61,664 nt of DNA, taken from Omnitrophica WOR_2 bacterium RIFOXYA2_FULL_38_17 (GTDB taxonomy: Bacteria > Omnitrophota > Gorgyraeia > Zapsychrales > Zapsychraceae). The notes beneath the pieces are model-generated. The model worked only from the letters and a program-made list of their open reading frames with translations, did no database searches and had not been told where the DNA came from. The stretch spans positions 4,306 through 65,969 of the forward strand of contig MHHG01000018.1 in NCBI GenBank assembly GCA_001805965.1, written 5' to 3'. The first letter of the stretch is position 1. The number at the start of each line of letters is the position of its first letter. Of this stretch, positions 1 through 61,664 are shown piece by piece. The translations under genes and the position numbers were made by a program.

Positions 1-621
1 ATAATCAGTGTTTCAGGAAAAACTGAAGAAGAGTTTCAAATAATGGCCGAAAAACTCAATAAGCCAACGGGCTTATCCGCGATAGAGCTGAACCTTTCAT
101 GCCCAAATTTAAAAAAGAAGTCATTGGTCTCACAGGACCCTGAGGCAACATATAACACAGTAAAAGCTGTGAAAAAAATATCGAATTTACCTGTGATCGC
201 AAAGCTGACCCCAAATGTCGGGGATATCACTGTTATTGCAAAGGCAGCTGAAGATGCAGGTGCGGACGGCCTAAGCATGATCAATACTTTTACAGGACTT
301 GTTATAAATACTACGACGAGAAGATCTGCTATAGGTAATTTTGTCGGAGGATTAAGCGGACCTGCAATACGGCCAATAGCGGTCAACATGGTCTATAATG
401 TTGCACAAATAGTAAAGATACCTATTGTTGGCATGGGCGGGATAATGACCGCGGATGATGCGCTGCAGTTCATTATTGCTGGCGCAACAATGGTAGCTGT
501 AGGAACGGCAAATTTTATTGACCCCAAAGCGCCTTTGGAAGTCCTCAGCGGGATCAAGGAATATATGAAAAAGAATAAATTGAAAGATCTAAAACAACTT
601 AGAGGGAGCCTGGTACGTTAA
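1..621 (+). CDS. pyrD: dihydroorotate dehydrogenase, class 1 catalytic subunit (5' end outside window)
   Basis: Frame 1 is open from base 1; the ORF track begins at internal Met 43. Motifs LNLSCPN, GGLSGPAIRPIAV and VGMGGI are typical of the class-1 DHODH TIM barrel. The gene abuts pyrF. Confidence 0.85.
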   Translation: MISVSGKTEEEFQIMAEKLNKPTGLSAIELNLSCPNLKKKSLVSQDPEATYNTVKAVKKISNLPVIAKLTPNVGDITVIAKAAEDAGADGLSMINTFTGLVINTTTRRSAIGNFVGGLSGPAIRPIAVNMVYNVAQIVKIPIVGMGGIMTADDALQFIIAGATMVAVGTANFIDPKAPLEVLSGIKEYMKKNKLKDLKQLRGSLVR

Positions 622-1343
622 TGAGCAAAGACAGAGGAAAATTAATAGTAGCAGTTGATGTTGATACTTTTGAGGAGGCAAAAGGATTAGTAGATGTCTT
701 AAGCGAAGATATAGGCCTTTTTAAAATAGGAAGCCAGCTGTTCACAGCTTGCGGACCGACCATCGTTGACTATATTTATTCAAAGGGCAAGAAAATCTTT
801 CTGGACCTCAAATATCATGATATTCCCAATACAGTGGGTAATGCTGTGAGGGCGGCGGTAAATATGGGAAAAAAGCCCGGAGGTATTTTTATGTGTACGG
901 TCCATACTGTCGGAGGAAAAGCAATGCTTAAAAAGGCAGCTGATGAAGCAAGAAAAGCTTCAGGACTGCTGGGCATTGAGAGGCCTTTGATAGTGGGGAT
1001 AACTGTTTTGACAAGCGAAGAAGTTGGTGATAGTATATCAGCTCTTGTTCTGGAAAGAGCAAGGCTCGCAAAAGAATCCTCGCTTGATGGCATAGTGGCC
1101 TCAAGTCAGGAGGCCGCATTAGTAAGAAAAGAGATGGGTGAAGATTTTGTAATTGTAACTCCCGGTATCAGGCCTCACGGCGCCAGCGCAGGCGATCAGA
1201 AAAGAATAACTACACCCTTTGATGCTATAAAAAATGGTAGCGACTTTTTAGTTGTTGGGCGCCCCATTGTTAAAGCGGACGATCCAGCTTTAGCTGCTAA
1301 GAGAATATTAGAAGAAATTGAACAAGCAAAAAACAGCATTTAA
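621..1343 (+). CDS. pyrF: orotidine 5'-phosphate decarboxylase
   Basis: Motifs LIVAVDV, FLDLKYHDIPNTV and LVVGRPI are OMP decarboxylase signatures. The start overlaps the pyrD stop (TAATG). Confidence 0.9.
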   Translation: MSKDRGKLIVAVDVDTFEEAKGLVDVLSEDIGLFKIGSQLFTACGPTIVDYIYSKGKKIFLDLKYHDIPNTVGNAVRAAVNMGKKPGGIFMCTVHTVGGKAMLKKAADEARKASGLLGIERPLIVGITVLTSEEVGDSISALVLERARLAKESSLDGIVASSQEAALVRKEMGEDFVIVTPGIRPHGASAGDQKRITTPFDAIKNGSDFLVVGRPIVKADDPALAAKRILEEIEQAKNSI

Positions 1344-1359
1344 TTTTTAGGAGAGCGAG

Positions 1360-1980
1360 ATGGCCAGTCAAATACAGGAACTTATAGACAAAATTAAAAC
1401 TGAAGGAGTTGCGACGGCGCAGCAAGAGGCGACACAGATACAGGAGACCGCCAAGGCGCAAGCTAAAAAGATAATTGAAAAAGCTAAAGCGGACGCCGCA
1501 CAGCTTCTTGCAACAGCAAAAGAAGAGATCAAGAAACATGAAGAGTCGACAAACACGGCCCTTAAGCAGTCTTCGCGCGACATGCTGCTATCTTTAAGAA
1601 AAGAGATCGATCAGACATTAAAGAAGATAATCAAGAAAGAAGTGGTAGATGCTTTGTCTGGAGAAAGGCTTGCAGGTATTCTTTCTGATGTAATGAAAGA
1701 ATCAACGAAAGATGAGTATAAGAGCGCTGAAATGAAAGTGGCATTGTCGCCAGCAGACCTTAAAATCCTTGAAGATGGTTTTATTGCAAAATTAAAGGCA
1801 GAATTACAGAGGGCATTTGATATCGGATCATCAGAGGATATTTCAAAAGGGTTTACGATAAGTTTTGACGGCGGAAAATCCTGTTTTGATTTTACCGACA
1901 ACAGCTTGGTTGATTATTTAAGCGTTTACTTGAACGCGCAGGTATCAGCGATCTTAAAAGAATCCATAGGGACAAAATAA
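1360..1980 (+). CDS. atpE: V-type ATP synthase subunit E
   Basis: A/Q/K/E-rich coiled-coil N-terminus with a globular C-terminus. It is the first gene of an E-DUF2764-A-B-D-I-K operon, the order known from chlamydial and Bacteroidetes-type V-ATPases. Confidence 0.7.
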   Translation: MASQIQELIDKIKTEGVATAQQEATQIQETAKAQAKKIIEKAKADAAQLLATAKEEIKKHEESTNTALKQSSRDMLLSLRKEIDQTLKKIIKKEVVDALSGERLAGILSDVMKESTKDEYKSAEMKVALSPADLKILEDGFIAKLKAELQRAFDIGSSEDISKGFTISFDGGKSCFDFTDNSLVDYLSVYLNAQVSAILKESIGTK

Positions 1981-1990
1981 TTATCTTATC

Positions 1991-2581
1991 ATGGGAAAAT
2001 CATATTATTTTTTTGCAGCCAGTCTGGGGATGATCAGTTTTGATCAGAAGCCTCCGATGACGGTTGAGGAGTATCTGAAGCTGTCTAAGGGATTTTTGAC
2101 AGAAGAGAACTTTGAGTCAATGAAAGGCCTCCTCACCGGCAAGACAGATGACATTAAAACATCCAGCCAGGCTTTACAAAGATGGATCGTTTTTGATAAG
2201 AGCCTAAAAAATGAGGTAGCATCTTTTAGGGCGAAGAAAGCTCATAAGAACCCGGATGATCATATTAAGGGTGATAGCTTCAGGGACTACAGCCTGCAGG
2301 ATGCTATCAGTCAGGCCTCGAGAAAAGAAAATTTACTGGAAGCTGAAAAAGATATTGATAATATTCGATGGGAATTTTTAGAAGATCTATCTTTAGGCCA
2401 TTATTTTGATGTTGATTTCCTCTATATTTATGGCCTTAAATTAAAGATATTGGAACGTTATGTGAACATAGCTTCTACAAGAGGAGCAGAGGTTTTTAAC
2501 ATCTATAAAGAGAATGCAGCTGTTTTAGCAGGTGATGAAGCTTACGGTAAAGAAAAGAAGCTGCTGCAAAAGCAAAACTAA
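1991..2581 (+). CDS. DUF2764-like protein occupying the V-ATPase subunit C position
   Basis: N-terminus YYFFAASLGMISFDQKPPMTVEEYL resembles the DUF2764 signature. It lies between the E and A subunit genes. Confidence 0.55.
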   Translation: MGKSYYFFAASLGMISFDQKPPMTVEEYLKLSKGFLTEENFESMKGLLTGKTDDIKTSSQALQRWIVFDKSLKNEVASFRAKKAHKNPDDHIKGDSFRDYSLQDAISQASRKENLLEAEKDIDNIRWEFLEDLSLGHYFDVDFLYIYGLKLKILERYVNIASTRGAEVFNIYKENAAVLAGDEAYGKEKKLLQKQN

Positions 2582-2603
2582 ATATATTTTATAAAAGGAG
2601 TTC

Positions 2604-4334
2604 GTGGTGAAAGCTGATTTAAGAAAAGGCAAAGTAGTTGGGGTCAACGGTAATATGGTTGCAGTCGAATTTGAAGATAATGTAATGCAGAACGAAGTTG
2701 CCTATATTAATGTTGGTGATGAAAAATTAAAGGCAGAGGTCATTAGGGTCAAGGGAAAGAGGACTGACCTTCAGGTCTTTGAGGATACTGTTGGCATTAA
2801 GGTAGGCGATATTGCTGAATTTACCGGAGAACTGTTGTCGGTTGAGCTTGGGCCTGGTTTGCTGGGAAAGGTTTATGACGGGCTGCAGAATCCTTTGAAC
2901 CGCTTGGCTGAAAAATATGGTTTTTTCTTAAAAAGAGGGGCATATCTGGATGCTTTAGAAGAGGGGGAAGAATGGGAGTTTACTCCGACGGTTAAAATTG
3001 GGGATAAGCTGTTTGCCGGTGAGAAAGTGGGAACAGTGCCTGAAAAGATATTTGAGCACAGGATAATGGTGCCATTTAAATTGCAAGGTCAATGGGAAAT
3101 TGTGGAGATCTCGCCTAAAGGTAAATATACGGTCGATAAGGTAGTTGCAAAGATAAAAAATGAAGAAGGCAGGACATCGGATGTCACTATGCTTCAAAAA
3201 TGGCCGGTTAAGGTACCTATCGAAGCGTATTCAAAGAAATTAAAACCAGTGGATCCCCTTGTAACAAAGATCAGGATAATCGACACGCTCGTTCCTGTTG
3301 CAATTGGAGGGACATTCTGTACTCCGGGGCCATTTGGCGCGGGAAAAACTGTTTTACAGCATTTATTAAGCAGGCATGCTGAAGTGGATATTGTTATTGT
3401 TGCTGCTTGCGGTGAGCGCGCAGGTGAGGTCGTTGAGATATTAGAGGAATTCCCTGAGCTGATAGACCCGAAAACCGGAAAAAGTTTGATGGAGCGTACC
3501 ATAATTATCTGTAATACAAGCTCAATGCCGGTTGCTGCACGTGAATCAAGCGTATATACTGGCGCTACTTTGGCTGAATATTACAGGCAAATGGGATTGA
3601 ATGTATTTTTGCTTGCTGATTCAACTTCGCGTTGGGCGCAGGCTATGCGTGAAATGTCAGGAAGATTGGAAGAGATCCCTGGCGAAGAGGCATTTCCCGC
3701 TTATCTTGAATCACGTATAGCATCATTTTATGAAAGGGCAGGTCTGGTTAAGCTACGTGATGGGTCAAAAGGTTCTCTAACTATAGGCGGCGCGGTCAGC
3801 CCGGCCGGAGGGAATTTTGAAGAGCCTGTTACCCAGGCGACATTAAAAGTTGTCGGCGCTTTTCATGGCCTTTCAAGGGACAGGGCAAATGCGAGGAAAT
3901 ATCCTTCTATTGACCCTTTGGACAGCTGGAGCAAATATACAAGTTTTATTGAATCTGATAAAGTGGCAAACGCGGTTGCTATATTAAGAAAGAGCCAAAG
4001 TGTCGGCCAGATGATGAAGGTTGTTGGCGAGGAAGGTATAAGCAATGAAGAATTCGTTGAGTTTCTTAAAGGTGAGTTCTTTGATGCTGTTTATCTGCAG
4101 CAGAATGCCTTTGATAAAATAGATGAAGCCACGACTTCAGATAGGCAGAAATACATGTTCGCCATAATGGATGAGATCATAGAGAAGAAGTTCAAATTTA
4201 CAAGTAAAGATATTGCTAGAAGGTTTTTCCAGGAGCTAAGGCAAAGCTTTATTACATTTAACACTCTTGAATTTGATTCAGATGAATTTAAGAAACGTGA
4301 ATCAGAGATCAGAAAAAAATTATCTGACGCATAG
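2604..4334 (+). CDS. atpA: V-type ATP synthase catalytic subunit A
   Basis: Walker A GPFGAGKTV; LLADSTSRWAQAMRE; 576 aa including the non-homologous insert typical of A subunits. GTG start preceded by AAGGAG. Confidence 0.95.
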   Translation: MVKADLRKGKVVGVNGNMVAVEFEDNVMQNEVAYINVGDEKLKAEVIRVKGKRTDLQVFEDTVGIKVGDIAEFTGELLSVELGPGLLGKVYDGLQNPLNRLAEKYGFFLKRGAYLDALEEGEEWEFTPTVKIGDKLFAGEKVGTVPEKIFEHRIMVPFKLQGQWEIVEISPKGKYTVDKVVAKIKNEEGRTSDVTMLQKWPVKVPIEAYSKKLKPVDPLVTKIRIIDTLVPVAIGGTFCTPGPFGAGKTVLQHLLSRHAEVDIVIVAACGERAGEVVEILEEFPELIDPKTGKSLMERTIIICNTSSMPVAARESSVYTGATLAEYYRQMGLNVFLLADSTSRWAQAMREMSGRLEEIPGEEAFPAYLESRIASFYERAGLVKLRDGSKGSLTIGGAVSPAGGNFEEPVTQATLKVVGAFHGLSRDRANARKYPSIDPLDSWSKYTSFIESDKVANAVAILRKSQSVGQMMKVVGEEGISNEEFVEFLKGEFFDAVYLQQNAFDKIDEATTSDRQKYMFAIMDEIIEKKFKFTSKDIARRFFQELRQSFITFNTLEFDSDEFKKRESEIRKKLSDA

Positions 4335-4349
4335 AACAAGGAAATAACA

Positions 4350-5645
4350 ATGCAAAAATTTTATAGTGAAATATTACAAATAGCAGGGGATGTTATTACT
4401 GTTGAGGCTGAGAACGTAAGTTATAAGGAGTTGGCTGAAATAAAGACCAGGACAGGCATTTCTTTGGCGCAGGTCATAAGGCTTGAAGATAAAAAGGTTT
4501 ACTTGCAGGTCTTTGCAGGAAGCCGGGGGGTCTCAACGAATGACAAGGTCAGGTTCTTAAAGAAGCCGATGCAGGTATCCTGCTCAGAGAACCTTCTCGG
4601 CAGGATATTTGACGGCAATGGTTCCCCCCGAGACGGCGGCCCTGCTTTAACTGACAATATGTTTGATGTCGGCGGGCCATCGGTCAATCCTGCAAAAAGG
4701 ATCGTGCCTAAGAACATGATAAGGACAGGCATCCCGATGATAGATGTTTTTAATTCACTGGTTGAATCACAGAAGCTTCCGATATTCTCAATTGCCGGTG
4801 AGCCTTATAATCAGCTCTTAGCCCGTATTGCCATGCAGGCTGAAGTTGATATGATAATTTTAGGCGGAATGGGATTGAAGCATGATGACTACTTGTTCTT
4901 TAGAGATACGCTCGAGGAACATGGCGCATTATCAAGGTCGGTTCTTTTTATTCATACAGCCTCTGACCCTACTGTTGAATGTTTATTGGTACCTGATATG
5001 TGTTTGGCTGTTGCTGAAAAGTTTGCGCTTGAAGGTAAAAAGGTCCTGGTCCTTTTAACAGATATGACCAATTTCAGCGATTCTTTAAAAGAGATCGCTA
5101 TCACAATGGAGCAGATCCCGTCGAACAGAGGATACCCGGGAGACCTTTACAGCCAGTTGGCGTCAAGATATGAGAAGGCTGTTGATTTTGAGGATGCCGG
5201 CTCTATCACTGTTCTGGCTGTCACAACCATGCCTGGGGATGACGTTACTCATCCCGTGCCTGATAACACGGGATATATTACGGAAGGGCAGTTTTATCTG
5301 AGAGGCGGGCGCATTGAGCCTTTTGGTTCTTTAAGCCGTTTAAAGCAGCAGGTAAATGGCGATACCAGAAGTGACCATCGTGCGATAATGGACCGCATGA
5401 TACAGCTTTTTGCTGATTACAGGGAATCCATTGAAAAGAAATCAATGGGATTTCAGATGAGCGCCTGGGATGAAAAGTTATTAAAATATGGCAAACGATT
5501 TGAGAATGAGCTTATGTCGCTTGCGGTTAATATTCCTTTAGAAGAAGCCCTTGACCTCGGCTGGAAGATATTATCAGATATTTTTGACCCGACAGAGACG
5601 GGTATGAAAGAATCATTGATCGCAGAATATTGGCCTAAGAAATAA
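4350..5645 (+). CDS. atpB: V-type ATP synthase subunit B
   Basis: [38 protein letters not shown]; 431 aa; directly after atpA. Confidence 0.95.
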
Positions 5646-5728
5646 GCCGAAGGCTTATTTCTGATAGGGTGTTTAATATCCCGAGAAAATATCGATGCTT
5701 CTACGATTTTTCTCGAACAAAAACACCC
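5638..5728 (+). promoter_or_regulatory. nested stem-loops in the atpB-atpD intergenic region
   Basis: A perfect 11-bp stem (5638-5648 with 5652-5662, 3-nt loop) spans the atpB stop codon. An outer 8-bp stem GGGTGTTT/AAACACCC (5667-5674 with 5721-5728) encloses an inner 8-bp stem CGAGAAAA/TTTTCTCG (5682-5689 with 5708-5715). Confidence 0.5.
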
Positions 5729-5787
5729 GCACAAATTAAAACCAACAGTTTCTTTCTGGTAAAGAACTAAACAATAAAAGTTTCAAA

Positions 5788-6405
5788 ATGGCAAAAATAA
5801 AATTCACAAAAGGCGAGCTTAAGCGCCAAAGAGATTCTTTGAAGCAATTTCAGCATTATTTGCCGACGTTACAGCTAAAGAAGCAACAGCTGCAGGTAAA
5901 GATATTAGAGGCCAGAAAGCTATTATCCGAGAAAGAATCTGCTTTAAATAGGACAGAAGATGTCTTGAAAAAATGGGTAGGCCTGCTTAATGACCCCGGG
6001 GTTGAAATAAAGGATTTTGTAGAATTAAAAGATATTAATCTCACATATATCAATATTGCCGGAGCTGAAGTGCCGGTTTTTAAAGAAGTTGTTTTTGAAG
6101 AAAGAACGATCGATATTTACTCAACGCCACTTTGGGTGGACAAAGGCGCAGCATCTATTAGGGAAGTGCTGGCGCATTTTGTCGAGATCATGGTGATCAA
6201 AAAGCAGATCGAGATATTGCAGCGGGAGCTCCGTATCACGACCCAAAGAGTGAACCTGTTCGAAAAGATCAAGATACCTCAATGCCTTGAGAATATCAGG
6301 GTCATCAGGATCTATTTAGGTGACCAGCAGGCAAATGCAGTCGGTATCTCTAAAGTCGCAAAAAGGAAAATAGAACAAAAAATGCACCAGGAGGCAATGG
6401 CTTAA
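5788..6405 (+). CDS. atpD: V-type ATP synthase subunit D
   Basis: 205-aa coiled-coil protein with N-terminal LKRQRDSLKQFQHYLPTLQLKKQQL, in the expected operon position. Confidence 0.85.
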   Translation: MAKIKFTKGELKRQRDSLKQFQHYLPTLQLKKQQLQVKILEARKLLSEKESALNRTEDVLKKWVGLLNDPGVEIKDFVELKDINLTYINIAGAEVPVFKEVVFEERTIDIYSTPLWVDKGAASIREVLAHFVEIMVIKKQIEILQRELRITTQRVNLFEKIKIPQCLENIRVIRIYLGDQQANAVGISKVAKRKIEQKMHQEAMA

Positions 6406-8151
6406 GTGATAGTCCCAATGAAAAAAGTGTTCATGATTGTGCAGAAAAAGGACTTTGTCCCTTCTTTGGAAGAGATGAGGGCGCTTGGAGTCGTGCACGT
6501 TGAACATAATGATGTCCTTAAAAGTGATGATATCACAGCTATAAAGGATGATATTCAATTGTTGGAGCAGGTGATCCGTATATTAGAGAATGCTAAAACT
6601 GATGACCATGCACCCAAAGAGGCTTTAGATAGTGTTTTTGAGTGGAGAGAAGTTACGGAGTGTGTTCTTCATCAGATGAAGAAGATCGAGGTGCTGAGTG
6701 ACAATATCCTTAAAAGGCAGGGGCTTATTAATAAATTGCAAAAATGGGGGAACTTTGAGCCGCAGGACATTTCTCATCTTAAAGAAAAAGGTATTAATGT
6801 TTCCTTTTGCGAGATGCCAGTGTCTCAAAAGATAGTGCCTAAAGAAGGCGTGATAGTTGAAGTTCTTTCAAGGACAGGCGGCATTAACAATTGTATGGTC
6901 ATTACCACAGGCAGTGTTGATCCTGGTCATGAGGGTATTGTTCTGCCGGCAAAGAGCTTGTCCCATGAACATGATTCACAGGAGAAGGAAAAGAACAACA
7001 TTAAAAGGGCAGAGGATGAATTAAAAGCACAGGTCAAGTACCTGCCGGCGCTAAAGAGGAAGTTAAGAGAGAAGGAAGAAAAACTGGTCTTTAAGGAGGT
7101 TATTGTAGGAGCTAAGAACACAGGTGAGCTAACGTTGCTTAAAGGATACTGCCCCCAGAAGACCTGTTCACAAATAGAGACAAAAGCCAAGGAGCATCAA
7201 TGGGGGATCCTTTTTGAAGACCCTTCTGAAGAGGATAAAGTGCCGACATTATTAGAGAATCCAAAATGGGTCTCGGTGATAAATCCACTGATCAATTTTA
7301 TCGGAATTCTTCCGGGGTATAAAGAGGTAGATATTAATCCCTTTCTTCTTTTGTTCTTTTCTTTGTTTGTAGGAATATTGGTAGGAGATGCGGGGTATGG
7401 GTTCATTTATCTGTTAACATGCGCGATAGCTCATTTTGCGATGAGAAAAAAAGTAAAGGATATAACATTCTTTAAGCTCATTTATTTGTTGTGCGGATGC
7501 ATTATTGTCTGGGGTGTTTTTACGGGGACGTATTTTGGCCAGGAATGGTTAGGCAGTTCAGTCAAGCCAGTAATTCCTTGGCTAGTGGACCCTAAAAATT
7601 TGCAGACTTTATGTTTTCTTGTAGGGGCCATACATTTGAGCATTGCGCATTGCTGGAGAATGATCCTTTTTTATCCCTCTTTGGTCATTTTGAGCGAAGC
7701 TGGATGGATCTTTTTGGTCTGGGGCATGTATTTCGCTGCAAGGATGTTCATCCTGGATGTTGCTTTTCCCGGGGCAGGGATTATCTTGTTCATACTCGGG
7801 CCATTGCTGGTATACTTGTTCTCTGAAGTGACGCCCTTAAAGAAATATTTGCAAACAGTAAGCGGACAGCTTTTCCCAAAGACTCTTGATATTATCGGCG
7901 TATTTTCAGATATTGTTTCTTATATAAGGTTGTATGCCGTTGGACTTGCGACGGTTGCTATTGCAGATGCGGCAAACAGGATGTCGATCAGTTGGATAAT
8001 CATATTGCACGCGATAAATATCCTTCTTGCGGCTTTGGCGATCCTGGTTCACGCTCTGCGCCTGAACACTTTGGAGTTTTCAAGGCATTTGGGTTTGGAA
8101 TGGACAGGGTTCACGTATGACCCTTTTAGAAAAACAGAGAATATAAATTAA
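6406..8151 (+). CDS. atpI: V-type ATP synthase subunit I (a-subunit)
   Basis: Soluble N-terminal half plus a multi-TM C-terminal half carrying VSYIRLYAVGLA, the conserved Arg helix of a/I subunits. Confidence 0.85.
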   Translation: MIVPMKKVFMIVQKKDFVPSLEEMRALGVVHVEHNDVLKSDDITAIKDDIQLLEQVIRILENAKTDDHAPKEALDSVFEWREVTECVLHQMKKIEVLSDNILKRQGLINKLQKWGNFEPQDISHLKEKGINVSFCEMPVSQKIVPKEGVIVEVLSRTGGINNCMVITTGSVDPGHEGIVLPAKSLSHEHDSQEKEKNNIKRAEDELKAQVKYLPALKRKLREKEEKLVFKEVIVGAKNTGELTLLKGYCPQKTCSQIETKAKEHQWGILFEDPSEEDKVPTLLENPKWVSVINPLINFIGILPGYKEVDINPFLLLFFSLFVGILVGDAGYGFIYLLTCAIAHFAMRKKVKDITFFKLIYLLCGCIIVWGVFTGTYFGQEWLGSSVKPVIPWLVDPKNLQTLCFLVGAIHLSIAHCWRMILFYPSLVILSEAGWIFLVWGMYFAARMFILDVAFPGAGIILFILGPLLVYLFSEVTPLKKYLQTVSGQLFPKTLDIIGVFSDIVSYIRLYAVGLATVAIADAANRMSISWIIILHAINILLAALAILVHALRLNTLEFSRHLGLEWTGFTYDPFRKTENIN

Positions 8152-8169
8152 AAAGGCAAGGAGATTTAA

Positions 8170-8628
8170 ATGGAACACACATTATTAGCACAATTCAATG
8201 ACCTGGGGGCAGCTGCAGCGATCGGTTTCTCTGCTATCGGATCTGCTTTAGGGACAGGTGTTGCAGGTATGGCGGCGATTGGCGCGTGGAAGAAATGCTA
8301 TGCGCAGAACAAGGCGGCACCAATGCTTTTGACGGTTTTTTCAGCATTTCCTCTTTCTCAGACGCTTTATGGCTTTATTCTGATGAACAAGATAGCGGCT
8401 GCGGCAGCTAATGGCCAATATTTCTGGGGCATGGGAATTATTGGCGGTATGGCCATAGGGGCTTCGGCTTACATGCAGGGGAAAGCAGCGGCAGGAGCTA
8501 GCGATACTTTTGCTGAGTTTGGCAAAGGACAGGGCAACTATATTATTGTCCTTGGTATCATTGAGACTGTTGCGATCTTAGTTTTTGTTTTCTTGCAGGG
8601 CAAAGTCGGAATGCTATCTGCTGGATAA
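8170..8628 (+). CDS. atpK: V-type ATP synthase subunit K (proteolipid c-ring)
   Basis: 152-aa Gly/Ala-rich double-hairpin membrane protein with a carboxylate in GIIETVAI. It is the last gene of the operon. Confidence 0.85.
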   Translation: MEHTLLAQFNDLGAAAAIGFSAIGSALGTGVAGMAAIGAWKKCYAQNKAAPMLLTVFSAFPLSQTLYGFILMNKIAAAAANGQYFWGMGIIGGMAIGASAYMQGKAAAGASDTFAEFGKGQGNYIIVLGIIETVAILVFVFLQGKVGMLSAG

Positions 8629-8639
8629 AAATAAATTGC

Positions 8640-8667
8640 TTGATATTTTAAGAAAATATATTATAAT
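8640..8667 (+). promoter_or_regulatory. sigma70-like promoter for the tRNA pair
   Basis: TTGATA (8640-8645), 16-nt spacer, TATAAT (8662-8667), about 38 nt upstream of tRNA-Val. Confidence 0.4.
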
Positions 8668-8704
8668 TCTGTCTCTGGTGTTGGAACGTTATTTAAAAAA
8701 ATAT

Positions 8705-8781
8705 GGGCGATTAGCTCAGTTGGTTAGAGCTCCTGACTTACATTCAGGCGGCCGAGGGTTCGAGTCCTTCATCGCCCACCA
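8705..8781 (+). tRNA. tRNA-Val (anticodon TAC), CCA encoded
   Basis: Manual cloverleaf: acceptor GGGCGAT/ATCGCCC, D stem GCTC/GAGC, anticodon stem CCTGA/TCAGG with loop CTTACAT, T loop TTCGAGT, terminal ACCA. Confidence 0.9.
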
Positions 8782-8841
8782 TATTTTTTACAAAGAGGGA
8801 TTGTTTTCGCATCATAATTCTCTCTTGATTTAAAGCTTTCA

Positions 8842-8919
8842 GGGCTCGTGGTGTAGTCTGGTTAACATGTCAGATTGTCGATCTGAAGATCGCGAGTTCA
8901 AATCTCGTCGGGCCCGCCA
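8842..8919 (+). tRNA. tRNA-Asp (anticodon GTC), CCA encoded
   Basis: Manual cloverleaf: acceptor GGGCTCG/CGGGCCC, anticodon stem TCAGA/TCTGA with loop TTGTCGA, T loop TTCAAAT, terminal GCCA. Confidence 0.9.
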
Positions 8920-8956
8920 AATTATTCCGGAAGGGGTAACCCTTAATGGATAAAAA

Positions 8957-8990
8957 ATCCCCGTCAGTTAATACTGACGGGGATTTTTTT
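8957..8990 (+). terminator. rho-independent terminator after the tRNAs
   Basis: 11-bp stem ATCCCCGTCAG/CTGACGGGGAT with loop TTAATA, followed by a T-run. Confidence 0.8.
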
Positions 8991-9360
8991 ATGTCTAAAC
9001 GTGTCAAAGGTTTAGGACGCATAAAAATCAGCAGAAAACTTAATTTATCGGAGGGGCAAATAGATAGTCCGATAATTCCCAATAGTGAGAAGAAATGCTG
9101 CCATATTCGTTGATTTCTCTCTGATCGTAATTTTTTCGAATGGCTCACAGTTAGTGGTATAATGTCCGATAATAAGGTAATGAAGAAAGGTTTTTACACT
9201 CATTAACGGAAGAACAATGAAAAATTGAGATTTTTGAAAACAATTTGCTAGTTAGTGAAAGATAGGCTAAAAAGGAATTTGGTTTTGAAACTGCACAGTT
9301 GGCAGACTATTGATTTTCGTTTCATGATAATTTCTAATATTTCTAAAAGACAACAATAAT

Positions 9361-10158
9361 ATGCAAAGACAAGCTAGACAAGATTTGATCATTGAAGAAA
9401 TTTTGAAAAGTATCAGTAAGTCAAGAAATCTTGAATATATGATTTTGGATAAGCCTGATATAAAAGAAAGGAATGTGCCAGCCTGTGATATGATAGTCCA
9501 AATTGGGAGTGAAAAGTGGGCGATTGAGCATACTTCTATTGATAGTATTCCAAAGCAAAGGCGGGATGACAATAGGGTTTTGAAATTATTGTTTCCTTTA
9601 AGAGATATGCTTAGAAATAAATTGCCGGTACCTGGTCATTACGATTTAAATGTTGATATGAATGTTATTCCAACGGGCATCAATTGGGATGAACTTAGAG
9701 AGTCAATTGCTCTCTGGTGTATTAACGTGGCCCCGTTACTTAAATTAGGATCGCCTAAAACAACTCCAAGTCATTACCGAAAGGAGAAGCCTCTGGGCGT
9801 TCCGTTTGAATTAGCATTATACCGTTGGCCAGGAAGAGATGGGGTTTTCAATATTGGCAGATTTGCACCTACGGATTTAGAAGAACAGAGGGCGCTTGTT
9901 ATTTTGGAAACATTAAATTCAAGAGGGGTAAAAGTAGTCCAATACAAGGAAGAAGGATTTAAAACACTCTTGATTTTGGAAGCAAATGATATTGCTTTGG
10001 CTAATCAAGCATTGATATCGGAAGCATTTGAAAAGGTTGCGTCTCAATTGTCAAAAGACGAACTTCCGGATGAGGTCTATTTGATTGAAACGGATTGTCA
10101 AGAACACTTCATTTGGTGTTTAAAATCAGGGGATCAGATTATTCCTGACCAAATATAA
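9361..10158 (+). CDS. hypothetical protein (first gene of the island)
   Basis: 265-aa ORF with no overlapping alternative. I recognise no family. Confidence 0.45.
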   Translation: MQRQARQDLIIEEILKSISKSRNLEYMILDKPDIKERNVPACDMIVQIGSEKWAIEHTSIDSIPKQRRDDNRVLKLLFPLRDMLRNKLPVPGHYDLNVDMNVIPTGINWDELRESIALWCINVAPLLKLGSPKTTPSHYRKEKPLGVPFELALYRWPGRDGVFNIGRFAPTDLEEQRALVILETLNSRGVKVVQYKEEGFKTLLILEANDIALANQALISEAFEKVASQLSKDELPDEVYLIETDCQEHFIWCLKSGDQIIPDQI

Positions 10159-10162
10159 ATAG

Positions 10163-11788
10163 TTATGAGGTTAATAAGGCTGAGTCAGACGCCCTTACAG
10201 CCGAATATTTATGTAGTAGGGCATGCCACTTTTCCAGCTGTTTTCCCCAATGAAGTTCACGTAATATAGTCCGCATTTTGTATTCGGGCACCTTAAGCAA
10301 CCGTTCATCATCCGAACAGATGATTTCTTCTTGTATGGCTGGTGACAGGAGGGTTAGGGTTATGATATCGCAGATTCGCGAGTAGTTCATATTCAGCCAA
10401 CTGGCAATTGTTTTTAAATCCTTTGTTGGGTCTTCTTTAATCATGGTTTGTACTTGATGGGCGAGTAACAAAAGCAGTCGAATGTGAGGCTGCTTGTTTG
10501 TTTTTTCTTCCTCCCGAGGCCGGTAAACTCTTCCTTGTTTTAGATTGATTTTAAATTGATACGTTTGTGGATCCTTGATAAGTTTGATTTTTATCGTTGG
10601 ATCTACGGCATCATAATAAACGACTTGAACGATTGAGCGCATGATTTCTCTTTTCTGTTCATCAGTATACGCAGTCCATTCTTCTAGTTTAAGGCGTTGA
10701 TCATCACAGATTTTTTGAAGGCAATCAAGAATTGTGTTTTCGCAATTTTGTGCTGCGATTGTCTTTGTTGGGCAGCTGTCAAATCCCGACTTGGTTACCC
10801 TGTGACACATATAATAGCGGTATTTGTAGTTTTTCTTATATGAGTAGTTGTAGACCATTGCGGCATTGCAGTGTTCACAGCGAAAAATTTTGCTTAACAA
10901 TCCGCCACCTGTTTTTGCCCATTTTTTTCTTTGCACTGTTCTTCTTTCGTTGAGAGCTTCCTGGACTGTGTTGAAGAGGTCATCGGAAATTATAGGATCC
11001 TGTTCGCCTTCAAATAACTCATCTTTATATTTCACTTTTCCTATGTAAAGAACATTGCGCAGGATGTAATCCAGATTCAATTTATTAAAAGGAACTCCTC
11101 CGGCTATTTTACCTTTTCTAACATGTATCTTGGTTTGGTAACCTTGTTCGTTTAGTTTATTGGCGGTAGATAATAGGGAACGTTCCTTAATGTATAGCTT
11201 GAAGATTTTAATGATTAAAGAAGCTTCCTTAGTATTAATGGTTAGTTTTTTGGATTTGAAATCATAATCATACCCCAGGGCAGGGTTGCCTCCGGTAAAC
11301 TTTCCTCTTTTACGTGCTCCTGCAATTTTATCGCGTGTGCGCTCGCTGATGATTTCGCGTTCAAACTGAGCAAAGGATAGAAGGATATTTAAGGTAAGGC
11401 GTCCCATGGATGAGTTTGTGTTAAAATGCTGGGTTATTGAAACAAAGGTAACATTATGCTGTTCGAACATGTTTAAAAGACTGGTAAAGTCAAGAAGGGA
11501 ACGGGAGAGACGGTCGACTTTATAAACGACAACGCAATCAATTCTGCCATCTTTAATATCCTTAAGAAGTTTCTCTAAACCGGGACGTTCCATATTTGCT
11601 CCGGTAAAGCCGTAGTCATTGTAACTTTCCGCAAGGGCAATCCAGCCTTGATTTTTCTGGCTGGCAATGTAATTTTCAGCTGATTCGCGCTGAGAATCTA
11701 AGGAGGTAAAATCTTCATTTACCCCCTCGTTAGTAGATTTTCTTGTGTAAATTGCACAACGGACTTGTTTGATTTCAGTTTTTGACAT
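10163..11788 (-). CDS. large serine recombinase (integrase/resolvase family)
   Basis: N-terminal resolvase domain (CAIYTRKSTNEG...SLDSQRE, VVYKVDRLSRSL), recombinase domain, and a zinc ribbon (CEHCNAAM...YYMCH). ATG 11788 (MSKTEIK) is preferred; the track ORF extends to a GTG at 11821. Confidence 0.9.
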   Translation of the reverse strand: MSKTEIKQVRCAIYTRKSTNEGVNEDFTSLDSQRESAENYIASQKNQGWIALAESYNDYGFTGANMERPGLEKLLKDIKDGRIDCVVVYKVDRLSRSLLDFTSLLNMFEQHNVTFVSITQHFNTNSSMGRLTLNILLSFAQFEREIISERTRDKIAGARKRGKFTGGNPALGYDYDFKSKKLTINTKEASLIIKIFKLYIKERSLLSTANKLNEQGYQTKIHVRKGKIAGGVPFNKLNLDYILRNVLYIGKVKYKDELFEGEQDPIISDDLFNTVQEALNERRTVQRKKWAKTGGGLLSKIFRCEHCNAAMVYNYSYKKNYKYRYYMCHRVTKSGFDSCPTKTIAAQNCENTILDCLQKICDDQRLKLEEWTAYTDEQKREIMRSIVQVVYYDAVDPTIKIKLIKDPQTYQFKINLKQGRVYRPREEEKTNKQPHIRLLLLLAHQVQTMIKEDPTKDLKTIASWLNMNYSRICDIITLTLLSPAIQEEIICSDDERLLKVPEYKMRTILRELHWGKQLEKWHALLHKYSAVRASDSALLTS

Positions 11789-11792
11789 AATT

Positions 11793-12236
11793 TTATTCCA
11801 GGTTAAAGAAATTAAATCCACTCCAGTGAGAACTTGTGATTTCTTCTGAAATGGATGTTAATGTTTTGTAATACTTCCCTTTATATTCAAACCCCTTTTC
11901 CAGCACTTTGACTTCGATTAATTGGTCTTTATATTTCTTAGTAATGGTGGTGCCGGGGATTGGAAGCCGTTGGTCACGGGTTTGAAGCTTTTTGCTCAGT
12001 GGACGGCTTGAGCGAAGGATGGTCATGTTGATTGGGTCCAATTCTTTTATTAATTGTTGAATACTTTCTGCCAATTTCTTCGGAAAGCCATCTGATTCCT
12101 TCTCCTGTAGCTTGTAAGCAATATTACGGCTTAAATAAAGACGATTATTAGAAGAAGATGTTTTGCCTAATAGCTTCTGAAAAAGCTCTTCTAATTCTGT
12201 TATTGAGAAACTAGCCAATTCATCAATTCTGTTCAT
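11793..12236 (-). CDS. DUF2924 protein, frequent partner of large serine recombinases
   Basis: C-terminus GTTITKKYKDQLIEVKVLEKGFEYKGKYYKTLTSISEEITSSHWSGFNFFNL matches the DUF2924 pattern. It lies immediately upstream of the recombinase on the same strand. Confidence 0.75.
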   Translation of the reverse strand: MNRIDELASFSITELEELFQKLLGKTSSSNNRLYLSRNIAYKLQEKESDGFPKKLAESIQQLIKELDPINMTILRSSRPLSKKLQTRDQRLPIPGTTITKKYKDQLIEVKVLEKGFEYKGKYYKTLTSISEEITSSHWSGFNFFNLE

Positions 12237-12397
12237 TTGCGAAATCCTCTCTTAAGTGTTTGCTGACTATGCTCCTATAGGGCCATAGAAGGGAGAGGAT
12301 ATCAAGGGGTATTTGGGTTCTTAAAATAGTTTTGCATGTTCATTAATCGGAGTTACAATATGTAACACTTTGGACAATTATTTTAAAGGCAGAATAT

Positions 12398-12592
12398 ATG
12401 AACAAAAAAGATGTTTTAACTGTAAATGAAGTTGTGGAATGCTTCAGAATTTATCCATATGCAGTAAAACGATTAGTCTGAGCTGGGAAACTCCCGGGCT
12501 TTAAAACTGGTGGACAGAGGAGATTTAAAAAAAAAGAAATCAGAAAATCAAAATTTAAAGGGAGGATCTGCAGTTCAGCCTACCTAAGTTAA
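12398..12592 (+). pseudogene. excisionase-family (MerR-like HTH_17) DNA-binding gene interrupted by an in-frame TGA
   Basis: MNKKDVLTVNEVVECFRIYPYAVKRLV-stop(12479-12481)-AGKLPGFKTGGQRRFKKKEI. The two halves together match the excisionase HTH consensus (LTxxEvA...vyrLixxGkLPafKiGgxwRFxxxei). Divergent from the recombinase operon. Confidence 0.7.
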
Positions 12593-12629
12593 TACATACC
12601 AACAACATAATCTAATAGAATATAACCGT

Positions 12630-12647
12630 GCTAACAAGATGCTAACA
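12630..12647 (+). repeat. junction motif copy 1: GCTAACAagatGCTAACA
   Basis: 7-bp direct repeat with 11-bp phasing. The imperfect palindrome CTGCAGTTCAG lies at 12568-12578. Confidence 0.7.
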
Positions 12648-12716
12648 AGAATTTCGTAGGTTCTTTTTGGATTTGTAATATGAAACACTAATGACGGTTT
12701 TATAATTAATTTGGGA

Positions 12717-13010
12717 TTATTTTAATATTTCTTCTATTTTTTTTAATACTAAGTCACTTTTGAAAGGCTTTTCTATAAAGGGTGCTTCGACTTCATTTCT
12801 ATCTTTAATGCCAAGTGTTTTTCTTTGTGGGAATTGGTCTCTAATAGGTACAATGTCCTCCCCAATAACAAGATTTACATCCTTAGCATTATTCAATATT
12901 TCGGCACACATCTCAATGCTTTCAGTCAAAATCAAATCGTAAATATCAGATAAAATTAAGTTAAGTGATTCTCTAATGGCAGCAGTTTTTGAACAAATTA
13001 ATATTTTCAT
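12717..13010 (-). CDS. stand-alone receiver-like (CheY-fold) protein, probable pseudo-receiver
   Basis: KILICSKT...YDLILTES...IEKPFKSDLVLKKIEEIL follows the receiver-domain layout, but the acidic pocket (DD) and the phospho-acceptor Asp appear replaced (SK; LILTE). Confidence 0.55.
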   Translation of the reverse strand: MKILICSKTAAIRESLNLILSDIYDLILTESIEMCAEILNNAKDVNLVIGEDIVPIRDQFPQRKTLGIKDRNEVEAPFIEKPFKSDLVLKKIEEILK

Positions 13011-13561
13011 TTTGCAGTAACCTTTATTAGTTTAGCGATTTTATTTTGAGTGTTTTTAATAGAATACTCTTTTCCAGGGTTTATGTAAATAGCCTCTTCT
13101 TCCGCCAATCTGTATGATTCCTTACCAAGGGTCACTTCAACTTGACCAGTAGCAACAAAGAGGAAGAGTTCTTTAGTAATCTTTTCTTTTTCAGAAGTTC
13201 CATTTGGATTAAGAGTTAATAGTGTTGGAACCATTTTCTTATATTCTATATTCTTTGTAAGCAATTGTGCTGAAACATCACCCCTAGTTACAATATCAGG
13301 TTTTTCGGGTGAGTCTGTAACTTCAACATTAGAATGTGTTGTCTTGATGTTCCGGTATAGCTCTGATAGTTCAATTCCAAGAAAATAGGCAATCTTGTGA
13401 TGCGTTTCAATAGTTCCTGTCATTTTGTTGTGTTCTATTCTAGATAACGTTGCTATTTGCACGCCTGTTAATTTGGCTAGTTTAGAGAGAGATATCTTTT
13501 GTGCTTTCCGCAGGTTTTTTAGCTTATCGCCAATTAGAATTTTGTCTTCACTTTTTTTCAT
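13007..13561 (-). CDS. XRE-family HTH transcriptional regulator with C-terminal cupin domain
   Basis: HTH_3 segment LKNLRKAQKISLSKLAKLTGVQIATLSRIEHNK. Cupin-like segment ELFLFVATGQVEVTLGKESYRLAEEEAIYINPGKEYSIKN. Its stop overlaps the start of the receiver-like gene. Confidence 0.8.
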   Translation of the reverse strand: MKKSEDKILIGDKLKNLRKAQKISLSKLAKLTGVQIATLSRIEHNKMTGTIETHHKIAYFLGIELSELYRNIKTTHSNVEVTDSPEKPDIVTRGDVSAQLLTKNIEYKKMVPTLLTLNPNGTSEKEKITKELFLFVATGQVEVTLGKESYRLAEEEAIYINPGKEYSIKNTQNKIAKLIKVTAK

Positions 13562-13672
13562 TAAAGTTATTATAAGGGATTTTGATAATTAATCAAATAT
13601 TTGTTTGATAGAGAATAAAACAGTCTTTTGAAAAATCTTTGAATTAACTTTAGAATTATATTAGAAGAAGGT

Positions 13673-14953
13673 ATGGCTAAATATATTTATAAAAGAAACA
13701 TTAATTTTAAGAATTATGTTTCAAAAGCAGACAAGAAAAGAATACTTGGAGTTGCCTTGGATACCTCTAAAACGTTTCATAGAGTAATAATCTTTAATTT
13801 TATTGGTGAACTGGTAGTGAAACCATTCTCTATTGATACTCTGCAAAATGGTTATGATGAGCTAAAAAGACAAATTGATATTGCTCAAAGAAGGATTAAG
13901 GCACAAAGAACATATATTGCGTTGGAAACTCCTGCACGGTATACGGAAAACTTAGTTTATCATTTAAGAAAAGACTATAAATGGGTTGTATTTGTCCCTC
14001 CATATGAGGTTGCACAAAATAGAGAACAAAGAAGATTAAAAGGACTAAAGAGTGATGAAATAGATTGTGGATCGGTAGCTGATTTGATGTTAAGAGGTGA
14101 ATTTAACATGGTATGTGATGAAAAGAGTTTATATTTAAGGTTAAGAAATCTTGTTTATTGGAGGGAACAGAAGTTAATAATGAGGGCAATGATAAAGAAT
14201 CAGTTACACCATAGATTTGAGAAAATATACCCTGGAATGAATACGGACTATGGAGAAACAAAAAAATTATTTACTAAACCATATTTATCATTTCTGCATA
14301 TCGGACTATTAAATACCCAATTAACATCAAAAGAGATTATGGAATGTGATAATGAAATATTGTTGAAACAATTTAATTATAATAATCATCCTATAGGTCC
14401 ATTTCAAATTAAGTTACTAAAAAAAAGAATAGGAGAGATGTTGTTGCCGGAAGAAAGAGTATCAAAAGTAGAGATTGAATCTTTGGCAAAAGATATGGAG
14501 TTATTGAGATTTTATGATGTTGTTATTGAAAAGGTTGAGAATGAAATTGTTCAGTACGGTTCTCAGACATTAGCAAAGTATTTATTTGACCAAATAGCAG
14601 GTGTAAGTAATCTTAGTGCTTCTGTATATGTAGGAGTAATAGGTGACCCTGTAAAATATAAATCAGCTGGTCATATTTATTCTTATGCTGGATTGAATCC
14701 AAAAAGAAGACAGAGTGGAAAAATGAATTTAACATCAATTGGGATAAGCAGAATAGGTAATTCTTTACTAAGATGCTTGTTGTTTAGGATAGCATCTCAA
14801 GTAATTTTATGTAACTCATTTTTTAAAGACTATTATCATAAACTGAGAGTTGATAAAAGGAAGAGTTGGAAAGAGTCAAAGATAATAATATGTAGAAAAT
14901 TAAATAATATCTTTTTTGCTTTAATGAGGGATAAGGCTGAATATAACAAATAA
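13673..14953 (+). CDS. IS110-family transposase/recombinase (DEDD RuvC-like domain plus Transposase_20 domain)
   Basis: ILGVALDTSKTFH, IALETPARY, KSDEIDCGSVADL (DEDD positions). C-terminal YAGLNPKRRQSGKMN...GISRIGNSLLRCLLF is typical of IS110/IS1111 enzymes. Confidence 0.85.
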   Translation: MAKYIYKRNINFKNYVSKADKKRILGVALDTSKTFHRVIIFNFIGELVVKPFSIDTLQNGYDELKRQIDIAQRRIKAQRTYIALETPARYTENLVYHLRKDYKWVVFVPPYEVAQNREQRRLKGLKSDEIDCGSVADLMLRGEFNMVCDEKSLYLRLRNLVYWREQKLIMRAMIKNQLHHRFEKIYPGMNTDYGETKKLFTKPYLSFLHIGLLNTQLTSKEIMECDNEILLKQFNYNNHPIGPFQIKLLKKRIGEMLLPEERVSKVEIESLAKDMELLRFYDVVIEKVENEIVQYGSQTLAKYLFDQIAGVSNLSASVYVGVIGDPVKYKSAGHIYSYAGLNPKRRQSGKMNLTSIGISRIGNSLLRCLLFRIASQVILCNSFFKDYYHKLRVDKRKSWKESKIIICRKLNNIFFALMRDKAEYNK

Positions 14954-15110
14954 GCTGCTGGAAGTTCGTCATGAGGTATAGGCTTAAAAGCCTTTTTTTT
15001 CGATTGAATATTCTCTAGTTGCAAAATGAATACGTTAAATCATTTAAGCTTAAAGCTTGTCAATATGTTTTGTATCGTTTGCAATTGTGTGAGAAACCAG
15101 CAGCTTATTT
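14948..15110 (+). repeat. perfect 14-bp inverted repeat in the IS110 3' flank
   Basis: AAATAAGCTGCTGG (14948-14961, spanning the transposase stop) pairs with CCAGCAGCTTATTT (15097-15110). Confidence 0.8.
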
Positions 15111-15234
15111 ACCTGTCCTAGTATGGCCATCATATTCATGTTGACGAATTGGATAATTAAACGTATATTCGGTACACTATTTGCTTATATTTTAAGCATT
15201 GGGATAATCTTTCTATTATAAATTGGAGGAGAAG

Positions 15235-16182
15235 ATGAAGATTAAAGGTCTAATTATTATTGCTCTGTTGTTGCTTATTTCCATTCCCGCACACGCTTTT
15301 ATTTATGAGATTACCCCGATAGGCCCGCAGAATTATTCCATTGCCTCAGCCATAAATGATTTGGGTCAGGTTGTAGGGTACGGACTTTATTCCTCGCAGG
15401 CATTTGTGTGGGAAGATGGAACAACGACGACATTGGAAGGGGCTAATAGCGTGGCTTATGACATTAACAATTTAGGCCAGGTTGTAGGATCTTCTGGAAA
15501 TCAAGCGTCACTCTGGGAGAATGGGACAAGGACAATACTGGGCTCATCGGTATCTGGTTCTGCTAACGCAATAAATAATTACGGTCAGATTGTGGGAAAT
15601 GAATTTTCAGTTGGAGCGTTTTATTGGGATGGGGAGATGAATGCTTTGGGCTTTATTGGTTCGAGTGCGGAAAATATAAACGATTTGGGTCAGGTCGTGG
15701 GAAGAGATCAGGACGGCAATGGGGTTCTCTGGCAAAACGGGATAATGACAAACTTGGGGATTGGTATGGTCTCAGCATATTCTGATATAAATAATTCCAG
15801 TCAGATTGTAGGCCGCACAATAAATTATCCGTTTCTTTGGCAGAATGGTGTAATTACTGATTTGAATGTTCCGTGGTCCCTTCATGTTGCTCTCAATGAT
15901 GCTGGTCAGATTGTGATTCCCGATGATTATGGGCATGCATTTCTTTGGCAGAACGGAGAAGTGATTGACCTACTCAATACAGTACCTTCTGATTCAGGTT
16001 GGACTGGTTTGGGCGTGAGCGATATAAACAATAAAGGACAGATAGTGGGAAATGGTTGGTTTCAAAATGAGTTTCGGATGTATCTTATGACGCCAGTCAA
16101 TAACGCTGTCCCAGAACCAACAACACTCCTTCTATTTGGCACAGGACTAGCAGGCGCATTCTTCAGGAAACGTAGTGTTTAG
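15235..16182 (+). CDS. PEP-CTERM sorting-domain protein with HAF-type extracellular repeats
   Basis: Signal peptide. About ten I-N-D/N-x-G-Q-V/I-VG repeats and a GHAFLWQNG motif. C-terminal VPEPTTLLLFGTGLAGAFFRKR. ATG 15235 follows GGAGGAG; the track starts at TTG 15223. Confidence 0.85.
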   Translation: MKIKGLIIIALLLLISIPAHAFIYEITPIGPQNYSIASAINDLGQVVGYGLYSSQAFVWEDGTTTTLEGANSVAYDINNLGQVVGSSGNQASLWENGTRTILGSSVSGSANAINNYGQIVGNEFSVGAFYWDGEMNALGFIGSSAENINDLGQVVGRDQDGNGVLWQNGIMTNLGIGMVSAYSDINNSSQIVGRTINYPFLWQNGVITDLNVPWSLHVALNDAGQIVIPDDYGHAFLWQNGEVIDLLNTVPSDSGWTGLGVSDINNKGQIVGNGWFQNEFRMYLMTPVNNAVPEPTTLLLFGTGLAGAFFRKRSV

Positions 16183-16360
16183 CATAAGCTAATTTTTTAC
16201 TTTTAAACACCACTAGCGGTCACGCTCACGTTCTAGGTTGAACGTTTAGAGCCTCGGTTAACATTCCTACCTACCATATCCTTTTCTCTTTACTTGCAAT
16301 TCTTTGGGCAGTAGAATAACAAAATGTTACTACATGCTATAAATGTGTAATTAATAATAG

Positions 16361-16387
16361 GGCAACTCGCAAGGGTTGTCTTTTTTT
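16361..16387 (+). terminator. rho-independent terminator
   Basis: GGCAAC/GTTGTC stem (one G-U pair) followed by T7. Confidence 0.5.
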
Positions 16388-16400
16388 GTTAGGGGGATAG

Positions 16401-16694
16401 ATGAGATTAAGAGTTCTTAAGGGTTCAACATCATTGTGGTATCTATATGGCATTGCTTTGTTCTTAGTTTTTATCTTTGTCTTTGAAGGTGTTTTTAATA
16501 TTCCTAAAACAGCTCCCATTTTAAGTTTCGTCATACAGCAGTACTTTATTCAGTTTATAGTATTGGGTGTATTCTTAACGCTACTATACATAAACAACAA
16601 AAACTCAGCGGATATTTCAGATTTAAAGAATACTATTGAGGAACATAATCAATTAATTAGGGAAGATATTGATGTTTTGAAAGGAGAAAAATGA
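16401..16694 (+). CDS. small membrane protein
   Basis: Two or three hydrophobic helices. RBS GGGGGA upstream. Its stop overlaps the next start (ATGA). Confidence 0.45.
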   Translation: MRLRVLKGSTSLWYLYGIALFLVFIFVFEGVFNIPKTAPILSFVIQQYFIQFIVLGVFLTLLYINNKNSADISDLKNTIEEHNQLIREDIDVLKGEK

Positions 16695-17458
16695 AAAGAA
16701 AGTTTATATTAATTCTGGTTTTGTTTTTGTTTACAGGGTGTGCCCCACTTACTTATCGAACTAATAGTGCTTTTGACACATATTTTAAAGAGAAGAAAAG
16801 GGTGCTTGTTTTGAGCCCAGATATGAAAATATACAAATTAACAGCAGGAGGCGTAGATCAGTATCAAGAAGATTGGAGTTTTGAGTCTAATAAATATATG
16901 AAGGATGAGATTAAGAGTGAATTGGACTCTTTTAAAACAATTGATTTTGCTTATTTAGATACTAATTCTTTGGGGCAAGCTGATAAGCAGTTTATCGATG
17001 AGCAAAAGAGCATTTATTATACAGTTGCATCAAGCGTTGTAGTTCATACTTATGAACCAGCATTGCTTATGAAGCATAAATTAAAGGACTTTGATTACAC
17101 CATGGGAATAGAGTTAAGCGAAATTAAAAATATTCAAGATGCAGAGGTGATATTGTTTGTCAGTGGAAGAAACTATATCTGGACAGCAGGAAGAGCATCT
17201 CTTGCATTTCTAAGCGGAGCAGTGGGGTTATTCACGGGAGTATATTTGCCTGTTCCTGCAGGAAAGGAATTGCTTGCTGCGTCTTTAGTGGACGTAAAAA
17301 CTGGTGATATACTCTGGTTTAATTATCTGGCAATGCCTGGGGATATGCGAATGGAGAAAACTGTTCGCCGATTGAGCAAAAAACTCTTTAGAGATTTTCC
17401 AGAAGAATGGAGGGATACAGTTAGGTGGGAGTTGAGAAAGGAGCAAGGTAATGAATAA
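16691..17458 (+). CDS. lipoprotein, unknown function
   Basis: Lipobox LFTGC after a hydrophobic signal. Translationally coupled on both sides. Confidence 0.6.
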   Translation: MKRKFILILVLFLFTGCAPLTYRTNSAFDTYFKEKKRVLVLSPDMKIYKLTAGGVDQYQEDWSFESNKYMKDEIKSELDSFKTIDFAYLDTNSLGQADKQFIDEQKSIYYTVASSVVVHTYEPALLMKHKLKDFDYTMGIELSEIKNIQDAEVILFVSGRNYIWTAGRASLAFLSGAVGLFTGVYLPVPAGKELLAASLVDVKTGDILWFNYLAMPGDMRMEKTVRRLSKKLFRDFPEEWRDTVRWELRKEQGNE

Positions 17459-18659
17459 AGTAACAAGTATGGTTCTAATCTTGTTTGCTACAACCTTTCT
17501 AATTTCTTGTGCATCAACGAATTTCGAAAATATTGAAAATATAAGCAAGTTTGAGCATGTTGAGGATGAAAAAAGCTTATGGAAAGAAGTTGAAGAAGTT
17601 CAAAAAAAACTTGTAAATAGTAGTGCTATTTATCCGGATAAAGATTTACAGAATTATGTTAATGGTGTATTAGACAAGCTAGTAGCAGGGAATGAAGTCA
17701 ATTGGGGGGCTGATATTGAAGCCCATGTTATTTATAACTCAGATTTTAATGCGGCGATGTGGCCTAATGGTTTTATGATTGTGCATACTGGTTTATTAGC
17801 GCATCTTGATAATGAGGCGCAGTTGGCAACTATTTTAGGGCATGAGTTGACGCATTTCTTGCATCGACACTCTTTAAAAAGTCGCAATAAACTGGTTAAT
17901 ATAACTGCAGCATTGGGGACAATAAGAGTTGCAGCTGTTGGAGCTGCATACGGCTTAGCTTATAATGGATATGATCCATCGGGTATAGATGATTTGCACA
18001 ATGCGATAGCTCTTGGTTTTGAGGGGGCATACTATGGCTATAGTCGGGCTACAGAATTTGATGCTGATGAGGGAGGATTCGATCTTGTTAAAGAACGAGG
18101 ATATGATGTTAAGGAAGCTAAAGCTGCTATGGAAAATATGTTAGTTGCAACAGAGCTAGTTGAAAAAAAGGGTGAAATTCCTTATTTTTACAGTTCGCAT
18201 CCTAAAACAAAGTTGCGTATTAAAAATTATTCAAAATTTATTAATGACCTTTCTAAGGATGTCGATTTAAAATCAACAATTAGTAATGGTGAACAAGAGT
18301 ATATGAATCACATAAAAAATATGCTGATTGATAACCTAAGTCTTGATATAAAAAAGAAAAATATCAAATTGGCAAAACGACAGATTGAAAGGTATTCAAA
18401 AGCATATTCGGATGATTATAAAAGCTTATATTATGAAGCAATGATTTTGCTTCGAGAAGACAAAAAAGATGAAGCAATTGAAAAGCTCTCAAAGTCAAAG
18501 CAGTTAAATTCCCAGCATCCTGATACTTTAAAAGAGCTTGGTGTGTTGTTGTACAAAAAGGGGGATAAAGATGAAGCAAAAGACAATTTTAGAAATTATT
18601 TAATTTTACAACCAGACGCTAAAGATGCAGACTTTATAAGGAGGTATTTAGATGAATAA
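17451..18659 (+). CDS. M48-family zinc metallopeptidase lipoprotein with C-terminal TPR
   Basis: Lipobox LISC; HELTHFLHRH (HExxH); C-terminal TPR-like helices. Confidence 0.8.
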   Translation: MNKVTSMVLILFATTFLISCASTNFENIENISKFEHVEDEKSLWKEVEEVQKKLVNSSAIYPDKDLQNYVNGVLDKLVAGNEVNWGADIEAHVIYNSDFNAAMWPNGFMIVHTGLLAHLDNEAQLATILGHELTHFLHRHSLKSRNKLVNITAALGTIRVAAVGAAYGLAYNGYDPSGIDDLHNAIALGFEGAYYGYSRATEFDADEGGFDLVKERGYDVKEAKAAMENMLVATELVEKKGEIPYFYSSHPKTKLRIKNYSKFINDLSKDVDLKSTISNGEQEYMNHIKNMLIDNLSLDIKKKNIKLAKRQIERYSKAYSDDYKSLYYEAMILLREDKKDEAIEKLSKSKQLNSQHPDTLKELGVLLYKKGDKDEAKDNFRNYLILQPDAKDADFIRRYLDE

Positions 18660-19218
18660 CAGAATAAAAGGATTGTTTGTTAATGTTGTTTTGGTTTTCT
18701 TGTTGGTAGGTTGTGCCACTATCAAACTTATTGAAGAAAAAAATGTAAAATGGAAGAGTGGAAAGTTTTCTTCTGAGTTGCCAACTGGGTGGTCGAAATA
18801 TTCGTGGCCGGGAAATATTTTATCGTTGACTCGAGATGGTTCCTACTTGCAATATATTTTTATTAGTAAGACAAAAACTAACAAGGAGTTGCAAAAAACA
18901 AAAAAGAAGATAACGGAAGATTTATTGCTTCAAGAATTATCTGAAATTATTAAAGATGAACTTAGCTTGTCTGATGGAATTACTAATTTTGAGGTAATAT
19001 CTCAAAAGCCAGCAAACATAGATGGAATAGATGCTTTCAGGTTAGAGTATATTTTTAAGAATAGTGAGATGGTAGATTATCATGGTGTTGTTTATGGCTT
19101 TGTTTTTAAGAAAAAATATTATGAAATTAGCTACTGTGCAATGCAGCAACACTATCATGCTGTAAGTATTGATGCTTTTGAGAAATTTATTAAAAATTTT
19201 AAGGTTGAGCAATCTTGA
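18652..19218 (+). CDS. lipoprotein, unknown function
   Basis: Lipobox LLVGC. Overlapping start and stop with its neighbours. Confidence 0.6.
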   Translation: MNNRIKGLFVNVVLVFLLVGCATIKLIEEKNVKWKSGKFSSELPTGWSKYSWPGNILSLTRDGSYLQYIFISKTKTNKELQKTKKKITEDLLLQELSEIIKDELSLSDGITNFEVISQKPANIDGIDAFRLEYIFKNSEMVDYHGVVYGFVFKKKYYEISYCAMQQHYHAVSIDAFEKFIKNFKVEQS

Positions 19219-20015
19219 AAAATACAAATATAGCTTTATCTTTAGTGTTAGTTATATTTCTTAATCAGCAACTATCTGAAGCGAGAAGTGGGTGTTGTTC
19301 GCATCATAGCGGTGTTTGTGGTTGTCTGTGTTGTGATGGTTCGCCTCTATCATCAACATGTGCCCCCTATTATCCTTATTGTAGTACTTCTTCAAAAATT
19401 GTTCCAAAATTAGATTATCAAAAAAAGAATATTTTTCCTAATAATGTATATTCAACCACTAATGTAAAAATTAGTGAGTTGATTGATGATGTAGGTATAT
19501 TTGAAGACAAAACAAATAAAGAGTTATACAGGGTAGAACGGGTAATTGATGGGGATACGCTTCTATTAACCAGTGGCGAAAGAGTCCGATTAATAGGTAT
19601 AGATACCCCTGAGAGCAAACCTAATGACAAAGCTAAGAGAGATGCCACGCGAGAAGGTAAGGATATTGAAACTATTACTAAGATGGGCAAAGAGGCAGCT
19701 GAGTTTGTTAAAGCTTTGATTAAGCCAGGTGATGAGGTAAGGATTGAGTTTGATGTTCAAGATAGGGATAAGTATGGCAGATTATTGGCGTATGTTTATA
19801 AGTTAATATGCTTAAATGATTGTCAAATATATTTCGTTAAAGATGAATATTCCAAATTAGATGACGGGTGGTATGAGTTTATTAACGCTACGATTATCAA
19901 AGAGGGCTACGCATCACCAATGACCATTCCGCCAAATGTTAAGTATGCAGATTTGTTTAAGGAGTTGTATAAAGAAGCTCGTGAGAACAACCGAGGATTG
20001 TGGAGGGAAGAATGA
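19215..20015 (+). CDS. secreted thermonuclease (SNase-like) with Cys-rich N-terminal region
   Basis: Signal peptide; GCCSHHSGVCGCLCCDG segment; SNase core VIDGDTLLLTSGERVRLIGIDTPE...DKYGRLLAYVY...EGYA. Confidence 0.8.
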   Translation: MKNTNIALSLVLVIFLNQQLSEARSGCCSHHSGVCGCLCCDGSPLSSTCAPYYPYCSTSSKIVPKLDYQKKNIFPNNVYSTTNVKISELIDDVGIFEDKTNKELYRVERVIDGDTLLLTSGERVRLIGIDTPESKPNDKAKRDATREGKDIETITKMGKEAAEFVKALIKPGDEVRIEFDVQDRDKYGRLLAYVYKLICLNDCQIYFVKDEYSKLDDGWYEFINATIIKEGYASPMTIPPNVKYADLFKELYKEARENNRGLWREE

Positions 20016-21079
20016 AACGGATAGCTGGGTTTGTTGTAATTATATTTATTTTATGGACATTGTTGCCTTTTGCATATGCAGACGATAAGGAAGTGTACAA
20101 AGAGGGTATTAAGTATCTTGAAGCTGAAAATAACGACCTTGCTTTTCTTAAATTTAATCATATTGTAGAAATCTATATAAATTCTAAATATAGAGATGAG
20201 GCTTTATTTAGGGTTGGAGAGTATTATTTTAATTCTAAAAACTTTATACAGGCGAAAAGAAGACTTAAAGAGCATAAAGGGTCATATGCCGAGAGTATTT
20301 ATAAGGATAAAGTTGAGGTACTTTTAAAGGAGATTGAGTTGTTTGAATTGAAGAGAGAAGCGGATAAGTTTTACGATAAACGAGCATGGGAGGCAGCGTT
20401 AAGTCTTTATGAAAAAGTGCTTAGCCTCGATAAAGATAATTCTGCTGTACAGAAGAAAATTAATACTTGCAAAAAGAGCAGAGCTTATGAAACGTCCAAG
20501 TTATTAGTGCAAAAAGGTGATGCTTTATTGCAAGAAAAGCAATTTGAGAAAGCTTCAAAATTATATTCTCAGGCATTAAAGGCAGACTCTTCTAATAATT
20601 CTGCAAAAGAGAAGTTGTCTGAATGTGAAGAACGGATTTCTTTGCAAAAAGAGCAGGAAGAGCAGACAAGGGCTTTTATTCTTGAGCAGAAAGAAAAAGG
20701 TCTGGTGGAATATAATGGTAAATGGGTGACGCTTGAAGAGTATATGGAGGAGAAAGAAGCTACTGAAAAGGCTAAAGAGAAACAGTTGGAAGAATATAAA
20801 AAGAGGCGTTATTCAGATAGTACGAATTATGAGGAGATTTGTCTTTATGCAAAAGCGGCAGTTTTGTCAAACCTTAAATCTCCCTCAACAGCTAATTTTA
20901 GTGTTTGTGACAAGAACACAGTAAGTCAAAAAACAATAGGAGAGTATGAAGTTTTTGGATATGTTGATGCTAATAATCCTATGGGTGGACAGATGAGGTC
21001 TGATTGGTATGTTGTTCTGAAAGTAGATTTGTTGAATAAGTATGTTCTAAAAGATATTGATATTAACACATATGAATAA
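20012..21079 (+). CDS. secreted TPR-repeat/coiled-coil protein
   Basis: Signal peptide, TPR-like repeats, E/K-rich coiled coil. ATG 20012 overlaps the nuclease stop (ATGA); the track starts at 20000. Confidence 0.6.
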   Translation: MKRIAGFVVIIFILWTLLPFAYADDKEVYKEGIKYLEAENNDLAFLKFNHIVEIYINSKYRDEALFRVGEYYFNSKNFIQAKRRLKEHKGSYAESIYKDKVEVLLKEIELFELKREADKFYDKRAWEAALSLYEKVLSLDKDNSAVQKKINTCKKSRAYETSKLLVQKGDALLQEKQFEKASKLYSQALKADSSNNSAKEKLSECEERISLQKEQEEQTRAFILEQKEKGLVEYNGKWVTLEEYMEEKEATEKAKEKQLEEYKKRRYSDSTNYEEICLYAKAAVLSNLKSPSTANFSVCDKNTVSQKTIGEYEVFGYVDANNPMGGQMRSDWYVVLKVDLLNKYVLKDIDINTYE

Positions 21080-21085
21080 TTCTGT

Positions 21086-21382
21086 TTGGGGCTGGTATTT
21101 AAGGAGTTATATAAAGAGGCTCGAGATAATAATAGAGGGTTATGGGGTAATGATGCTCCATCGCATAACAAGAATTTATCCGAATGTCAAAAGGCAGGTG
21201 GTCGGTTAACAAAAACAAGGGAATGTGATGGTTCTGAAAGTGTTTGGTGTTTCATCTCGGAAAAGGAAGAATGTTATGCAGACCAAGTTAGCAAGGGAAA
21301 GTGTACGGTTGGAGAATATTCAGAGGAGTTAAGAGGAATTGTTGGTATTAGTCCACGAGTTCTTTGTGATAGTGAACAATAA
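21086..21382 (+). pseudogene. remnant of a second SNase gene (C-terminal tail only) joined to a Cys-rich segment
   Basis: FKELYKEARDNNRGLWG repeats the last residues of the 19215-20015 nuclease (FKELYKEARENNRGLW). The nucleotide similarity between 19957-20005 and 21095-21145 is visible by eye. No nuclease core is present. Confidence 0.45.
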
Positions 21383-21391
21383 AAAGGAGTT

Positions 21392-21634
21392 GTGAAAATC
21401 AAAAAAACATTTAACAAAAAAGCCTCAGCATTAATTGTTGTATTAATTGCTCTTGTAATTATTGCAATAATGTTTTCTTTAAGTATGCGTAAAAAAGAAC
21501 CTGGAGCTAACAATAATTCAAAAGGATTCTTAAAGGAATCGGGAGTGGATGCTTCAAGTTATAAAAGTACGCTTGATAGCACAAAAAAAGTTATAGCAGA
21601 CGTGGAAGCTTCACGAGAAAATGTGGATTATTAA
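21392..21634 (+). CDS. small single-pass membrane protein
   Basis: GTG start after AAGGAG; hydrophobic helix ALIVVLIALVIIAIMF. Confidence 0.4.
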   Translation: MKIKKTFNKKASALIVVLIALVIIAIMFSLSMRKKEPGANNNSKGFLKESGVDASSYKSTLDSTKKVIADVEASRENVDY

Positions 21635-21660
21635 ATTTTAGGGGTACAATTATTATCTAG

Positions 21661-21684
21661 GCAAGCCGAAAGGTTTGTCTTTTT
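21661..21684 (+). terminator. rho-independent terminator (GAAA tetraloop)
   Basis: CAAGCC-GAAA-GGTTTG stem-loop followed by TCTTTTT. Confidence 0.5.
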
Positions 21685-21733
21685 CTGTGTTGATAAATTA
21701 ATTGGACTATAAATATTTCCAGTAGGAGTTCCT

Positions 21734-22060
21734 ATGAATATATTTAAAGCAGTATTTCGAACTCAAAAACAAGACTGTATCCATTTATATGATGAAGCTA
21801 AAAAGAAAAAACCTGGTAAGGCAGAAAAAGAATATTTAAAGCTTATATTATTAACAAAGCCACCGTTTGATTATCAGATTGATATAGTACTGGAAAGAAT
21901 TTTGAAAGATTTTAAGTCAATAGATAAATTAGCAGATTTTATAGATAAAATACCTGTCGATGATGATATGTGGAAAAGCAGAGCAAGAAATATTAAAATT
22001 TACAAAAAACAAATAGAGCATAGAAATATGTTATTCTTTAAAGAATTTTGGTTAGAATAA
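21734..22060 (+). CDS. hypothetical protein
   Basis: 108-aa ORF with RBS AGGAG upstream. No recognisable family. Confidence 0.4.
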   Translation: MNIFKAVFRTQKQDCIHLYDEAKKKKPGKAEKEYLKLILLTKPPFDYQIDIVLERILKDFKSIDKLADFIDKIPVDDDMWKSRARNIKIYKKQIEHRNMLFFKEFWLE

Positions 22061-22229
22061 AAGTTTTAGAAGTAAAATGTTAATTATTATAAGAAGGATC
22101 GTAAATGACTTTCAGGTAGATACTCTGATGGTCGGATTAGTCCAAGATGCTTTACAAATTATATAAATAGTTATAATATAAGAACTTAAGTTTCTGTGTA
22201 AATTTGTTGTGTATTCTAAGGTTTTTTGT

Positions 22230-22247
22230 GCTAACCGGGTGCTAACA
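22230..22247 (+). repeat. junction motif copy 2: GCTAACCgggtGCTAACA
   Basis: Same 7-bp direct repeat with 11-bp phasing. The degenerate palindrome CTGATGGTCGG lies at 22135-22145. Confidence 0.7.
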
Positions 22248-22276
22248 AATTGTTTGTTTTTTCCGGAAGTAATTTT

Positions 22277-23434
22277 ATGAAAAGAAAAAAGAATATATTA
22301 TTGAACTCTAAACCGGAATATTATGATGATATTCTAATTCACCCGATTATTTTTGATGGAATAAAGAAGGTGTATTCAGTTGAAATATGGTTAAGACGTA
22401 TATTCATGATAATTCTTGATATTTCCTATGGAAAGGACTATGCAGATAAGATTCCTAAAGAGTTAAGGCAGAAGTTAATTGATAGGATGCGCCCTTTTAA
22501 GGATTTAGCGTATGTTTATGAGAGGAAGAGTTGGCATCTTATTGAGACAGCGTGGCTTGATGAATTTGGATCATTATTAATAGATAATGAGGTTAAAAGT
22601 CTTTTTAGGGATTTTACAGGGACAACCGTAGGAATGTTTAAAGAGAATATAAAAGGGTTTATTAACTTAAGAAATCTTATAGCGCATAATCATGGATTTT
22701 CGGTCGAAGCAATGTCTGAGCTTGAACGCCTAGAAAAGTATTTTAAAAAAATGAGAAAAATTTTTCTAAAAAATATTTACAACAACAGTATTAAAAATAT
22801 CTATTCCAATGTAGCAATGAAAGACCCATCAGGACAAAAGTATTCCATTGATGGTTATATGTCTGTTGGTTCAAAATTTGATATTACCGAAGATGGCGAG
22901 ATTCCTTTTAAACCTGATGAGGAAATATTTTTATATAAGATACTCAAAAACAATATTGATCTTAAATGGCCCCTATCAATTCATGTAGACAAGCTAAAAC
23001 ATAATTATGTGATTACATATGTTAACCAAGATAATAAATTAAGAGTAGAAGGAGATCCCTCCTTTTCTAAAGTATCAGAGAAGAATTACTCAGCGCTTGT
23101 TGATAAATTCTCTATGATTGACGATATTGTTTCCGCATTTTTAGTTTGTAAGTACTATATAGTATTTTTGATACCTACAGCACTGGTAAAAGATAATCCA
23201 ATAAAAAAGGCTGATGTTCTAATGAATGCTATTAGCGAGATCCATAGGGATTTATTTTCTAAAAGAAAGTCTATAAAAAAGGAAAAATTTGAGAATTATT
23301 TCTATCCCAAGATATGGTTGCTAGACAAAATAATGAAGGAAAATAAGAGCTTTATGACTGTCTGGAAAGATGATTCAGTAGGCTTACAGATTCCTATAGG
23401 AAATGATCCGCTTGATATTGATTCGGATGATTAA
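22277..23434 (+). CDS. Swt1-like HEPN domain protein with an uncharacterised C-terminal domain
   Basis: N-terminal EIWLRRIFMIILDISYGKDYADKIPKELRQK ... INLRNLIAHNHG (Rx4H HEPN motif in the RNxxAH form), plus about 200 aa of unknown sequence. ATG 22277 is preferred over TTG 22250. Confidence 0.65.
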   Translation: MKRKKNILLNSKPEYYDDILIHPIIFDGIKKVYSVEIWLRRIFMIILDISYGKDYADKIPKELRQKLIDRMRPFKDLAYVYERKSWHLIETAWLDEFGSLLIDNEVKSLFRDFTGTTVGMFKENIKGFINLRNLIAHNHGFSVEAMSELERLEKYFKKMRKIFLKNIYNNSIKNIYSNVAMKDPSGQKYSIDGYMSVGSKFDITEDGEIPFKPDEEIFLYKILKNNIDLKWPLSIHVDKLKHNYVITYVNQDNKLRVEGDPSFSKVSEKNYSALVDKFSMIDDIVSAFLVCKYYIVFLIPTALVKDNPIKKADVLMNAISEIHRDLFSKRKSIKKEKFENYFYPKIWLLDKIMKENKSFMTVWKDDSVGLQIPIGNDPLDIDSDD

Positions 23435-23533
23435 TCTAGGGGACATTAGGTCGGCACCCTGAAGGTCAGGGATAGATAAGCATCTCAAATTAAATAGGTT
23501 AAGGAATAGAAATGCTGCCCTGGCTATCAGGGG

Positions 23534-23551
23534 GCTAACATTCGACTAAAC
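23534..23551 (+). repeat. junction motif copy 3: GCTAACAttcgACTAAAC
   Basis: 11-bp phased repeat. CCTGAAGGTCAG lies at 23458-23469. Confidence 0.7.
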
Positions 23552-23562
23552 TATAAAATGAA

Positions 23563-25533
23563 ATGGGAGAACTAATGAATATAAAAGAATTACTAGATTT
23601 GATTTTTAAGAATCCTAATACTAAATATGGACTGGTAGAATTCGAAGGTATTAATTTTGAACAAGTTCTTTCGATATCTGAGGATAAAGGAAAGTATTTT
23701 GTTAATTGCTTAAAGAGAAATAAGCCTATTCAGATTTACTCTGATAAAAAATCGGCTCCTGAAGAAATTATTCGGCAGCTCTGGCTATATAAGCTTCTTA
23801 ATTATTACGGCTATCCACTTGACAAGATAGAAGTTGAGAAAGAAATCCATTTCGGCACGCAAGTAAAGGAAAAAGCAGCAGATATCATTGTATTTCAGGA
23901 TGATGGTAAAACACCGAGGATAATCATCGAGTGTAAAAAACCAGAACGTGATGATGGAATAGATCAGCTAAAATCATATTTGAATGCTGAGGGTGCTGTT
24001 ATTGGAGTTTGGTCGAATGGAGCTGAAAGAGTTATTCTTTATCGTCCCTATCCTAAAGAATTTGAAGATACTTTGACTGACATTCCAAAGCGTGATCAGA
24101 CCATTGATGAGGTGTTAGATGAAAAATGGACACTTGAGCATATAAGGACTAATCGTGATCATTACAACATCAAAAGTATTATTCAGCAGTTGGAGGAGTT
24201 AGTTCTCGCCAATTCCGGCGAGGATGTGTTCAATGAAATCTTTAAGCTCATTTATGCAAAACTTTATGATGAGAAAGAAGCACGTAATCGTCCGGGCCAT
24301 GAAGTTCACTTTGTTAAATCAAAAGACCCACGAGTTACTTATGAAAGAATTAATAAATTGTTTAAGGGAGCTATTCAAAAATGGCCAGGTATTTTTCTTC
24401 CCCAAGAAAGCATTAGATTGTCTCCAGAACATCTTAATGTGTGTACGGGTCCTTTGCAAAAAACATTATTCCTTGATGACCGTAACCTGACCGTAATGGA
24501 CCAAACATTTGAGTATCTTATGCCAGATGTTGCTAAATCTAAACAAGGGCAGTATTTTACGCCACGTCATGTGATCGATATGTGTGTAAAGATGCTTAAT
24601 CCTAAGAAGAACGAATATGTTATCGATCCAGCATGTGGGTCTGCTGGGTTTCTTGTGCACGCTATGCAGTGGGTTTGGGATAATGATTTAAAGCATGGTG
24701 ATAAAGAATCACAAGTTGAATATGCATCTGAATGTCTATGGGGGATTGATTTCGAAGAAAAAGCAGTAAAAATTGCAAGAGCGTTGATGCTTATTGCTGG
24801 AGATGGTCGATCGCACATTTTCAAGCTTAATTCACTTGACCCAAAGGATTGGATGTTTGATGATTCGGAACGATTAGATGCGCGTGGGAAGCTTTCTAAA
24901 ATGTTACAGCAATTAGAAAATTACGAGCAAAACGAAGATAATAAGAAAAACTTTCGATATTTTAATTTTGATGTGGTGCTTACGAATCCCCCGTTTGCTG
25001 GAGAAATTAAGCAAAAAGATTTGCTTAAGAATTTTTATCTTGCGCGAAATAAACAAGGGAAGATACCGAACAAGGTTGAGCGCGATATTCTATTTATTGA
25101 ACGTGATTTGAACTTTCTCAAACCAGGCGGACGTATGGCCATTGTCCTTCCCCAAGGTAAATTTAACAATACCAATACAGAGTTTATCCGTAACTATCTT
25201 TTTGAAAAAACACGCATTCTTGCAGTGGTTGGATTAGACACTAACACTTTTAAGTTACCTGCGCCTGCTAAAGGAACTAGTACAAAGACAAGTATATTGT
25301 TTGTACAAAAATGGAAAGAGGATGAAAAGCCTCTGACTGATTACCCTATTTTTATGGCCACAAGCCAAAAGACAGGAAAAAATAACAGTGGAGACTATAT
25401 CTACAAAAAAGATGATCATGGGAACTATGTTGAAAATGAATATGGAGAGCGACTTGTTGATCATGATTTAAATGAAATTGCAGAAGGTTTTATAAATTTT
25501 GCAAAAGAACAACATTTTGATTTCTGGGGATAA
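23563..25533 (+). CDS. N6-adenine DNA methyltransferase (HsdM/gamma class) with an N-terminal HsdR_N-type PD-(D/E)xK domain
   Basis: AADIIVFQDDGKTPRIIIECKKP (D...ExK); motif I VIDPACGSAGFLV; motif IV LTNPPFAG. 656 aa. An alternative start lies at 23575. Confidence 0.85.
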   Translation: MGELMNIKELLDLIFKNPNTKYGLVEFEGINFEQVLSISEDKGKYFVNCLKRNKPIQIYSDKKSAPEEIIRQLWLYKLLNYYGYPLDKIEVEKEIHFGTQVKEKAADIIVFQDDGKTPRIIIECKKPERDDGIDQLKSYLNAEGAVIGVWSNGAERVILYRPYPKEFEDTLTDIPKRDQTIDEVLDEKWTLEHIRTNRDHYNIKSIIQQLEELVLANSGEDVFNEIFKLIYAKLYDEKEARNRPGHEVHFVKSKDPRVTYERINKLFKGAIQKWPGIFLPQESIRLSPEHLNVCTGPLQKTLFLDDRNLTVMDQTFEYLMPDVAKSKQGQYFTPRHVIDMCVKMLNPKKNEYVIDPACGSAGFLVHAMQWVWDNDLKHGDKESQVEYASECLWGIDFEEKAVKIARALMLIAGDGRSHIFKLNSLDPKDWMFDDSERLDARGKLSKMLQQLENYEQNEDNKKNFRYFNFDVVLTNPPFAGEIKQKDLLKNFYLARNKQGKIPNKVERDILFIERDLNFLKPGGRMAIVLPQGKFNNTNTEFIRNYLFEKTRILAVVGLDTNTFKLPAPAKGTSTKTSILFVQKWKEDEKPLTDYPIFMATSQKTGKNNSGDYIYKKDDHGNYVENEYGERLVDHDLNEIAEGFINFAKEQHFDFWG

Positions 25534-25538
25534 ATATA

Positions 25539-26048
25539 ATGACTGATTTGAACCAGAAAGAGAAAATAAATGAATGGTATACACAAGCACTGCATGAACA
25601 GTTTAATCCATTTATTAAATTATGGATCAGTTTTAATGGGTGGTATAAATGGAAGTTTCCGGATGCGAATACAGATAAAAAGGCAATTGATAAATGCAAA
25701 CAAAGCGGGGATCTTTTAACCTATTATCAGCGATGTTTTTCAGATAATCAATTTTGTGATTACCTTGATAGACTCGGCAGGGAATTGAATACACGCCCAC
25801 TTGAGAATTTAACGCGCCCGAGAGATAAAAAATTGGTACTGAGCAAGCTTGAAGATGAACAGGGGAACATTAGCTATCTTGATAACAGTACTGAGGCATT
25901 TAAGAATTATTTAGATGTGATATACCGTGTAAGATGCAATCTTTTCCATTGCGAGAAATCGCCTAATAGTGAGAGAGATAAACTAATAGTTGAGTGCGCA
26001 TATAAAACATTAAGTTCAATGATGAAGCAGATTATTGATACTTTTTAA
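25539..26048 (+). CDS. small HEPN-like protein embedded between the methyltransferase and specificity genes
   Basis: YLDVIYRVRCNLFHCEKS carries an Rx4H motif in an all-helical 169-aa protein. It sits 5 nt after the methyltransferase stop and 12 nt before hsdS. Confidence 0.5.
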   Translation: MTDLNQKEKINEWYTQALHEQFNPFIKLWISFNGWYKWKFPDANTDKKAIDKCKQSGDLLTYYQRCFSDNQFCDYLDRLGRELNTRPLENLTRPRDKKLVLSKLEDEQGNISYLDNSTEAFKNYLDVIYRVRCNLFHCEKSPNSERDKLIVECAYKTLSSMMKQIIDTF

Positions 26049-26060
26049 GGAGCAAATCAA

Positions 26061-27437
26061 ATGGCTGTTTGGTCAATAATAAATAAAAATGAAATTGAAG
26101 GTTCATCTCGAATAGATGCTGAATATTATCAACCCAACATCTTAGATGCCGCTAATGCGGTATTAAAATCTTCCCATAGCACTTTGGGGTCATTGGTTAA
26201 AAATGGTTATCGTGTTGTATATGAAAATACAAAAATATTAACTGAAGAAGAAGTGAATCACGATAAAGATTGTTTGTTTATGCAAGCAGCTAACATTTCG
26301 AGTGATGGTTTGTCTTTTGATGTTGAAAATATGGGATATGTGCATGAAGCTGATTGGATTAGATATCCTAAGGGGAGAGTGAATGAAGGCGAAATTCTAA
26401 TTGAAGTCAAAGGCCAGGCAGAAAAAGTCGCAATTGTTCCGTCTTATGTTCCTGAACGAACACTTGTAAGCGGGACTTTATACAAATTATGTTTGAAAAA
26501 AGGGCTATCCCATGAATATTTATTTGCATACATGAGTAGTAGATATGGGAAATTGTTAAGGGATAGATTGAAAACAAATACCTTGATCGCATATGTTTCA
26601 AAGCCAGATTTGTACTCTATTCCTGTTTATTTACCAGGCAAAGAAACAGAGCAAGAGATTAAAGAGCTTATCAAAGAATCGTATAAAGTTGTGCAAGAAG
26701 CTAAATCTATGTATTCTAAGGCAGAAGAGATAGTATTAGTTGAAATAGGATTAAGGAAATTAGATATAAAAGATGATTTATTTTATACTGCATCGTTAAA
26801 CGAGGTAAAAGATTGTAATCGTATTGATGCTGAGTATTATATCCCAAAATACAAAATTTTAATGCACCATATTGCTAAATTTTCTCCTCAACAATTAGAT
26901 GATCTTGGTAGATTTAAAAAAGGCATAGAGCCTGGCAGTGAGAAATATGAAGATCAAGGAGCTCCGTTCATCCGGGTTAGCAACATATCTAAGATGGAGT
27001 TGAACGATAATAATCAGAAGTATTTAGCAAAAGAATATTACAATGAATTAAGAAGAAATTATGAGCCCAAGATAGATGAAATGTTGCTTACTAAAGATGC
27101 TACACCCGGGATTGCATATATCTTAAAAGAAAAGGTGGAAGGCATTATATCAGGAGGAATTATTCGAGTTAAATTAAATCCAGGAGTAAAAAAAGAATAT
27201 GTGGCCCTTGTTATTAATTCGCTTATAGGGCAAATGCAGATTAAACGTGATGCTGGGGGAGCTATTATAAATCACTGGAGACCCGATCAGATTAGAGCTA
27301 TGGTAATTCCCATGCTTAGTCAACCAATACAAGAAAAAATAGAAGAAATATGTTTAGAGTCATTCAATAAAAGAAAAGAAGGAAAACGATTGCTAGAACA
27401 AGCAAAAAGTAAAATTGAGGCAATGATTGATAGGTAA
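26061..27437 (+). CDS. hsdS: restriction-modification specificity subunit (HsdS-like, two target recognition domains)
   Basis: Two repeats of the conserved RIDAEYY segment (residues around 17 and 253), each followed by a variable TRD, and a coiled C-terminal conserved region. Confidence 0.85.
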   Translation: MAVWSIINKNEIEGSSRIDAEYYQPNILDAANAVLKSSHSTLGSLVKNGYRVVYENTKILTEEEVNHDKDCLFMQAANISSDGLSFDVENMGYVHEADWIRYPKGRVNEGEILIEVKGQAEKVAIVPSYVPERTLVSGTLYKLCLKKGLSHEYLFAYMSSRYGKLLRDRLKTNTLIAYVSKPDLYSIPVYLPGKETEQEIKELIKESYKVVQEAKSMYSKAEEIVLVEIGLRKLDIKDDLFYTASLNEVKDCNRIDAEYYIPKYKILMHHIAKFSPQQLDDLGRFKKGIEPGSEKYEDQGAPFIRVSNISKMELNDNNQKYLAKEYYNELRRNYEPKIDEMLLTKDATPGIAYILKEKVEGIISGGIIRVKLNPGVKKEYVALVINSLIGQMQIKRDAGGAIINHWRPDQIRAMVIPMLSQPIQEKIEEICLESFNKRKEGKRLLEQAKSKIEAMIDR

Positions 27438-27465
27438 GTGTATTGGATTTATTGTGTGACGATAA

Positions 27466-27714
27466 TTGACTTTGGCCAGAAAAAACAAACATAAGATAAT
27501 AGATAAAAGAATGAAAACAAAAAGAACGAAAAAAAATGACAGTATTTGTCCTGATTATAATCCAGAGATATGTAAATATGTTGATTCGCCAAGAATTTGT
27601 GCATTTGTAAGAAGCGACAAAAAGTGTAAAAAACCAAGTAAGACCGGGAAGAATGCCATAGAAAACTCGAAATCAAAAACTAGGAGCAAATCAAATGGGC
27701 TTCGACCTAAGTAG
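27466..27714 (+). CDS. small, very basic Cys-containing protein (uncertain gene)
   Basis: K/R-rich 82-aa ORF with CPDYNPEICKYVDSPRICAFVRSDKKCKK. TTG start, or ATG at 27511. Its 3' end overlaps the next start. Confidence 0.3.
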   Translation: MTLARKNKHKIIDKRMKTKRTKKNDSICPDYNPEICKYVDSPRICAFVRSDKKCKKPSKTGKNAIENSKSKTRSKSNGLRPK

Positions 27715-27889
27715 AAATAGTATTGTTTTATCAGAATCAGAGCGTGATTTACTGAAAGAATTGTGCGTAAAGCACGGAGTCTCTACAGCTATGCTTGAAG
27801 ATCTACTCAAAGTAGAAAAAGAATATCAGCTTAAAGAGCGCAGATTTGGTATTTATGAGAAGTTGCGGCAGATAATAGAGGCGTATTGA
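27695..27889 (+). CDS. small helical protein upstream of the DndD-like gene
   Basis: 64-aa ORF with RBS AGGAG 7 nt upstream. Its stop overlaps the start region of the DndD-like gene. Confidence 0.5.
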   Translation: MGFDLSRNSIVLSESERDLLKELCVKHGVSTAMLEDLLKVEKEYQLKERRFGIYEKLRQIIEAY

Positions 27890-29910
27890 TTATGAAATTC
27901 TTAAAATTATTTATTGATAATTATAAAAGCTTCCAAAAACCGGTAGAGATCAATCTGGATATAACAGATGCGGACAAAAATATTGTTCTCATTGGTGGAA
28001 TGAATGGTGCAGGAAAGACAGCGATATTAGAAGCGATTAATATTTGTTTATATGGCGAAAGGAAAGAAAAGCTTTATAAAGCGATCAATCGAAGGGAATT
28101 GGACAAGGGTAACGGAAACATATTGTTTGAGCTGCATATTTTGCTTGATGATGGTGATGTTTTAAAAGTTAAAAGATCGTGGCGGTGTGCTTCCCACGGA
28201 TTGAATAAAATAACTTCCTCAGATTTAGAAGAAAAGCTGGTTTTAGTTCGTAATGAGCAGCGTCTTGCTATTTCAGATCAAGGGGGGTGGCAGGACTTTC
28301 TTGAAAAAACTATTCCTTATGGCATTTCTCAATTTTTCTTTTTTAATGGTGAAAAAATTGAATATATGGCATCTGATGAGGATTCAGAAGGCAGATTGAA
28401 AGAATCCATAGAAGCATTGCTGGGCATTGAGAGAGCCAAGCAATTATTGAGAGATTTAGAAGAACTTAGGAAAGAACAACGCAAAAAACGAAGCGATATT
28501 ACTGATGATGATATTAAGGCGAAGGAGATTCAGCTTGATTCTGATAGAAAGAAGATCGAAGAATGGAAAAAGGAATTAAGTTTTCTTGAAAAAGAATTAA
28601 ATGAGCTAAATGAAAAGGCCAGTGATTTGGAAACGGAGTTTACAAAACGGTTTGGAATCTCTTCTTTCGGGAGCTCTGGATTAAAGCAGGATGAGATTAG
28701 ACTGGTTCAATTGAATTCACGAAAAGCGGAGATAGATAAGGAGATACGCGAATTTTGTACCAATATTCTTCCTTTTAGCCTTTTATCAAATAAATTCTTT
28801 TTGGTTCTTGATCAAATTCAAAAGGAGCGTCAATTTAGACAAGCGAAGCATGGCTTAAAAGCACGTGAGGAGTTAGTAGACCAGCTTATTGAGAAATTGT
28901 ACCAACCCGATTGTGTCGCATGTAATAAACCATTTGACATAAAGAAAAAAGACTATCTGCAAAAAGAGATTTTGAGTGTATTTCAAGAAAATGCGCGTCA
29001 GAAAGAAGAATCGTCGGATGTTGAACCAATTTTGAATTTATCAGAAATGGATGAGCGAAAAATAGAAGCTCAGTTATCTAATGAGCGGGGTGTTGTAAAT
29101 TTGAAAGAATTATTAAATGAGCGGGAATCGGTTATTAAAGAAGTGCAAAAATTAGAGGGGATACTTAAAAAAACATCTGTTGATAATGAAGATAAAGATG
29201 CTTTGAGGGAACTTCAAATTCAGAGGGATGAAATCCAGCAAAATATTGGAAGACGTAAACAGGAAATAAGATATTTGGATGAACGTATCGCAGAGAAAGA
29301 CGCCGCTATTTCTTCGATGGAACGCGAACTAACCACTCTATACGAGAAATACACACAGGACAAGGGTAAGGTTGATATTATTGTTAAAATTGGTTCTGCG
29401 ACAAAAGTATTAACGGAATTTATTGAGCGGCTTCGAGTGAATAAATTGGAAGAACTTAGACAGCATATTTTTACTATGTATCGTATGTTAGCTAGCAAAA
29501 GCGATTTAATTGCTGATATTGTGATTGATCCTTTGACTTATCGGATAAAAATTATTGATAAACATGGGACATCAGTGAACAAACAAAATTTATCTGCTGG
29601 GGAAAAAGAAGTTTTTGCTATTTCATTATTGTGGGGATTAGCGAAAACATCAAAATATAAATTGCCGGTTATTATCGATACTCCGTTGGCTCGATTGGAC
29701 AGCTTGCATAGAGACGCTATTGTTTCTAAATATTTTCCCGAAGCCGGTGAGCAGGTGGTCATTTTATCAACTGATACAGAAGTTGACCAAAATTATTACA
29801 AGCGGCTTGAGCCACATCTTTCAAGGGTTAATAAGTTATTGTTTGACCGATATCGAGAACTAACGACTTTGGAAGAAGGATATTTTTGGGGAGAAAATAA
29901 TGGCAGATAG
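27886..29910 (+). CDS. DndD-like SMC/ABC-type ATPase
   Basis: N-terminal FLKLFIDNYKSF...LIGGMNGAGKTAILEAINICLYGE, a long coiled coil, and C-terminal LSAGEKEVFAISLLWGLAK...PVIIDTPLARLDSLHRD...VVILSTDTEV, closely following the DndD layout. 674 aa. Confidence 0.8.
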   Translation: MIMKFLKLFIDNYKSFQKPVEINLDITDADKNIVLIGGMNGAGKTAILEAINICLYGERKEKLYKAINRRELDKGNGNILFELHILLDDGDVLKVKRSWRCASHGLNKITSSDLEEKLVLVRNEQRLAISDQGGWQDFLEKTIPYGISQFFFFNGEKIEYMASDEDSEGRLKESIEALLGIERAKQLLRDLEELRKEQRKKRSDITDDDIKAKEIQLDSDRKKIEEWKKELSFLEKELNELNEKASDLETEFTKRFGISSFGSSGLKQDEIRLVQLNSRKAEIDKEIREFCTNILPFSLLSNKFFLVLDQIQKERQFRQAKHGLKAREELVDQLIEKLYQPDCVACNKPFDIKKKDYLQKEILSVFQENARQKEESSDVEPILNLSEMDERKIEAQLSNERGVVNLKELLNERESVIKEVQKLEGILKKTSVDNEDKDALRELQIQRDEIQQNIGRRKQEIRYLDERIAEKDAAISSMERELTTLYEKYTQDKGKVDIIVKIGSATKVLTEFIERLRVNKLEELRQHIFTMYRMLASKSDLIADIVIDPLTYRIKIIDKHGTSVNKQNLSAGEKEVFAISLLWGLAKTSKYKLPVIIDTPLARLDSLHRDAIVSKYFPEAGEQVVILSTDTEVDQNYYKRLEPHLSRVNKLLFDRYRELTTLEEGYFWGENNGR

Positions 29911-31423
29911 GATCATTACTTCAGAGATGACTGAAAAAACTTTGAGGAAAATAAGCAATGAAACAGGCATAGAAATATCTTCTTTAGCGAGATTATCTAT
30001 TGCACTATCTATCCGATTTTATAATTATCAGGAGTTACAGTTAAATGATACTAAGGGGCGTGAAATTAGGCGACAGTCTCTTTTTGGTCGAGAAGAACAG
30101 CTATACAAAATTATTTTAAATGTTTTACATAAAAAAGATTTCTCTGATGATGAATTTGTGTCTAATGACTCTGTTGTTAAGAAACATGTTGAACATGGGG
30201 TGCAATTGATGGCTCAAATGTATGAAGAGGTCAATTATGATGCCTCAGAATTATTAGCACGTTTAGGTAGTTTAGTTGAGGATAAAGGTGTTTCTTATGC
30301 ACCTTCAGATGTTCCAAAAATCAATGTTCATGTGGGAACGGATCAATTGACGAAGGATAAGATATTTTTTGAAATAAATAATACTATTCGCCACGCTAAT
30401 TCACATTTGGCTATTATGGGAAAACCTGGTGTTGGTAAGACACAGGTGCTTTTGAAAATACTTGCTGACATAAGGCAGTTATCAAATTACCAGACTAATT
30501 TTATCTTTTTTGATTATAAGGGCGATGTAGCCAGCTCGGGGAAATTTACATCAGCTACAAGAGCGAAGGTCTTTAAGCTTCCTGAGCAAATTCTGCCAAT
30601 AAATCCTTTTATGCTTCCTGATTATACTGAAACGCAGGTTAAGATATCTGCTAAGGAAAAGGCTGAATCATTTGCTTCCATCAATAGACAATTTGGAACG
30701 GTACAGAAGGGAAATTTAACCGAGGCCATAAAAAGGGCTTATGATGCCCGTAATGGATTTGAGAAAAGGTATCCTGATTTTAGTGAAGTGGCTAATATTG
30801 TTCAACAAATGTATGAGGATAATAACAAAAAGCCAGATTCTTTGGTTGAAATATTGAAAGATTTTTCTGAATTTGGTATTTTTTGGGACCATTCTCGTTC
30901 TGATAAATTGATTAATAGAGTTTCTGAAGAAAGTTTTATTGTCGATTTGCATCAGTTGCCGGTCCTAAAAGAGCTTGTTGCATATTTAGTCATAGAAAGG
31001 CTTTACAAAGAGATGGCGTCATTGCCAGATTCTTTGACAAAAGATGGGAACAGATTTATTCGTACAATTTTAGTTATTGATGAGGCGCACAATTATCTAT
31101 CTCAGAAGAATCCATTTTTACAAAGAATAATTCGAGAAGGACGTTCGAAAGGCATTGTTGTCTTTTTCGCTTCGCAGTCTCCGAATGATTATATGCAGGA
31201 CTTCTTTGATTTTCAGGAGTTATTAGAATTTTCAATGATATTTGCATGTGATGGTGTATCGGCAAGTGCAGTTGAACGATTGCTAGGATGTAGCCGCACT
31301 ACAGCAAAAAGTTTACAGCAGATGGTTGCTAAATTAAAGCCATTTCAAGTAATAACAAAAGGCATTTCAGATACTGATGATTATACGGTATTTAAGGGTG
31401 AGGCATTTTATAAGAACTATTGA
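29900..31423 (+). CDS. DndE-like N-terminal domain fused to a HerA/FtsK-type (DUF87-like) P-loop ATPase
   Basis: N-terminal RIITSEMTEKTLRKISNETGIEISSLARLSIALSI...KKHVEHGVQLM resembles DndE. Walker A GKPGVGKTQ, Walker B ILVIDEAHNY, EGRSKGIVVFFASQSP. Overlaps the DndD-like gene by 11 nt. Confidence 0.7.
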   Translation: MADRIITSEMTEKTLRKISNETGIEISSLARLSIALSIRFYNYQELQLNDTKGREIRRQSLFGREEQLYKIILNVLHKKDFSDDEFVSNDSVVKKHVEHGVQLMAQMYEEVNYDASELLARLGSLVEDKGVSYAPSDVPKINVHVGTDQLTKDKIFFEINNTIRHANSHLAIMGKPGVGKTQVLLKILADIRQLSNYQTNFIFFDYKGDVASSGKFTSATRAKVFKLPEQILPINPFMLPDYTETQVKISAKEKAESFASINRQFGTVQKGNLTEAIKRAYDARNGFEKRYPDFSEVANIVQQMYEDNNKKPDSLVEILKDFSEFGIFWDHSRSDKLINRVSEESFIVDLHQLPVLKELVAYLVIERLYKEMASLPDSLTKDGNRFIRTILVIDEAHNYLSQKNPFLQRIIREGRSKGIVVFFASQSPNDYMQDFFDFQELLEFSMIFACDGVSASAVERLLGCSRTTAKSLQQMVAKLKPFQVITKGISDTDDYTVFKGEAFYKNY

Positions 31424-31501
31424 TGGACAGTGAACCTGAAGGTCAGTGAGCAGTAAATGTTTTGCGCTATCAATGAGTTAGTATTAAGTTAGTTGCTATG
31501 G

Positions 31502-31519
31502 GCTAACAATTGACTAACA
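31502..31519 (+). repeat. junction motif copy 4: GCTAACAattgACTAACA
   Basis: 11-bp phased repeat. CCTGAAGGTCAG lies at 31435-31446. Confidence 0.7.
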
Positions 31520-31580
31520 AAGCGTTAATTATAATATGTATGAAACTTGCTGTTATTAATCAGCTATATGAGGGGTAAGT

Positions 31581-32354
31581 ATGGATGATAAATTAGTTAA
31601 TATCTTACAGTTACAGATAGAAAAGTGCGAAATAATATTAAATGAGTATGTAGCAGATAGATCTGATTATTCTCTTTATGTTTTAGAGAATAAGAGTGGT
31701 CAATGGATAACAGAGACAGAAAATTATTTAAAATATGCAATTGAAAACAAGCAATATCAAGAAGAGTTTAAAGAACGCAGAGTATATGATGGAGATGGTT
31801 ATAATAATGCCATAAATTCCGTCGGTACCCTATATGAGAAATTAGGTTATCTAAATTCATTTGTAGAATTATTAAAAGAGGGTTATATATCTAGCAAGCC
31901 TGTTATTCTAAAAAATAATAAGAATTCAAGAGATGTTTTTGTTGCAATGTGGTTTGATGAACAAATGGATGAATTTTATAACTCTGGCATTAAGCCGACG
32001 ATAGAAAAATTAGGATATAATCCATTGAGAGTTGATGAGCATCAGCACAACAATAAAATAGATCTTGAGATTATTTCTCAAATTGAAAAAGCTGCATTCT
32101 TAGTAGCAGATTTAACAGGAGATAGAGGCGGAGTATATTATGAAACAGGTTATGCGAAAGGTTTGGGAATCCAGGTTATTTATTCTGTTAGATGTGATTA
32201 TCATAAGAAAGTACATTTTGATATTGAACATGAAAATTTAATTATTTGGGATAACATAAAGGTATATTCACAAAAATTAGAAAAAAGAGTAAGTGGAACT
32301 TTTGGTGTGTTTAAGAACTCTTACAAAAAAAATGAAATAGATTGGGAAGAATAA
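31581..32354 (+). CDS. nucleoside 2-deoxyribosyltransferase-like (NDT/TIR-like Rossmannoid) domain protein with a helical N-terminal domain
   Basis: C-terminal half VFVAMWFD...AAFLVADLTGDRGGVYYETGYAKGLGIQVIY matches the NDT-like pattern (strand-Gly/Asp loop, D-x-G-x-x-x-E-x-G-y-A). Confidence 0.6.
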   Translation: MDDKLVNILQLQIEKCEIILNEYVADRSDYSLYVLENKSGQWITETENYLKYAIENKQYQEEFKERRVYDGDGYNNAINSVGTLYEKLGYLNSFVELLKEGYISSKPVILKNNKNSRDVFVAMWFDEQMDEFYNSGIKPTIEKLGYNPLRVDEHQHNNKIDLEIISQIEKAAFLVADLTGDRGGVYYETGYAKGLGIQVIYSVRCDYHKKVHFDIEHENLIIWDNIKVYSQKLEKRVSGTFGVFKNSYKKNEIDWEE

Positions 32355-32818
32355 AACTAAAAGAATTCAGAAATAATTAATTTTAAAACTATTTGTGAAT
32401 AATAATTATTTGCTAGGAAGAACGAATATCTTCAATTTCAACAATTATTATCTCCATCGATAAAATGCGTTGCCAATAAAGATAGTACATCTTGGATTAT
32501 GACTAAGATGTCGAGGTTAATATATTCTCTATAATAGTCTATTTTATGGTTTAGAATTTTAATTGTACCTCCTTATTTTTTTAATTTTTCTCATGTATTT
32601 TAAGAAAAAGCTGTTATTATTATATTAGAAACAATCATATTAGAAATGATTGTAAGAAGCATAGAAGTAAAACAACTATAGAATTGTGATTAATAGAACT
32701 TGAAGGGAGTTTATCTTCAAGTCAATAGGGAAAATCACAAGTGTTGAATAAACGCAGGATAACTGTGGAAAAACACTTGGGATTTTCCCTTTTTTTATGC
32801 TCAAGAAAGGAGCTAAAG

Positions 32819-34084
32819 ATGAAAATAGAGGTTATTTCGATAAATAAGTTAAAACCGGCAGTATATAATCCCCGAGTTTCATTAAAACCGGGTGACAAAG
32901 ATTACGAAAAGTTAAAAAACAGTATCGCCACGTTTGGTTATGTAGAGCCAATTGTATGGAATCGCAAAACGGGAAATGTTGTGGGAGGGCATCAGCGGGC
33001 TGAAGTTCTTAAGCAAGAAGGGTATGAGGAAGTGGAAGTTGTTGTTGTCGAGCTTTCACTTGATAAAGAAAAATCGTTAAATCTTGCTTTAAATAAGATC
33101 AGCGGAAGGTGGGATGAAGAAAAATTATCGTTATTGCTCAGTGAATTAACCCGAATTCCTGATTTTGATGTTGGGCTAACGGGTTTTGAGATGCCTGAAA
33201 TTACAAATCTTTTTGACAAATTTAATGAAAAACAAGATGATGATTTTGATTTTTCTTCTGAGTTAAATAACATTGAAACGCCAGTTACTCAAAAAGGAGA
33301 ACTCATTGAACTCGGGTCCCACCGATTGCTTTGTGGCGATTCATCGAAAGAAGAGGATATAAAAAGATTATTATCCGGACAGAAAGTTAGGCTTATCCAT
33401 ACCGACCCACCTTATAATGTGAATTATTATGGAGGAAACCGCCCAACGCCTAAAGCCCGGCCAAAGAACTCTCGTCATTGGGAGAGGATATACTCAGATG
33501 ACATGACGCAAGAACAATATGAACAATGGTTAAAGAATATCCTGTCTAATACAAAGGAAGTTCTGCAAGAAGGGGCTCCATTTTATATATGGAATGGACA
33601 TAAACAGTTTGGTCCGATGCATCAGATGTTGACTGCACTGGATCTTCATGTTGCTTGTGTTATTACATGGGCTAAACCTAATTTTGCTATTGGCTATGGG
33701 GATTATAATCAGCAGACAGAGTTTTGTCTTTACGGATGGAAGAAAGGTAATGCACATTTTTGGAACGGTCCAACCAATGAATCTACTCTTTGGGAAATTC
33801 ATCGGGACTCGACAAAACAATATATCCATCCAACCCAGAAACCCATTGCCTTGGCACAAAGAGCAATGAGAAATAGTTCGCAACATGGAGATGTTGTTTT
33901 TGATCTGTTTCTGGGATCGGGATCGACCTTGATTGCTGCTGAAAGTCTGGGGCGCCGCTGTTTTGGAATAGAAATCGATCCGAAATATTGTGATGCTATT
34001 GTGAGGAGATATATATCTTTTGTTGGGATAGATAAGGTTTCAGGTGACTTGAGAAAGAAATTCATCAAGGAGGTGAAGTTATGA
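32819..34084 (+). CDS. ParB-like nuclease domain fused to an N4/N6 DNA methyltransferase (beta class)
   Basis: ParB-N segment LKPAVYNPR...VVGGHQR; DPPY motif IHTDPPYNVNY; SAM motif FDLFLGSGST. ATG 32819 follows AAAGGAG; the track starts at GTG 32741. Confidence 0.85.
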   Translation: MKIEVISINKLKPAVYNPRVSLKPGDKDYEKLKNSIATFGYVEPIVWNRKTGNVVGGHQRAEVLKQEGYEEVEVVVVELSLDKEKSLNLALNKISGRWDEEKLSLLLSELTRIPDFDVGLTGFEMPEITNLFDKFNEKQDDDFDFSSELNNIETPVTQKGELIELGSHRLLCGDSSKEEDIKRLLSGQKVRLIHTDPPYNVNYYGGNRPTPKARPKNSRHWERIYSDDMTQEQYEQWLKNILSNTKEVLQEGAPFYIWNGHKQFGPMHQMLTALDLHVACVITWAKPNFAIGYGDYNQQTEFCLYGWKKGNAHFWNGPTNESTLWEIHRDSTKQYIHPTQKPIALAQRAMRNSSQHGDVVFDLFLGSGSTLIAAESLGRRCFGIEIDPKYCDAIVRRYISFVGIDKVSGDLRKKFIKEVKL

Positions 34085-34752
34085 CAAAATATTCATTAAC
34101 TTCGAAGAAGGAAGAATTCCCAGTATTAGTCATTATTCAACATATTAAAGATGGTCGGCTTGATCCAAAAACCATAAATAAAGATCTAAGACAGCAGTGT
34201 GTTGAGGTTTTATTGCTGGAGGGGTATGGTGTTTCTTCTTTGGCGCAGATCTTTATTAGAAGTGACAAGACTATAAGGCGGGACATAGAAGAGATCAGAG
34301 AGAGAAATGCTATCTCGCCTAAAGCGGATTTGGCAAGAAAGATAATAGGGGAAATGGTTGTAAACGCACGTAATCACCAGGGCTATTTAATGCGATTAGC
34401 CCGATCTCAGGGCGCTTCTGTGAGTGAAAAGGGACAATGTGAGTATTTAGCTGCATTGGTATTATTTCAGAACGTTTCCAAACTTCAGTCTCTTGGGTAT
34501 TTGCCTTCACAACCAAAAACAGTTGTGGGTGAACTATTCCATTATTATGAGGAAGATCGAAAGAGTATCCCTGAATATAAGAAGATAATCAAGGATTTAG
34601 AGTTAACAGCTAAAAAAACAGGGAGTCTTACACCTGAAGTGGCAAAAGAGATCAGACAACTGAAACAGCAAGTTAATGAAGCTGATATTCATGAAAAAGT
34701 GAATAGTTTGACTGAAAGAAACAAAATAAAAAAAACTAGACTAAAAAGTTAA
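34081..34752 (+). CDS. HTH protein in the small-terminase position
   Basis: HTH-like GYGVSSLAQIFIRSDKTIRRDIEEI. Located directly upstream of the large terminase-like gene. The start overlaps the methyltransferase stop. Confidence 0.4.
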   Translation: MTKYSLTSKKEEFPVLVIIQHIKDGRLDPKTINKDLRQQCVEVLLLEGYGVSSLAQIFIRSDKTIRRDIEEIRERNAISPKADLARKIIGEMVVNARNHQGYLMRLARSQGASVSEKGQCEYLAALVLFQNVSKLQSLGYLPSQPKTVVGELFHYYEEDRKSIPEYKKIIKDLELTAKKTGSLTPEVAKEIRQLKQQVNEADIHEKVNSLTERNKIKKTRLKS

Positions 34753-34773
34753 AAAGAAAAGAGGAGAAGCTAC

Positions 34774-36399
34774 ATGAAGGATAAAATTGAAAAAAGAATT
34801 AGTGCTACAAGAAGAATCGCCGGAAGAAATTTCGCATTTTTCCGCAAAGAATACTTTTCGCATTACTGTGATATTCCTGATTCTGTGTTTCATGAAGAAC
34901 TTTCTCATGATCTTTCGAAAATGACATTAAAAAGAAGTGTGAAATTTGCACTTGCGGCCCCTCGTGATAGTGGAAAAAGTACAATTATCAGTGCTATTTA
35001 TGTGATTTACTGTATTTGTTATAAGCTTGAGGATTTTATAGTGATAATTTCCAATACAAGTGAGCAGGCAGCTAGTTTTTTATGTGATATAAAAAAAGAG
35101 TTTGAAATGAATGAAAAACTAATAAGTGATTTTCCTGATGTCTGTGAGAAAGGAAAACCACCCAGATGGTCTCGGCGGGAAATAGTTACGCGCAATGGAG
35201 TGAAGGTTTTGGCTTTAGGTTCAAATCAGCAGATTAGGGGAAGACGTAATAAATCCTTCAGGCCTTCACTTATCATTCTAGATGATGTGGAAACAGATGA
35301 AAGTGCAAAAAATCCGGAGAGTTACCATAAACTTGAAGATTGGATTACAAAGGCAGTTTTAAAAGCGGGGACATCTGAAACGAATGTGATTTTTGTAGGA
35401 ACTATTCACCATTATGGATCATTGCTGGCTCAGTTTACGTCAGACAAGTCACATCCTGGATGGAGTAAGGGTATTTATCGTTCTATAATTTCTTATTCTA
35501 GTTCTCCTGATTTATGGCAAAGATGGATACAAATCTTTAATTATCAAGAATTTTATAAAGATCAGGAAGGGCCGGATGCTGCGAGATTGTTTTTCGAAGA
35601 CAATCAGAAAGGAATGCTGATGGGAACGGAAGTTTTGTGGCCTGAAAAGAGAGGTTATTATGATCTCATGGTCATGAGAGAGGAAGATGGGTATCTGAGT
35701 TTTGATAGTGAAATGCAAAATGACCCGGTTAACCCAAGAGATTGCTTGTTTAATTTAGATGAAATGCATTACTGGGATGATAAATTTGCATCTGAAGAAG
35801 AGCTGATAGCATCTTTTGCGAATGATACTATATGGTATGGATCTTGTGATCCAAGTATGGGGAAACATAGAAATAAGGGGGATTTTTCAGCTATTATTAC
35901 AATAGTTAAGAATAGAATAACAGGAACAATATATGTAATTAGTGCAGATATTGCCAGAAGAGACCCTGATAAAATTATCAATGATGTTCTCATGCATCAC
36001 AGAATTCGACAATACAAAGAATTCTCTTTTGAATCTAACAATTTTCAGGAATATCTTTCGTCACAATTGATGAAAAGATCACAAGAAGAGGGCATATATC
36101 TTCCATTAAAAGAAATCAAACATACTTCTGATAAAACGGAAAGAATTATGTGGTTACAGCTGTTCTTGAAAAAAGGAACGATACAACTTTCCAGAAAGCA
36201 TCATACGCTTCTTGAACAGATGAAGTTTTTTCCAAAAGGAAAATATGATGATGGACTTGATGCCTTGGAAATGGTTTTTCATCTTTGTTACAATAACGGG
36301 AGTAACAGTTTAGAAATCTTTGAGAGACAATTAAAAAATATGCGTCTTTCAAAATCAAGAAATGAAATAATGAAACGTAATAGGCTTTTGGTTTATTAA
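34774..36399 (+). CDS. phage terminase large subunit-like ATPase/nuclease
   Basis: Walker A ALAAPRDSGKST, Walker B LIILDDVETDE, IRGRR arginine finger region, VGTIHH, and a C-terminal RNaseH-like part GSCDPSMGK...DGLDALEM. Confidence 0.75.
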   Translation: MKDKIEKRISATRRIAGRNFAFFRKEYFSHYCDIPDSVFHEELSHDLSKMTLKRSVKFALAAPRDSGKSTIISAIYVIYCICYKLEDFIVIISNTSEQAASFLCDIKKEFEMNEKLISDFPDVCEKGKPPRWSRREIVTRNGVKVLALGSNQQIRGRRNKSFRPSLIILDDVETDESAKNPESYHKLEDWITKAVLKAGTSETNVIFVGTIHHYGSLLAQFTSDKSHPGWSKGIYRSIISYSSSPDLWQRWIQIFNYQEFYKDQEGPDAARLFFEDNQKGMLMGTEVLWPEKRGYYDLMVMREEDGYLSFDSEMQNDPVNPRDCLFNLDEMHYWDDKFASEEELIASFANDTIWYGSCDPSMGKHRNKGDFSAIITIVKNRITGTIYVISADIARRDPDKIINDVLMHHRIRQYKEFSFESNNFQEYLSSQLMKRSQEEGIYLPLKEIKHTSDKTERIMWLQLFLKKGTIQLSRKHHTLLEQMKFFPKGKYDDGLDALEMVFHLCYNNGSNSLEIFERQLKNMRLSKSRNEIMKRNRLLVY

Positions 36400-36520
36400 G
36401 GGAAGGTATTTCAGGTGAGGTGCTGAATTAAAATTGACATGTTTGTTTGGGAGGATTAGAATATTTCTATTGATTGAATAGTCCCGAGTTTGAAGGGGGC
36501 AACCCGGACGTTAAAAAAGT

Positions 36521-36566
36521 AAAACCTTCGCTTGGCAGGATTGTGCTCAGCGGAGGTTTTTTATTT
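36521..36566 (+). terminator. rho-independent terminator after the terminase-like gene
   Basis: AAAACCTTCGC ... GCGGAGGTTTT stem (one G-U pair) followed by a T-rich run. Confidence 0.5.
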
Positions 36567-36621
36567 AAAAAGAAGGAAAAAATGAGAAAAATACTGGAAA
36601 CTTTTATAGGGGAGAGTTAAT

Positions 36622-37617
36622 GTGAGCGTTATTGCTGGAAGTTCTCTTTTTCAAGGCGTGATATTGCTGGCTGACTCTAGAGTAACTATACGCAGGCTTG
36701 GACGGAAAGATGTTTATTGTGATAATGCACAAAAATTATTTCCGTTATCTCCTAACTCTGTGCTTGGTTTTGTTGGAGATCTTAAAACTGCTGCTCCCTT
36801 AATTCGAGAGCTATTGAGGCAAATAGAGCAGAAGTATAAACAAGGCCATGCAAAAAGAGTTCATCCACTTTCATTATTACGATGGTTACCTCGTTATTTT
36901 AGATCTGCGTATAAATATTTATCTAAGAAATGGGATGTTGGGCGTGTGGATTTTATGATAGGGTCGGTTATTCCTGAAAAAAACAACGTTATTGAAAGAG
37001 TCAAAGTTGTTGAAATTATGGAAAGATTTAGACTTGGAAAACTTTCTGCACAGCGAAATTGGTTGCCTGGCATACTTATAAAAATATTAAAGATGCCTGT
37101 TGATAAGAAGTATATTGTTTTATCAGATGTGCCAGCAAATCTGCTTTATTATATGCAATCTCCCAAATTTGTGCCCAGTTTTTTAGCACCATTAGAATAT
37201 GCGGCAATAGGTTCAGGTGATAAAGTTATAATGGATATTGATAGAAATGCTGATTGGATTTTTGCGGGTGAAGTTGGTAATTCTTTTCAGGAATCTATGG
37301 CCCTGCGTGAAACAGTCAGTTCATTTATTGAAAAAAATTCTATAATTTCTGTTGGAGGGTTGTATCCTGCAATCAAAATATATAAGGATCACATAGATTA
37401 TTTATGCTATAGCATGCAAATACCTGCAGGTGGTTCCACATTCGAATTAAGTATAAATAAAGATCGACGATGGATACAAAAAAACAAGTTGACTGGTAAA
37501 GAAATTAAATTGCTATTTCCATGGGAAATAGATCCAAATGAATATCATCATGATGAAAGATTTGATGATCTTAAAGATGCATTAAGTAGAACGAAAATAC
37601 GGACTATAAAAAAGTAA
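36622..37617 (+). CDS. proteasome beta/HslV-like Ntn hydrolase homologue with a predicted Ser1 nucleophile and C-terminal extension
   Basis: GTG start after AGGGGAGAG. (M)SVIAGSS...GVILLADSRVT...DNAQKLFPL...GFVGDLKTA...AAIGSGDKV parallels TTIAG...GVVLAADTRAT...K33...G-x-aG-D...AIGSGS of proteasome beta subunits. Confidence 0.55.
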   Translation: MSVIAGSSLFQGVILLADSRVTIRRLGRKDVYCDNAQKLFPLSPNSVLGFVGDLKTAAPLIRELLRQIEQKYKQGHAKRVHPLSLLRWLPRYFRSAYKYLSKKWDVGRVDFMIGSVIPEKNNVIERVKVVEIMERFRLGKLSAQRNWLPGILIKILKMPVDKKYIVLSDVPANLLYYMQSPKFVPSFLAPLEYAAIGSGDKVIMDIDRNADWIFAGEVGNSFQESMALRETVSSFIEKNSIISVGGLYPAIKIYKDHIDYLCYSMQIPAGGSTFELSINKDRRWIQKNKLTGKEIKLLFPWEIDPNEYHHDERFDDLKDALSRTKIRTIKK

Positions 37618-37684
37618 GACCTTCCTGTGATAGGAATGGTCTTGGCGAAAGTTCTTTGTTTTATGCGATAAAGGGTTATTACTA

Positions 37685-38680
37685 ATGAAAAAAAATGATA
37701 CTGTTATGCGCAAATTATTGTTGGATTGTGTGAAAAAATGGTCTAATAACATCAGGGTTCGTTTTCCCGATTCAATAATATTCAGGCTTGTTGGGACTGA
37801 TTTTGCAGAGATTGAGATGATTATTGGCAGAAACAGAAACAATAAACCGAGTGTAACAGCTAATATGCAGAGCGATGCCTCAGCTTTTGAGGGATGGGCT
37901 TTGGTCTTGAAGGCGAGTATAGTGGAATTAAAGAAACTTACTTTGACTTGGGATGAGCCTTTGGACAAGAACGACAAACATTATCAACGATTTCTTTATC
38001 GCGTTGAGAAATTTTCTGTCATATTTCAATCATGGTTTTATGTTGGGCAGTCATATCGTAAAGCATTGAGAATAAAGCTGGGAAGCAAATATAAAGTAAA
38101 TGTTCCCATAAAAAAGCGCGATCAAAGTTATTTGAAAAGTACAGCGGATAATGAGCGAAAACTTGAACAGCAGATGATTAATGATTCTGTATGTCGGCAA
38201 TGGTTGAAGGAAAAAGTTGGTGGCTCAATGATTGGTAATCAGTTGCCTGTTGGTGTCTTTGATGGAAATGTTGCCAAGGGCAATGCGATCTTTACCGGAC
38301 AAGCCAGTGCCATTGATCTATGGGGTGTTAATGAAGAGGGGGATGAACTTAGCATTTTTGAACTCAAATTGCCAAGTAATAAGAAGGTCGGGATTGTTTC
38401 TGAGTTGTTTTTTTACTCTATGGTTATGGGAGATATTATTAATGGCCGTTTTTCATTTGAGGGTAAACGATGTATGGAAGTTGATCCTTGGCCACCAGAT
38501 TACATTAGAGTAGGAAAAATTAAAAAAATTAAAGCATTTATTTTAACGACTGCAACACATTGTTTAATAAATGATAATGTTTTAAAGATTTTGAATGATG
38601 CTTTGAGCCCCAAATTTGTATTCCTCAGGAGTGATCCAAGTGAGTGCAGTTTGCATATAAAGAATAAGGAGGCATTGTGA
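37685..38680 (+). CDS. PD-(D/E)xK nuclease-fold protein (C-terminal half), unknown N-terminal domain
   Basis: ERKLEQQ...ASAIDLWGVNEEGDELSIFELKLPSNKKVGIVSELFFY fits the E...D...ExK restriction-endonuclease-like core. Confidence 0.5.
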   Translation: MKKNDTVMRKLLLDCVKKWSNNIRVRFPDSIIFRLVGTDFAEIEMIIGRNRNNKPSVTANMQSDASAFEGWALVLKASIVELKKLTLTWDEPLDKNDKHYQRFLYRVEKFSVIFQSWFYVGQSYRKALRIKLGSKYKVNVPIKKRDQSYLKSTADNERKLEQQMINDSVCRQWLKEKVGGSMIGNQLPVGVFDGNVAKGNAIFTGQASAIDLWGVNEEGDELSIFELKLPSNKKVGIVSELFFYSMVMGDIINGRFSFEGKRCMEVDPWPPDYIRVGKIKKIKAFILTTATHCLINDNVLKILNDALSPKFVFLRSDPSECSLHIKNKEAL

Positions 38681-39978
38681 AGGTTATTATTCATCGCGGC
38701 ACAAAAGAGATCGGCGGAAGCTGTGTTGAGTTAAAGACGGATAAGACTAGGATTCTGATCGATTTTGGAATGCCATTGGTAGATGTTAACCAAGAACCAT
38801 TTGATTCAAAAAGCATCTTAGGTAAAACCATCGAAGAACTCAAAAAACTTAAAATATTGCCTGATATTAAGGGGCTTTATAAAGACGAAGAAAAAAACAT
38901 TGATGCTGTTCTTATTTCTCATGCCCATTTGGATCACTATGGATTACTTAAGTATGTTAATCCGAATATTCCGATTTATATGAGCGAGGGGGCAAAGCAA
39001 ATGATCGAGGCTTCAGATGTTTTTATTCCTAACAAAGTTGGAAAAATTAACTCACGAGTTATAGCTAAATATCAAAAGACTGCGATTGGCGATCTTGAAG
39101 TGACTCCGTATTTGGTTGATCACTCAGCGTTTGATGCTTTGGCTTTTTTGATTGAGGCTGAAGAGAAAAAGTTATTTTATTCTGGAGATTTCCGTGCGCA
39201 TGGAAGAAAAAGCGTTTTGTTTGAGAAGATAATTTCCGATCCACCGCGAAATATTGACGTTCTTTTAATGGAAGGATCAATGTTGGGGAGGGGTGAGCAG
39301 ATTTATAAGGATGAGACAGCTGTTGAAGAAGTGATAGAAGGTATTTTGAGACAAAAAAAGAATATTGCCTTTTTATTTGCCTCTTCCCAAAATATTGACC
39401 GTCTTGTTTCGGCGTATAGAGCTTGTCTTAGAACAGATTCGATATTTGTGATTGATATTTATACGGCTTTTGTCTTGAATGAAATTGGTAACATATCTAC
39501 AAGAATACCTCAATTTAGTTGGAAGAACATACGTGTTAAATATTTTAAATCCCATGCCGACAGTTTGGCAGAAACTGATCACAAAGAACTCTTATATATT
39601 TTTAATAAGAAAAAGATTGAATTAGAAGAGATATCTGAAAAAAGAAGAAAAATCCTTATGCTTATGCGGCATAATTCACTTTTTCCGGTAGTTATTAAGA
39701 AGATTGATAATATTAAGGAAGCTGTGATTATATATTCCATGTGGCAGGGGTATTTGACGCATGAGTTTGAAGAATATTGTAGGAAAAAGGAGATTGAAAT
39801 AAAACAAGTCCACACGAGCGGGCATGCAACAATTGAAGCTTTGAAAGCTTTTTCAGATGCGATAAATCCAAAGACTTTAATTCCTATTCATACTTTCAAT
39901 AAGAATGAGTATTTGTCTTTGTTTAAGAATGTTACGGTGCTTAATGATGGTGAGAGTTTTGTTTTAAGGGATAATTAG
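38677..39978 (+). CDS. metallo-beta-lactamase fold hydrolase, beta-CASP-like nuclease
   Basis: EIGGSCVELKTDKTRILIDFG; LISHAHLDHYG (HxHxDH); late VHTSGHAT motif. GTG start overlaps the upstream stop (GTGA) and follows AAGGAGG. Confidence 0.75.
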   Translation: MKVIIHRGTKEIGGSCVELKTDKTRILIDFGMPLVDVNQEPFDSKSILGKTIEELKKLKILPDIKGLYKDEEKNIDAVLISHAHLDHYGLLKYVNPNIPIYMSEGAKQMIEASDVFIPNKVGKINSRVIAKYQKTAIGDLEVTPYLVDHSAFDALAFLIEAEEKKLFYSGDFRAHGRKSVLFEKIISDPPRNIDVLLMEGSMLGRGEQIYKDETAVEEVIEGILRQKKNIAFLFASSQNIDRLVSAYRACLRTDSIFVIDIYTAFVLNEIGNISTRIPQFSWKNIRVKYFKSHADSLAETDHKELLYIFNKKKIELEEISEKRRKILMLMRHNSLFPVVIKKIDNIKEAVIIYSMWQGYLTHEFEEYCRKKEIEIKQVHTSGHATIEALKAFSDAINPKTLIPIHTFNKNEYLSLFKNVTVLNDGESFVLRDN

Positions 39979-40014
39979 CTTAATGTCAAATTAAAAGACA
40001 AGGGGAGGATTGAG

Positions 40015-40161
40015 ATGAAGAGAATGATCAAACTTTGCAAAGATTGTGGGTACAAAGAGGAAGTGAAGATTTATTCTCGGGAAGAGATTCAAAGATTGAA
40101 TCTAAGGCCAGGTAATCCTTGTTGTAAAAAGTGTGGAAGCCTAAAAGTGGAGTTAAAATGA
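40015..40161 (+). CDS. 48-aa zinc-ribbon protein (absent from the ORF track)
   Basis: ATG 40015 follows AGGGGAGGA. MKRMIKLCKDCGYKEEVKIYSREEIQRLNLRPGNPCCKKCGSLKVELK has two CxxC pairs. Its stop overlaps the next ATG (ATGA). Confidence 0.55.
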   Translation: MKRMIKLCKDCGYKEEVKIYSREEIQRLNLRPGNPCCKKCGSLKVELK

Positions 40162-41282
40162 AAGCACGTGTTTTTGTAAGTTCAATTATGGAAGGATTCT
40201 CCGAATTTAGATCTACTGCAAGAGAAGCGATTGCAAGGAGTGGTGGATTGCCCATATTGGTTGAAGATTATCCAAGTGTTTCAGTTTCTCCAAGAAATGC
40301 CTGCTTAGATGGTGTTCATAGTAGTGATTTCTTGGTTATTATTATTGGATTAAGAGGAGGATTTATAGCACCATCTGGCAAGATTGTGATTGAAGAGGAG
40401 TATGAGGAAGCTTTGCGGAAGAGAATACCAGTGTTAGTTTTTGTGCAGGAAGGTGATCGCGATGAATATGCTCAGAAATTTGTTGATAAAGTCAGCGATT
40501 ACGTAGATGGATATTTCAGAAATACTTTCTCTGATTCAGATGAATTAGGTGAGGGAATTGAGAAATCACTAAAACCGTTAACAGAAGGCTGGACAAATAT
40601 GGAATATGATACATCTGTAATTGACAATAAAATAGAAGAGTCATTTCAAATAAACAATGAAACATCGTTAAGGTTTGTGATAATGCCGACTCGTAAGGGA
40701 GAAATAGTTGATGCTGTTGATTTAGATACGGAAGATTTTAAGCGAATGATTTATGATATAGCACATAAACGTGGAATTGATTTGTTCTCTTATGAAGAAG
40801 CAAAAGAAGATCCGGATGTCGCAGTTGATCATGTTATCTATTTTCAAAAATCACAAAATAGACAAAAGGGTACTGATATTGTGCGCTTGGAGATTTCGAC
40901 CAATGGATTAATTGTTATTGATCTGAACGTGACGGGTAGGGAGAAGGAAAATTGTGTTACGTCATCTTTATTCAGTGCTGTTATACATGTAGATGCATTG
41001 GCTCTTTGTTTGAGAAAAAGTTTTGGATTTTGTTCTCAAATTTTTGAAGAAAAGGATGCTTATAAGAGATTTGATCCATTGGCATACAATGTTTGTCTTA
41101 ACGATATAGGTTATAAACAGATTGTTAATCAGTATCCCCAAGGGAGTGTGTCAATGGGGATGGGTGGAAACAATAAAGAGAAGTCATTTGATAAACCAAG
41201 AATTATTTCTAGAAGTGACCTTGCGAAACCTGACAGAGAAGTTGAGGCTGTAATTTCGATGTTAAAGAGGAGGATGAAATAA
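40158..41282 (+). CDS. DUF4062-like N-terminal domain protein with an uncharacterised C-terminal domain
   Basis: ARVFVSSIMEGFSEFRSTAREAIARSGGLPILVE...DFLVIIIGLRGG...IEEEYEEALRKRIPVLVFV matches the DUF4062 pattern. ATG 40158 is preferred over the track's GTG 40131. Confidence 0.6.
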   Translation: MKARVFVSSIMEGFSEFRSTAREAIARSGGLPILVEDYPSVSVSPRNACLDGVHSSDFLVIIIGLRGGFIAPSGKIVIEEEYEEALRKRIPVLVFVQEGDRDEYAQKFVDKVSDYVDGYFRNTFSDSDELGEGIEKSLKPLTEGWTNMEYDTSVIDNKIEESFQINNETSLRFVIMPTRKGEIVDAVDLDTEDFKRMIYDIAHKRGIDLFSYEEAKEDPDVAVDHVIYFQKSQNRQKGTDIVRLEISTNGLIVIDLNVTGREKENCVTSSLFSAVIHVDALALCLRKSFGFCSQIFEEKDAYKRFDPLAYNVCLNDIGYKQIVNQYPQGSVSMGMGGNNKEKSFDKPRIISRSDLAKPDREVEAVISMLKRRMK

Positions 41283-41356
41283 TAGGTTAAGAGATAAATA
41301 TGGAGAAATCGGGTTTTGAAAAAAATAAAGGCCTTTGTTTAAAGGAGGGATATGAA

Positions 41357-42640
41357 ATGTCTCAAAATTATTGTCCTTTGTGTAAGCAGGAAGTAACTCA
41401 AGAGCTTTATGAAAAAATAACTGGTGTTTGGCAAGAAAAAGAAAAGAAATTGGCTGATTTGAAAATAAAGGAAAAACAGTTATTGCAGCGAGAAAAGAAG
41501 ATGCAAGCAAAGTTTGAAGTTGAGAAAAAGAAGATTGTAGACCAAGAAAAATCAAAACTTAAGCAACAACTTGCTATTCAGCAAGAATCTTTTCAGAAAA
41601 TATTACTGAAAGAAAGGGAGTCAATAAAAAAAGAAAAGGAGGCTATTTTAAAGACGTTTGAGAAGAAGCTTGCAACTGAAACTAACAAGATATTAAAGCA
41701 GGAGAAGGCTAGGCAAAAAGAACTTGAAAAAACTTTAAAAGAAAAATTTGAACTTGCGGCTCAAGCATCAATGGAAAAAGAGAAGAAAAAATTGCAAAAG
41801 GACAAAAATGATTTACAAAAACGTGAAAATGTACAAATGGACAAATATAGAAAATTAAATCAACAATATGTATCGCTACAGACTAAAAGTGGGGTAGCTT
41901 TAGAAAAAGCTGATAAGAAGATAAAATTGCTTGAGGAACAAATAAAGAAAAATCAGACTCCCCAAGTTTTAGGTCTTCTTGAAGAAGGTGTTTTTCTTGA
42001 AAAGCTTCAAGAGATGTTTCCTGGAGATACATTTGAGCATCCAGGAAAAGGAGGAGATATAATTCAGCATGTTCTTGATAAAGAAAAGGAAGTGGGTGTT
42101 ATTGTTTATGAATTAAAGAAGGTATCAACGTTTAATAAAAGTCATATAATCCAAACGTTTGAGGCTAAACAGCAACGAAACGCAGATTATGGGATTCTTG
42201 TTACTAATGCAAAGCGCTCTAAAGATGACTTTGGCTTCTCTGTCTCCAAGGGAGTGATTATAATTCATCCATCAGGGGCTTTGGTATTAATAAGTATTAT
42301 CAGAGACCATATTGTTCGAATTTCAAAATTAAAATTGAGTACTGAGAAGCGAAAACAAACAATTCAAGCGGTATTAGAATATATTCAGGGGCCATCATTC
42401 CGTAATAGCATTGAAACTATTATGGAAGACACTAAAGAATTGTATGTTAGTTTGACTAAGGAAGTTAAAGATCATTTAAAGATATGGGAACTAAGAGTAA
42501 ATAAGTATAGGAATGTATATAGTGGGGCATACAGCATTGAAACAAATGTTGTTAATTTGTTGTCGGATGACACTGAAAAGAAAGCTCTGCCAAGAGTAGA
42601 GGTGATTGAGTCAATTGCTTTACCATCTAAGATTGATTAA
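41357..42640 (+). CDS. DUF2130-like protein: zinc ribbon, long coiled coil, and a C-terminal PD-(D/E)xK-like domain
   Basis: MSQNYCPLCKQ; about 200 aa of K/E-rich coiled coil; PGKGGDIIQHV...VGVIVYELKKVSTFNKSH...ADYGILVT. ATG 41357 follows AAGGAGGG. Confidence 0.6.
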   Translation: MSQNYCPLCKQEVTQELYEKITGVWQEKEKKLADLKIKEKQLLQREKKMQAKFEVEKKKIVDQEKSKLKQQLAIQQESFQKILLKERESIKKEKEAILKTFEKKLATETNKILKQEKARQKELEKTLKEKFELAAQASMEKEKKKLQKDKNDLQKRENVQMDKYRKLNQQYVSLQTKSGVALEKADKKIKLLEEQIKKNQTPQVLGLLEEGVFLEKLQEMFPGDTFEHPGKGGDIIQHVLDKEKEVGVIVYELKKVSTFNKSHIIQTFEAKQQRNADYGILVTNAKRSKDDFGFSVSKGVIIIHPSGALVLISIIRDHIVRISKLKLSTEKRKQTIQAVLEYIQGPSFRNSIETIMEDTKELYVSLTKEVKDHLKIWELRVNKYRNVYSGAYSIETNVVNLLSDDTEKKALPRVEVIESIALPSKID

Positions 42641-42929
42641 GTGTAAAGACGTAATGTTTTGCAGTAATGAAGATATTATAATTAGAGAGATAAAATTAGG
42701 GGATGTCTTTTAATTGTAGTGATCTGGGTAGTATGCATTATTGGGACTGTTTTTCCTTCTTTGGGTTTATTATTTATTATATTGGCAATTCCCTGGATTT
42801 TTAATAAGAAGTCTAATAAAGAAGCTGATGATTATTATCGCCGCAGAAGACATTATTTTAGAAAGCATCATGGTTTTTAAGATTTAATCGTTAAATTAGA
42901 AGTTTTTATATTTAAAGGGAGGTATACTC

Positions 42930-43505
42930 ATGAGAAAAATTTGGGTAATTTCACCATATGGAAAGAAATCGGAAATATATGGGCACGAAACTTATTCGAA
43001 GGATCGCAAAGATAAGGGGTTTAATGCAGTTTGGCAATATGATTTACAGAATGGCACTATAGCATTGGGGGGCAGTTTTATTGGCAACCCGGAGGGTAAG
43101 TCAGAAGATGTGATTAAAAGAGAAATAATGAATTCTCGAGGGTTTTCTTCTGTTAGTGCAGCTCACTATGCTAAAGATCATTGGAGATTTTATAATGAAA
43201 TAAAAGAAGGTGATATCGTTATAGCAAAAAAAGGTATCAGTGTTATATTGGGTTTTGGTAAGGTGGTTAAAAGGAAGAGGAAAATCAGATTTTATTCAGA
43301 AGAAAAAGGACTTGAAAGGACTGGGAATAAATACAATCCTCACTCTAATTTTTTGAATGTAGATTGGATAGGAAAAGGAATAGAATTTGATGAGCGAGTT
43401 TTTAGAATTGGCAGGTTCAAACCGTTAAACGAAATGTTAATAAAAAGTAAATATTCTAAGTATGCTCCTATAATTATGGACAGTATTAAACAATATTTTG
43501 GTTAA
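42930..43505 (+). CDS. hypothetical protein, possibly with a PUA/EVE-like beta-barrel
   Basis: RBS AGGGAGG. The pattern IWVISP...W...GTIALG...IKEGDIVIAKKG...ILGFGKV is reminiscent of EVE/PUA-like readers. This is a weak call. Confidence 0.4.
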   Translation: MRKIWVISPYGKKSEIYGHETYSKDRKDKGFNAVWQYDLQNGTIALGGSFIGNPEGKSEDVIKREIMNSRGFSSVSAAHYAKDHWRFYNEIKEGDIVIAKKGISVILGFGKVVKRKRKIRFYSEEKGLERTGNKYNPHSNFLNVDWIGKGIEFDERVFRIGRFKPLNEMLIKSKYSKYAPIIMDSIKQYFG

Positions 43506-43613
43506 TAGTAGAAAAATTGCGTATAGGATTTAGTGCTATTGTAATTGGGGTTGAACAAAATGATTATGTTAAAAAGATTTATTAACAATATAATATTTCG
43601 AAGGAGAGTGTAT

Positions 43614-43910
43614 ATGGATGTAGAACAAAGAGAAGCCAAGTATGGGGAAAAAATGATTGAGATAAAAGTGAGGTTTTGGACCGATCAGATTGCAAAAGAT
43701 AAAGGAAATATAAAGCCAAAACATTGTTGGGATGCAGGTGTAGTCAGAGTTAAGACAAACAATGTGCACGATATTAAGCCTAAACAACCAATTTTGTTTC
43801 GATCTTTAATGGATATTCCACGAGCAATTGAAGATTGTTTAATTGAGAATGGAATAACCGCGCATACAGAGAATTGTAGTAGCAAGTATATATATGTGGA
43901 TGAATTATAA
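43614..43910 (+). CDS. hypothetical protein
   Basis: ATG 43614 follows AAGGAG; 98 aa; no recognised family. Confidence 0.4.
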   Translation: MDVEQREAKYGEKMIEIKVRFWTDQIAKDKGNIKPKHCWDAGVVRVKTNNVHDIKPKQPILFRSLMDIPRAIEDCLIENGITAHTENCSSKYIYVDEL

Positions 43911-44014
43911 ATAGTTATTTTAAACAATATTGCTAATTTTCAAAAATTTGTTAAATAATTAATTTGTGGTAAAGTCCAGTATTAGAAAAATTTAATAAAA
44001 TAAACGGCAAAAAT

Positions 44015-44537
44015 ATGCAGAATAATATTTTAAAATGTTATACGGTTGGTCACTCAACTTATTCTGTTGAACAGCTAATAGCTCTAATTAAGAAGCAAAA
44101 TGTGGATACACTTGTTGATGTTAGAAGCACTCCTTATAGCTAATATATGTCTCAATTTAATCGAGAGTTCTTTAAGAAAGAATTAAATAAGGCATTCAGT
44201 ATCTCTATTTAGGGGAAGGGTTGGGTGCTAGGCATGGTGATTATACTTTATTTTTGAAAATAAAGCTGTGTCAGATTTTAGGCGTGTCCGAGAAGCAGAC
44301 GTGTTTATAGGGGATATTTTTAAATTGTTGAGAGTAATACAAAAAGGTCATGTTCTTTCATTGATGTGCGCGGAGAAAGATCCTTTTGACTGCCATAGGT
44401 TTGCTCTTGTTTCTTATGAATTGGAGAAAAACAATATTAATGTAAATCATATTTTGGAGAGTGGCTTATTAATATCAAGTAACGATATGGAAGAAAAATT
44501 GCTTATAGGCAAGAAGATTTGTTTGGGGCGATTATAA
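44015..44537 (+). pseudogene. decayed DUF488 gene
   Basis: MQNNILKCYTVGHSTYSVEQLIALIKKQNVDTLVDVRSTPYS-TAA(44141). The DUF488 segments IQYLYLGEGLGARHGDY and LMCAEKDPFDCHRFAL continue in other frames, so there is one nonsense codon and at least two frameshifts. Confidence 0.7.
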
Positions 44538-44625
44538 GGGAGAGTGCAATAGAGGGAGGAGATGTCAAAAGGAATTGGGTTATTGGGTATGAGCAAGAGG
44601 TGCGGGTAAGATATAGGGAATAAAG

Positions 44626-44820
44626 AAGATTAAATTATATACGATTGGTTTTGCAAAAAAAAACAGCTAAAGATTTCTTTTAGAAAAAAAAGAGATCAAA
44701 AAGCTAGTTGATATAAGATTAAATAGAAAATCGCAATTAGCAGGGTTTGCAAAAGAAGATGATTTGGAATATTTTCTCAAGGAAGTTACAGGTATTAACT
44801 ATTTTCCGATAAGGGATTAA
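44626..44820 (+). pseudogene. second DUF488-like fragment (no start codon, internal stop, truncated)
   Basis: KIKLYTIGFAKKNS-stop-RFLLEKKEIKKLVDIRLNRKSQLAGFAKEDDLEYFLKEV matches the N-terminal third of a DUF488 subfamily. Confidence 0.55.
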
Positions 44821-44834
44821 ATTAGCGATATTGA

Positions 44835-45266
44835 ATGAGTTTATTTGAAAAATTTTACCAAAACATACCGAGATATCCTAAAATTTCTATAATAGAAGAA
44901 AGACGGCTGATAGCTAAGGCGAAAAAAGGTTATCCAAGAGAGATTGATGAACTTGTTTTGAGGCATATTGGCTTTGTTATTTATAGAATTCATAAGAAAA
45001 CATTTCCTTCTTATATCGAGCGCTTTGGTGAAGATATTTTCTCTGAGGCTATTTTTATTTTGTACGATAAAATAAAAAATTATAATTTGCGATATAAGGA
45101 TAAGCATGGTGAGTTTAAACCTGTTCGATTTTCTTCCTACATTTGGAAGAGGATTGATGGATTTATTCTCGATTCATTAAAAGCAGAGCTCGAGAGGGAG
45201 AGTCGACACTCAACGCCGGATTGGGAAAGATATGACAGCGGAAAATGTAATGTCCAGGTCTCTTAG
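44835..45266 (+). CDS. sigma-70 family region-2-only protein (truncated sigma-like)
   Basis: EERRLIAKAKKG...DELVLRHIGFVIYRIHKK...FSEAIFILYDKIKNY...SSYIWKRIDGFILD resembles regions 2.1-2.4. No region 4 HTH is present. Confidence 0.5.
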   Translation: MSLFEKFYQNIPRYPKISIIEERRLIAKAKKGYPREIDELVLRHIGFVIYRIHKKTFPSYIERFGEDIFSEAIFILYDKIKNYNLRYKDKHGEFKPVRFSSYIWKRIDGFILDSLKAELERESRHSTPDWERYDSGKCNVQVS

Positions 45267-45477
45267 GTGGACATTGTTTAACTGTTCCAGCGATATATGT
45301 TTATGTAAATTGTTATCTTGAAAAAGTGGACAAATAGGACATAATTTTGATTAATTTTCCTTATAACATTTTCTCCACTTGAAGCAGTTATAAGGCGATT
45401 CTCTGATTGATTGAATTTCCTTATGTAGAATTATAACAGAGGAATATTATATGATTAGCTCAGGGAGAGGAAAAGGG

Positions 45478-45491
45478 TGTTAGCTGTTAGC
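45478..45491 (-). repeat. junction motif copy 5, inverted and back-to-back (GCTAACAGCTAACA on the minus strand)
   Basis: The plus strand reads TGTTAGCTGTTAGC, followed directly by a C8 tract and then GCCAAAT. Confidence 0.6.
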
Positions 45492-45510
45492 CCCCCCCGC
45501 CAAATATGAC

Positions 45511-45546
45511 AACAGGGCAGACTATTAAGTCTGCCCTGTTTTTTTG
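45511..45546 (+). terminator. strong rho-independent terminator
   Basis: Perfect 13-bp stem AACAGGGCAGACT/AGTCTGCCCTGTT, loop ATTA, then a T-run. Confidence 0.75.
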
Positions 45547-45679
45547 TGTATCACTTTGTCCGGCTGTGTCATATTGACGTAATATTGGTATGGTAGTAGG
45601 ATATTGCTACAATTTTCAGAAAGATGTTCATATGAAAGAATAATTTGTTCAAATATATTCAATTTAGGAGAAAGCTGTG

Positions 45680-46135
45680 ATGAAAAGTAAAGTGATGGGA
45701 TTGTTCGTATTCTGCGCGTTGGTATACTTATCAAGCCCTGTTTTTGCAGGAGTTGATTATTCAATTAAGGCGATGGAGTATGATTCTAAGCAGTTCATCT
45801 CAAGGACTAACAATCAATTGAAGGTTTTCAAAGCATCCAGGGTCGACAATACTACTAAGGTAGACAGAAGAGCCGCTTTGAGGGAATTCAAGGCGCATTA
45901 TGACAGGATGATCAGCGATGCAAAACAAAAGCTTAGGGATTTTAGAGAATATGTGTCGCTACAAACTAGCAGTCTGGAGAATACTAGAATAAGGCAAAGA
46001 GATACGCAAGATATGATCAACAGGAACAGGATCGTTTTTCGTGATAAAGATCTGCAGCAGAAAGAAGTCTTAAGGAACAATAAAGAAAAACTGCAAGCTC
46101 TCAGGCTAAAATTAAAAGAGCAGACCAGAAGATAA
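45680..46135 (+). CDS. secreted coiled-coil protein
   Basis: Signal peptide MKSKVMGLFVFCALVYLSSPVFAG, then a charged helical region. RBS AGGAGAAAG. Confidence 0.6.
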   Translation: MKSKVMGLFVFCALVYLSSPVFAGVDYSIKAMEYDSKQFISRTNNQLKVFKASRVDNTTKVDRRAALREFKAHYDRMISDAKQKLRDFREYVSLQTSSLENTRIRQRDTQDMINRNRIVFRDKDLQQKEVLRNNKEKLQALRLKLKEQTRR

Positions 46136-46149
46136 ACATTTTTCAAAAG

Positions 46150-46185
46150 AACCGATAGGGTGCAATATATCCTATCGGTTTTTTT
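46150..46185 (+). terminator. rho-independent terminator
   Basis: AACCGATAGG/CCTATCGGTT stem followed by a T-run. Confidence 0.75.
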
Positions 46186-46322
46186 ATGTCAATTTTTGAG
46201 ATTAATATTGATTTTCAGTTGATAATTGCATAAATGTCCTTCAAAAGCCTAAGTTTTGCTATTTTGTTCCGCAGAGGATATACTTTAGACGCGTTTAATA
46301 TTAATATTTATAGGTGAACTAA

Positions 46323-48380
46323 TTGGAATATAAATACTGTAAAAAACTTTTAGTATCCATAGTGGCCCTGTTCTTTGTTTATGGTCAAATGCTCCCTTTT
46401 TCTGCAACAGCGGTTTGTGCCCAAGAGTTGTTCAGCCTGCCTTCGCCAGGGACAATGATCAATATAAGCCCGGCATTCTCACCCGCAATGGTACAGGGCA
46501 TTACAATTTATCCTGATAATCCTCTTAAATTTGATTTTATTATTCATCCCGGTGACGATAAATTGGCAGAAGATGCTTTTGAACAAGAAGCACAAAAGCT
46601 GATCAATTACTTTCTGGCTGCTTTAACAGTTCCTGAGGATGAGATGTGGGTTAATCTTTCCCCTTATGAAAAAGAACGCATTATTGCCGAAGGCTTAAGC
46701 GATACAGAAATGGGCCGGGATATGTTGGCGCAAGACTATATCCTGAAGCAATTGACGGCAACGCTGCTTTCACCCGAGGAAGAAATAGGTGAAGAATTTT
46801 GGAAGAGGGTATATGCGCGGGCAAAAGATGACCACGGTATTGCAGATGTGCCTGTAAACACATTCAATAAGATCTGGATCGTGCCTGAAAGTGCGGATAT
46901 TTATGTCAACGGTAATCATGCTTTTGTTGTTCGTAATCATCTAAAGGTAATGTTGGAAGAAGATTACTTGGCTTTGGAAGCGGATTCATATGGTCTTACA
47001 TCTGAACCTTCAGCGAATATGCAGTCGGAGATAATGAGGGATATAATTATTCCGGAGATAGAAAAGGAAGTTAATGAAGGGAGGCATTTTGCCCCGCTAA
47101 GACAGATGTTCAATGCGATCATATTAGCTAATTGGTATAAGCAGGCACTTAAGGAAAGCTTTTTAGGGCAGGCATATGTAGATAAGAATAAGACACAGGG
47201 CATTGACCTCGAAGATAAGGATGTTAAGTACAAGATATATGATCGTTATGTTGAGGCTTTTGAGAGGGGTGTTTATAATCATGTCAAAGAAGAATATGAT
47301 GAAGCGACACAGGAAATTATTCCCAGAAAATACTTTTCTGGAGGGATCAAAGCTAAGCTTGCTGGAAAGGTTCATCAGCCTCAAGAAAGAGAAGCGGTCC
47401 CAGAATTGTCCAGGGAATTGCGGGGTGCAGAGGTTGTTGGTATTGTATTAGATAATCCGTTATTAGGCCAGGTCGAAGATAATGAGAAGGGGACAGACAC
47501 GTCGATGCTGTCAATTGCTGAGCGCAGCCAGTTCGTTGCAGCAGCAAAGGATGTTGTAAGGCAGATAAAAGAAGAGGGCATTGAGATAATTCTGATGTCT
47601 GGCAGGAGCGGGGAATTTGTAGAGATGGTATTTGAAGAGGCCTGGAAAAGTCAAAATTTTTCAGAGGAAGAAAAACCGCGAGTTATAAATTTTGGCTCTG
47701 AACTAGGGATGTTTTATGGGCGTGTGCCGATATCAAGGATGGAAGAAGGCGGTTATGGCATGGCGCCTCTTAGAAGAGATATCGATGCAGCGGTAAATAA
47801 GTTTTCCGGCATGACCTTAGATGATATGGCGGATAAGAAAGTTATGTATTTGGATGATTTTACGGACAGAGGACACAAGATGCTTCGAGTTGGAACGCTT
47901 TTTTATTTTCTTGGATTACAGCAATTTTATGTCGGGGTATTCACCGCATCGCCTAATTCCGGTATTCTTGAAGATGCAAATATTGCTTTAAACAGATATC
48001 AGATCGTAGCAGGGATCGTTGATGAGGTATTGAACCAGAAAATAGCAGTGTTAGCAAAAGAAGGTGTTAGCCGAGAGACTATCGCTGCAGATATAGTCGC
48101 CGGTGAACTGTCTGCGATCCAGGGAGTCATTAGAACGGAAGAAATTGTTAAGCCTAAGGAGGTCGGTGGCATCGATTTTAACCCTGGAAAAATGAATGTC
48201 AATATACAAGGCGGATCGCCGGAATTTCAAATACCGCAAGATTTCTTGGATGTGCCATTTGACAGCATTGAAGGGTTCTTTCCTGTGATCATAAATATTT
48301 CGCCTATCATGAACATACCCCTGTTGTTAGGTGGCACAGATATTGGAAATGAAGACCAGTTAAGCGCGCTGGATCGGTAA
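46323..48380 (+). CDS. large secreted protein, unknown function (C-terminal phosphoribosyltransferase-like segment possible)
   Basis: Signal peptide; conserved-looking LPSPGTMINISPAFSPAMVQGITIYPDNPLKFDFII N-terminus; KVMYLDDFTDRGHKM resembles a PRTase loop. TTG start after AGGTGA. Confidence 0.6.
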   Translation: MEYKYCKKLLVSIVALFFVYGQMLPFSATAVCAQELFSLPSPGTMINISPAFSPAMVQGITIYPDNPLKFDFIIHPGDDKLAEDAFEQEAQKLINYFLAALTVPEDEMWVNLSPYEKERIIAEGLSDTEMGRDMLAQDYILKQLTATLLSPEEEIGEEFWKRVYARAKDDHGIADVPVNTFNKIWIVPESADIYVNGNHAFVVRNHLKVMLEEDYLALEADSYGLTSEPSANMQSEIMRDIIIPEIEKEVNEGRHFAPLRQMFNAIILANWYKQALKESFLGQAYVDKNKTQGIDLEDKDVKYKIYDRYVEAFERGVYNHVKEEYDEATQEIIPRKYFSGGIKAKLAGKVHQPQEREAVPELSRELRGAEVVGIVLDNPLLGQVEDNEKGTDTSMLSIAERSQFVAAAKDVVRQIKEEGIEIILMSGRSGEFVEMVFEEAWKSQNFSEEEKPRVINFGSELGMFYGRVPISRMEEGGYGMAPLRRDIDAAVNKFSGMTLDDMADKKVMYLDDFTDRGHKMLRVGTLFYFLGLQQFYVGVFTASPNSGILEDANIALNRYQIVAGIVDEVLNQKIAVLAKEGVSRETIAADIVAGELSAIQGVIRTEEIVKPKEVGGIDFNPGKMNVNIQGGSPEFQIPQDFLDVPFDSIEGFFPVIINISPIMNIPLLLGGTDIGNEDQLSALDR

Positions 48381-48603
48381 TATCTCGAGATTTTACGGGA
48401 TTGCTGCAATTCTTTCATTTGTCCTGAAAAAGACCTTTTGGGGATCATCTTCTCCCAGAAATCCGTATCTACTAAACAGATCTATAGCAATATAAACTAG
48501 CTGTTGTTTTCTTGCTGGCTTTTGCAGCAGGCTCTTTTCTCCTTGAACAGTCTCAGGATATTTTTGCCTTGCAAATAAAATAGAGATGGATAGAATTGTA
48601 TCT

Positions 48604-49254
48604 ATGTGCGGGCGCTTTGCATTATCAAAAACAGAACAGCTGCTTAAGAAGCGCTTCAAGGTAAAAGATATTGATCCTGGATATAAGACCAGTTTTAATA
48701 TTGCGCCTGATGCGGCTATTCCTGTCATATTAAATGAGGATACTTCTAAAATAATTCTGGCGCATTGGGGATATACTCCGCATTGGATGGGCAAGGATAG
48801 ATCCTTTTCTGTTATCAATGCCCGCTCGGAGGAAATTACTACCAAGAATTTTTTTAAGAGCTCGTTCTTAAAGCGCAGATGCCTTATATTGGCTGATTCT
48901 TTTTATGAGTGGCACAAGCAGGGAAGCCTTAAGGTTCCTCATCGAATATTCTTGAGAGGTGAGGAATGTTTTGCTTTTGCTGGTGTTTGGGATATTTGGG
49001 ATGACAGGCTAAACTGTGCTATTATAACTACCACGGCCAATGACCTTATCAGGCCGATACATGACCGCATGCCTGTTGTATTGGCCAAGGATAGCGAAGA
49101 AGCCTGGCTACGGTCAGATGATCCGGAAGAGCTCAAAAGAATATTATGCCCTTATCCGTCTGGAGAAATGGATATGTACGCAGTCAGCAGAGATGTTAAT
49201 TCTCCTAAGAACGATTCAGAAGCGCTTTTAAGAAATATTAAAGGAATTAAGTGA
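48604..49254 (+). CDS. SOS-response-associated peptidase (SRAP/YedK family, abasic-site crosslinking protein)
   Basis: MCGRFAL N-terminus (catalytic Cys2, so ATG 48604 is preferred over 48586), FNIAP, HDRMPVVL. Confidence 0.85.
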   Translation: MCGRFALSKTEQLLKKRFKVKDIDPGYKTSFNIAPDAAIPVILNEDTSKIILAHWGYTPHWMGKDRSFSVINARSEEITTKNFFKSSFLKRRCLILADSFYEWHKQGSLKVPHRIFLRGEECFAFAGVWDIWDDRLNCAIITTTANDLIRPIHDRMPVVLAKDSEEAWLRSDDPEELKRILCPYPSGEMDMYAVSRDVNSPKNDSEALLRNIKGIK

Positions 49255-49296
49255 AGAACGGTTAATTCCTCAAAACGAAAGAAACCCAAGCCTCCG

Positions 49297-50004
49297 ATGA
49301 ATACCGCTTTTGCTTCTCCAATAATTAATGTTTTGATCTTTATCCTTGCTTTTTGCAGCATAGTTTATGAACTGCTTTTAGCCCAAGCCTTGTCTGCGTT
49401 CTTAGAGAATACGGTTTTGAGATATTGTGTCACAATAGGACTGTACATGTTCTCAATGGGGCTGGGGGCCCTTGCGGCAGAAGAGAAATACACAAAACAT
49501 CCGATCAATACTTTATTAAGCGTAGAAATATTGCTGACATTAATAGGTGGCTTTTCTTTGGGGATATTGCATGTCTTAAATATGCTGTATTTACCCAGGA
49601 TCGTTTTTAGTGCGGCTGCACATATTCTTATAATTTGTATCGGTGTTTTGACTGGATTTGAGGTCCCGTTATTTTTTGAGATCGTGCGGATTAAAAAGAT
49701 CTCTTCTGAGAATATAGTGCTTGGCGTCAATTATTTTGGGGCGTTCGTAGGGACAGGCTGTTTTACATTTGTTTTTTATCCAATAGCAGGCTTGATGGCG
49801 ACCTCCTTTTTTGTCGGTTTTATTAATGCGTTAGCCGGGACAAGTTTAATGATCCTGAGAGGCCTGATCTCAAAAGAGGCATTAAAGCCGTTTTACCGGC
49901 TGTGGACATTGCAGGTAATGATCCTCGTGATGATCGGGATATGTTTGTTCTGTTCTGATCCTATCAACGAATATTTTATGGACAGATATATGAATGCCTT
50001 TTAA
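49297..50004 (+). CDS. polytopic membrane protein paralogous to the N-terminal membrane domain of the downstream spermidine synthase
   Basis: FILAFCSIVYELLLAQALSAFLENTVLRYCVTIGLYMFSMGLGA parallels FVLAACSIIYELLIAQTFTSLTSNTVFWYSLTIGIYLGSMGCGA of 50440-52341. Confidence 0.65.
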   Translation: MNTAFASPIINVLIFILAFCSIVYELLLAQALSAFLENTVLRYCVTIGLYMFSMGLGALAAEEKYTKHPINTLLSVEILLTLIGGFSLGILHVLNMLYLPRIVFSAAAHILIICIGVLTGFEVPLFFEIVRIKKISSENIVLGVNYFGAFVGTGCFTFVFYPIAGLMATSFFVGFINALAGTSLMILRGLISKEALKPFYRLWTLQVMILVMIGICLFCSDPINEYFMDRYMNAF

Positions 50005-50089
50005 TTCTTTGTGTATGTTGTCGGATGAGCTTAATTAAATATAGAACACCTTGATAAGCGAGGTCGTTATAAAAAAGGAAAGTTTAAAT

Positions 50090-50443
50090 ATGGACAACGA
50101 ATTCGGAAAACACTACCTGGTAGAATTTATAAACTGCAACGCTGAAAAATTAAAATATGTTAAAGATGTTAAAAAGGTCTTTATCTCTGCAGCGAAAAAA
50201 AGCAATGCGACAATATTGAAATATTATTTCAACCAGTTTAAGCCAACAGGCGTCAGCGGAATAATGCTGATCGCAGAATCACATTTCTCCATTCATACGT
50301 GGCCAGACCATGATTATGCAGCGTTCGATATGTTCTCATGCGGGCACATTGAATCAGATATAGCTATTAGTATCCTGAGAACCGGATTTGAAGCGGAAAA
50401 AGCAGAAGTGAAAATTATTTCCCGAGGCAGGCTTTTAAAATGA
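50090..50443 (+). CDS. speH: S-adenosylmethionine decarboxylase proenzyme (pyruvoyl type)
   Basis: GKHYLVEF...IAESHFSIHTWPDHDYAAFDMFSCG contains the ES self-cleavage site. ATG 50090 is preferred. Confidence 0.85.
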   Translation: MDNEFGKHYLVEFINCNAEKLKYVKDVKKVFISAAKKSNATILKYYFNQFKPTGVSGIMLIAESHFSIHTWPDHDYAAFDMFSCGHIESDIAISILRTGFEAEKAEVKIISRGRLLK

Positions 50444-52341
50444 ACTTTGAAACAAGGAATAAAATCATCTTTACTTACTTTCTTGCTTTTGTTCTGGCTG
50501 CATGCAGCATTATTTATGAGCTGTTAATAGCTCAAACATTCACGTCTTTGACCTCCAATACGGTATTTTGGTATAGCTTAACGATCGGAATATATTTAGG
50601 ATCAATGGGCTGCGGGGCGTTATTATGCGAAAAGCTGTATAAAAATAAATTTACCTGGTTGAACCTGTTCAAGGTCGAGATCTATCTGTCGTTATTCGGC
50701 GGCATTGCCGTATTAATGGTCAATTATACCCATATTATTTATATATTTTTAACGATGAATGATCAATTCTATCTGGCTGTTAGATTGCTTTTCCTGATAT
50801 TCTTCTTTGTTGTAGTTATTGTTGGTATTTTAACGGGCCTGGAGTTACCGTTATTGATAAGGCTTTGTAATGAATTGTCGGGAACAAAAAGAGTTGCTAA
50901 CAGGGTTTTGTGCGCCGATTATACCGGGTCTCTCGCAGGCGGGTTGATCCTGCCACTGGTTTTATTCCCCAGCTTTGACCTTCTGTCGATAGGGTGCCTG
51001 GTTGCCTTGATCAATCTGTCAGTTGCCTTATTCATACTGGTTTATTTTGTACGAAAAGACTGCAGGGACGTGTTTGAGAAATTTGTGCTTTTTTTGATCT
51101 TATACGGACTGCTTGTTATTTTGCTCGCCAACAGTTCGCGCTTACAGCAGTATTTTATAAAGAAAGAATATTTCTATAAATATGCGGAGAATGATGCGGG
51201 GAAATTCTTTAAGCCATTTAATGATTTTGAGGACATTGAGCGGCATAGCTCGGTATATCAAAAGATTGATATTGCTAAAGTCCCGGAAAAGTATAACAGA
51301 GAGGACATTGTTTGGGGACTATTAAGCACAAAAATAACTGCTGACCCGAACTATCCCAAGGGATATATGTTGTTCTTAAATCACGAATTTCAGTTCCATT
51401 CTGATAAGGAAGAGTTCTATCATGAATACATTACACATATCCCTATCATCTTGAACGGCTCAGTCCCTCATAAGGTCTTAGTTCTCGGTGCAGGTGATGG
51501 ATTTTTGGTCAGGGAGCTAATAAAATATTCTGAGATTGAAAGCATAACCCTTGTTGAATTAGATAAAAAAATGATCGATCTGGCCAATAATCATCCGGTA
51601 TTTACAAGCATTAATAAAAATTCCTTTAAAGACCCGAGAGTTCATATAGAAATCATTGATGCGTATTATTATATTAAAAATTGCAAAGAAAAATATGATG
51701 CGATCTATCTCGACCTTCCGGTCCCGGAAAATTATGACCTAAGCAAGTTATATAGCCGTGAATTCTTCTTTTTTGTACATAGAAGTTTAAAAGACCATGG
51801 CTTCGCCGCTTTTGAAACTTCAAGGATCAAGCCGTTGTTTTATCAGAAAAATGATGGATATGCCGGACCCGAAGATGGGCCAGGCAGTTACTGGGATATA
51901 TATTCTAGTACCATTAGAACTGCCGGATTCAATACGGTTATTCCATATTTTTCAAATTTTAATGGTAAGCGTAAAGATATAACGCGGCTAATATATGAGT
52001 TTTTAAGCCAAAATGATGAAGAGTGGAAAAAAGATGTGGATAAATGGGGGGACGGAAAGATCGCTTATGAGCCTATTCAGCAGGAGGTTGCTGCTAAGGC
52101 AGCAGACGGTTATTTAGAGAAAAATCTTGATGGGTTTATTATGATGATTAAAGGCCAGCGGCCGGTAAATTATAAATATATAGATTTCGGGATACCGCTA
52201 TATGTGCTAAATAAAGGACTTTTCAACGATGCTTTTATTCTGAATAAAAGGAATGAAAGAGAAATAGACCCTAAAAATATTAATTCTATTATGCGCCCGA
52301 TCCTGCCCAGGCAATTCTTTTTTAAAATATATAATCAATAA
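50440..52341 (+). CDS. speE: spermidine synthase (polyamine aminopropyltransferase) with an N-terminal multi-TM domain
   Basis: About 230 aa of TM helices, then VLVLGAGDGFLVRELIKY and YDAIYLDLPVP. The start overlaps the speH stop. Confidence 0.8.
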   Translation: MNFETRNKIIFTYFLAFVLAACSIIYELLIAQTFTSLTSNTVFWYSLTIGIYLGSMGCGALLCEKLYKNKFTWLNLFKVEIYLSLFGGIAVLMVNYTHIIYIFLTMNDQFYLAVRLLFLIFFFVVVIVGILTGLELPLLIRLCNELSGTKRVANRVLCADYTGSLAGGLILPLVLFPSFDLLSIGCLVALINLSVALFILVYFVRKDCRDVFEKFVLFLILYGLLVILLANSSRLQQYFIKKEYFYKYAENDAGKFFKPFNDFEDIERHSSVYQKIDIAKVPEKYNREDIVWGLLSTKITADPNYPKGYMLFLNHEFQFHSDKEEFYHEYITHIPIILNGSVPHKVLVLGAGDGFLVRELIKYSEIESITLVELDKKMIDLANNHPVFTSINKNSFKDPRVHIEIIDAYYYIKNCKEKYDAIYLDLPVPENYDLSKLYSREFFFFVHRSLKDHGFAAFETSRIKPLFYQKNDGYAGPEDGPGSYWDIYSSTIRTAGFNTVIPYFSNFNGKRKDITRLIYEFLSQNDEEWKKDVDKWGDGKIAYEPIQQEVAAKAADGYLEKNLDGFIMMIKGQRPVNYKYIDFGIPLYVLNKGLFNDAFILNKRNEREIDPKNINSIMRPILPRQFFFKIYNQ

Positions 52342-52818
52342 GTGATAATGAGCGTATTGGTTAGGTCGCGAAAGATAAATATGCGTAAAAATAAGGAAAT
52401 TAAAGATATATTCGGTTTTGAAGCTAGGACAAAGGTGAGATTGCCTTTGTATGTTTCTACAATAAAGGCGGGATTCCCGTCTCCTGCTGATGACTATCTG
52501 GATAAAAAACTGGACCTGAATGAACACCTTGTTAAGCATCCGGCCGCGACCTTTTTTGTGAAAGTTGCCGGTGACTCGATGATAAACGCCGGTATTTTTC
52601 CTGACGATATCCTGATAGTTGACCGCTCGCTTGAAGCCCGCAACAATAGGATCATTGTCGCGATACTTGACGGTGAATTTACCGTTAAGCGCCTTAAGAA
52701 ATATAGAGGAAAGATATCTCTTGTTTCAGAGAACCCGGACTATGAACCTATTGAAGTAACAGAAGACCGGGATTTTGATGTATGGGGCGTTGTTACGAAC
52801 GTGATACACAGTGTATGA
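52342..52818 (+). CDS. umuD: UmuD-like S24 peptidase (translesion polymerase accessory subunit)
   Basis: GFPSPADDY, FFVKVAGDSMINAGI (Ser nucleophile), EFTVKRL (Lys). The start is uncertain (GTG 52342, ATG 52348 or ATG 52381). Confidence 0.8.
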   Translation: MIMSVLVRSRKINMRKNKEIKDIFGFEARTKVRLPLYVSTIKAGFPSPADDYLDKKLDLNEHLVKHPAATFFVKVAGDSMINAGIFPDDILIVDRSLEARNNRIIVAILDGEFTVKRLKKYRGKISLVSENPDYEPIEVTEDRDFDVWGVVTNVIHSV

Positions 52819-54086
52819 AAAATAAAATATTTGCCTTAGTTGATTGTAATAATTTTTTTGTTTCCTGCGAGCGGGTCTTTGCCCCCAATCTGCGCAAAAA
52901 GCCTGTCGTTGTTCTCTCGAACAATGACGGCTGTGCGGTTGCCCGGTCCAATGAAGCCAAGGCCCTTGGTGTCGAAATGGGTTCCCCGTATTTTAAATGG
53001 CAGCATTTAGCCCGGAAGCACGGCATAAAGGTCTTTTCATCTAATTATGTTCTTTACGGCGATATGTCTCACAGGGTAATGAGGACCTTAGACAATATAA
53101 GCCCTAGGATGGAGAGCTATTCCATTGACGAAGCGTTCTTAGAGATTGATGGATTTGACGATAACGAGCGGCTCAATGAATATGGCAGGTTTGTAAGGGA
53201 TACTGTTGAGCGTGATACGGGCATGCCTGTTTCCGTCGGGATCGCGCCAACCAAGACGCTCGCTAAAATAGCAAATCATATTGTAAAAAGAGATCCTCAT
53301 TTGAACGGAATGATAAATCTTTGTGGCAGGGACATTGATGGTTATTTAAAGGAAATTGATGTTGAAAGCATTTGGGGAATAGGGAAAATGCGGGCAGAGA
53401 TGCTAAAGCGGAACGGATATTCAACGGCGCTTGACCTAAAGAATGCAGAGGACCGATGGGTAAAAAAGAAACTGACAGTTTGCGGATTGCGCACGGTTTG
53501 GGAGCTAAGGGGGATTTCGTGCATTCCTCTTGAAGAGGTTTATGGAAGAAAACAGAGCATTGTCGTGTCAAGGTCGTTTGGCAAGGAGATAGGCAGTTAT
53601 GATGGCCTGTGCCAGGCGGTCAGTACTTATGTTTCAAAGGCGGCTGAAAAATTGCGCTCGCAAAGGTCACAGGCCCAGTACTTGCAAATATTTATCAATT
53701 CAGATCGCTTTAATAAAGAAAGATATTACAGCAATTCCGCAGGGATCAGGCTGGACCCGCCTACATCTGATACGGCTACAATGCTTAGATGGGCAGACTT
53801 GCTTTTAAAACATATTTATAATGATGCTTTTGCGTATAAGAGGGCAGGAGTAATGCTGAGCGATCTTGTTGATGCCAGCCATTTTCAATATGATAATACG
53901 GTCGATGTGGATTTGCATTCTAAGAGAGAATCCCTGATGGCGGATATTGACCTGTACAACAAAAAGAATAATTTTGGAAAGATACGTTTTGCGCAGGAAG
54001 GCACCGGCAATAAAATACACTCCAGGCAAACATTGCGCTCTGCAAGGTTCACGACAAAGTGGGACGAATTGTTGACCATACAATAA
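52815..54086 (+). CDS. umuC: Y-family DNA polymerase (UmuC-like)
   Basis: IFALVDCNNFFVSCERVF, VVVLSNNDGC, SIDEAFL. ATG 52815 overlaps the umuD stop (ATGA). Confidence 0.85.
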   Translation: MKNKIFALVDCNNFFVSCERVFAPNLRKKPVVVLSNNDGCAVARSNEAKALGVEMGSPYFKWQHLARKHGIKVFSSNYVLYGDMSHRVMRTLDNISPRMESYSIDEAFLEIDGFDDNERLNEYGRFVRDTVERDTGMPVSVGIAPTKTLAKIANHIVKRDPHLNGMINLCGRDIDGYLKEIDVESIWGIGKMRAEMLKRNGYSTALDLKNAEDRWVKKKLTVCGLRTVWELRGISCIPLEEVYGRKQSIVVSRSFGKEIGSYDGLCQAVSTYVSKAAEKLRSQRSQAQYLQIFINSDRFNKERYYSNSAGIRLDPPTSDTATMLRWADLLLKHIYNDAFAYKRAGVMLSDLVDASHFQYDNTVDVDLHSKRESLMADIDLYNKKNNFGKIRFAQEGTGNKIHSRQTLRSARFTTKWDELLTIQ

Positions 54087-54243
54087 GAAGGTCTTAGTTA
54101 AGTGTGAAAATAAGATATTTGCTGATTTAAGCGAACTAGGGTTTACCCGTGAGCGTGATCGGTAAATATCTTTTTTTGTAACTTTTTATTAAAATGTGCG
54201 TTTAATACATAGAAGGCAAACGTGATCTTAAAAAGGAGATAAT

Positions 54244-55146
54244 ATGAAAAAGAAAGTCATTTTAGGGATCATCGCCGGGGTTATTGTTCTTGCCGGGATA
54301 ATAGCGTCCCTGCAGACATATTCCCAAAAGGTATTACAATCAAGAGTAAGGGATGCCTCTGTGTACCTTAACAAAGAAGCAGTTGTTGCAAGCCAGTATG
54401 AACCGTATTATCTGGATACTGCATCTCAAGCGCCGGTGCCGACAAAGGCTATTGATAAGCAGGGTGAAGCTGTTGTTCCAAGAAAGATAATTCGTTCGGC
54501 AAGCATGGACCTGAAAGTCAAAGATTGTGAGGAAGCCGGCGCTTCGATACGTATGCTAGCCCAGAAGAATAATGGTTATGTCGTTAATTCAAATATTTAC
54601 CGAAATTCAGACGGGTCAAAATATGGCCACACTGAGATCAAAGTGCCTCCGAGCAATTTTTTTGGCGTCCTGACATTGCTTAAAGGTGTTGGCGAGGTAA
54701 ATAATGAAAGCATTAATGGCGAGGATGTAACAGAGGAATTTGTCGACCTTCAGGCAAGATTGAACAATTCAATTAAGGTGCGCGACCGTTTGTACAGGAT
54801 TCTGGATGAGCAGGCAAGGGAAGTGAAAGATATACTTGAAGTCGAAAGAGAGCTTGCCCGTTTGGGAGAGAAGATAGAAACGATCGAAGGCCGCATGAAA
54901 TTCATTAACAGGAAAGTGGATCTTGCGACCATAACTGTCAGTTATTCTGAGCCACGATCGCTTGTATTAGGGACCTTTGATGTTAAAAATAGATTCGTTG
55001 AAACGATAAGGACGGCAATAGAGGCGTTCATTAATGTTTCAAATGGTATTATCATTGTTCTTTCGGCGCTTGCCCCTGTCGTTGTCTGGGCATTGCTCAT
55101 ATGGGCGGTTATTGTAGGTATTACAAAGGCGAGAAAGAAGAAGTAA
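54244..55146 (+). CDS. DUF4349-like membrane-anchored protein
   Basis: N-terminal TM helix, central coiled coil (VDLQARLNNSIKVRDRLYRIL...ELARLGEKIETIEGRM) and a C-terminal TM pair, as in DUF4349. Confidence 0.6.
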   Translation: MKKKVILGIIAGVIVLAGIIASLQTYSQKVLQSRVRDASVYLNKEAVVASQYEPYYLDTASQAPVPTKAIDKQGEAVVPRKIIRSASMDLKVKDCEEAGASIRMLAQKNNGYVVNSNIYRNSDGSKYGHTEIKVPPSNFFGVLTLLKGVGEVNNESINGEDVTEEFVDLQARLNNSIKVRDRLYRILDEQAREVKDILEVERELARLGEKIETIEGRMKFINRKVDLATITVSYSEPRSLVLGTFDVKNRFVETIRTAIEAFINVSNGIIIVLSALAPVVVWALLIWAVIVGITKARKKK

Positions 55147-55246
55147 GAAGGCTTTTATAGGGGAAGTTTTGAAGCCTGAAAATTTATCAATCACAAAGGG
55201 CGCCTTCCGGGTGGCGAATTCATATAAAGCGTCCCAGCACCTGGTG

Positions 55247-56854
55247 TCATTTTCTTTTTAATATCATTGTCCCGTGGTTCCACGCCCATCCGGGCTCATT
55301 GACCCAGTCGCCGTAGCGGACAACTTCCAAGAAATTATCGTTTATATATTTATGAAGTATCGGGCAGTATGTTTTGCCGAAGATGCCCATCCCTTTTTTA
55401 TCTAAAGACATCCTGCTTGATAAAACCACCCAATTAACGTTTTTTTCTTCAAGCTCTTTAATGATCTTTTCTTCCTGCTTGGTAGGAATATTTATGTGTT
55501 CAAAGAATATCAGCTGGCGCGTAGGGCTTTTTTTGTCCGTGAGATAGTGATAAAGAGTATCGTAAGGGAGAGCGAAGAACGTTTCGTCTTCCTTAAGATT
55601 GCTTTTGAGGAACTCGGTTGTCTGAAAAACCGTGTACTTCCATTGAGGAGGGTTTATGGTAAATACTTTCGTTCGCTCGACAGGCATATAGTTGATCGGG
55701 ACCTTCAGCGCCTTCATCATAAGGTTGTGGTTGGAGAATATCATTGTGAGACAGAATAAAATGCCAAAGATAAGCAAATTACTCACGAATTTTGAAAGCA
55801 TGCCTGCTGCAAAAGCAATTATAAGGAACGTAAGCATTATGCTAAAAGGCTGTGCCCAGAACATCCTGTAATAAACGCCGCTTGAAATAAATTCGTGAAG
55901 GTTTAAAATATAAAAAAACAAAAGGATACCAAAAGCTATAGCCACCTTTTTGTTAACAGCGAAAAATCCTTTTGTTGCTTTTATCGCCAGGATTATCTGT
56001 AGGATAGAAATTGAGATTATGCTTACGATGAACATGTTCCCCAGGTTCTGTGACAAATGGAATTTATTGATGTCGATGAAAAGCTTCAAGGCCTCTAAGA
56101 GTGAAACATTGTAAGGGTGGTCTGATCTCATATATGGAAGGCATTGCCTTATCGCATAGACAGGAAGCTTGTGCAGCAAAAGAAAATATATCGAAAAGAC
56201 GCAGGCAGGAAGTATTATCAGAGATGTCAGGTAGTATCCTGCTTTTTTTGCGTCAATTGGCTTGCCGTTTAGCCTGTCGATAAACAGGACTGCGACCGTA
56301 ATCCCGATCAGATTGCACAGCCCGAAGTTGACCTTGATCAGGCAGGCAAGGAAAATGCTTATTAGAGCAAAGTAAAGGTGCCTTGTTCGCTGGTAATTTA
56401 AATACAGAAGAAGGCAGTATGTTGCAGCTATTATTGCCGCTACGCCGCCTGCGTGGTTAAAGGTGAAGAAGAAATCCTTGTAGGTCAGAAAATACCAGGC
56501 AGCTGCGAGAAAAGATATCAATGGTTTTGCGTACAGGTTAAGAGATAAATAAATGAAAACTCCGGATATCATTATAAGGAAGATCTTGCCAACCATAAGG
56601 CTTGGAATGGTCACGCCAAAGGCCTTAAAAAATGATCCGTAATAATACGGCATGAGGGGGCCGTAGACCCACCAGTAATCCTGATAAGGGAGATCGCCTT
56701 CATAGGCTCTGGAAAACGCGTAAAGGTCTCTTCCGTGGTCACCCTGTGAAATATAGGGAAGGTAATCTATCTGAGGATAAAAAATGAAAAGACCGGCCAG
56801 GAGCGTTAATATAAGGAAAAGTGTTTTACTGTTCTTTGTTAAATAATTTATCAT
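55247..56854 (-). CDS. polytopic membrane protein, possible GT-C-type glycosyltransferase (paralogue A)
   Basis: 535 aa, at least 10 TM helices, first-loop motif QGDHGRDLYAF.RAYEGDLPYQDYWW.YGPL, soluble C-terminal domain. Confidence 0.55.
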   Translation of the reverse strand: MINYLTKNSKTLFLILTLLAGLFIFYPQIDYLPYISQGDHGRDLYAFSRAYEGDLPYQDYWWVYGPLMPYYYGSFFKAFGVTIPSLMVGKIFLIMISGVFIYLSLNLYAKPLISFLAAAWYFLTYKDFFFTFNHAGGVAAIIAATYCLLLYLNYQRTRHLYFALISIFLACLIKVNFGLCNLIGITVAVLFIDRLNGKPIDAKKAGYYLTSLIILPACVFSIYFLLLHKLPVYAIRQCLPYMRSDHPYNVSLLEALKLFIDINKFHLSQNLGNMFIVSIISISILQIILAIKATKGFFAVNKKVAIAFGILLFFYILNLHEFISSGVYYRMFWAQPFSIMLTFLIIAFAAGMLSKFVSNLLIFGILFCLTMIFSNHNLMMKALKVPINYMPVERTKVFTINPPQWKYTVFQTTEFLKSNLKEDETFFALPYDTLYHYLTDKKSPTRQLIFFEHINIPTKQEEKIIKELEEKNVNWVVLSSRMSLDKKGMGIFGKTYCPILHKYINDNFLEVVRYGDWVNEPGWAWNHGTMILKRK

Positions 56855-56916
56855 GATAATATTTCCTGCAGGTTAATAATACATTGATTCTATTCTTATT
56901 ATAAGTGGCGGGCAAC

Positions 56917-58524
56917 TCATTTTCTTCTCAATATCCTTATCCCGTGCTTAGATGCCCATCCGGGCTCATTCTTCCAGTCTCCGAATTGAGCGGCTAATTT
57001 AAAATTATCCTTGATATATTTGCCTATTAATGCGCAGTGGGTCTTTCCGAAAATGCCAAGCCCGTTCTCGCGGGAGTTTGAGCGACTGGAGATAAGGACC
57101 CAATTGATCTTCTGCTCTTCCAGCTCGCTGATAATTTTTTCCTCCTGTTCGGCAGGGATATTCATGTATTCAAAGAAGATGATCTGTCGGGTCGGGCTTT
57201 TTCTTCCTGTTAAATAATAATATAGGGGATCATAGGGAAGGGCGAAGAAAGTTTCGTTGCTTTTTAAATTGTTTTTGAGAAAAGATGTTGTATTCTTGAC
57301 CGTGTCCTTCCAATCAGCAGGGTTGATCGTAAAGATATTTGTTCTATCCAAAGAGAGAAAATTTTCCGGGATTTTATTTTTGTGGCATATAAATGACCTG
57401 TCTATAGCGACAAGAATAGAAAAGAAGGCAATTCCTATCGATAGAAGAGTGCTTATGAAAAAAGAGGTTCTTTTGATAGCGGTTGAAACAAAAAAGAACA
57501 TTAATAGGACAGCAAATGGAATTGCCCATAAAAGCCTGTATTTCACTCCGCTAAACAGGAATTCATGAGTGTTGATAATGCAGAAACCTAATAATATTAT
57601 TGCTGTCATACAGTTTTTACGCTTGAGCAATCTATCAGGTTCGCTTGTCCTTTTGTACGGGACCATCTGCATAATTGAAAACGCAATAATAGCAGAGAAG
57701 AACAGAATGGCCGGATTAAGGAGGGCTGCAGGGTTTATTTTTTTGAATATAAGGTTTAGAGCTGAGAGAACAGAAATATTGCAAAATTGGTCAGAAGAAA
57801 GATATGGCAGACATTGATTTATTTCGTAAAGAGTCAAATTGTGCAGAAGGAAGAAATAAACACCAAAGACACAAAGGGGTACAGCTAATAACGATATTGC
57901 ATAGAATTTCTTTTTTTGATTATCCAGTGGTCTATTGTACAAGGAATCTATCAGCAGAACAGAAATAGCTAAACCGATCAGATTGCATATTCCAAAGTTT
58001 ATCTTTATTAAACAAAGAAGAAAGATGCTTATTAAGGATAAATAGAGATAGCGTATCTTGGGGTTCTTGAAATAAAGTAGCAGGCAAAAGAGAAAGTATG
58101 ATATGGCGGCAATTCCTGCTGCATGGTTGAATGTAAAATAGAAAAATGGATAGTATGCAAAAAAGAACAGGGCGCCTGAGAAGGCTAAAAGTGGTCCGGA
58201 AAATGTGCTTACAGCAAAATAAATGAAGAGCCCGGAAGCCAGGATCAAAACTAATTCTGCAAAAAGAATGCTGGTCAGGTCTGTCCCGAGAAGTTTGAAA
58301 AAGGCTCCATAATAGTAGGGCGTTAGAGGCCCGTACTCCCACCAATAATCCTGGTAGGGAAGGTCCCCTTCATAGGCTCTTGCAAAAGCATACAAGTCTC
58401 TCCCATGGTCTCCCTGTGCGATGTAATCCAGATAGTTGACCTGTGGAAAAAACAGTAAAAGCCCAATAAGTACTGTTAAGAGGGCCAGAAAAGCTTTGAT
58501 ATTGTTTTTTAAAAAAGGTATCAC
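56917..58524 (-). CDS. polytopic membrane protein, possible GT-C-type glycosyltransferase (paralogue B)
   Basis: Also 535 aa and colinear with paralogue A, including identical motif blocks. Confidence 0.55.
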   Translation of the reverse strand: MIPFLKNNIKAFLALLTVLIGLLLFFPQVNYLDYIAQGDHGRDLYAFARAYEGDLPYQDYWWEYGPLTPYYYGAFFKLLGTDLTSILFAELVLILASGLFIYFAVSTFSGPLLAFSGALFFFAYYPFFYFTFNHAAGIAAISYFLFCLLLYFKNPKIRYLYLSLISIFLLCLIKINFGICNLIGLAISVLLIDSLYNRPLDNQKKKFYAISLLAVPLCVFGVYFFLLHNLTLYEINQCLPYLSSDQFCNISVLSALNLIFKKINPAALLNPAILFFSAIIAFSIMQMVPYKRTSEPDRLLKRKNCMTAIILLGFCIINTHEFLFSGVKYRLLWAIPFAVLLMFFFVSTAIKRTSFFISTLLSIGIAFFSILVAIDRSFICHKNKIPENFLSLDRTNIFTINPADWKDTVKNTTSFLKNNLKSNETFFALPYDPLYYYLTGRKSPTRQIIFFEYMNIPAEQEEKIISELEEQKINWVLISSRSNSRENGLGIFGKTHCALIGKYIKDNFKLAAQFGDWKNEPGWASKHGIRILRRK

Positions 58525-58773
58525 GTTCTTTAGTATTGCTCAATTGATCGTATTGTTATAAAGTGCGCATCAAGACGTGGAGAGTTGAGAGAATTTCATT
58601 TATGCTATCATCCTATTATATGTAGATTGGCAGAGCAACCTATTTTATGTAATTTTGGACAGGAGCAGCAAGATGTGATAGTATTTAGCCTATAAGATTT
58701 GGGGTAACATAGTATTAATAATCGAGTGCCTAATGATATATAGGCATGGGCAAGTTAAGCAAGGATCAAAAAA

Positions 58774-59097
58774 ATGGCAACAATTGAAGATTTTATGAGG
58801 ATCCAGATGGTTACTGCAGAGATCAAGGAAGTCGCGGACCATCCAAACGCGGACAGGCTTTATGTCCTTAAAGTTGATCTAGGCGAAGAGCAGCCTCGCC
58901 AGATAGTCGCGGGAATTAGAAAGTCCTATCAAAAAGAGGAACTTGTTGGTAAAAGAATTATTGTGATCAAGAACCTTGAGCCGGCGGTAATTCGAGGCGA
59001 AGAATCACAAGGGATGCTTTTGGCTGCAGCAGGAGAGAACGGCCCGGTCATTTTAACTCCGGAAAAAGATGTCCCGATAGGTAGCCAGGTACGATAA
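58774..59097 (+). CDS. csaA: tRNA-binding domain protein (CsaA/EMAP-like)
   Basis: VTAEIKEVADHPNADRLYVLKVDLGEE.RQIVAGI...LVGKRIIVIKNLEPAVIRGEESQGMLLAA. Confidence 0.8.
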   Translation: MATIEDFMRIQMVTAEIKEVADHPNADRLYVLKVDLGEEQPRQIVAGIRKSYQKEELVGKRIIVIKNLEPAVIRGEESQGMLLAAAGENGPVILTPEKDVPIGSQVR

Positions 59098-59112
59098 ACA
59101 AGGCAGGTCATT

Positions 59113-59529
59113 ATGGCAGTTATCACAGAATATATTCGGTTTTCTTCTAAAGGCAATGCCCACGTGATTGATTTGACCCCTGAGATCAGCGATAAATTGG
59201 GAAAATTAGATATTAAGGACGGTATAGTGACAGTAAGCGCCATAGGTTCAACAGCGAGCATAACCACTTGCGAATATGAGCCGGGATTGGTGCAGGATAT
59301 TCCTGAAATATTTGACAAGCTTATCCCTGAAGTAAGTTATAACCATGATAAAACATGGGGTGATGGTAACGGGCATTCCCATCTAAGGGCTTCTTTGGTC
59401 GGGCCTTCAATAACCGTACCTTTTAAGGATAAAGAGCTGATATTGGGGACGTGGCAGCAAGTGATCTTTATTGATTTTGATAACCGTAACCGAAACAGAA
59501 AAGTTGTTTTACAATTTATAGGAGAATAA
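59113..59529 (+). CDS. yjbQ: YjbQ/UPF0047 family protein (secondary thiamine-phosphate synthase-like)
   Basis: GNGHSHLRASLVGPSITVPF...LGTWQQVIFIDFD. Confidence 0.8.
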   Translation: MAVITEYIRFSSKGNAHVIDLTPEISDKLGKLDIKDGIVTVSAIGSTASITTCEYEPGLVQDIPEIFDKLIPEVSYNHDKTWGDGNGHSHLRASLVGPSITVPFKDKELILGTWQQVIFIDFDNRNRNRKVVLQFIGE

Positions 59530-59531
59530 TA

Positions 59532-60020
59532 ATGATAGGATCTTTCCCACAATTTGTAACACAAGAAGTATGCTTGGCATGTAACGGTTGTTGCAGGTTT
59601 AGCGGGCCTAATTCCTGCTGGAGGCCAAAGGTATTAAAAAGGGAGAATTTTCCCGAATTTAAAGGGCATTTAACAGATGATAATTATATAAAAACGCTTA
59701 AATATAAGGATGCTGTAAAATGCAGTTTTTTTTATGAGATAGAGAACAAGTGCAAAGTATATCCGATACGGCCCTTCGAATGTCATTTGTATCCTTTTCT
59801 GCTCGAGAAAAAAGGCGACAATATTTTATTAGGCGTTCATTTGGCCTGTCCTTATGTCCAGGACCACAGGGGCGACAAGGAGTTTGATAAGTACGTTGAT
59901 TATTTAAAGGATTTCTTTTTGGGCGGAGAGGCAAAGGAGTTGCTGGGGGATTATACCAAGATCGCAAATGATTATTCAAAGCACGAAAAAGAGATAGAGG
60001 ATCTTTACATTTTTGGTTGA
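59532..60020 (+). CDS. YkgJ-family cysteine-cluster protein
   Basis: CLACNGCCRF...C...C.VY..RP.EC..YPF pattern. Confidence 0.65.
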   Translation: MIGSFPQFVTQEVCLACNGCCRFSGPNSCWRPKVLKRENFPEFKGHLTDDNYIKTLKYKDAVKCSFFYEIENKCKVYPIRPFECHLYPFLLEKKGDNILLGVHLACPYVQDHRGDKEFDKYVDYLKDFFLGGEAKELLGDYTKIANDYSKHEKEIEDLYIFG

Positions 60021-60925
60021 TGATGTTAAAAACGTGTCCTGAAATTTTTGAGAAAAAAGAGATAATTGAAAACTATTTAAGGCGGCAGAACAGCCCTCTT
60101 TCTGCCTATTCTTTTGTCAGCATCTTTGCGTGGAGCGAGTTCTTTAAGTTTGATGTCGAACTGATAGATGAATGCCTTTGTATCTTTGCTGAAAATGAGC
60201 TTGGGTCTTTTATGTTCCTGCCACCCTTAGGTGAGACATTGAACGGCTCAGTTATATCCAAAAGCTTTAAGAGGATGGCTAAGGTAAACGGTGCAGGCAA
60301 TGTAACAAGGATAGAGAATGCAGGCATGCGGCATCTGCAGCACTTTTCTTCGGACAGGTTTTCATTTTATAAGAAGCATTATGAGTACCTTTATTTCAAG
60401 GATAATATCGCTGATCTATCGGGAAGCAAGTTCAAATCAAAAAGGTCTGCCTACAATAATTTTGTGAAAAATAATGATTTCAGCTTTGTTCCTTTTGACT
60501 CATCTTTAAGGAATGAGTGCCTTGAGCTTTATGACCGCTGGGCGATCGGCAGAAAGAGCGGGTCGGGCCAAGAAGCAAGGGACCAGATGCTTGATGAATG
60601 CCGCGAGGTCAACAGGCTGCTTCTTGATAATTTTGATGCTTTGGGTTTGATTGTAAGGGTTGTATTGACCGACGGTAAAGTGAGAGCTTACACTTTCGGA
60701 TTTGAAGTGACCGCGCTGGTGTTTTGCGTATTTTCGGAAATAGTTGACCTTGAAGTCAGCGGCTTATCGGTATTTATCTTTAATGAGTTTTGCAAGGATA
60801 AGGCGTTAAAGCAGTACAAGTTCATTAACGTTATGGATGATTTTGAACTTGAAAATATCGGAAGAACAAAAATGTCGTTCAGTCCAACAGTGCTTCTGGA
60901 CTCTTATACGATATCATTAAAATAG
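60017..60925 (+). CDS. DUF2156-like protein (acyltransferase-fold, LysX C-terminal-like)
   Basis: SAYSFVSIFAWSEFFKF N-terminal pattern and a length near 300 aa. This is a weak recognition. Confidence 0.45.
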   Translation: MMMLKTCPEIFEKKEIIENYLRRQNSPLSAYSFVSIFAWSEFFKFDVELIDECLCIFAENELGSFMFLPPLGETLNGSVISKSFKRMAKVNGAGNVTRIENAGMRHLQHFSSDRFSFYKKHYEYLYFKDNIADLSGSKFKSKRSAYNNFVKNNDFSFVPFDSSLRNECLELYDRWAIGRKSGSGQEARDQMLDECREVNRLLLDNFDALGLIVRVVLTDGKVRAYTFGFEVTALVFCVFSEIVDLEVSGLSVFIFNEFCKDKALKQYKFINVMDDFELENIGRTKMSFSPTVLLDSYTISLK

Positions 60926-60939
60926 AAAGTTTTAAGATA

Positions 60940-61664
60940 ATGGGGATCTACAGTACAGATTTCGTAATATTCGACGTAGAAACAACAGGCCTTTCTCCTC
61001 AGTTCGGCGACAGGATAATAGAGATGGCTGCGTTAAAGATCCGTGATCAAAAGATAATAGGCCGCTTTGAAACCCTGATAGACCCTCAAAGAGAAGTGTC
61101 TTTTGCTGCTTATGCGGTCAACGGGATCTCTGATGAAATGCTGATCGGCGCGCCCCTGGCGTCTGAGGTCCTGCCTGATTTTATCAGGTTCATAGAAGGC
61201 TGCGTCATCGTCGGGCACAACGTCAAGTTTGATATGAAGTTCCTGAACAATGAGCTTAAGCTTGCAGGTTTGCCCCAGCGTGATCTCCAGAGGACCATTG
61301 ATACTGTTAAGATGTCTAGAGGAATGATCCCCGAGCTGGGCAAATATTCGCTTGCAACGGTATCGGATTTCATGGGTATCAAAAATGTGCAAAAACACAG
61401 GGCTATGGCGGATGTCGAGATGACCAGCAAGGTGTTCTTGCATTTACTGCAGATGGCAGCAAAAAGAAGGATATGCTCGCTTTCTATAATAGAGAGCCTT
61501 TTTGGGCCAAACAAAATAGTTAAACAGCATAAAAGGACAAAGCTCAAAGAGATACAAAGGGCCTTGGATGAAAAAGCTAACCTGGAGCTCATGTATATTG
61601 GAAACAGTAGCGGCGCGAGCATAAGAGAAGTAACGCCTTCTAAGATCTTAGGAACCGGCAAGGC
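60940..61664 (+). CDS. DnaQ-like DEDDh 3'-5' exonuclease (3' end outside window)
   Basis: Translated by hand; it is not in the ORF track because no stop lies in the window. MGIYSTDFVIFDVETTGL (Exo I), VGHNVKFDMKFL (Exo II), HRAMADVEM (Exo III). The frame stays open to base 61664. Confidence 0.8.
   Translation, partial: MGIYSTDFVIFDVETTGLSPQFGDRIIEMAALKIRDQKIIGRFETLIDPQREVSFAAYAVNGISDEMLIGAPLASEVLPDFIRFIEGCVIVGHNVKFDMKFLNNELKLAGLPQRDLQRTIDTVKMSRGMIPELGKYSLATVSDFMGIKNVQKHRAMADVEMTSKVFLHLLQMAAKRRICSLSIIESLFGPNKIVKQHKRTKLKEIQRALDEKANLELMYIGNSSGASIREVTPSKILGTGK

Follow-up and report, generated by a model that had tools for sequence, protein, structure and literature searches.

The paired GCTAACA heptamers that recur along this genomic island make up the 3′ terminus of a longer non-coding element, discrete and strand-specific, of 95–145 nt, in which a first motif (box A, CTGAAGGTCA) is followed by a spacer of set length and then by the two heptamers, 11 bp apart. 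Our tentative interpretation, possible but far from secure, is that the element acts as a protein-bound DNA junction cassette, similar to the promoter-early stem-loops (PeSLs) of T4-type phages, which would punctuate and co-regulate the modules of the island and supply the homology for their swapping. The original prediction had considered the heptamer pair as a free-standing operator, a notion that does not fit the finding that the pair is only the terminal part of a conserved unit.

The recurrence of the pair is real. In the window (the whole stretch of 61,664 nucleotides analysed), GCTAACA-N4-GCTAACA with at most one mismatch has four matches (at 12630, 22230, 23523 and 31502), all on the forward strand and all in the island, against a chance expectation of 0.03 and with this number reached in none of 100 shuffles; the 7-4-7 direct-repeat geometry is as claimed. 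The signal of the pair disappears when three mismatches are tolerated (7 matches versus 4.55 expected), and the lone heptamer is only slightly enriched (13 versus 6.3). Box A with up to two mismatches, followed 35–105 nt downstream by the pair with up to three, occurs only at these same four sites in the 61.7-kb window, compared with 0.2 matches in locally shuffled sequence, and the 25 kb of host flank within the window contains no copy of the element pattern. Some positions had to be revised (table 1). The third copy exists, but the register originally given (23534) represents heptamers 2 and 3 of three in phase, the better one starting at 23523 (GCTATCA-GGGG-GCTAACA); the palindrome of copy 2 does lie upstream of the motif, but it starts at 22125 instead of 22135, i.e. 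at a distance of 105 nt rather than 95. The location of the copies at module boundaries was confirmed, with the orientation being that of the downstream genes. The statement that all copies are intergenic holds for the heptamers of copy 1 but not for its palindrome (12568), which falls within the final codons of an interrupted open reading frame (ORF) of the HTH_17 family, the 3′ end of this ORF overlapping box A.

Table 1. Element copies and associated features of the island (positions in the window).
Feature	Position	Strand	Parts	Basis or remark
attL identity block CCCGCCAAAT	8913–8922	+		3′ end of tRNA-Asp (8842–8919); island begins after block
Large serine recombinase	10163–11788	−	Resolvase, Recombinase, Zn_ribbon_recom	
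DUF2924	11793–12236	−		with serine recombinase, island integration module
Excisionase-family HTH_17 ORF	12398–12592	+	in-frame TGA 12479–12481	HTH_17 E=5e-10 with TGA read as Arg
Copy 1, A/D-like subtype	12555–12649	+	degenerate box A CTGCAGTTCAG 12568–12578; heptamers 12630–12636, 12641–12647; box A distance 62 nt	nhmmer E=8.5e-16, A/D profile
Copy 2, B subtype, long spacer	22111–22254	+	box A CTGATGGTCGG 22125–22135; GCTAACC 22230–22236; GCTAACA 22241–22247; distance 105 nt	81.8% identity over 137 nt to L233 3111–3247
Copy 3, C subtype	23443–23551	+	box A CCTGAAGGTCAG 23458–23469; GCTATCA 23523–23529; GCTAACA 23534–23540; degenerate third ACTAAAC 23545–23551	79% over 101 nt to L233 1783–1882; nhmmer
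Copy 4, D subtype	31420–31523	+	box A CCTGAAGGTCAG 31435–31446; GCTAACA 31502–31508; ACTAACA 31513–31519; distance 66 nt	nhmmer
Fifth copy	45478–45491	−	abutting heptamers GCTAACAGCTAACA, 7-bp spacing, without box A	4 nt from attR identity block
attR identity block CCCGCCAAAT	45496–45505	+		host sequence afterwards exactly as in empty-site contig L002

Within a single island, similarity between copies is only about 50%. The geometry of the element is fixed. Box A lies exactly 64 nt from heptamer 1 in seven of the nine short copies (62 and 66 nt in the other two) and 105–106 nt from it in both copies of the B subtype, corresponding to approximately six and ten helical turns, respectively, so that the extra 41–42 nt of the B subtype amount to about four turns of DNA; box A and the heptamers are themselves invariant in sequence. 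Conservation extends over the whole 95–145 nt, including the AT-rich middle, and the edges are sharp, with similarity to homologues from outside the window being lost a few bases from heptamer 2 and about 7–15 nt 5′ of box A. The 5′ boundary coincides with the stop codon of the preceding gene, and the element fills the gap up to the ribosome-binding site of the following defence-type gene, whose start codon is situated 18–61 nt past heptamer 2 in six of seven clear cases. In the window, copy 2 is followed after 29 nt by the ATG of a gene for a 385-aa protein (22277–23434), copy 3 precedes an HSDR_N/N6_Mtase gene (start at 23563 or 23575), and a 257-aa gene (31581–32354) begins 61 nt downstream of copy 4, while copy 1 has no forward-strand gene downstream, the next genes being on the reverse strand. 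Stop codons in all three frames surround box A in eight of the 11 copies, all of which are co-oriented with the flanking genes.

The original prediction proposed a comparison of related islands, and the element was indeed found in another Omnitrophota metagenome-assembled genome (MAG; contig JAHJCZ010000041.1, L233/L235), with four copies on a single strand, and in three metagenome contigs (L227, L230 and L231/L236), with one copy apiece; viral contigs and plasmids that we searched lack it. The MAG provides real support for the suggested cassette-wise acquisition, since homologous elements there bracket non-homologous genes. The gene order in the window is copy B, the 385-aa protein without assigned function, copy C and the HSDR_N/N6_Mtase gene, and that in L235 is copy B, an HNH (McrA-like) gene, whose ORF terminates within the element, copy C and HsdM. 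The B–C pair thus encloses one gene in both genomes, and neither the enclosed nor the downstream genes are related between them (best BLASTP E=0.35 for the enclosed proteins), the sole similarity between the two sets of proteins being 23%, between the methylases. By contrast, the B and C elements, together with a third conserved non-coding block, show 79–86% identity between the window and L235; the flanks of copy 2 and its counterpart in L233 cannot be aligned. Three independent metagenome contigs (L020–L022) all end at window position 23444, a few nucleotides short of the left boundary of copy C, and one of them (L021) has a variant left context with a breakpoint at 21920, about 190 nt outside the element and within an ORF. 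The evidence for module swapping consists of this one cross-genome comparison, the contig ends and the one variant left context. Sequencing runs containing this sequence are DNA runs only, and those with good coverage showed no structural variants at the elements. Module boundaries do not all carry the element, as there is a single copy in the 21 kb of the L236 island.

The fixed distance between box A and the heptamers in helical turns, together with the invariance of their sequences, favours a DNA–protein complex. Under our preferred reading, the element would be recognized as double-stranded DNA by a sequence-specific protein. The two heptamers would be tandem targets on the same helix face for a protein of the winged-helix or HTH type, and box A would be a second site in helical register with them. 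The cassette would halt translation, and perhaps transcription, arriving from the upstream module, and each downstream module would come under common control. The gene for the binding protein would lie outside the island, probably in the host genome; the XRE-cupin, the receiver-like protein and the serine recombinase of the island, previously proposed as binders, are poor candidates, as no homologue of any of them is detectable in the 12.7 kb covered of L235. Because the element is the sole sequence common to otherwise unrelated modules, it would also mark the sites at which islands exchange modules by recombination. The fifth, inverted pair at attR (table 1) more probably belongs to the arm site of the serine recombinase than to this element, and possibly arose as a 7-bp tandem duplication.

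A different explanation, unlikely in our view but to be taken seriously, is that the element is a site-specific recombination site, either an attC-like site in an integrase-less array (CALIN) or an arm-type site for a recombinase or an Xis-like factor, with single genes or modules entering and leaving at one constant position, at the heptamers or beside them. As in attC arrays, conserved sites in the same orientation each lie just past a stop codon, with the next, co-oriented gene starting a short distance further on, the cargo beside them is unrelated, some copies (the B and C subtypes) contain an imperfect hairpin with a variable loop, and no adjacent integrase is needed. The stops in three frames, the loss of similarity right past heptamer 2 and the contig ends at 23444 fit as well, and so does copy A0 of L235, which has GCTAACAGTATGC in common with copy A before continuing into a tRNA-like 3′ fragment; the divergence of A0 and A could reflect a junction within heptamer 2. 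Nevertheless, the inverted R′′ (RYYYAAC) and R′ (GTTRRRY) boxes at opposite ends, which define attC, are missing: the AAC-containing heptamers are both direct and at one end, without a GTTRRRY partner opposite, and the hairpin is not kept across subtypes. Moreover, some of the ‘cassettes’ here comprise 8–14 kb and many genes, there is no IntI, and a Pfam search of 36 island ORFs found no tyrosine recombinase, the only recombinases among them being the large serine recombinase and an IS110 transposase. Neither excised nor rearranged forms occur in the examined runs.

One point in favour of a recombination site lies at the edge of the island. The empty-site contig L002 demonstrates that the island is bounded by a direct repeat in the 3′ end of tRNA-Asp, and the fifth, inverted copy reported at the right edge was confirmed (TGTTAGCTGTTAGC, followed by C8); it falls in the P arm of the reconstructed attP, and the heptamer, here doubled, abuts the serine-recombinase crossover at attR. 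Small HTH excisionase or repressor proteins with arrays of sites, such as lambda Xis, P2 Cox and 186 Apl, offer a parallel: direct repeats are spaced by about one helical turn, the same short repeat is found both beside the att crossover and in intergenic positions further inside, and an excisionase-family HTH_17 gene adjoins the recombinase and lies immediately 5′ of copy 1 (HTH_17 genes are also present in L236). However, this xis-like gene is broken by an in-frame stop codon, the att-proximal pair has 7-bp instead of 11-bp spacing, and the motif conserved in the P′ arm of relatives (AAGGGGnAnCCCTTA) lacks the heptamer. The element is missing from the three islands whose serine recombinases are most similar (L012, L013 and L239, 73–82% identical) and from 80 further, more distant loci; judging from these sequences, it is tied neither to the recombinase nor to its island family. 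Small Xis-like directionality factors have been described for serine integrases as well (PMC5311408). Those known act mostly via protein–protein contact, unlike the binding of arrays.

The identity of approximately 80% over 100–140 nt exceeds what two protein-binding sites need, which counts against our preferred reading and is also compatible with an RNA. The element might then be a structured or protein-bound intercistronic or 5′-leader RNA (for instance one acting in processing or stability, or as an attenuator) controlling each downstream defence gene, an option that we likewise regard as rather improbable. It would account for the co-orientation of all copies with their neighbours, for the location between stop codon and ribosome-binding site and for the conservation along the full length. 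A predicted long-range stem between box A and the heptamers can pair at 19 of 19 positions in copy 3 (14–19 in the C subtype, the only one that supports it), it contains G–U pairs that would be mismatches on the opposite strand, and folding yields z-scores of −3.7 (copy C) and −2.1 (copy B). Furthermore, a second conserved non-coding block of the same islands (D4) forms a terminator-like hairpin with compensatory changes, so RNA-level signals are in use in these islands. Against this, the stem is not maintained in the D and A subtypes: only 7–11 of 19 positions, near chance, can pair in the other short copies, whereas 13 can do so in the two B copies and in one A copy, and copy 1 folds more poorly than its shuffles (z=+2.0). 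Compensatory change affects just two of 13 consensus pairs, the best-conserved parts being invariant instead of covarying, Rfam has no match even at a permissive threshold, and an RNA model does not predict that the additional segment of the B subtype should span about four DNA turns.

It is less probable still that the 7-4-7 repeat alone is functional, as a plain OmpR/PhoB-type operator of one host regulon without any role in recombination, the remainder of the element being incidental. Two 7-bp direct repeats with 4 bp between them, phased by 11 bp, are the geometry of the pho box, and the half-site resembles the PhoP repeat of Bacillus subtilis (TTAACA-N5-TTAACA), the cyanobacterial CTTAACCT repeats and the CtrA site (TTAA-N7-TTAAC). 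As in pho-box promoters, a −10-like hexamer (TATAAA or TATAAT), recognized by eye, follows heptamer 2 by 10–11 nt in copies 3 and 4, i.e. in two of the four copies. The exact pair also recurs in an Odoribacter MAG, where it precedes lipoprotein genes, and another Bacteroidota-like contig contains it in the form of an 11-bp tandem array. However, the −10 spacing is not kept in copies 1 and 2, a scan detects a sigma-70-type promoter in copy 4 only (31510–31537, with TTGACT-16-TAATAT overlapping heptamer 2), none of the scanned island ORFs encodes a response regulator whose output domain is a winged helix, and the host flank is devoid of copies. A simple operator does not explain why the repeats sit in a much larger conserved unit, with 65–105 nt conserved further upstream and box A at a fixed distance. 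That the copies are functionless, decaying relics of duplicated intergenic DNA or a small selfish repeat (MITE/REPIN-like) carried with the modules, as the absence of a gene after copy 1, the degenerate second heptamer of A0 and the low similarity within the island might suggest, is very improbable, given that copies at equivalent positions are 79–82% identical across genomes despite unrelated neighbour genes, that diverged subtypes retain box A, both heptamers and the spacing of 64 nt, that terminal inverted repeats accompanied by target duplications were not observed and that copies within a genome are not near-identical, unlike those of an active MITE or REPIN.

The closest parallel to the junction cassette that we favour is provided by PeSLs, which extend from the upstream stop codon to the Shine–Dalgarno sequence and start of the next gene, form stem-loops with G–T pairs and mediate the swapping of modules (Arbiol et al. 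2010, PMC2839356; Comeau et al. 2014, PMC4122927). The element shares with them the short conserved intergenic format between stop and start, the existence of several subclasses, a G–T-paired stem-loop, clustering in the most plastic regions and the flanking of unrelated genes at equivalent positions of related genomes. It differs in that the consensus sigma-70 promoter carried by PeSLs is recognizable here in at most one or two of four copies, in having two phased heptamers and a box A separated from them by a set distance of 64 or 105 nt, and in residing, at 95–145 nt, in a bacterial chromosomal island instead of a phage. Neisserial minimal mobile elements and intergenic mosaic elements likewise have conserved flanks enclosing whole-gene cassettes that vary by strain and are exchanged by homologous recombination, but the flanks there are mostly core genes or dRS3/RS repeats with many copies genome-wide, whereas here the subtypes are single-copy and confined to islands. 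Conserved linkers between otherwise unrelated defence genes in islands of Omnitrophota-type bacteria suggest that control and reshuffling may operate here on one module at a time.

The island carries a non-coding element whose existence, anatomy and distribution can be read directly from its copies, and which is conserved where the cargo around it has been swapped. The core recognized in the original prediction, four plus-strand heptamer pairs, stands: pairs with at most one mismatch to GCTAACA-N4-GCTAACA lie at 12630, 22230, 23523 and 31502, against 0.03 expected, and they indeed have the geometry of two 7-bp direct repeats with a 4-bp spacer and 11-bp phasing. The signal resides in the phased pair, since the heptamer on its own is only mildly enriched and heptamers with up to one mismatch are not enriched (147 versus ~175 in shuffles). 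Some details had to be corrected: the third site is real, its start being better placed at 23523, where three heptamers follow in phase; a palindrome put at 22135 truly starts at 22125; and the statement that all copies are intergenic holds except that the palindrome at 12568 falls within the last codons of the HTH_17 ORF. In a scan of the genome collection for the exact motif, the hits were mostly chance ones among the matches listed, and 25 kb of host flank contain zero element copies. In the Odoribacter MAG contig CAMDJC010000015.1 the exact motif is found, as AAATTGCTAACATTTTGCTAACATTCGCTATTGG, at three sites (L063, positions 4629 and 6598; L099, position 364), each upstream of small lipoprotein genes and next to a sensor kinase, and in a Bacteroidota-type locus (L100, 5099-5150) a TPR/AraC-type regulator gene is preceded by an 11-bp tandem array of six units, (GCTAACAGTAA)n; these Bacteroidota-type sites are devoid of box A.

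Box A is the upstream landmark of the element. Copies 3 and 4 of the window have the 12-mer CCTGAAGGTCAG in common, 64-66 nt upstream of the first heptamer, and copies 1 and 2 are alike over ~40 nt past the heptamers. Scanning metagenomes for the box A-heptamer pattern CCTGAAGGTCAG-N50-70-GGGCTAACA gave six matches, of which the contigs L227, L230 and L231 align to copy 3 over ~100 nt, and the same pattern led in the genome collection to contig JAHJCZ010000041.1 from an Omnitrophota MAG (L233, extended as L235). Alignments show sharp edges: similarity begins ~7-15 nt before box A and ends a few bases past heptamer 2. Of the 11 copies compared, from five loci, seven have box A and heptamer 1 at a distance of 64 nt, two at 62 and 66 nt, and the two B copies at 105-106 nt; stops in all three frames surround box A in eight of the 11. 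Between the upstream stop codon and box A there are 12-24 nt in copies 3 and 4 but 65 nt in copy 2, the element in L233 overlaps the stop codon of the upstream HNH ORF, and the next start codon follows heptamer 2 by 18-61 nt in six of seven clear cases. Every copy is oriented in the same direction as the downstream genes, copy 1 having no plus-strand gene downstream. Searches with a profile of each subtype, covering the window and 2.6 Mb of fetched loci, added no copy to these. Note also that L235 contains a tRNA 5' fragment with the anticodon loop CTCTTAA (4081-4119) and, 320 nt beyond it, a tRNA-like 3' fragment with GGTTCGAGTCC (4439-4478), which joins copy A0 directly after GCTAACAGTATGC; ATGCGAA is present at both joints, and ARAGORN finds no tRNA in these fragments, either as they are or after joining.

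The island itself measures 36.6 kb (~8923-45505), with a G+C content of 31-38% versus 39-43% in the flanks, and its boundaries are marked by the direct repeat CCCGCCAAAT (8913-8922 and 45496-45505). In L002, a contig of the same population with an empty site, tRNA-Asp runs directly into the sequence 3' of position 45505. The source-named closest homologues of the recombinase, as well as L233, come from Candidatus Omnitrophota MAGs. The TGA interrupting the HTH_17 ORF stands at an expected Arg codon (CGA), and the interrupted sequence is identical in all population contigs examined; the island may no longer be excisable, or the stop may be read through.

Features of the island, element copies in the related Omnitrophota contig, and a second non-coding family
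Feature	Locus	Position	Strand	Remark
Large serine recombinase	window	10163-11788	-	island left end
DUF2924 gene	window			island left end, beside the large serine recombinase
Excisionase-family HTH_17 ORF, interrupted	window	12398-12592		island left end, beside the recombinase module; in-frame TGA at 12479-12481
XRE-cupin operon	window	island		cargo, Pfam scan
IS110 element	window	island		cargo, Pfam scan
PEP-CTERM protein	window	15223-16182		cargo, Pfam scan
M48/TPR/SNase block	window	island		cargo, Pfam scan
RM-like block (HSDR_N-N6_Mtase, S subunit, SMC-like ATPase, DndE-HerA)	window			cargo, Pfam scan
ParB-methylase block and further defence-type genes	window	island		cargo, Pfam scan
Element copy A0	L235	4342-4445	same as A, B, C	
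Element copy A	L235	5062-5166	same as A0, B, C	
Element copy B	L235	9488-9624	same as A0, A, C	
Element copy C	L235	10853-10952	same as A0, A, B	
Second non-coding family	window	36452-36569, 37575-37664		
Second non-coding family	L233	7389-7478, 6377-6469		

Several further features of the cargo deserve mention. The IS110-family transposase gene (DEDD_Tnp_IS110 and Transposase_20 domains, 13673-14953) is followed by ~270 nt of non-coding DNA, and the related island L012 has another, different IS110 member. The PEP-CTERM gene contains at least five repeats of 105-111 nt (ATAAATGATTTGGGTCAGGTTGTAGG...) at 15346-16054. A 48-nt stretch at the end of the SNase gene (19956-20003) recurs with 81% identity at the start of a 98-aa ORF (21098-21145), which hints at duplication or recombination within the M48/SNase/TPR block. 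The ParB_N-N6_N4 methylase gene and the next gene, for an HTH protein (32741-36399), are common to related recombinase islands at 36-64% identity (matching stretches at 5015-8497 of L012 and 134-2135 of L239), and in L012 the 541-aa gene is shared as well; these genes appear to be part of the island backbone, in contrast to the modules at 12.6-32.7 kb. Near the right end lies a conserved non-coding stretch (45250-45420) with the motifs ATGTCCA..TGGACAT, GGACAAATAGGACA and CAGTTATAAGGCGATT.TCTGATTG; its counterpart in L013 (~9310-9560) is joined without intervening sequence to a recombinase gene truncated at the N-terminus. L013 resembles an island of this kind after a deletion.

The window and L235 provide the clearest view of linkers kept while genes are exchanged. 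Copy B of the window is 81.8% identical to L235-B over 137 nt and copy C is 79.2% identical to L235-C over 101 nt, and in both loci B and C enclose a single gene. That of the window encodes a protein of 385 aa without a Pfam match and that of L235 an HNH (McrA-like) endonuclease, the ORF of which terminates within element C; the two proteins are unrelated. Downstream of C, the HSDR_N/N6_Mtase gene of the window stands in place of HsdM in L235; these proteins, 23% identical over the methylase core, represent the sole inter-locus protein similarity at E < 0.01. Replacement of unrelated genes between cassettes is seen for B-X-C, in one genome pair only. At other loci, the element separates a pPIWI-associated nuclease from a NucS-like gene (metagenome contig L236) or precedes an N6_N4 methylase (L230). 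The contigs L020, L021 and L022, which stem from independent assemblies and were compared against 21591-23444 of the window, all end at 23444, a few nt short of element C; L020 derives from the sample that also yielded the empty-site contig L002. In L021, a different, lamin-tail-domain-like gene lies to the left of 21920 and is fused in frame there, and for this reason the 108-aa ORF of the window (21734-22060) looks like a chimera. Well-covered runs display one structure only, with no structural variants at the elements. All sequencing runs found to contain the locus are DNA runs.

Among described systems, the PeSL cassette of T4-type phages comes nearest to the element. PeSLs, which are composite and intergenic, reach from the upstream stop codon to the next SD/start and contain stem-loops with G-T pairs; promoter and terminator activity has been demonstrated experimentally, and recombination between PeSLs exchanges unrelated genes (PMC2839356; PMC4122927). 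The element described here is likewise intergenic and spans the interval between the stop codon of one gene and the SD/start of the next. A sigma-70 consensus promoter, a trait of PeSLs, was found by scanning at copy 4 only (TTGACT-16-TAATAT, 31510-31537), with no comparable match at 22230, 23523 and 12630; the promoter rules of this phylum may be different. As to a terminator/attenuator stem-loop, a stable stem is predicted in copies B and C only and with no U-tract. On the strength of this analogy we tentatively favour, as the best of the readings considered, a protein-bound DNA junction and regulatory cassette. Such a cassette would punctuate the modules, put them under shared control and provide homology for their exchange; protein binding, the regulatory effect and the role in recombination are all inferred.

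Integrons and their CALIN derivatives offer a different comparison, as they too have co-oriented sites between co-oriented cassettes with unrelated cargo, a layout seen in the four window copies, the four L235 copies and the B-X-C arrangement. The sites themselves are built differently. An attC site has an inverse core RYYYAAC (R'') at its 5' side and a core GTTRRRY (R') at its 3' side, forming inverted repeats that pair in the folded strand, whereas both AAC-containing heptamers of the element are direct repeats at its 3' end and its 5' end, CTGAAGGTCA, has no GTT-type partner on either strand. attC sites retain a hairpin regardless of sequence (R/L boxes, extrahelical bases, variable terminal loop). 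The C subtype of the element has an interrupted stem of 19 positions with a 46-nt loop, in which 14-19 of the 19 positions pair; in D-type copies and copy 1 the number drops to near chance. IntI, whose presence in the locus is an integron trait but optional for CALIN, is not among the 36 island ORFs scanned with Pfam, where only Resolvase/Recombinase (serine) proteins and the IS110 transposase occur. An attC-like site-specific recombination system is considered unlikely, and we give equally little credence to the elements being att sites of an undescribed integron-like cassette system, unrelated to attC, in Omnitrophota and relatives. In such a system, entire defence genes or modules would be taken up, cut out and rearranged site-specifically at or beside the heptamers, using a recombinase encoded elsewhere in the genome or the island serine recombinase together with an Xis-type factor.

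The element might alternatively act as an intercistronic RNA. RNA folding yields a long-range stem with G-U pairs between box A and the heptamer region (z of -3.7 for copy C and -2.1 for copy B). Against ~7 pairs expected by chance, 13 of 19 form in the two B copies and L235-A, whereas copy 1 and the D-type copies reach only 7-11; RNAalifold gives 13 consensus pairs, two of which show a compensatory change. What is kept family-wide is the sequence of box A, the sequence of the heptamers and the distance between them, and the 41-42 nt added in the long subtype correspond to ~4 helical turns, the heptamers being phased at 11 bp. This fixed sequence and spacing would favour proteins bound on one face of duplex DNA, and a function as RNA appears unlikely. 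A second conserved non-coding family is built as GTCCCGAGTT..CCCGGACGTTAAAAAAGTAAAACCTTC followed by a hairpin and a T-run, terminator-like and with compensatory stem changes. In the window its copies immediately precede the two paralogous 331-aa genes, in the Omnitrophota MAG an unrelated DnaB_C-like gene follows it, and identity between the genomes is 86% over 81 nt.

A simpler variant of DNA binding is a plain response-regulator operator. Pho-box operators similarly consist of two 7-bp direct repeats with a 4-bp spacer and 11-bp phasing, and in pho-box promoters the box takes the place of the -35, ~10 bp upstream of the -10 hexamer. By eye, TATAAA is seen 11 nt past heptamer 2 in copy 3 and TATAAT 10 nt past it in copy 4, and no -10 hexamer at ~10 bp was seen in copies 1 and 2. 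As copy 1 aligns with copy 2 down to TATGAAA, the start codon in copy 2, it may be a promoter-region remnant. No winged-helix response regulator is encoded among the island ORFs scanned, and we regard this explanation as quite improbable. The putative binding protein is probably host-encoded, since no island protein is common to the window and L235.

The fifth heptamer pair, predicted as an inverted copy at the right edge (45478-45491), is indeed there, 4 nt away from the attR identity block. Its heptamers are spaced by 7 bp, and it lacks box A. As reconstructed, attP is AAGGGTGTTAGCTGTTAGCCCCCCCC-GCCAAAT-TATTCCGGAAGGGGTAACCCTT; in relatives the P' arm motif AAGGGGnAnCCCTTA is conserved without the heptamer, and the P arm looks from its sequence like AAGGGTGTTAGCCCC with one 7-bp unit duplicated. 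The identity of the pair to the element heptamer is suggestive of a relation, with the chance of finding the same 6-mer within a 50-bp att site roughly estimated at ~2-3%. Xis/Cox/Apl arrays have a phased direct repeat at the att crossover and at internal sites and a small HTH gene beside the recombinase; here a heptamer pair lies next to the attR core but at 7-bp spacing, an HTH_17 ORF is present but has an in-frame TGA, and related islands are without the repeats.

The motif had been expected in homologous islands; it is present in L235 but absent from L012, L013 and L239, whose recombinases are 73-82% identical and which occupy the same tRNA/V-ATPase locus or have the same backbone as the window island. 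It is also absent from 80 loci with recombinases 36-53% identical, and these absences rule out that it belongs to the recombinase island family as such. In other lineages the L233 HNH gene has homologues without the element, which excludes one linked to that gene. Viral contigs and plasmids contained no copies, and at gathering score Rfam 15 recognized only the two tRNAs, while even at E up to 10 neither the elements nor homologous copies had a meaningful match. The element is unlike a MITE, REP or REPIN, as the copies within the genome are only ~50% alike; moreover, none occurs in 25 kb of host flank and no TIR/TSD was seen. IS110 bridge-RNA targets were rejected because the IS110 flanks show no similarity to the motif, a sigma-54 promoter because the GG-N10-GC rule is satisfied by copy 3 only, the heptamer as an ECF-type or sigma-70 -35 because its spacing to any -10 or CGT motif varies between copies, and AlpA-type antitermination because the AlpA site is a single 6-bp element and not a phased repeat.

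Defence islands are mosaics and, to our knowledge, the exchange of their modules and their joint control are mostly unexplained beyond integrons and phage hot spots. Here, linkers are ~80% identical between two islands with unrelated proteins; a neutral relic is very improbable. If the elements are points of control and crossover, they would offer a concrete sequence by which defence cassettes of an uncultured phylum could be located, make the breakpoints of module exchange mappable and open a route to search for the protein that reads them. Should they prove to be true site-specific sites, they would represent a new gene-cassette system.

Follow-up and report, generated by a model that had tools for sequence, protein, structure and literature searches.

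In the window, by which we mean the whole 61.7-kb stretch of DNA analysed (61,664 nt), a run of adjoining or overlapping genes encodes a nuclease-methylase, a HEPN-like protein, an HsdS-type specificity subunit, Sp-DndD, DndD and a fusion of DndE with a HerA/FtsK-type ATPase (Table 1). An earlier sequence-only reading had taken the four ORFs at 27466-31423 as the unit. All four are present at these coordinates, but the segment is too small: gene linkage across related loci and the limits of DNA homology to the closest relative (L004) establish 23563-31423 as the real unit. This homology covers exactly 23575-31421, from the methylase start to the fusion stop, is interrupted exactly over the target-recognition domains of HsdS, and is flanked by unrelated sequence. 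The repeats formerly thought to bracket the block are just 18-29 nt matches at 72-90% identity, none of them meaningful around it. The window copy lies in an AT-rich integrative island, and TIR-like, DUF4062 and HEPN-motif genes are among its neighbours.

Table 1. Genes and ORFs of the cassette at 23563-31423 (positions within the window).
Feature	Position	Strand	Description
Nuclease-methylase subunit	23563..25533	+	656 aa; PD-(D/E)xK (HSDR_N_2) then N6-adenine DNA methyltransferase
Accessory protein, 169 aa	25539..26048	+	probably ApeA-like HEPN; between methylase and HsdS
HsdS-type specificity subunit	26061..27437	+	two target-recognition domains
82-aa lysine-rich ORF, four Cys	27466..27714	+	unsupported as conserved gene
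Sp-DndD, 64 aa	27695..27889	+	Pfam PF20306
DndD	27886..29910	+	TIGR03185, full length
DndE::HerA/FtsK fusion, 507 aa	29900..31423	+	DndE aa 1-110; P-loop ATPase aa about 140-507

DndD, which had been recognized before as a full-length DndD-like ATPase by its motifs, matches the equivalog model TIGR03185 with 382.9 bits (cut-off 245.85) and the PADLOC DndD model with E = 8e-136, and shares 28% identity with E. coli DndD along its whole length. The motifs Walker A (GGMNGAGKT, 37-45), Q-loop, signature (LSAGEKE, 569-575) and Walker B/D-loop (VIIDTPLARLD, 595-605) are intact and, across 66 homologues, conserved to 90% or more. The true start is likely the ATG at 27892. Within the window's subclade a CVAC motif (343-346) is located at the coiled-coil apex; CxxC occurs in just two of the 66 homologues.

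The fusion gene starts inside the end of dndD and overlaps its stop by 11 nt. The proposed combination of DndE with a HerA/FtsK-type ATPase was borne out in both parts. The N-terminus is a DndE double ribbon-helix-helix, which matches Pfam DndE over residues 4-109 (E = 8.5e-11, passing the cut-off) and forms two strand-helix-helix units in the AF2 model. Profile comparisons matched the protein to the C-terminal domain of DptH (7es4, E = 2.6e-28) and to DndE (7x4e, E = 9e-4); Foldseek likewise returned 7es4 as best match (E = 1e-20, TM 0.81), and the ATPase matches PADLOC mad8 with E = 6e-22. The invariant residues include Walker A (174-182, with K180), Walker B (VIDEAH, 392-397, with D394/E395), R412/R415 and the sensor Q426. 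Homologues of the fusion form more than 900 clusters with a length of about 508 aa, and 175 clusters at 50% identity and E < 1e-30. The tight coupling that had been suggested for the pair holds widely: of 81 related loci, which come from many phyla, 77 have dndD immediately in front of the fusion gene.

The small ORF in front of dndD belongs to the Pfam family Sp-DndD (E = 2e-10, passing the cut-off). Further matches are to the C-terminal part of the DndC models TIGR03183 and PRK06850, and a profile of 53 family members was aligned to residues 435-485 of E. coli DndC with E = 1e-9. DndC residues 433-482 constitute a biochemically supported interface with the DndD head, which is lost in the L458D/E462A/R471A mutant, and coiled-coil-2 of DndD binds DndE (PMC12193691). 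Judged by these alignments, Sp-DndD is a stand-alone version of the segment through which DndC binds DndD. It is present in 45 of the 56 loci that are informative for upstream genes, i.e., that comprise at least 7 kb of upstream sequence. The basic 82-aa ORF with four Cys residues, listed earlier as a gene, could not be maintained: it has no match in Pfam, PADLOC or NCBIfam and no BLAST counterpart in 86 related loci, and the 257 nt which hold it (27438-27694) are missing from L004. At other loci the slot between HsdS and Sp-DndD carries variable insertions.

No phosphorothioation chemistry is encoded by this clade, in agreement with the earlier reading. DndC, DndB, DptF and DptG were found in none of the 86 related loci (within about 10 kb), and tblastn with the E. 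coli proteins DndB, DndC, DptF and DptG gave no match in the window; E. coli DptH matched it through its C-terminal ATPase alone. Two deeper relatives (L092 and L096) encode a true DndC, 38-41% identical to that of E. coli, followed by DndD and DndE::HerA. These homologies suggest that the ancestor of the cassette may have been a DndC-DndD-DndE::HerA phosphorothioation operon, in which DndC would have been cut down to its DndD-binding segment and which would have recruited a methylase-specificity pair of the MAD2/MAD5 type.

The methylase starts with a PD-(D/E)xK domain (Pfam HSDR_N_2, E = 3.8e-22; D107...E123-x-K125), followed by the N6_Mtase domain (E = 9e-39) with the motifs DPACGSAGFL (355-364) and NPPF (475-478); nuclease and methyltransferase motifs are at least 90% conserved among 41 homologues. 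Its top NCBIfam match is MAD2 of the MADS system, with 290 bits under a cut-off of 720, and its closest PDB match is RM.BsaXI (8w0p, E = 3e-25). The window protein is a short form; most relatives have about 920 aa and contain a coiled-coil insertion (about 270 aa). HsdS matches PADLOC Specificity_I (E = 1e-38) and, over its full length, NCBIfam MAD5 with 127 bits under a cut-off of 400. From these similarities we assign the two proteins as a type IIB-like nuclease-methylase with its S subunit; a nuclease is therefore present in the cassette. The sequence-only reading had seen an R-M pair here and the lack of DptF and DptG, but in reporting all restriction partners of the DndFGH/SspE type as absent it had overlooked this N-terminal nuclease.

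HsdS is the hypervariable component, with a mean pairwise identity of 0.29 between loci versus 62-73% (~0.70) for the machinery and 61% for the DndE domain. Conserved machinery combined with a divergent HsdS is a signature like that of R-M systems. The protein encoded between methylase and HsdS is probably an ApeA-like HEPN domain: YRVRCNLFH (aa 129-137) is invariant, as is the Rx4H motif in 14 sequences. Database matches are weak (PADLOC DzbB, E = 2.7e-5; ApeA 9hxb, E = 0.11), no Pfam domain was found in any of its homologues (about 25 clusters, 170-176 aa), and the AF2 model (pLDDT 43) is uninformative. The gene is limited to the window's subclade, and L004-L006 have it at 62% identity.

A functional link to the adjacent methyltransferase had also been suspected, and comparison of the loci supports it. 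Methylase and HsdS lie upstream in 43 of the 56 informative loci. The order methylase, HsdS, Sp-DndD, DndD, fusion recurs in Paenibacillus, Aequorivita and metagenomes and is kept in the majority of 80 genome loci, which represent a dozen or more phyla; together with the limits of the L004 homology this describes a linked unit. The pairwise-identity matrices of the cassette proteins correlate with r = 0.74-0.88 (0.82 for methylase and DndD, 0.88 for DndD and the fusion), a co-variation that could partly stem from the shared descent of whole islands and not from functional coupling. A 212-aa Mrr_N/RAMA winged-helix protein (F3) is encoded in one to three copies in about 60% of the relatives and is absent from the window; the window cassette may represent a reduced form or one that is regulated differently.

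We found no experimental work on the cassette or any of its members in the literature, so the roles in defence, methylation and complex formation are predicted. Our preferred reading, which we regard as reasonably probable, is that 23563-31423 represents one mobile defence cassette for ATP-dependent, methylation-based restriction on a re-purposed phosphorothioation scaffold. In favour of it are also the setting among defence-type genes, in the window as in relatives, and the precedent of MADS. HsdS would provide the sequence specificity of the type IIB-like N6-adenine methyltransferase/PD-(D/E)xK polypeptide, and m6A would mark the host sites. DndD is a predicted Rad50-like ABC ATPase whose heads would clamp DNA; Sp-DndD would hold the DndD head, as DndC does in canonical systems, and the DndE domain would hold the DndD coiled coil. 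With the HerA/FtsK ring translocase attached to DndE, the assembly would give ATP-driven DNA loading and translocation. The motor could carry the methylase-nuclease to its recognition sites; alternatively, it could reel DNA between sites that are unmodified. In either case foreign DNA would be cut; the motor's role would be that of HsdR in type I enzymes and the presumed one of MAD8 in MADS. Two ATPases beside a type IIB-like enzyme are a point against this restriction reading. To our knowledge, type IIB enzymes of the BsaXI type need no ATPase.

Another possibility, which we consider unlikely, is that two independent systems are neighbours in the same island: a self-sufficient type IIB-like R-M system of methylase and HsdS, functioning without ATPases like BsaXI, the best PDB match, and an autonomous triad of Sp-DndD, DndD and DndE::HerA which senses and pumps invading DNA. 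Stand-alone "HerA/FtsK capture" systems have been proposed by Rakesh et al. (PMC10853773). In 13 of the 56 informative loci the MAD2-like methylase is missing upstream, and some of these have housekeeping genes or other R-M genes (TdeIII plus an N6_N4 methyltransferase) in its place; the triad may thus work or persist alone. Further defence genes (RhuM, DarTG, YhcG, NOV_C, HNH) are freely inserted within the operon in relatives. However, gene order and orientation are fixed across many phyla, the homology block shared with L004 and the correlation between methylase and DndD span both parts, neither a nuclease nor any other effector is recognisable in the triad itself, and the methylase clade was recovered only together with Dnd genes in a search confined to Dnd-gene context.

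It is also conceivable, but in our view quite unlikely, that DndD and DndE::HerA act on the modification side only, as an ATP-dependent loader for the methylase, and that restriction is carried out by the PD-ExK domain or accessory nucleases without a motor. Canonical DndD and DndE are part of the modification complex DndCDE (PMC12193691), and the contact of the modifying enzyme with DndD is what Sp-DndD preserves. In MANTIS, methylation is reported to be ATPase-dependent, with MtsA/MtsB serving MtsC as DndDE serves DndC. Sp-DndD, however, is just about 60 aa long and unfused to the methylase, so a physical bridge is not evident; moreover, the specificity signal resides in HsdS and not in the DndE domain, and MADS defence requires the HerA homologue MAD8. 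A split canonical system, with DndC and DndA/IscS encoded elsewhere in the genome and serving the DndD/DndE pair, is very improbable: IscS is able to substitute for DndA (PMC10853773), a real DndC adjoins the fusion in the deeper relatives and our DndC search covered just the window and about 10 kb around the loci, but DndC is lacking throughout that range, its slot directly upstream of dndD is taken by Sp-DndD, which matches the DndD-binding segment only and would compete with a trans-encoded DndC, and the methylase-HsdS pair is consistently linked to the dyad in place of DndC.

The module had been called undescribed, which is true as regards experiments; Sp-DndD, however, already has a Pfam entry and the gene pair appears in surveys. 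DndE-fused HerA/FtsK proteins beside DndD-related ATPases are mentioned by Rakesh, Aravind and Krishnan, who class the pair among PT-modification systems and, in the passage concerned, cite Krishnan 2020 (PMC10853773). With canonical DndBCDE (DptBCDE) the cassette shares the DndD family, the DndE double ribbon-helix-helix and the order DndC-piece, DndD, DndE. Unlike the canonical system, the window lacks the PAPS-reductase/4Fe-4S catalytic domain of DndC as well as DndB and apparently DndA, its DndE is fused to HerA/FtsK, the module's linked partners are an N6-adenine methylase-nuclease and HsdS, and specificity varies in HsdS rather than DndE. The DndC-DndD-DndE::HerA variants (HerA/FtsK "clade-3", Rakesh 2024; L092 and L096) possess the same dyad and match the window family in profile comparisons with E between 1e-43 and 1e-48, but keep a full DndC and so probably make phosphorothioate, whereas the window clade has the Sp-DndD remnant, methylase and HsdS.

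Type IIB enzymes (BsaXI, BcgI) likewise combine an N-terminal PD-ExK domain and an N6A methylase in one polypeptide with a separate HsdS-like subunit; they differ in having no ATPase partners, whereas the window pair is inherited together with Sp-DndD and two ATPases, and the coiled-coil insert of most relatives' methylases sets these apart as well. From DndFGH the cassette resembles DptH, whose C-terminal domain is closest to the HerA/FtsK domain of the fusion in sequence and fold, but DptF, DptG and the N-terminal domains of DptH (inactive helicase, TRD, inactive DAM, REase) are absent from the window. In PbeABCD and CxC-ABC-ATPase-DndE systems, too, the ABC ATPase belongs to the DndD/CxC assemblage and is paired with a small protein and a member of the DndE family, and methylases are sometimes associated in place of PT genes. 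Yet the window ATPase scores higher with DndD (453 bits) than with PbeC (419 bits) and no HKD-SF2 PbeA is present; the methylases reported with CxC systems modify cytosine, and DndE lacks the HerA fusion in these systems.

MADS (mad1-8; Maestri et al.) is experimentally validated and has a homologous methyltransferase, S subunit and HerA. In both systems a DptH-like HerA ATPase is combined with an S subunit and a methylase of the m6A type, and both have borrowed Dnd parts; MAD2 and MAD5 are the top NCBIfam matches of methylase and HsdS, all MADS matches lying under the curated thresholds. Absent from the window are MAD3 (OLD-like), MAD4 (DUF4276), MAD6 (kinase) and MAD7 (DptG-like), and MADS lacks DndD, DndE and Sp-DndD; MADS borrowed from the DndFGH side, the window cassette from the DndCDE side. 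The window thus contains an intact, widely transferred cassette which joins DndD, DndE::HerA and a DndC remnant to a methylase-nuclease and its specificity subunit. If the preferred reading is true, a scaffold of phosphorothioation now serves m6A methylation in it, and the cassette is a parallel to MADS.

Comparison of the window with its nearest relative revealed a block of DNA homology which extends from position 23575 (methylase start) to 31421 (fusion stop) exactly, is broken only across the target-recognition domains of HsdS and is surrounded by unrelated flanks. This block sets the mobile unit in the window at 23563-31423 (the cassette) and not at 27466-31423, as the sequence-only reading had proposed; the four ORFs called within the latter interval were all confirmed at their coordinates. 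The view that the cassette is bracketed by repeats had to be given up, since only short imperfect matches and no meaningful repeats flank it. A promoter and terminator scan stayed near shuffled expectation (promoter-like 73 vs 52.4 ± 7.9) and gave no informative sites.

Features of the cassette and of its surroundings (window positions)
Feature	Position	Strand	Remark
Chromosomal flanks	621-8628 and 50440-54086		pyrF, V-type ATPase operon, aminopropyltransferase-like gene, umuC
AT-rich integrative island	about 9000-46000		GC 0.30-0.36 vs 0.40-0.44 in flanks; holds cassette
Serine recombinase	10163-11821	-	in island
IS110 transposase	13673-14953		in island
Secreted SNase-like nuclease	19215-20015		in island
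394-aa ORF	22250-23434	+	immediately 5' of cassette
Nuclease-methylase	23563-25533	+	cassette
169-aa gene	25539-26048	+	between methylase and HsdS; window subclade only
HsdS	26061-27437	+	cassette
82-aa four-Cys ORF	27466-27714	+	
Sp-DndD (64 aa)	27695-27889	+	cassette
DndD	27886-29910	+	cassette
DndE::HerA fusion	29900-31423	+	cassette
257-aa TIR/NDT-like effector	31581-32354	+	directly 3' of cassette
ParB-N6_N4 methylase	32741-34084		in island
Large terminase	34774-36399		phrog_38 E = 7e-97
MBL/RMMBL hydrolase	38677-39978		after terminase
DUF4062 protein	40131-41282		after terminase
DUF2130 protein	41300-42640		after terminase

The presumed DndD-like ATPase proved to be full-length: the ORF matches TIGR03185 (NCBIfam) from end to end with 382.9 bits (cut-off 245.85) and the PADLOC DndD model with E = 8e-136, its probable true start being the ATG at 27892. 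Walker A (residues 37-45), Q-loop (149-158), signature (569-575) and Walker B/D-loop (595-605) are intact and kept at a level of at least 90% in 66 homologues; the ABC ATPase of canonical Dnd systems is thus present. With E. coli DndD as tblastn query a match of about 28% identity was obtained at every locus (window and 86 related loci). At the coiled-coil apex (residues 343-346, window 28912-28923) a CVAC sequence resembles the Rad50 zinc hook. It is restricted to the window subclade (two of the 66 homologues), the majority carrying EEPEPIY at this place, and a zinc hook was therefore ruled out as a trait of the DndD family.

The fusion gene shares 11 nt with the stop end of the DndD gene. 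That a DndE N-terminus and a HerA/FtsK ATPase are united in one protein was borne out by profile and fold comparisons. The DndE domain was recognized in residues 4-109 (Pfam, 42.6 bits, cut-off 25), the equivalog TIGR03184 remaining under its cut-off (35.9 vs 71.85); the DndE double-RHH which is paired with DndD in canonical Dnd systems is present here as a domain joined to HerA, not stand-alone. The HerA/FtsK motifs GKPGVGKT (174-181), VIDEAH (392-397), REGRSKG (412-418) and FFASQ with Q426 have invariant key residues in 20 sequences and mark the protein as a HerA/FtsK member. Besides several HerA proteins, its family profile matches the C-domain of DptH (7es4, E = 2.6e-28) and DndE (7x4e, E = 9e-4). 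The AF2 model (pLDDT 72.6) displays two N-terminal strand-helix-helix units, and its best Foldseek match is 7es4 (E = 1e-20, TM 0.81), with HerA, VirB4 and defence HerA proteins next in rank. Its homologues fall into over 900 clusters at 90% identity, one archaeal member among them, and their length is almost always about 508 aa; an exhaustive profile search (E < 1e-30) yielded a broader radiation of DndE::HerA fusions about 500 aa in length, with 175 clusters at 50% identity. Phage and plasmid collections contained no close relatives, only HerA or DptH domains of about 25% identity; an E. coli match from this search was rejected as a representative of the methylation-associated defence system MADS, as it is DptH.

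The first gene of the cassette encodes a 656-aa protein which combines an N-terminal HSDR_N_2 PD-(D/E)xK domain and an N6_Mtase domain (Pfam) in a single ORF. Among 41 homologues the nuclease motif D107...E123-x-K125 shows at least 90% conservation, and the protein carries the DPxCGS and NPPF motifs of N6-adenine methylases, NPPF being conserved. Among solved structures, the RM subunit of type IIB BsaXI came closest (E = 3e-25); the best NCBIfam match is MAD2 of MADS, below the cut-off (289.8 vs 720), and that of HsdS is MAD5, likewise below (127 vs 400). In the window subclade the methylase is short and lacks the coiled-coil insert. Because the nuclease-methylase bears the conserved PD-(D/E)xK domain, the earlier view of absent restriction partners is inaccurate. 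As for DndFGH, E. coli 55989 DptF and DptG gave no tblastn match in the window and 86 related loci, and the DptH match was confined to residues 1296-1681, the ATPase domain only.

The 169-aa protein has homologues in about 25 clusters, and Pfam recognizes a domain in none of them; an invariant YRVRCNLFH, together with weak similarity to DzbB and ApeA (9hxb, E = 0.11), makes a small HEPN domain probable. Its single-sequence AF2 model (pLDDT 43) was uninformative. Two small ORFs had been counted in front of DndD, and one of them stood. The basic 82-aa ORF with four Cys residues has no family match (Pfam, PADLOC, NCBIfam), lies inside a 257-nt segment absent from the closest relative and has no counterpart at any related locus; because it is conserved nowhere, it was rejected as a component. 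The 64-aa ORF belongs to the Pfam family PF20306 ‘Sp-DndD’ (E = 2e-10). It also matches the C-terminal part of DndC models (PADLOC, NCBIfam), and a profile built from 53 members of the Sp-DndD family could be aligned to residues 435-485 of E. coli DndC. Residues 433-482 of DndC bind the globular head of DndD, the exchanges L458D/E462A/R471A in DndC abolish this binding, and DndE is bound by coiled-coil-2 of DndD (Fu et al., PMC12193691). The conserved LL and RR.G.Y of Sp-DndD fall on these DndC residues in the alignment, if the same numbering is assumed for strains 55989 and B7A. By alignment, Sp-DndD is homologous to the DndD-binding interface of DndC.

In the mechanism which we propose, HsdS would steer the nuclease-methylase to bipartite sites, and m6A would label self DNA. 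DNA would be clamped by the DndD heads, with Sp-DndD sitting at the former DndC contact, and the HerA/FtsK ring would be docked onto the DndD coiled coil via the DndE domain. Hydrolysis of ATP by both ATPases would lead to DNA loading or translocation, whereupon unmodified sites would be cut. The engine may serve restriction in a type I-like manner; the parallel is the HerA-like ATPase MAD8, which is required for MADS defence. It may instead serve to load the methylase, with parallels in DndCDE and in MANTIS; a modification-only loader was among the rival readings considered.

The genome survey, with one genome per species, delivered 146 relatives, and 80 loci were kept. They derive from Bacillota, Bacteroidota, Desulfobacterota, Planctomycetota, Verrucomicrobiota, Acidobacteriota, Chloroflexota, Spirochaetota, Nitrospirota and other phyla, as well as from Gamma-, Beta- and Alphaproteobacteria. 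The order [HTH]-methylase-HsdS-SpDndD-DndD-DndE::HerA is common to Paenibacillus polymyxa, Aequorivita nionensis and metagenome contigs. The pairing of DndD with the fusion recurs in other genomes, DndD being located directly 5' of it in 77 of 81 non-redundant loci; where the upstream sequence reached 7 kb or more (56 loci), methylase plus HsdS were found in 43 and a called Sp-DndD in 45. Within 25 complete cassettes, mean pairwise identity was 0.69 for the methylase, 0.70 for DndD, 0.73 for the fusion and 0.62 for Sp-DndD, and between methylase, DndD and fusion these identities rise and fall together (matrix correlations r = 0.74-0.88). HsdS is hypervariable (0.29) and its matrix is decoupled from the other three. 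Two independent systems standing side by side were considered in view of the 13 of 56 loci without methylase; the frequent linkage and the correlated identities tie the Dnd genes to the adjacent methyltransferase, as the sequence-only reading had suspected, and argue for inheritance as a unit.

The interior of the operon is an insertion hot spot for other defence genes (related loci L007-L086). The HsdS/Sp-DndD slot is occupied in relatives by RhuM, DarT with DarG, YhcG or NOV_C, and one locus carries an AAA_15/21 ATPase and an HNH nuclease between Sp-DndD and DndD. At 47 loci there are one to three (tandem) copies of a 212-aa protein bearing an Mrr_N/RAMA-type winged helix, mostly in the Sp-DndD/DndD gap; an HMM search of all six frames did not find this protein in the window. 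With about 7.9 kb the cassette is compact; it is also intact and widespread, occurs in hosts which can be cultured (Paenibacillus polymyxa, Lysinibacillus sphaericus, Methylotuvimicrobium buryatense and Aequorivita) and is therefore directly testable.

E. coli 55989 DndB and DndC have no tblastn match in the window and the 86 related loci. Of DndC, the PAPS-reductase-like sulfurtransferase and catalytic component of phosphorothioation, the 64-aa piece homologous to residues 435-485 remains, and the claim that the clade encodes no phosphorothioation chemistry was upheld for the window and these loci. A split phosphorothioation system, also considered, fits poorly with the lack of DndC matches in the window and the 86 loci. 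Two divergent fusions (L092, 256-5274; L096, 65-5264) belong to DndC-DndD-DndE::HerA operons whose DndC shares 38-41% identity with that of E. coli; these operons appear to be phosphorothioation-type ancestors of the window cassette. The L096 operon continues with a 132-aa RE_endonuc gene. Another member of the wider fusion radiation has the order Sp-DndD-DndD-fusion. In the simplest history, a phosphorothioation operon with a DndE::HerA fusion would have shed the catalytic body of DndC, retained its DndD-binding segment and then gained a MAD2/MAD5-type methylase-specificity pair.

The surrounding island contains several defence-type genes and resembles a degraded prophage which has become a defence island; no portal or capsid genes are recognizable after the terminase. 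The 394-aa ORF has no match in Pfam, PADLOC, NCBIfam or PHROGs. Its residues 141-146 (RNLIAH) represent an Rx4H HEPN-type motif, due to which it may be an Abi-like RNase. The 257-aa protein matches PADLOC ‘Effector TIR’ (E = 3.9e-13), phrog_16139 (E = 1.7e-37) and, weakly, nucleoside 2-deoxyribosyltransferase, and is not a companion of the cassette elsewhere. In the flanks, the V-type ATPase operon is bacterial (subunits A, B, I, K) and the aminopropyltransferase-like gene is of the polyamine type.

Tentatively, and with more doubt than confidence, the cassette could be regarded as a distinct class of ATP-dependent R-M, in which a Rad50-like DndD and a DndE-tethered HerA/FtsK ring replace the type I SF2 motor. 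It would be the first phosphorothioation scaffold re-wired to deposit and read m6A, its engine would both load the methylase-nuclease and license cleavage of unmodified DNA, and Sp-DndD would be a switch at the DndD head. If this reading is right, the DNA-scanning core of DndD and DndE is a portable engine, combined with sulfur chemistry in Dnd and with adenine methylation here, and the evolutionary intermediates from full DndC to Sp-DndD are still visible. ATP hydrolysis is known to be coupled to restriction by SF2 motors in types I and III and by AAA+ proteins in MANTIS and BREX; an SMC-like plus HerA motor would join them. DndC is lacking in about 30% of the DndDE taxa, which may rely on a different modification; the only modification methylases named are cytosine methylases in CxC systems (Rakesh et al., PMC10853773). 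The cassette would account for part of these taxa, and MADS would gain a mechanistic sibling.

Neither NCBIfam (June 2026) nor PADLOC 2.0, in which a check for an assigned system had been advised, holds a dedicated model for the cassette. The small protein is already catalogued as the Pfam entry Sp-DndD, of which Krishnan et al. 2020 is the likely source. HerA/FtsK proteins fused to DndE, with DndD-related ATPases beside them, are mentioned by Rakesh et al. (PMC10853773, citing Krishnan 2020) and classed with the phosphorothioate-modification systems. A literature search, with Krishnan 2020 outside its scope, found neither an account of N6A-methylase/HsdS linkage to DndD/DndE::HerA nor experimental work on the cassette.

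Among known systems, canonical Dnd has DndD and DndE in common with the cassette, which is not canonical Dnd because it lacks DndC. With type IIB enzymes (BsaXI/BcgI) it shares a PD-ExK nuclease and N6A methylase in one polypeptide with a separate, adjacent S subunit; a plain enzyme of this type is made less likely by the ATPases inherited along with it. Nor is it of the DndFGH or the PbeABCD type. With MADS it has methylase, S subunit and HerA in common. The MADS detection model demands MAD6 kinase, DptG-like MAD7 and HerA-like MAD8 ATPase (Maestri et al.), of which the cassette has the mad8-like ATPase only (PADLOC E = 5.6e-22); neither tblastn with DptG nor the family scans, which covered the cassette and the genes next to it, revealed a MAD6-type kinase or a MAD7/DptG homologue. 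Because these mandatory parts and also MAD3 and MAD4 are absent, the cassette is not MADS, and its proteins, with MAD2 and MAD5 as best matches below the equivalog cut-offs, are related non-members. MADS borrows from the DndFGH side, whereas the cassette borrows from the DndCDE side. We would place the cassette within a known kind of restriction, methylation-based and ATPase-coupled; comparative genomics had partly anticipated it.

Follow-up and report, generated by a model that had tools for sequence, protein, structure and literature searches.

The window, by which we mean the whole stretch of 61,664 nucleotides analysed here, carries on its forward strand a gene for a 331-residue proteasome-like Ntn hydrolase (36622..37617). 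The gene begins with a GTG start codon and ends with the stop codon at 37615-37617. A Shine-Dalgarno-like element, GGGGAGAG (36609..36616, + strand; read from the sequence), lies 5 nt before the GTG, and the open reading frame named in a preliminary description of this DNA is present. The N-terminus of the encoded protein, MSVIAG, agrees with that of nearly all of its homologues, and we therefore take the start call of the 36622 reading frame to be right. Of 115 full-length relatives, 92 start with MS or MT.

Further upstream, 160 nt from the start, lies a promoter-like site, TTGACA-17-TAGAAT (36434..36462, + strand), which agrees with the consensus at 11 of 12 positions; the number of such sites in the scanned region equals the expectation from shuffled sequence, and the site is a consensus match alone. 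Between this site and the Ntn gene, the centroid structure shows a strong hairpin followed by a T-run (36522..36568, + strand); it might terminate the terminase operon that lies upstream, or else serve as a leader element. Neither the hairpin nor a 12-codon upstream open reading frame is conserved upstream of the homologues, and an Rfam search found two tRNAs and nothing else.

The gene is situated within a low-GC integrated island, beside tRNA genes and a serine recombinase, and the island is rich in defence-type genes, in line with the preliminary description. At the island borders, no direct repeat of at least 14 nt is found between 8.6-13 kb and 42-52 kb. The gene directly upstream of the Ntn gene encodes a large terminase, and in Bradyrhizobium a lambda gpA-type terminase adjoins the homologue. 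The window protein has a weak match to the PHROG 'HslV family' (E 0.0066), and its best viral structural match in BFVD is a phage 'proteasome beta type-2 subunit'. All of this would suit a phage-derived prophage moron that is related to PPH and AAH and serves the phage rather than the host. However, searches of IMG/VR, of 50,697 GenBank phage records (INPHARED) and of the PLSDB plasmids yielded no relative, no phage structural genes follow the terminase within the window, and most of the related loci are devoid of phage genes, so that we regard such an origin as very unlikely.

The next two genes are encoded on the same strand, with a 68-bp gap and no terminator detected between them and the Ntn gene. 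One is a beta-CASP MBL gene and the other, PD-(D/E)xK-like, has an invariant D...ExK motif; both had been described as nucleases. This arrangement would be compatible with a three-gene operon in which the Ntn gene comes first and the products form a protease-plus-nuclease defence system. Nevertheless, the downstream neighbours occur in 0 of 15 related loci, a direct comparison of both genes with the neighbours of the homologue at locus L007 was negative, and an all-against-all BLAST of the neighbours reveals no conserved neighbour in the 15 distinct related loci. The two downstream genes form a conserved pair of their own, which recurs in other genomes behind other upstream genes and without an adjoining Ntn gene. 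The co-occurrence data therefore contradict the operon, which we consider highly improbable, and the functional link to the nucleases that had been suggested earlier is not supported.

The AF2 model of the Ntn protein has a pLDDT of 89.4 and a pTM of 0.89. When compared with the PDB using Foldseek, it gives 401 matches at E ≤ 1e-3, the best 50 of which are all 20S proteasome subunits (best E-value 4e-7; target-normalised TM-scores up to 0.75). The fold is a four-layer alpha-beta-beta-alpha Ntn sandwich, as found in 20S beta subunits; helices H1 (residues 54-73) and H2 (residues 82-103) are present in the model, and all four flanking helices, H1 to H4, are kept. The family profile (A2) matches 132 PDB sequences at E ≤ 1 with a best E-value of 3.4e-5, and the 60 of the 132 matches that were listed are all proteasome (alpha and beta) or HslV chains. 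The match to HslV (E 0.0037) is weaker than those to proteasome alpha and beta subunits.

PF00227 (Pfam Proteasome) is matched by 44 of 89 relatives, with a best E-value of 1.4e-11, and sister proteins lie above the Pfam gathering score for this family. For the window protein itself, neither Pfam at E ≤ 0.01 nor NCBIfam gives a match, a single-sequence search of the PDB was also empty, and no known or candidate defence family in PADLOC-DB 2.0 matches it at E ≤ 0.01. The structural, profile and PF00227 matches nevertheless exceed by far what chance would give. The model and its structural matches bear out the proteasome/HslV-type Ntn fold that had been assigned by eye, and as modelled the protein is a highly diverged, stand-alone proteasome/HslV-type relative of proteasome beta subunits.

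To describe the predicted active site, we use conservation counts among 89 relatives, whose identity to the window protein is in the range of 23-67%; all codons given below are on the + strand. Residue 2, which directly follows the initiator methionine and aligns to Thr1 of the beta subunits, is restricted to Ser (54 relatives) and Thr (35 relatives). Ser2 (36625..36627) is the predicted N-terminal nucleophile after loss of the methionine, and a propeptide appears to be absent, as had been proposed. Asp18-Ser19-Arg20 (36673..36681), in the motif LLADSRVT, corresponds to Asp/Glu17 and Arg19 of the proteasome; Asp18 and Arg20 are both invariant (89/89), and Asp18 is also aligned to Asp17 of HslV. 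Lys38 (36733..36735), in the motif QKLF, corresponds to proteasome Lys33 and to Lys-37 of BPH, and is kept in 88 of the 89 sequences; the Asp and Lys partners of the nucleophile are accordingly invariant or nearly so.

Gly49-Phe-Val-Gly52 (36766..36777; GFVGD motif) lies in the region of the oxyanion-hole residue Gly47 and is aligned to AGLVGD and AGFAGG (Gly49 in 78 and Gly52 in 85 of 89). The GSG block, Gly197-Ser198-Gly199 (37210..37218), is part of AAIGSGDKV and equivalent to the region of proteasome Ser129. Gly197 is invariant (89/89), position 198 holds Ser in 77 relatives and Thr in another 6 (83/89), and Gly199 is kept in 87 of 89. All motifs that had been recognised by eye (Ser2, Asp18/Arg20, Lys38, Gly49-Gly52 and Gly197-Ser198-Gly199) are therefore present and conserved. 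In addition, the loop after helix H4, Ser243-Val-Gly-Gly246 (37348..37359), is proposed to be the counterpart of the proteasome Ser169-Gly-Gly loop, a correspondence drawn from its position in the fold and not from an alignment. Ser and Thr each occupy position 243 in 36 of the 89 relatives; Val244 is kept in 82, Gly245 in 89 and Gly246 in 87 of them.

An hhalign comparison with the Thermoplasma beta subunit, for which a manually entered reference sequence was used, pairs Ser2, Asp18, Arg20 and Lys38 with Thr1, Glu17, Arg19 and Lys33 (E 2.9e-5). Judged from these sequence data, the active site appears to be complete. Archaeal alpha subunits are matched by the family profile no less well than beta subunits, which might point to a scaffold that, like the alpha subunits, has kept the proteasome fold but is catalytically dead. 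Against this, the nucleophile, Asp, Arg, Lys and the GSG block are invariant or nearly so across the 89 sequences, and the nucleophile directly follows the methionine, whereas alpha subunits carry an N-terminal extension instead; a dead scaffold has, in our estimate, next to no probability.

With 331 residues, the protein is considerably longer than the beta subunits (~200 residues), and the additional length, which had been described as lacking an obvious family, is made up of a family-specific, strongly conserved insertion and a family-specific C-terminal extension. The insertion comprises approximately residues 119-170 (~50 residues; 36976..37131, + strand; boundaries approximate) and has no counterpart in the ~200-residue beta subunits. 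It is located after the first strand following H2 and, in the model, consists of two helices bracketed by unusually long strands (E109-125, H126-137, H150-156 and E164-179). Its motif is NVIER..ERFRLGKLS.QRNWLP. In 23 close relatives, Asn122, Arg145 and Pro149 are invariant and Arg126 and Trp147 are at least 90% conserved; in some distant relatives, the insertion positions are gapped.

The C-terminal extension (residues ~270-331; 37429..37614, + strand) adds extra beta strands, a PWE motif and a terminal helix (E272-278, E284-288, E294-296 and H316-330 in the AF2 model). Within the PWE motif, Pro300 is present in 89 of 89 relatives, and Trp301 and Glu302 are conserved. The insertion and the extension probably set substrate choice and assembly, and in the closer relatives it is probably the conserved insertion that defines the substrate.

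Compared with 20S beta subunits (PF00227), the Ntn protein shares the N-terminal Ser/Thr, Asp17, Arg19, Lys33, Gly47 and the GSG block with Ser129, but it differs in the ~50-residue insertion and the C-terminal extension, and it comes without an alpha-subunit partner, a propeptide, an Mpa/ARC/PAN unfoldase or a Pup context. Next to the gene, neither the window nor any of the 15 related loci encodes an AAA+ unfoldase, and the absence of an ATPase partner noted in the preliminary description thus extends to the homologues. The N-terminal motifs also align with those of HslV (ClpQ), namely ADxR, the Lys in xKL, GFxG and GSG. HslV, however, is a compact protein of ~175 residues without insertions, about half the size of the Ntn protein, and no HslU is adjacent to or co-occurs with the Ntn gene.

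BPH, the bacterial proteasome homologue described by Fuchs et al. (2018), resembles the Ntn protein in having no propeptide and no known unfoldase, in using Ser-1 as an alternative nucleophile and in placing the catalytic Lys at mature position 37 (PMC5777263). Unlike the Ntn protein with its large additions, the BPH subunit is compact, has a long acidic pore loop and assembles into heptameric double rings; BPH is not among the 60 listed of the 132 PDB matches to the family profile. BPH proteins outside Betaproteobacteria carry Ser-1, and a Ser nucleophile therefore has precedent (PMC5777263).

Fuchs, Alva and Lupas (2021) described 22 new proteasome-like subfamilies, such as PHD, PMI-1 to PMI-6 and WPH (PMC8665760). 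Like the Ntn family, these are bacterial and sparse, lack a propeptide and an AAA+ partner, and have an intact triad together with insertions or extensions (PMC8665760). When compared by description, their 'group II' (PMC8665760) shares with the Ntn family a similarity to both alpha and beta subunits. The insertion site found here, however, is not among the five insertion sites given in that survey, and the survey reports no informative genomic context (PMC8665760), whereas the Ntn family has a recurrent defence-island context.

Archaeal connectase, a solitary diverged proteasome homologue whose insertion could control substrate access (PMC7980362), sets a precedent for a partner-less member of this fold that acts as a ligase (PMC7980362, PMC8665760). 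By analogy, the Ntn protein could be non-degradative, either a sequence-specific transpeptidase/ligase or an amidase whose substrate is not a protein. The large conserved insertion could gate the active site, and Asp34, which is invariant among the 89 relatives, corresponds to no canonical catalytic residue. On the other hand, connectase, which occurs in methanogens only, has lost H1 and H2, and its two-helix insertion lies between S3 and S4 (PMC7980362). The Ntn family is bacterial, keeps H1 and H2 and has its insertion after the first strand that follows H2; its S3/S4 hairpin is ~4 residues longer than in beta subunits. Furthermore, no conserved substrate gene lies nearby, and we consider a ligase or amidase function to be distinctly unlikely.

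At 50% identity, the family consists of 579 unnamed clusters, whose members are all called 'hypothetical protein' and include none of the accession numbers of PMC8665760. Of 185,579 species genomes, 10 carry the family; these carriers belong to Nitrospirae, Clostridiales, Bradyrhizobium, Rhodospirillales, Syntrophaceae, Scalindua and Terriglobia. The gene has become a pseudogene in two loci; in one of them it is frameshifted and in the other it is split by an IS110 element, a form of decay that is typical of accessory genes.

Approximately half of the loci adjoin restriction-modification, AbiL, TIR, Lit or type IV restriction genes, given here as a raw fraction. A homologue is positioned 7 bp after hsdS of a type I restriction-modification operon (L023), and others adjoin a type I restriction-modification system (L007), directly follow an AbiL pair (L011) or directly follow a type IV restriction enzyme (L005). 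A ThsB-like TIR protein is encoded near the homologue in L010, and HEPN and Lit-like genes are found near the homologue in L001, the Lit-like gene being three genes away. Lit is comparable as a lone protease gene in defence islands, but Lit is a zinc metalloprotease whose target and trigger are known, and its fold is unrelated to that of the Ntn protein. About a third of the loci (L015, L016 and L018) have plain housekeeping surroundings, and the neighbours in L014 are unrecognisable. Taken together, the Ntn gene is a horizontally mobile single-gene cargo that has repeatedly landed in defence islands and mobile elements.

The ordinary neighbours in L015, L016 and L018 would fit a housekeeping, ATP-independent, ring-forming protease like BPH or Anbu, which clears unfolded or damaged polypeptides and would be self-compartmentalising, the term used in the preliminary description. 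The fold is the same, with H1 to H4 all kept, and both a propeptide and an unfoldase are missing, as in BPH (PMC5777263). Nevertheless, the few carriers are scattered over phyla, the gene sits in islands and adjoins defence genes and terminases, and it has decayed in two genomes. According to Fuchs et al., large insertions and extensions of such kinds are potentially incompatible with rings (PMC8665760); this applies to both the ~50-residue insertion and the C-terminal extension, and the insertion in particular may be incompatible with ring formation. A housekeeping ring protease thus seems unlikely to us.

We favour as the best explanation, and consider it reasonably probable, that the protein is a solitary active Ntn hydrolase of an uncharacterised, sparse proteasome-like subfamily and acts as a conflict-related protease. 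Its mechanism would follow the chemistry of the family and is given here on the strength of the conserved residues. Since Ser is a permitted residue after a cleaved methionine, methionine aminopeptidase would, given its specificity, take off the initiator methionine, and Ser2 would be exposed as the N-terminal nucleophile with no propeptide to be processed. Lys38 would deprotonate the Ser hydroxyl, with Asp18 orienting and Arg20 supporting Lys38, and Gly49 would provide the oxyanion hole. Ser198 and the Ser243-Val-Gly-Gly loop would brace the N-terminus, and an amide (peptide) bond would be cut via an acyl-enzyme intermediate. The weakest step concerns the role in conflict, in which the protease might act on infection by cutting either a phage protein or a target in the host, or might tune a neighbouring immune system; a conflict-related protease nevertheless appears to be the most likely role, rather than housekeeping proteolysis. 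A point against this explanation is that, in proteasomes, Ser-1 reportedly works less efficiently than Thr-1 (PMC5777263).

The evidence for a defence role of the Ntn family is circumstantial and consists of association. Residence in islands is common for any accessory gene, and a search of the literature for links between proteasome homologues and defence found nothing relevant. We tentatively put forward, as a possible but doubtful extension of the conflict-related protease, that the gene constitutes a single-gene immune module which makes use of the proteasome fold. It would encode either a partner-less Ser/Thr Ntn protease, activated by infection or directed at phage proteins, or a controller of the neighbouring restriction system, which might, for example, degrade HsdR-type subunits once a restriction-modification island has reached a new host. 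Such a module would be compatible with the repeated placement of the gene right behind type I restriction-modification, type IV restriction and AbiL genes.

We know of no function for bacterial proteasome homologues beyond HslV and the actinobacterial 20S proteasome, and a search of the literature that followed the 2021 survey found no experimental characterisation of its new subfamilies. The Ntn family offers a concrete handle on this group, as it combines a predicted complete active site with an insertion that is conserved in the closer relatives and with restriction and abortive-infection neighbours. Since neither a propeptide nor a partner appears to be needed, a single gene should suffice for expression and assay. 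Should the protein prove to be an immune protease, the proteasome fold would be tied to prokaryotic antiviral defence; the single-gene immune module would then represent a new class of protease in prokaryotic immunity and the first functional role for any 'orphan' bacterial proteasome homologue. If it is not an immune protease, the family would still provide a clean model of how proteasome-like subunits function when they have neither a ring nor an unfoldase.

The gene for the proteasome-like Ntn hydrolase is confirmed as an open reading frame at 36622–37617 (+), which encodes 331 aa from a GTG start with GGGGAGAG placed five bases ahead of it. In 92 of 115 full-length relatives, the N-terminus is MS or MT followed by V/I-V/I-A-G, and the remaining 23 are mostly visibly truncated gene calls; because the homologue N-termini agree, the GTG start call is confirmed. 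Upstream of the gene, we found a promoter-like site within 36434–36620 (+; near-consensus TTGACA-17-TAGAAT) and, downstream of this site, a strong hairpin with a T-run (36522–36568, +) and a 12-codon upstream ORF (36582–36620, +) that terminates one base short of the GTG. This layout could represent a terminator, an attenuator or chance, and we did not find it conserved upstream of the homologues. Two deltaproteobacterial homologues (loci L015 and L017) have in common a conserved leader some 40 nt 5' of the gene, GTTAGCCACAAAAA...CAATGGAGAA.ATGAATTAATG; it holds an upstream ORF of five codons, the stop of which overlaps the homologue's start codon.

The protein alone has no match in Pfam, NCBIfam or PADLOC and no significant match in a single-sequence search of the PDB; the PHROG 'peptidase HslV family' matches weakly (E 0.0066, residues 1–71). 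Database searches retrieved 30 unnamed, mostly metagenomic relatives with 38–67% identity, 23 of which served as input for an AlphaFold2 model. The model is confident (pLDDT 89.4, pTM 0.89), and Foldseek matched it to 401 PDB structures at E ≤ 1e-3 (best E 4e-7), the best 50 of which are all 20S proteasome subunits, with target-normalised TM-scores of up to 0.75. Among viral structures, the best match is to a 'proteasome beta type-2 subunit' from a phage. By exhaustive profile search, the family comprises 579 clusters at 50% identity with E ≤ 1e-3, and 123 with E ≤ 1e-30. A profile built from 89 relatives has 132 matches among PDB sequences at E ≤ 1 (best 3.4e-5); the 60 listed are all proteasome alpha, beta or HslV chains, and residue 2 of our protein (Met being residue 1) is placed opposite residue 1 of mature beta. 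The Pfam family Proteasome (PF00227) is matched by 44 of the 89 members (best 1.4e-11), and longer sister proteins pass its gathering score. Since fold and sequence both match, homology to the proteasome-like family is established, which bears out the Ntn fold proposed in the preliminary description.

In one sister clade (P0163, P0164 and P0167; 575–592 aa), the N-terminal proteasome-like domain, which passes PF00227, is joined to a C-terminal DUF6941; P0168 and P0169 (445–464 aa) carry other extensions.

The active-site motifs that had been aligned by eye are all present and conserved among relatives. Position 2, equivalent to Thr1, is Ser in 54 and Thr in 35 of the 89 sequences and no other residue in any, in agreement with the N-terminal Ser nucleophile claimed earlier. 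Asp18 and Arg20 (both 89/89) are equivalent to Asp/Glu17 and Arg19, Lys38 (88/89) to Lys33 and Gly49 (78/89) to Gly47. Gly197-Ser198-Gly199 (Gly 89/89, Ser/Thr 83/89, Gly 87/89) corresponds to the GSG block with Ser129, and Ser243-Val-Gly-Gly (Ser/Thr 72/89, Val 82/89, Gly 89/89, Gly 87/89) is the proposed Ser169-Gly-Gly loop. Asp34 is invariant and has no canonical proteasome counterpart. In hhalign, Ser2, Asp18, Arg20 and Lys38 lie opposite Thr1, Glu17, Arg19 and Lys33 of the Thermoplasma beta subunit, and Asp17 and Lys33 of Escherichia coli HslV pair with Asp18 and Lys38; both are computed pairings. Ser and Thr swap freely at the first mature position while the rest is fixed, and judged from the alignment, this is the pattern expected of a catalytic nucleophile. 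The family has no propeptide. Methionine aminopeptidase prefers small residues following Met and, given this preference, would remove the initiator and expose Ser2. Ser-1 as nucleophile has a precedent among BPH proteins from outside the Betaproteobacteria (PMC5777263).

In the model, H1 (54–73) and H2 (82–103) of the proteasome fold are followed by an unusually long strand (109–125), two helices (126–137 and 150–156) and a second long strand (164–179). We read this as a predicted insertion, some 50 residues long, in the hairpin turn next after H2. Its motif, NVIER..ERFRLGKLS.QRNWLP, is the best-conserved stretch among closer relatives and is missing or different in the most distant ones. After H3, H4 and the SVGG loop, the C-terminal part contains more strands and ends in a helix (316–330); it also carries an invariant Pro300, which belongs to a PWE motif. 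The insertion matches none of the five insertion sites catalogued in proteasome homologues by Fuchs et al. (PMC8665760), who note that insertions and extensions may preclude ring assembly.

Three known identities were considered and rejected. HslV is dismissed because no HslU lies beside the gene and our protein is about twice the size of HslV; a bacterial 20S proteasome is dismissed because there is no alpha subunit, propeptide or Mpa; and Connectase is dismissed because H1 and H2 are retained. The best-supported reading, from sequence and model, is a Ser/Thr Ntn amide hydrolase that is predicted to be active and to work without a partner. Its active site would work like those of proteasome beta, BPH and HslV, and the insertion and C-terminal extension would supply the substrate specificity. 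The likeness of the family to both alpha and beta subunits recalls the 'group II' described by Fuchs et al.

A conserved protein encoded in the flank is 76% identical to Omnitrophota genomes, so that an Omnitrophota MAG is the probable host. Across roughly 12–46 kb of the window, GC content is down to 0.31–0.37 from about 0.41, which marks an integrated island. The low-GC stretch starts a few kilobases past tRNA-Val and tRNA-Asp, and the gap between holds a large serine recombinase; the region 8705–14953 holds both tRNAs, then the recombinase with a DUF2924 gene (−), an HTH-cupin regulator and an IS110 transposase. A search for a flanking direct repeat of at least 14 nt found none. The same island is present in GCA_003500255.1. 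Up to the Ntn gene, its order is the IS110 element, a type I R-M system, an SMC-like ATPase with a DndE/HerA fusion, a TIR-like gene, and a ParB-methyltransferase, HTH and terminase group; this content supports the defence-type setting claimed earlier. A same-strand cluster (16691–21079, +) encodes a TPR-containing M48 peptidase, a protein resembling staphylococcal nuclease, a TPR protein and two unknowns; genes downstream of the relative at L001 likewise include U49/M48-like, TPR and SNase genes.

The SMC-like AAA ATPase (674 aa) overlaps the 507-aa DndE-HerA/FtsK-type ATPase fusion (27886–31423, +; PADLOC DndH, E 1e-37), and together they look like a defence module with two ATPases, either related to Dnd/Ssp or novel. 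On identical contigs, the gene calls include a small Sp-DndD-like ORF just 5' of the two. The 257-aa protein at 31581–32354 (+) ends in a domain that resembles TIR or nucleoside 2-deoxyribosyltransferase (PADLOC TIR effector, E 3.9e-13; phrog_16139, E 1.7e-37). The ParB_N protein with an N6/N4 DNA methyltransferase, the small HTH protein and the large terminase (32741–36399, +; terminase phrog_38, E 7e-97) are followed by no portal, capsid or tail genes; the group looks like a phage packaging module left on its own in the island, as a remnant or as a satellite-like element. A same-strand run of genes at 40131–43505 (+) encodes domains of unknown function: DUF4062 (383 aa), DUF2130 (446 aa, its N-terminus a long coiled coil) and DUF8426 (191 aa).

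Directly 3' of the Ntn gene, two genes overlapping by 4 bp (37685–39978, +) encode proteins of 331 and 433 aa. The first is PD-(D/E)xK-like, with invariant D211, E226 and K228, and its confident structure model weakly matches the fold of the Can2, Card1 and Cdn1 nucleases (E about 0.03); the second is an RNase J-like beta-CASP metallo-beta-lactamase. Neither matches PADLOC, and they may be an uncharacterised nuclease pair. Other genomes keep the two together without the Ntn gene, behind unrelated upstream genes, and the pair is therefore a separate module. This speaks against the proposed link to the Ntn gene, as does an all-against-all neighbour comparison of 15 distinct loci carrying relatives, which revealed no conserved partner gene. 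These 15 loci contain no unfoldase beside the relatives either, so the absence of an ATPase partner is borne out.

Relatives occur in 10 of 185,579 species-representative genomes; genomes carrying them include Nitrospirae, Clostridiales, Bradyrhizobium, Rhodospirillales, Syntrophaceae, Scalindua and Terriglobia. Searches of IMG/VR, GenBank phages and PLSDB plasmids found no relative. The neighbours of homologues are frequently immune genes: a type I R-M operon that stops 7 bp upstream of the homologue (L023), an AbiL pair immediately 5' of it (L011), a type IV restriction enzyme immediately 5' of it, with a Schlafen/AlbA_2 protein and a type ISP enzyme on the 3' side (L005), a ThsB-like TIR protein (L010), and HEPN and Lit-like genes (L001). 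L012 has a lambda-type terminase, L015, L016 and L018 have housekeeping surroundings, and the neighbours at L014 are unrecognisable. Two homologues are decayed. In a Nitrospirae MAG (L005/L006/L009; about 10001–10979 in L005 coordinates), a frameshift present in both an NCBI (L005) and a Logan (L006) assembly yields two ORFs, and at L007 (8239–10645), an IS110 transposase inserted in the homologue itself splits it beside a type I R-M system. This pattern fits an accessory gene that moves horizontally; it points to a role in conflict with phages or mobile elements without proving one.

Overall, the preliminary description is supported as to fold, nucleophile and island, and its downstream-nuclease link is not supported. 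Our literature search found no report linking a proteasome homologue to phage defence and none of experimental follow-up of the 22 subfamilies surveyed by Fuchs et al. If the defence association is functional, the interest of the family would rise substantially.
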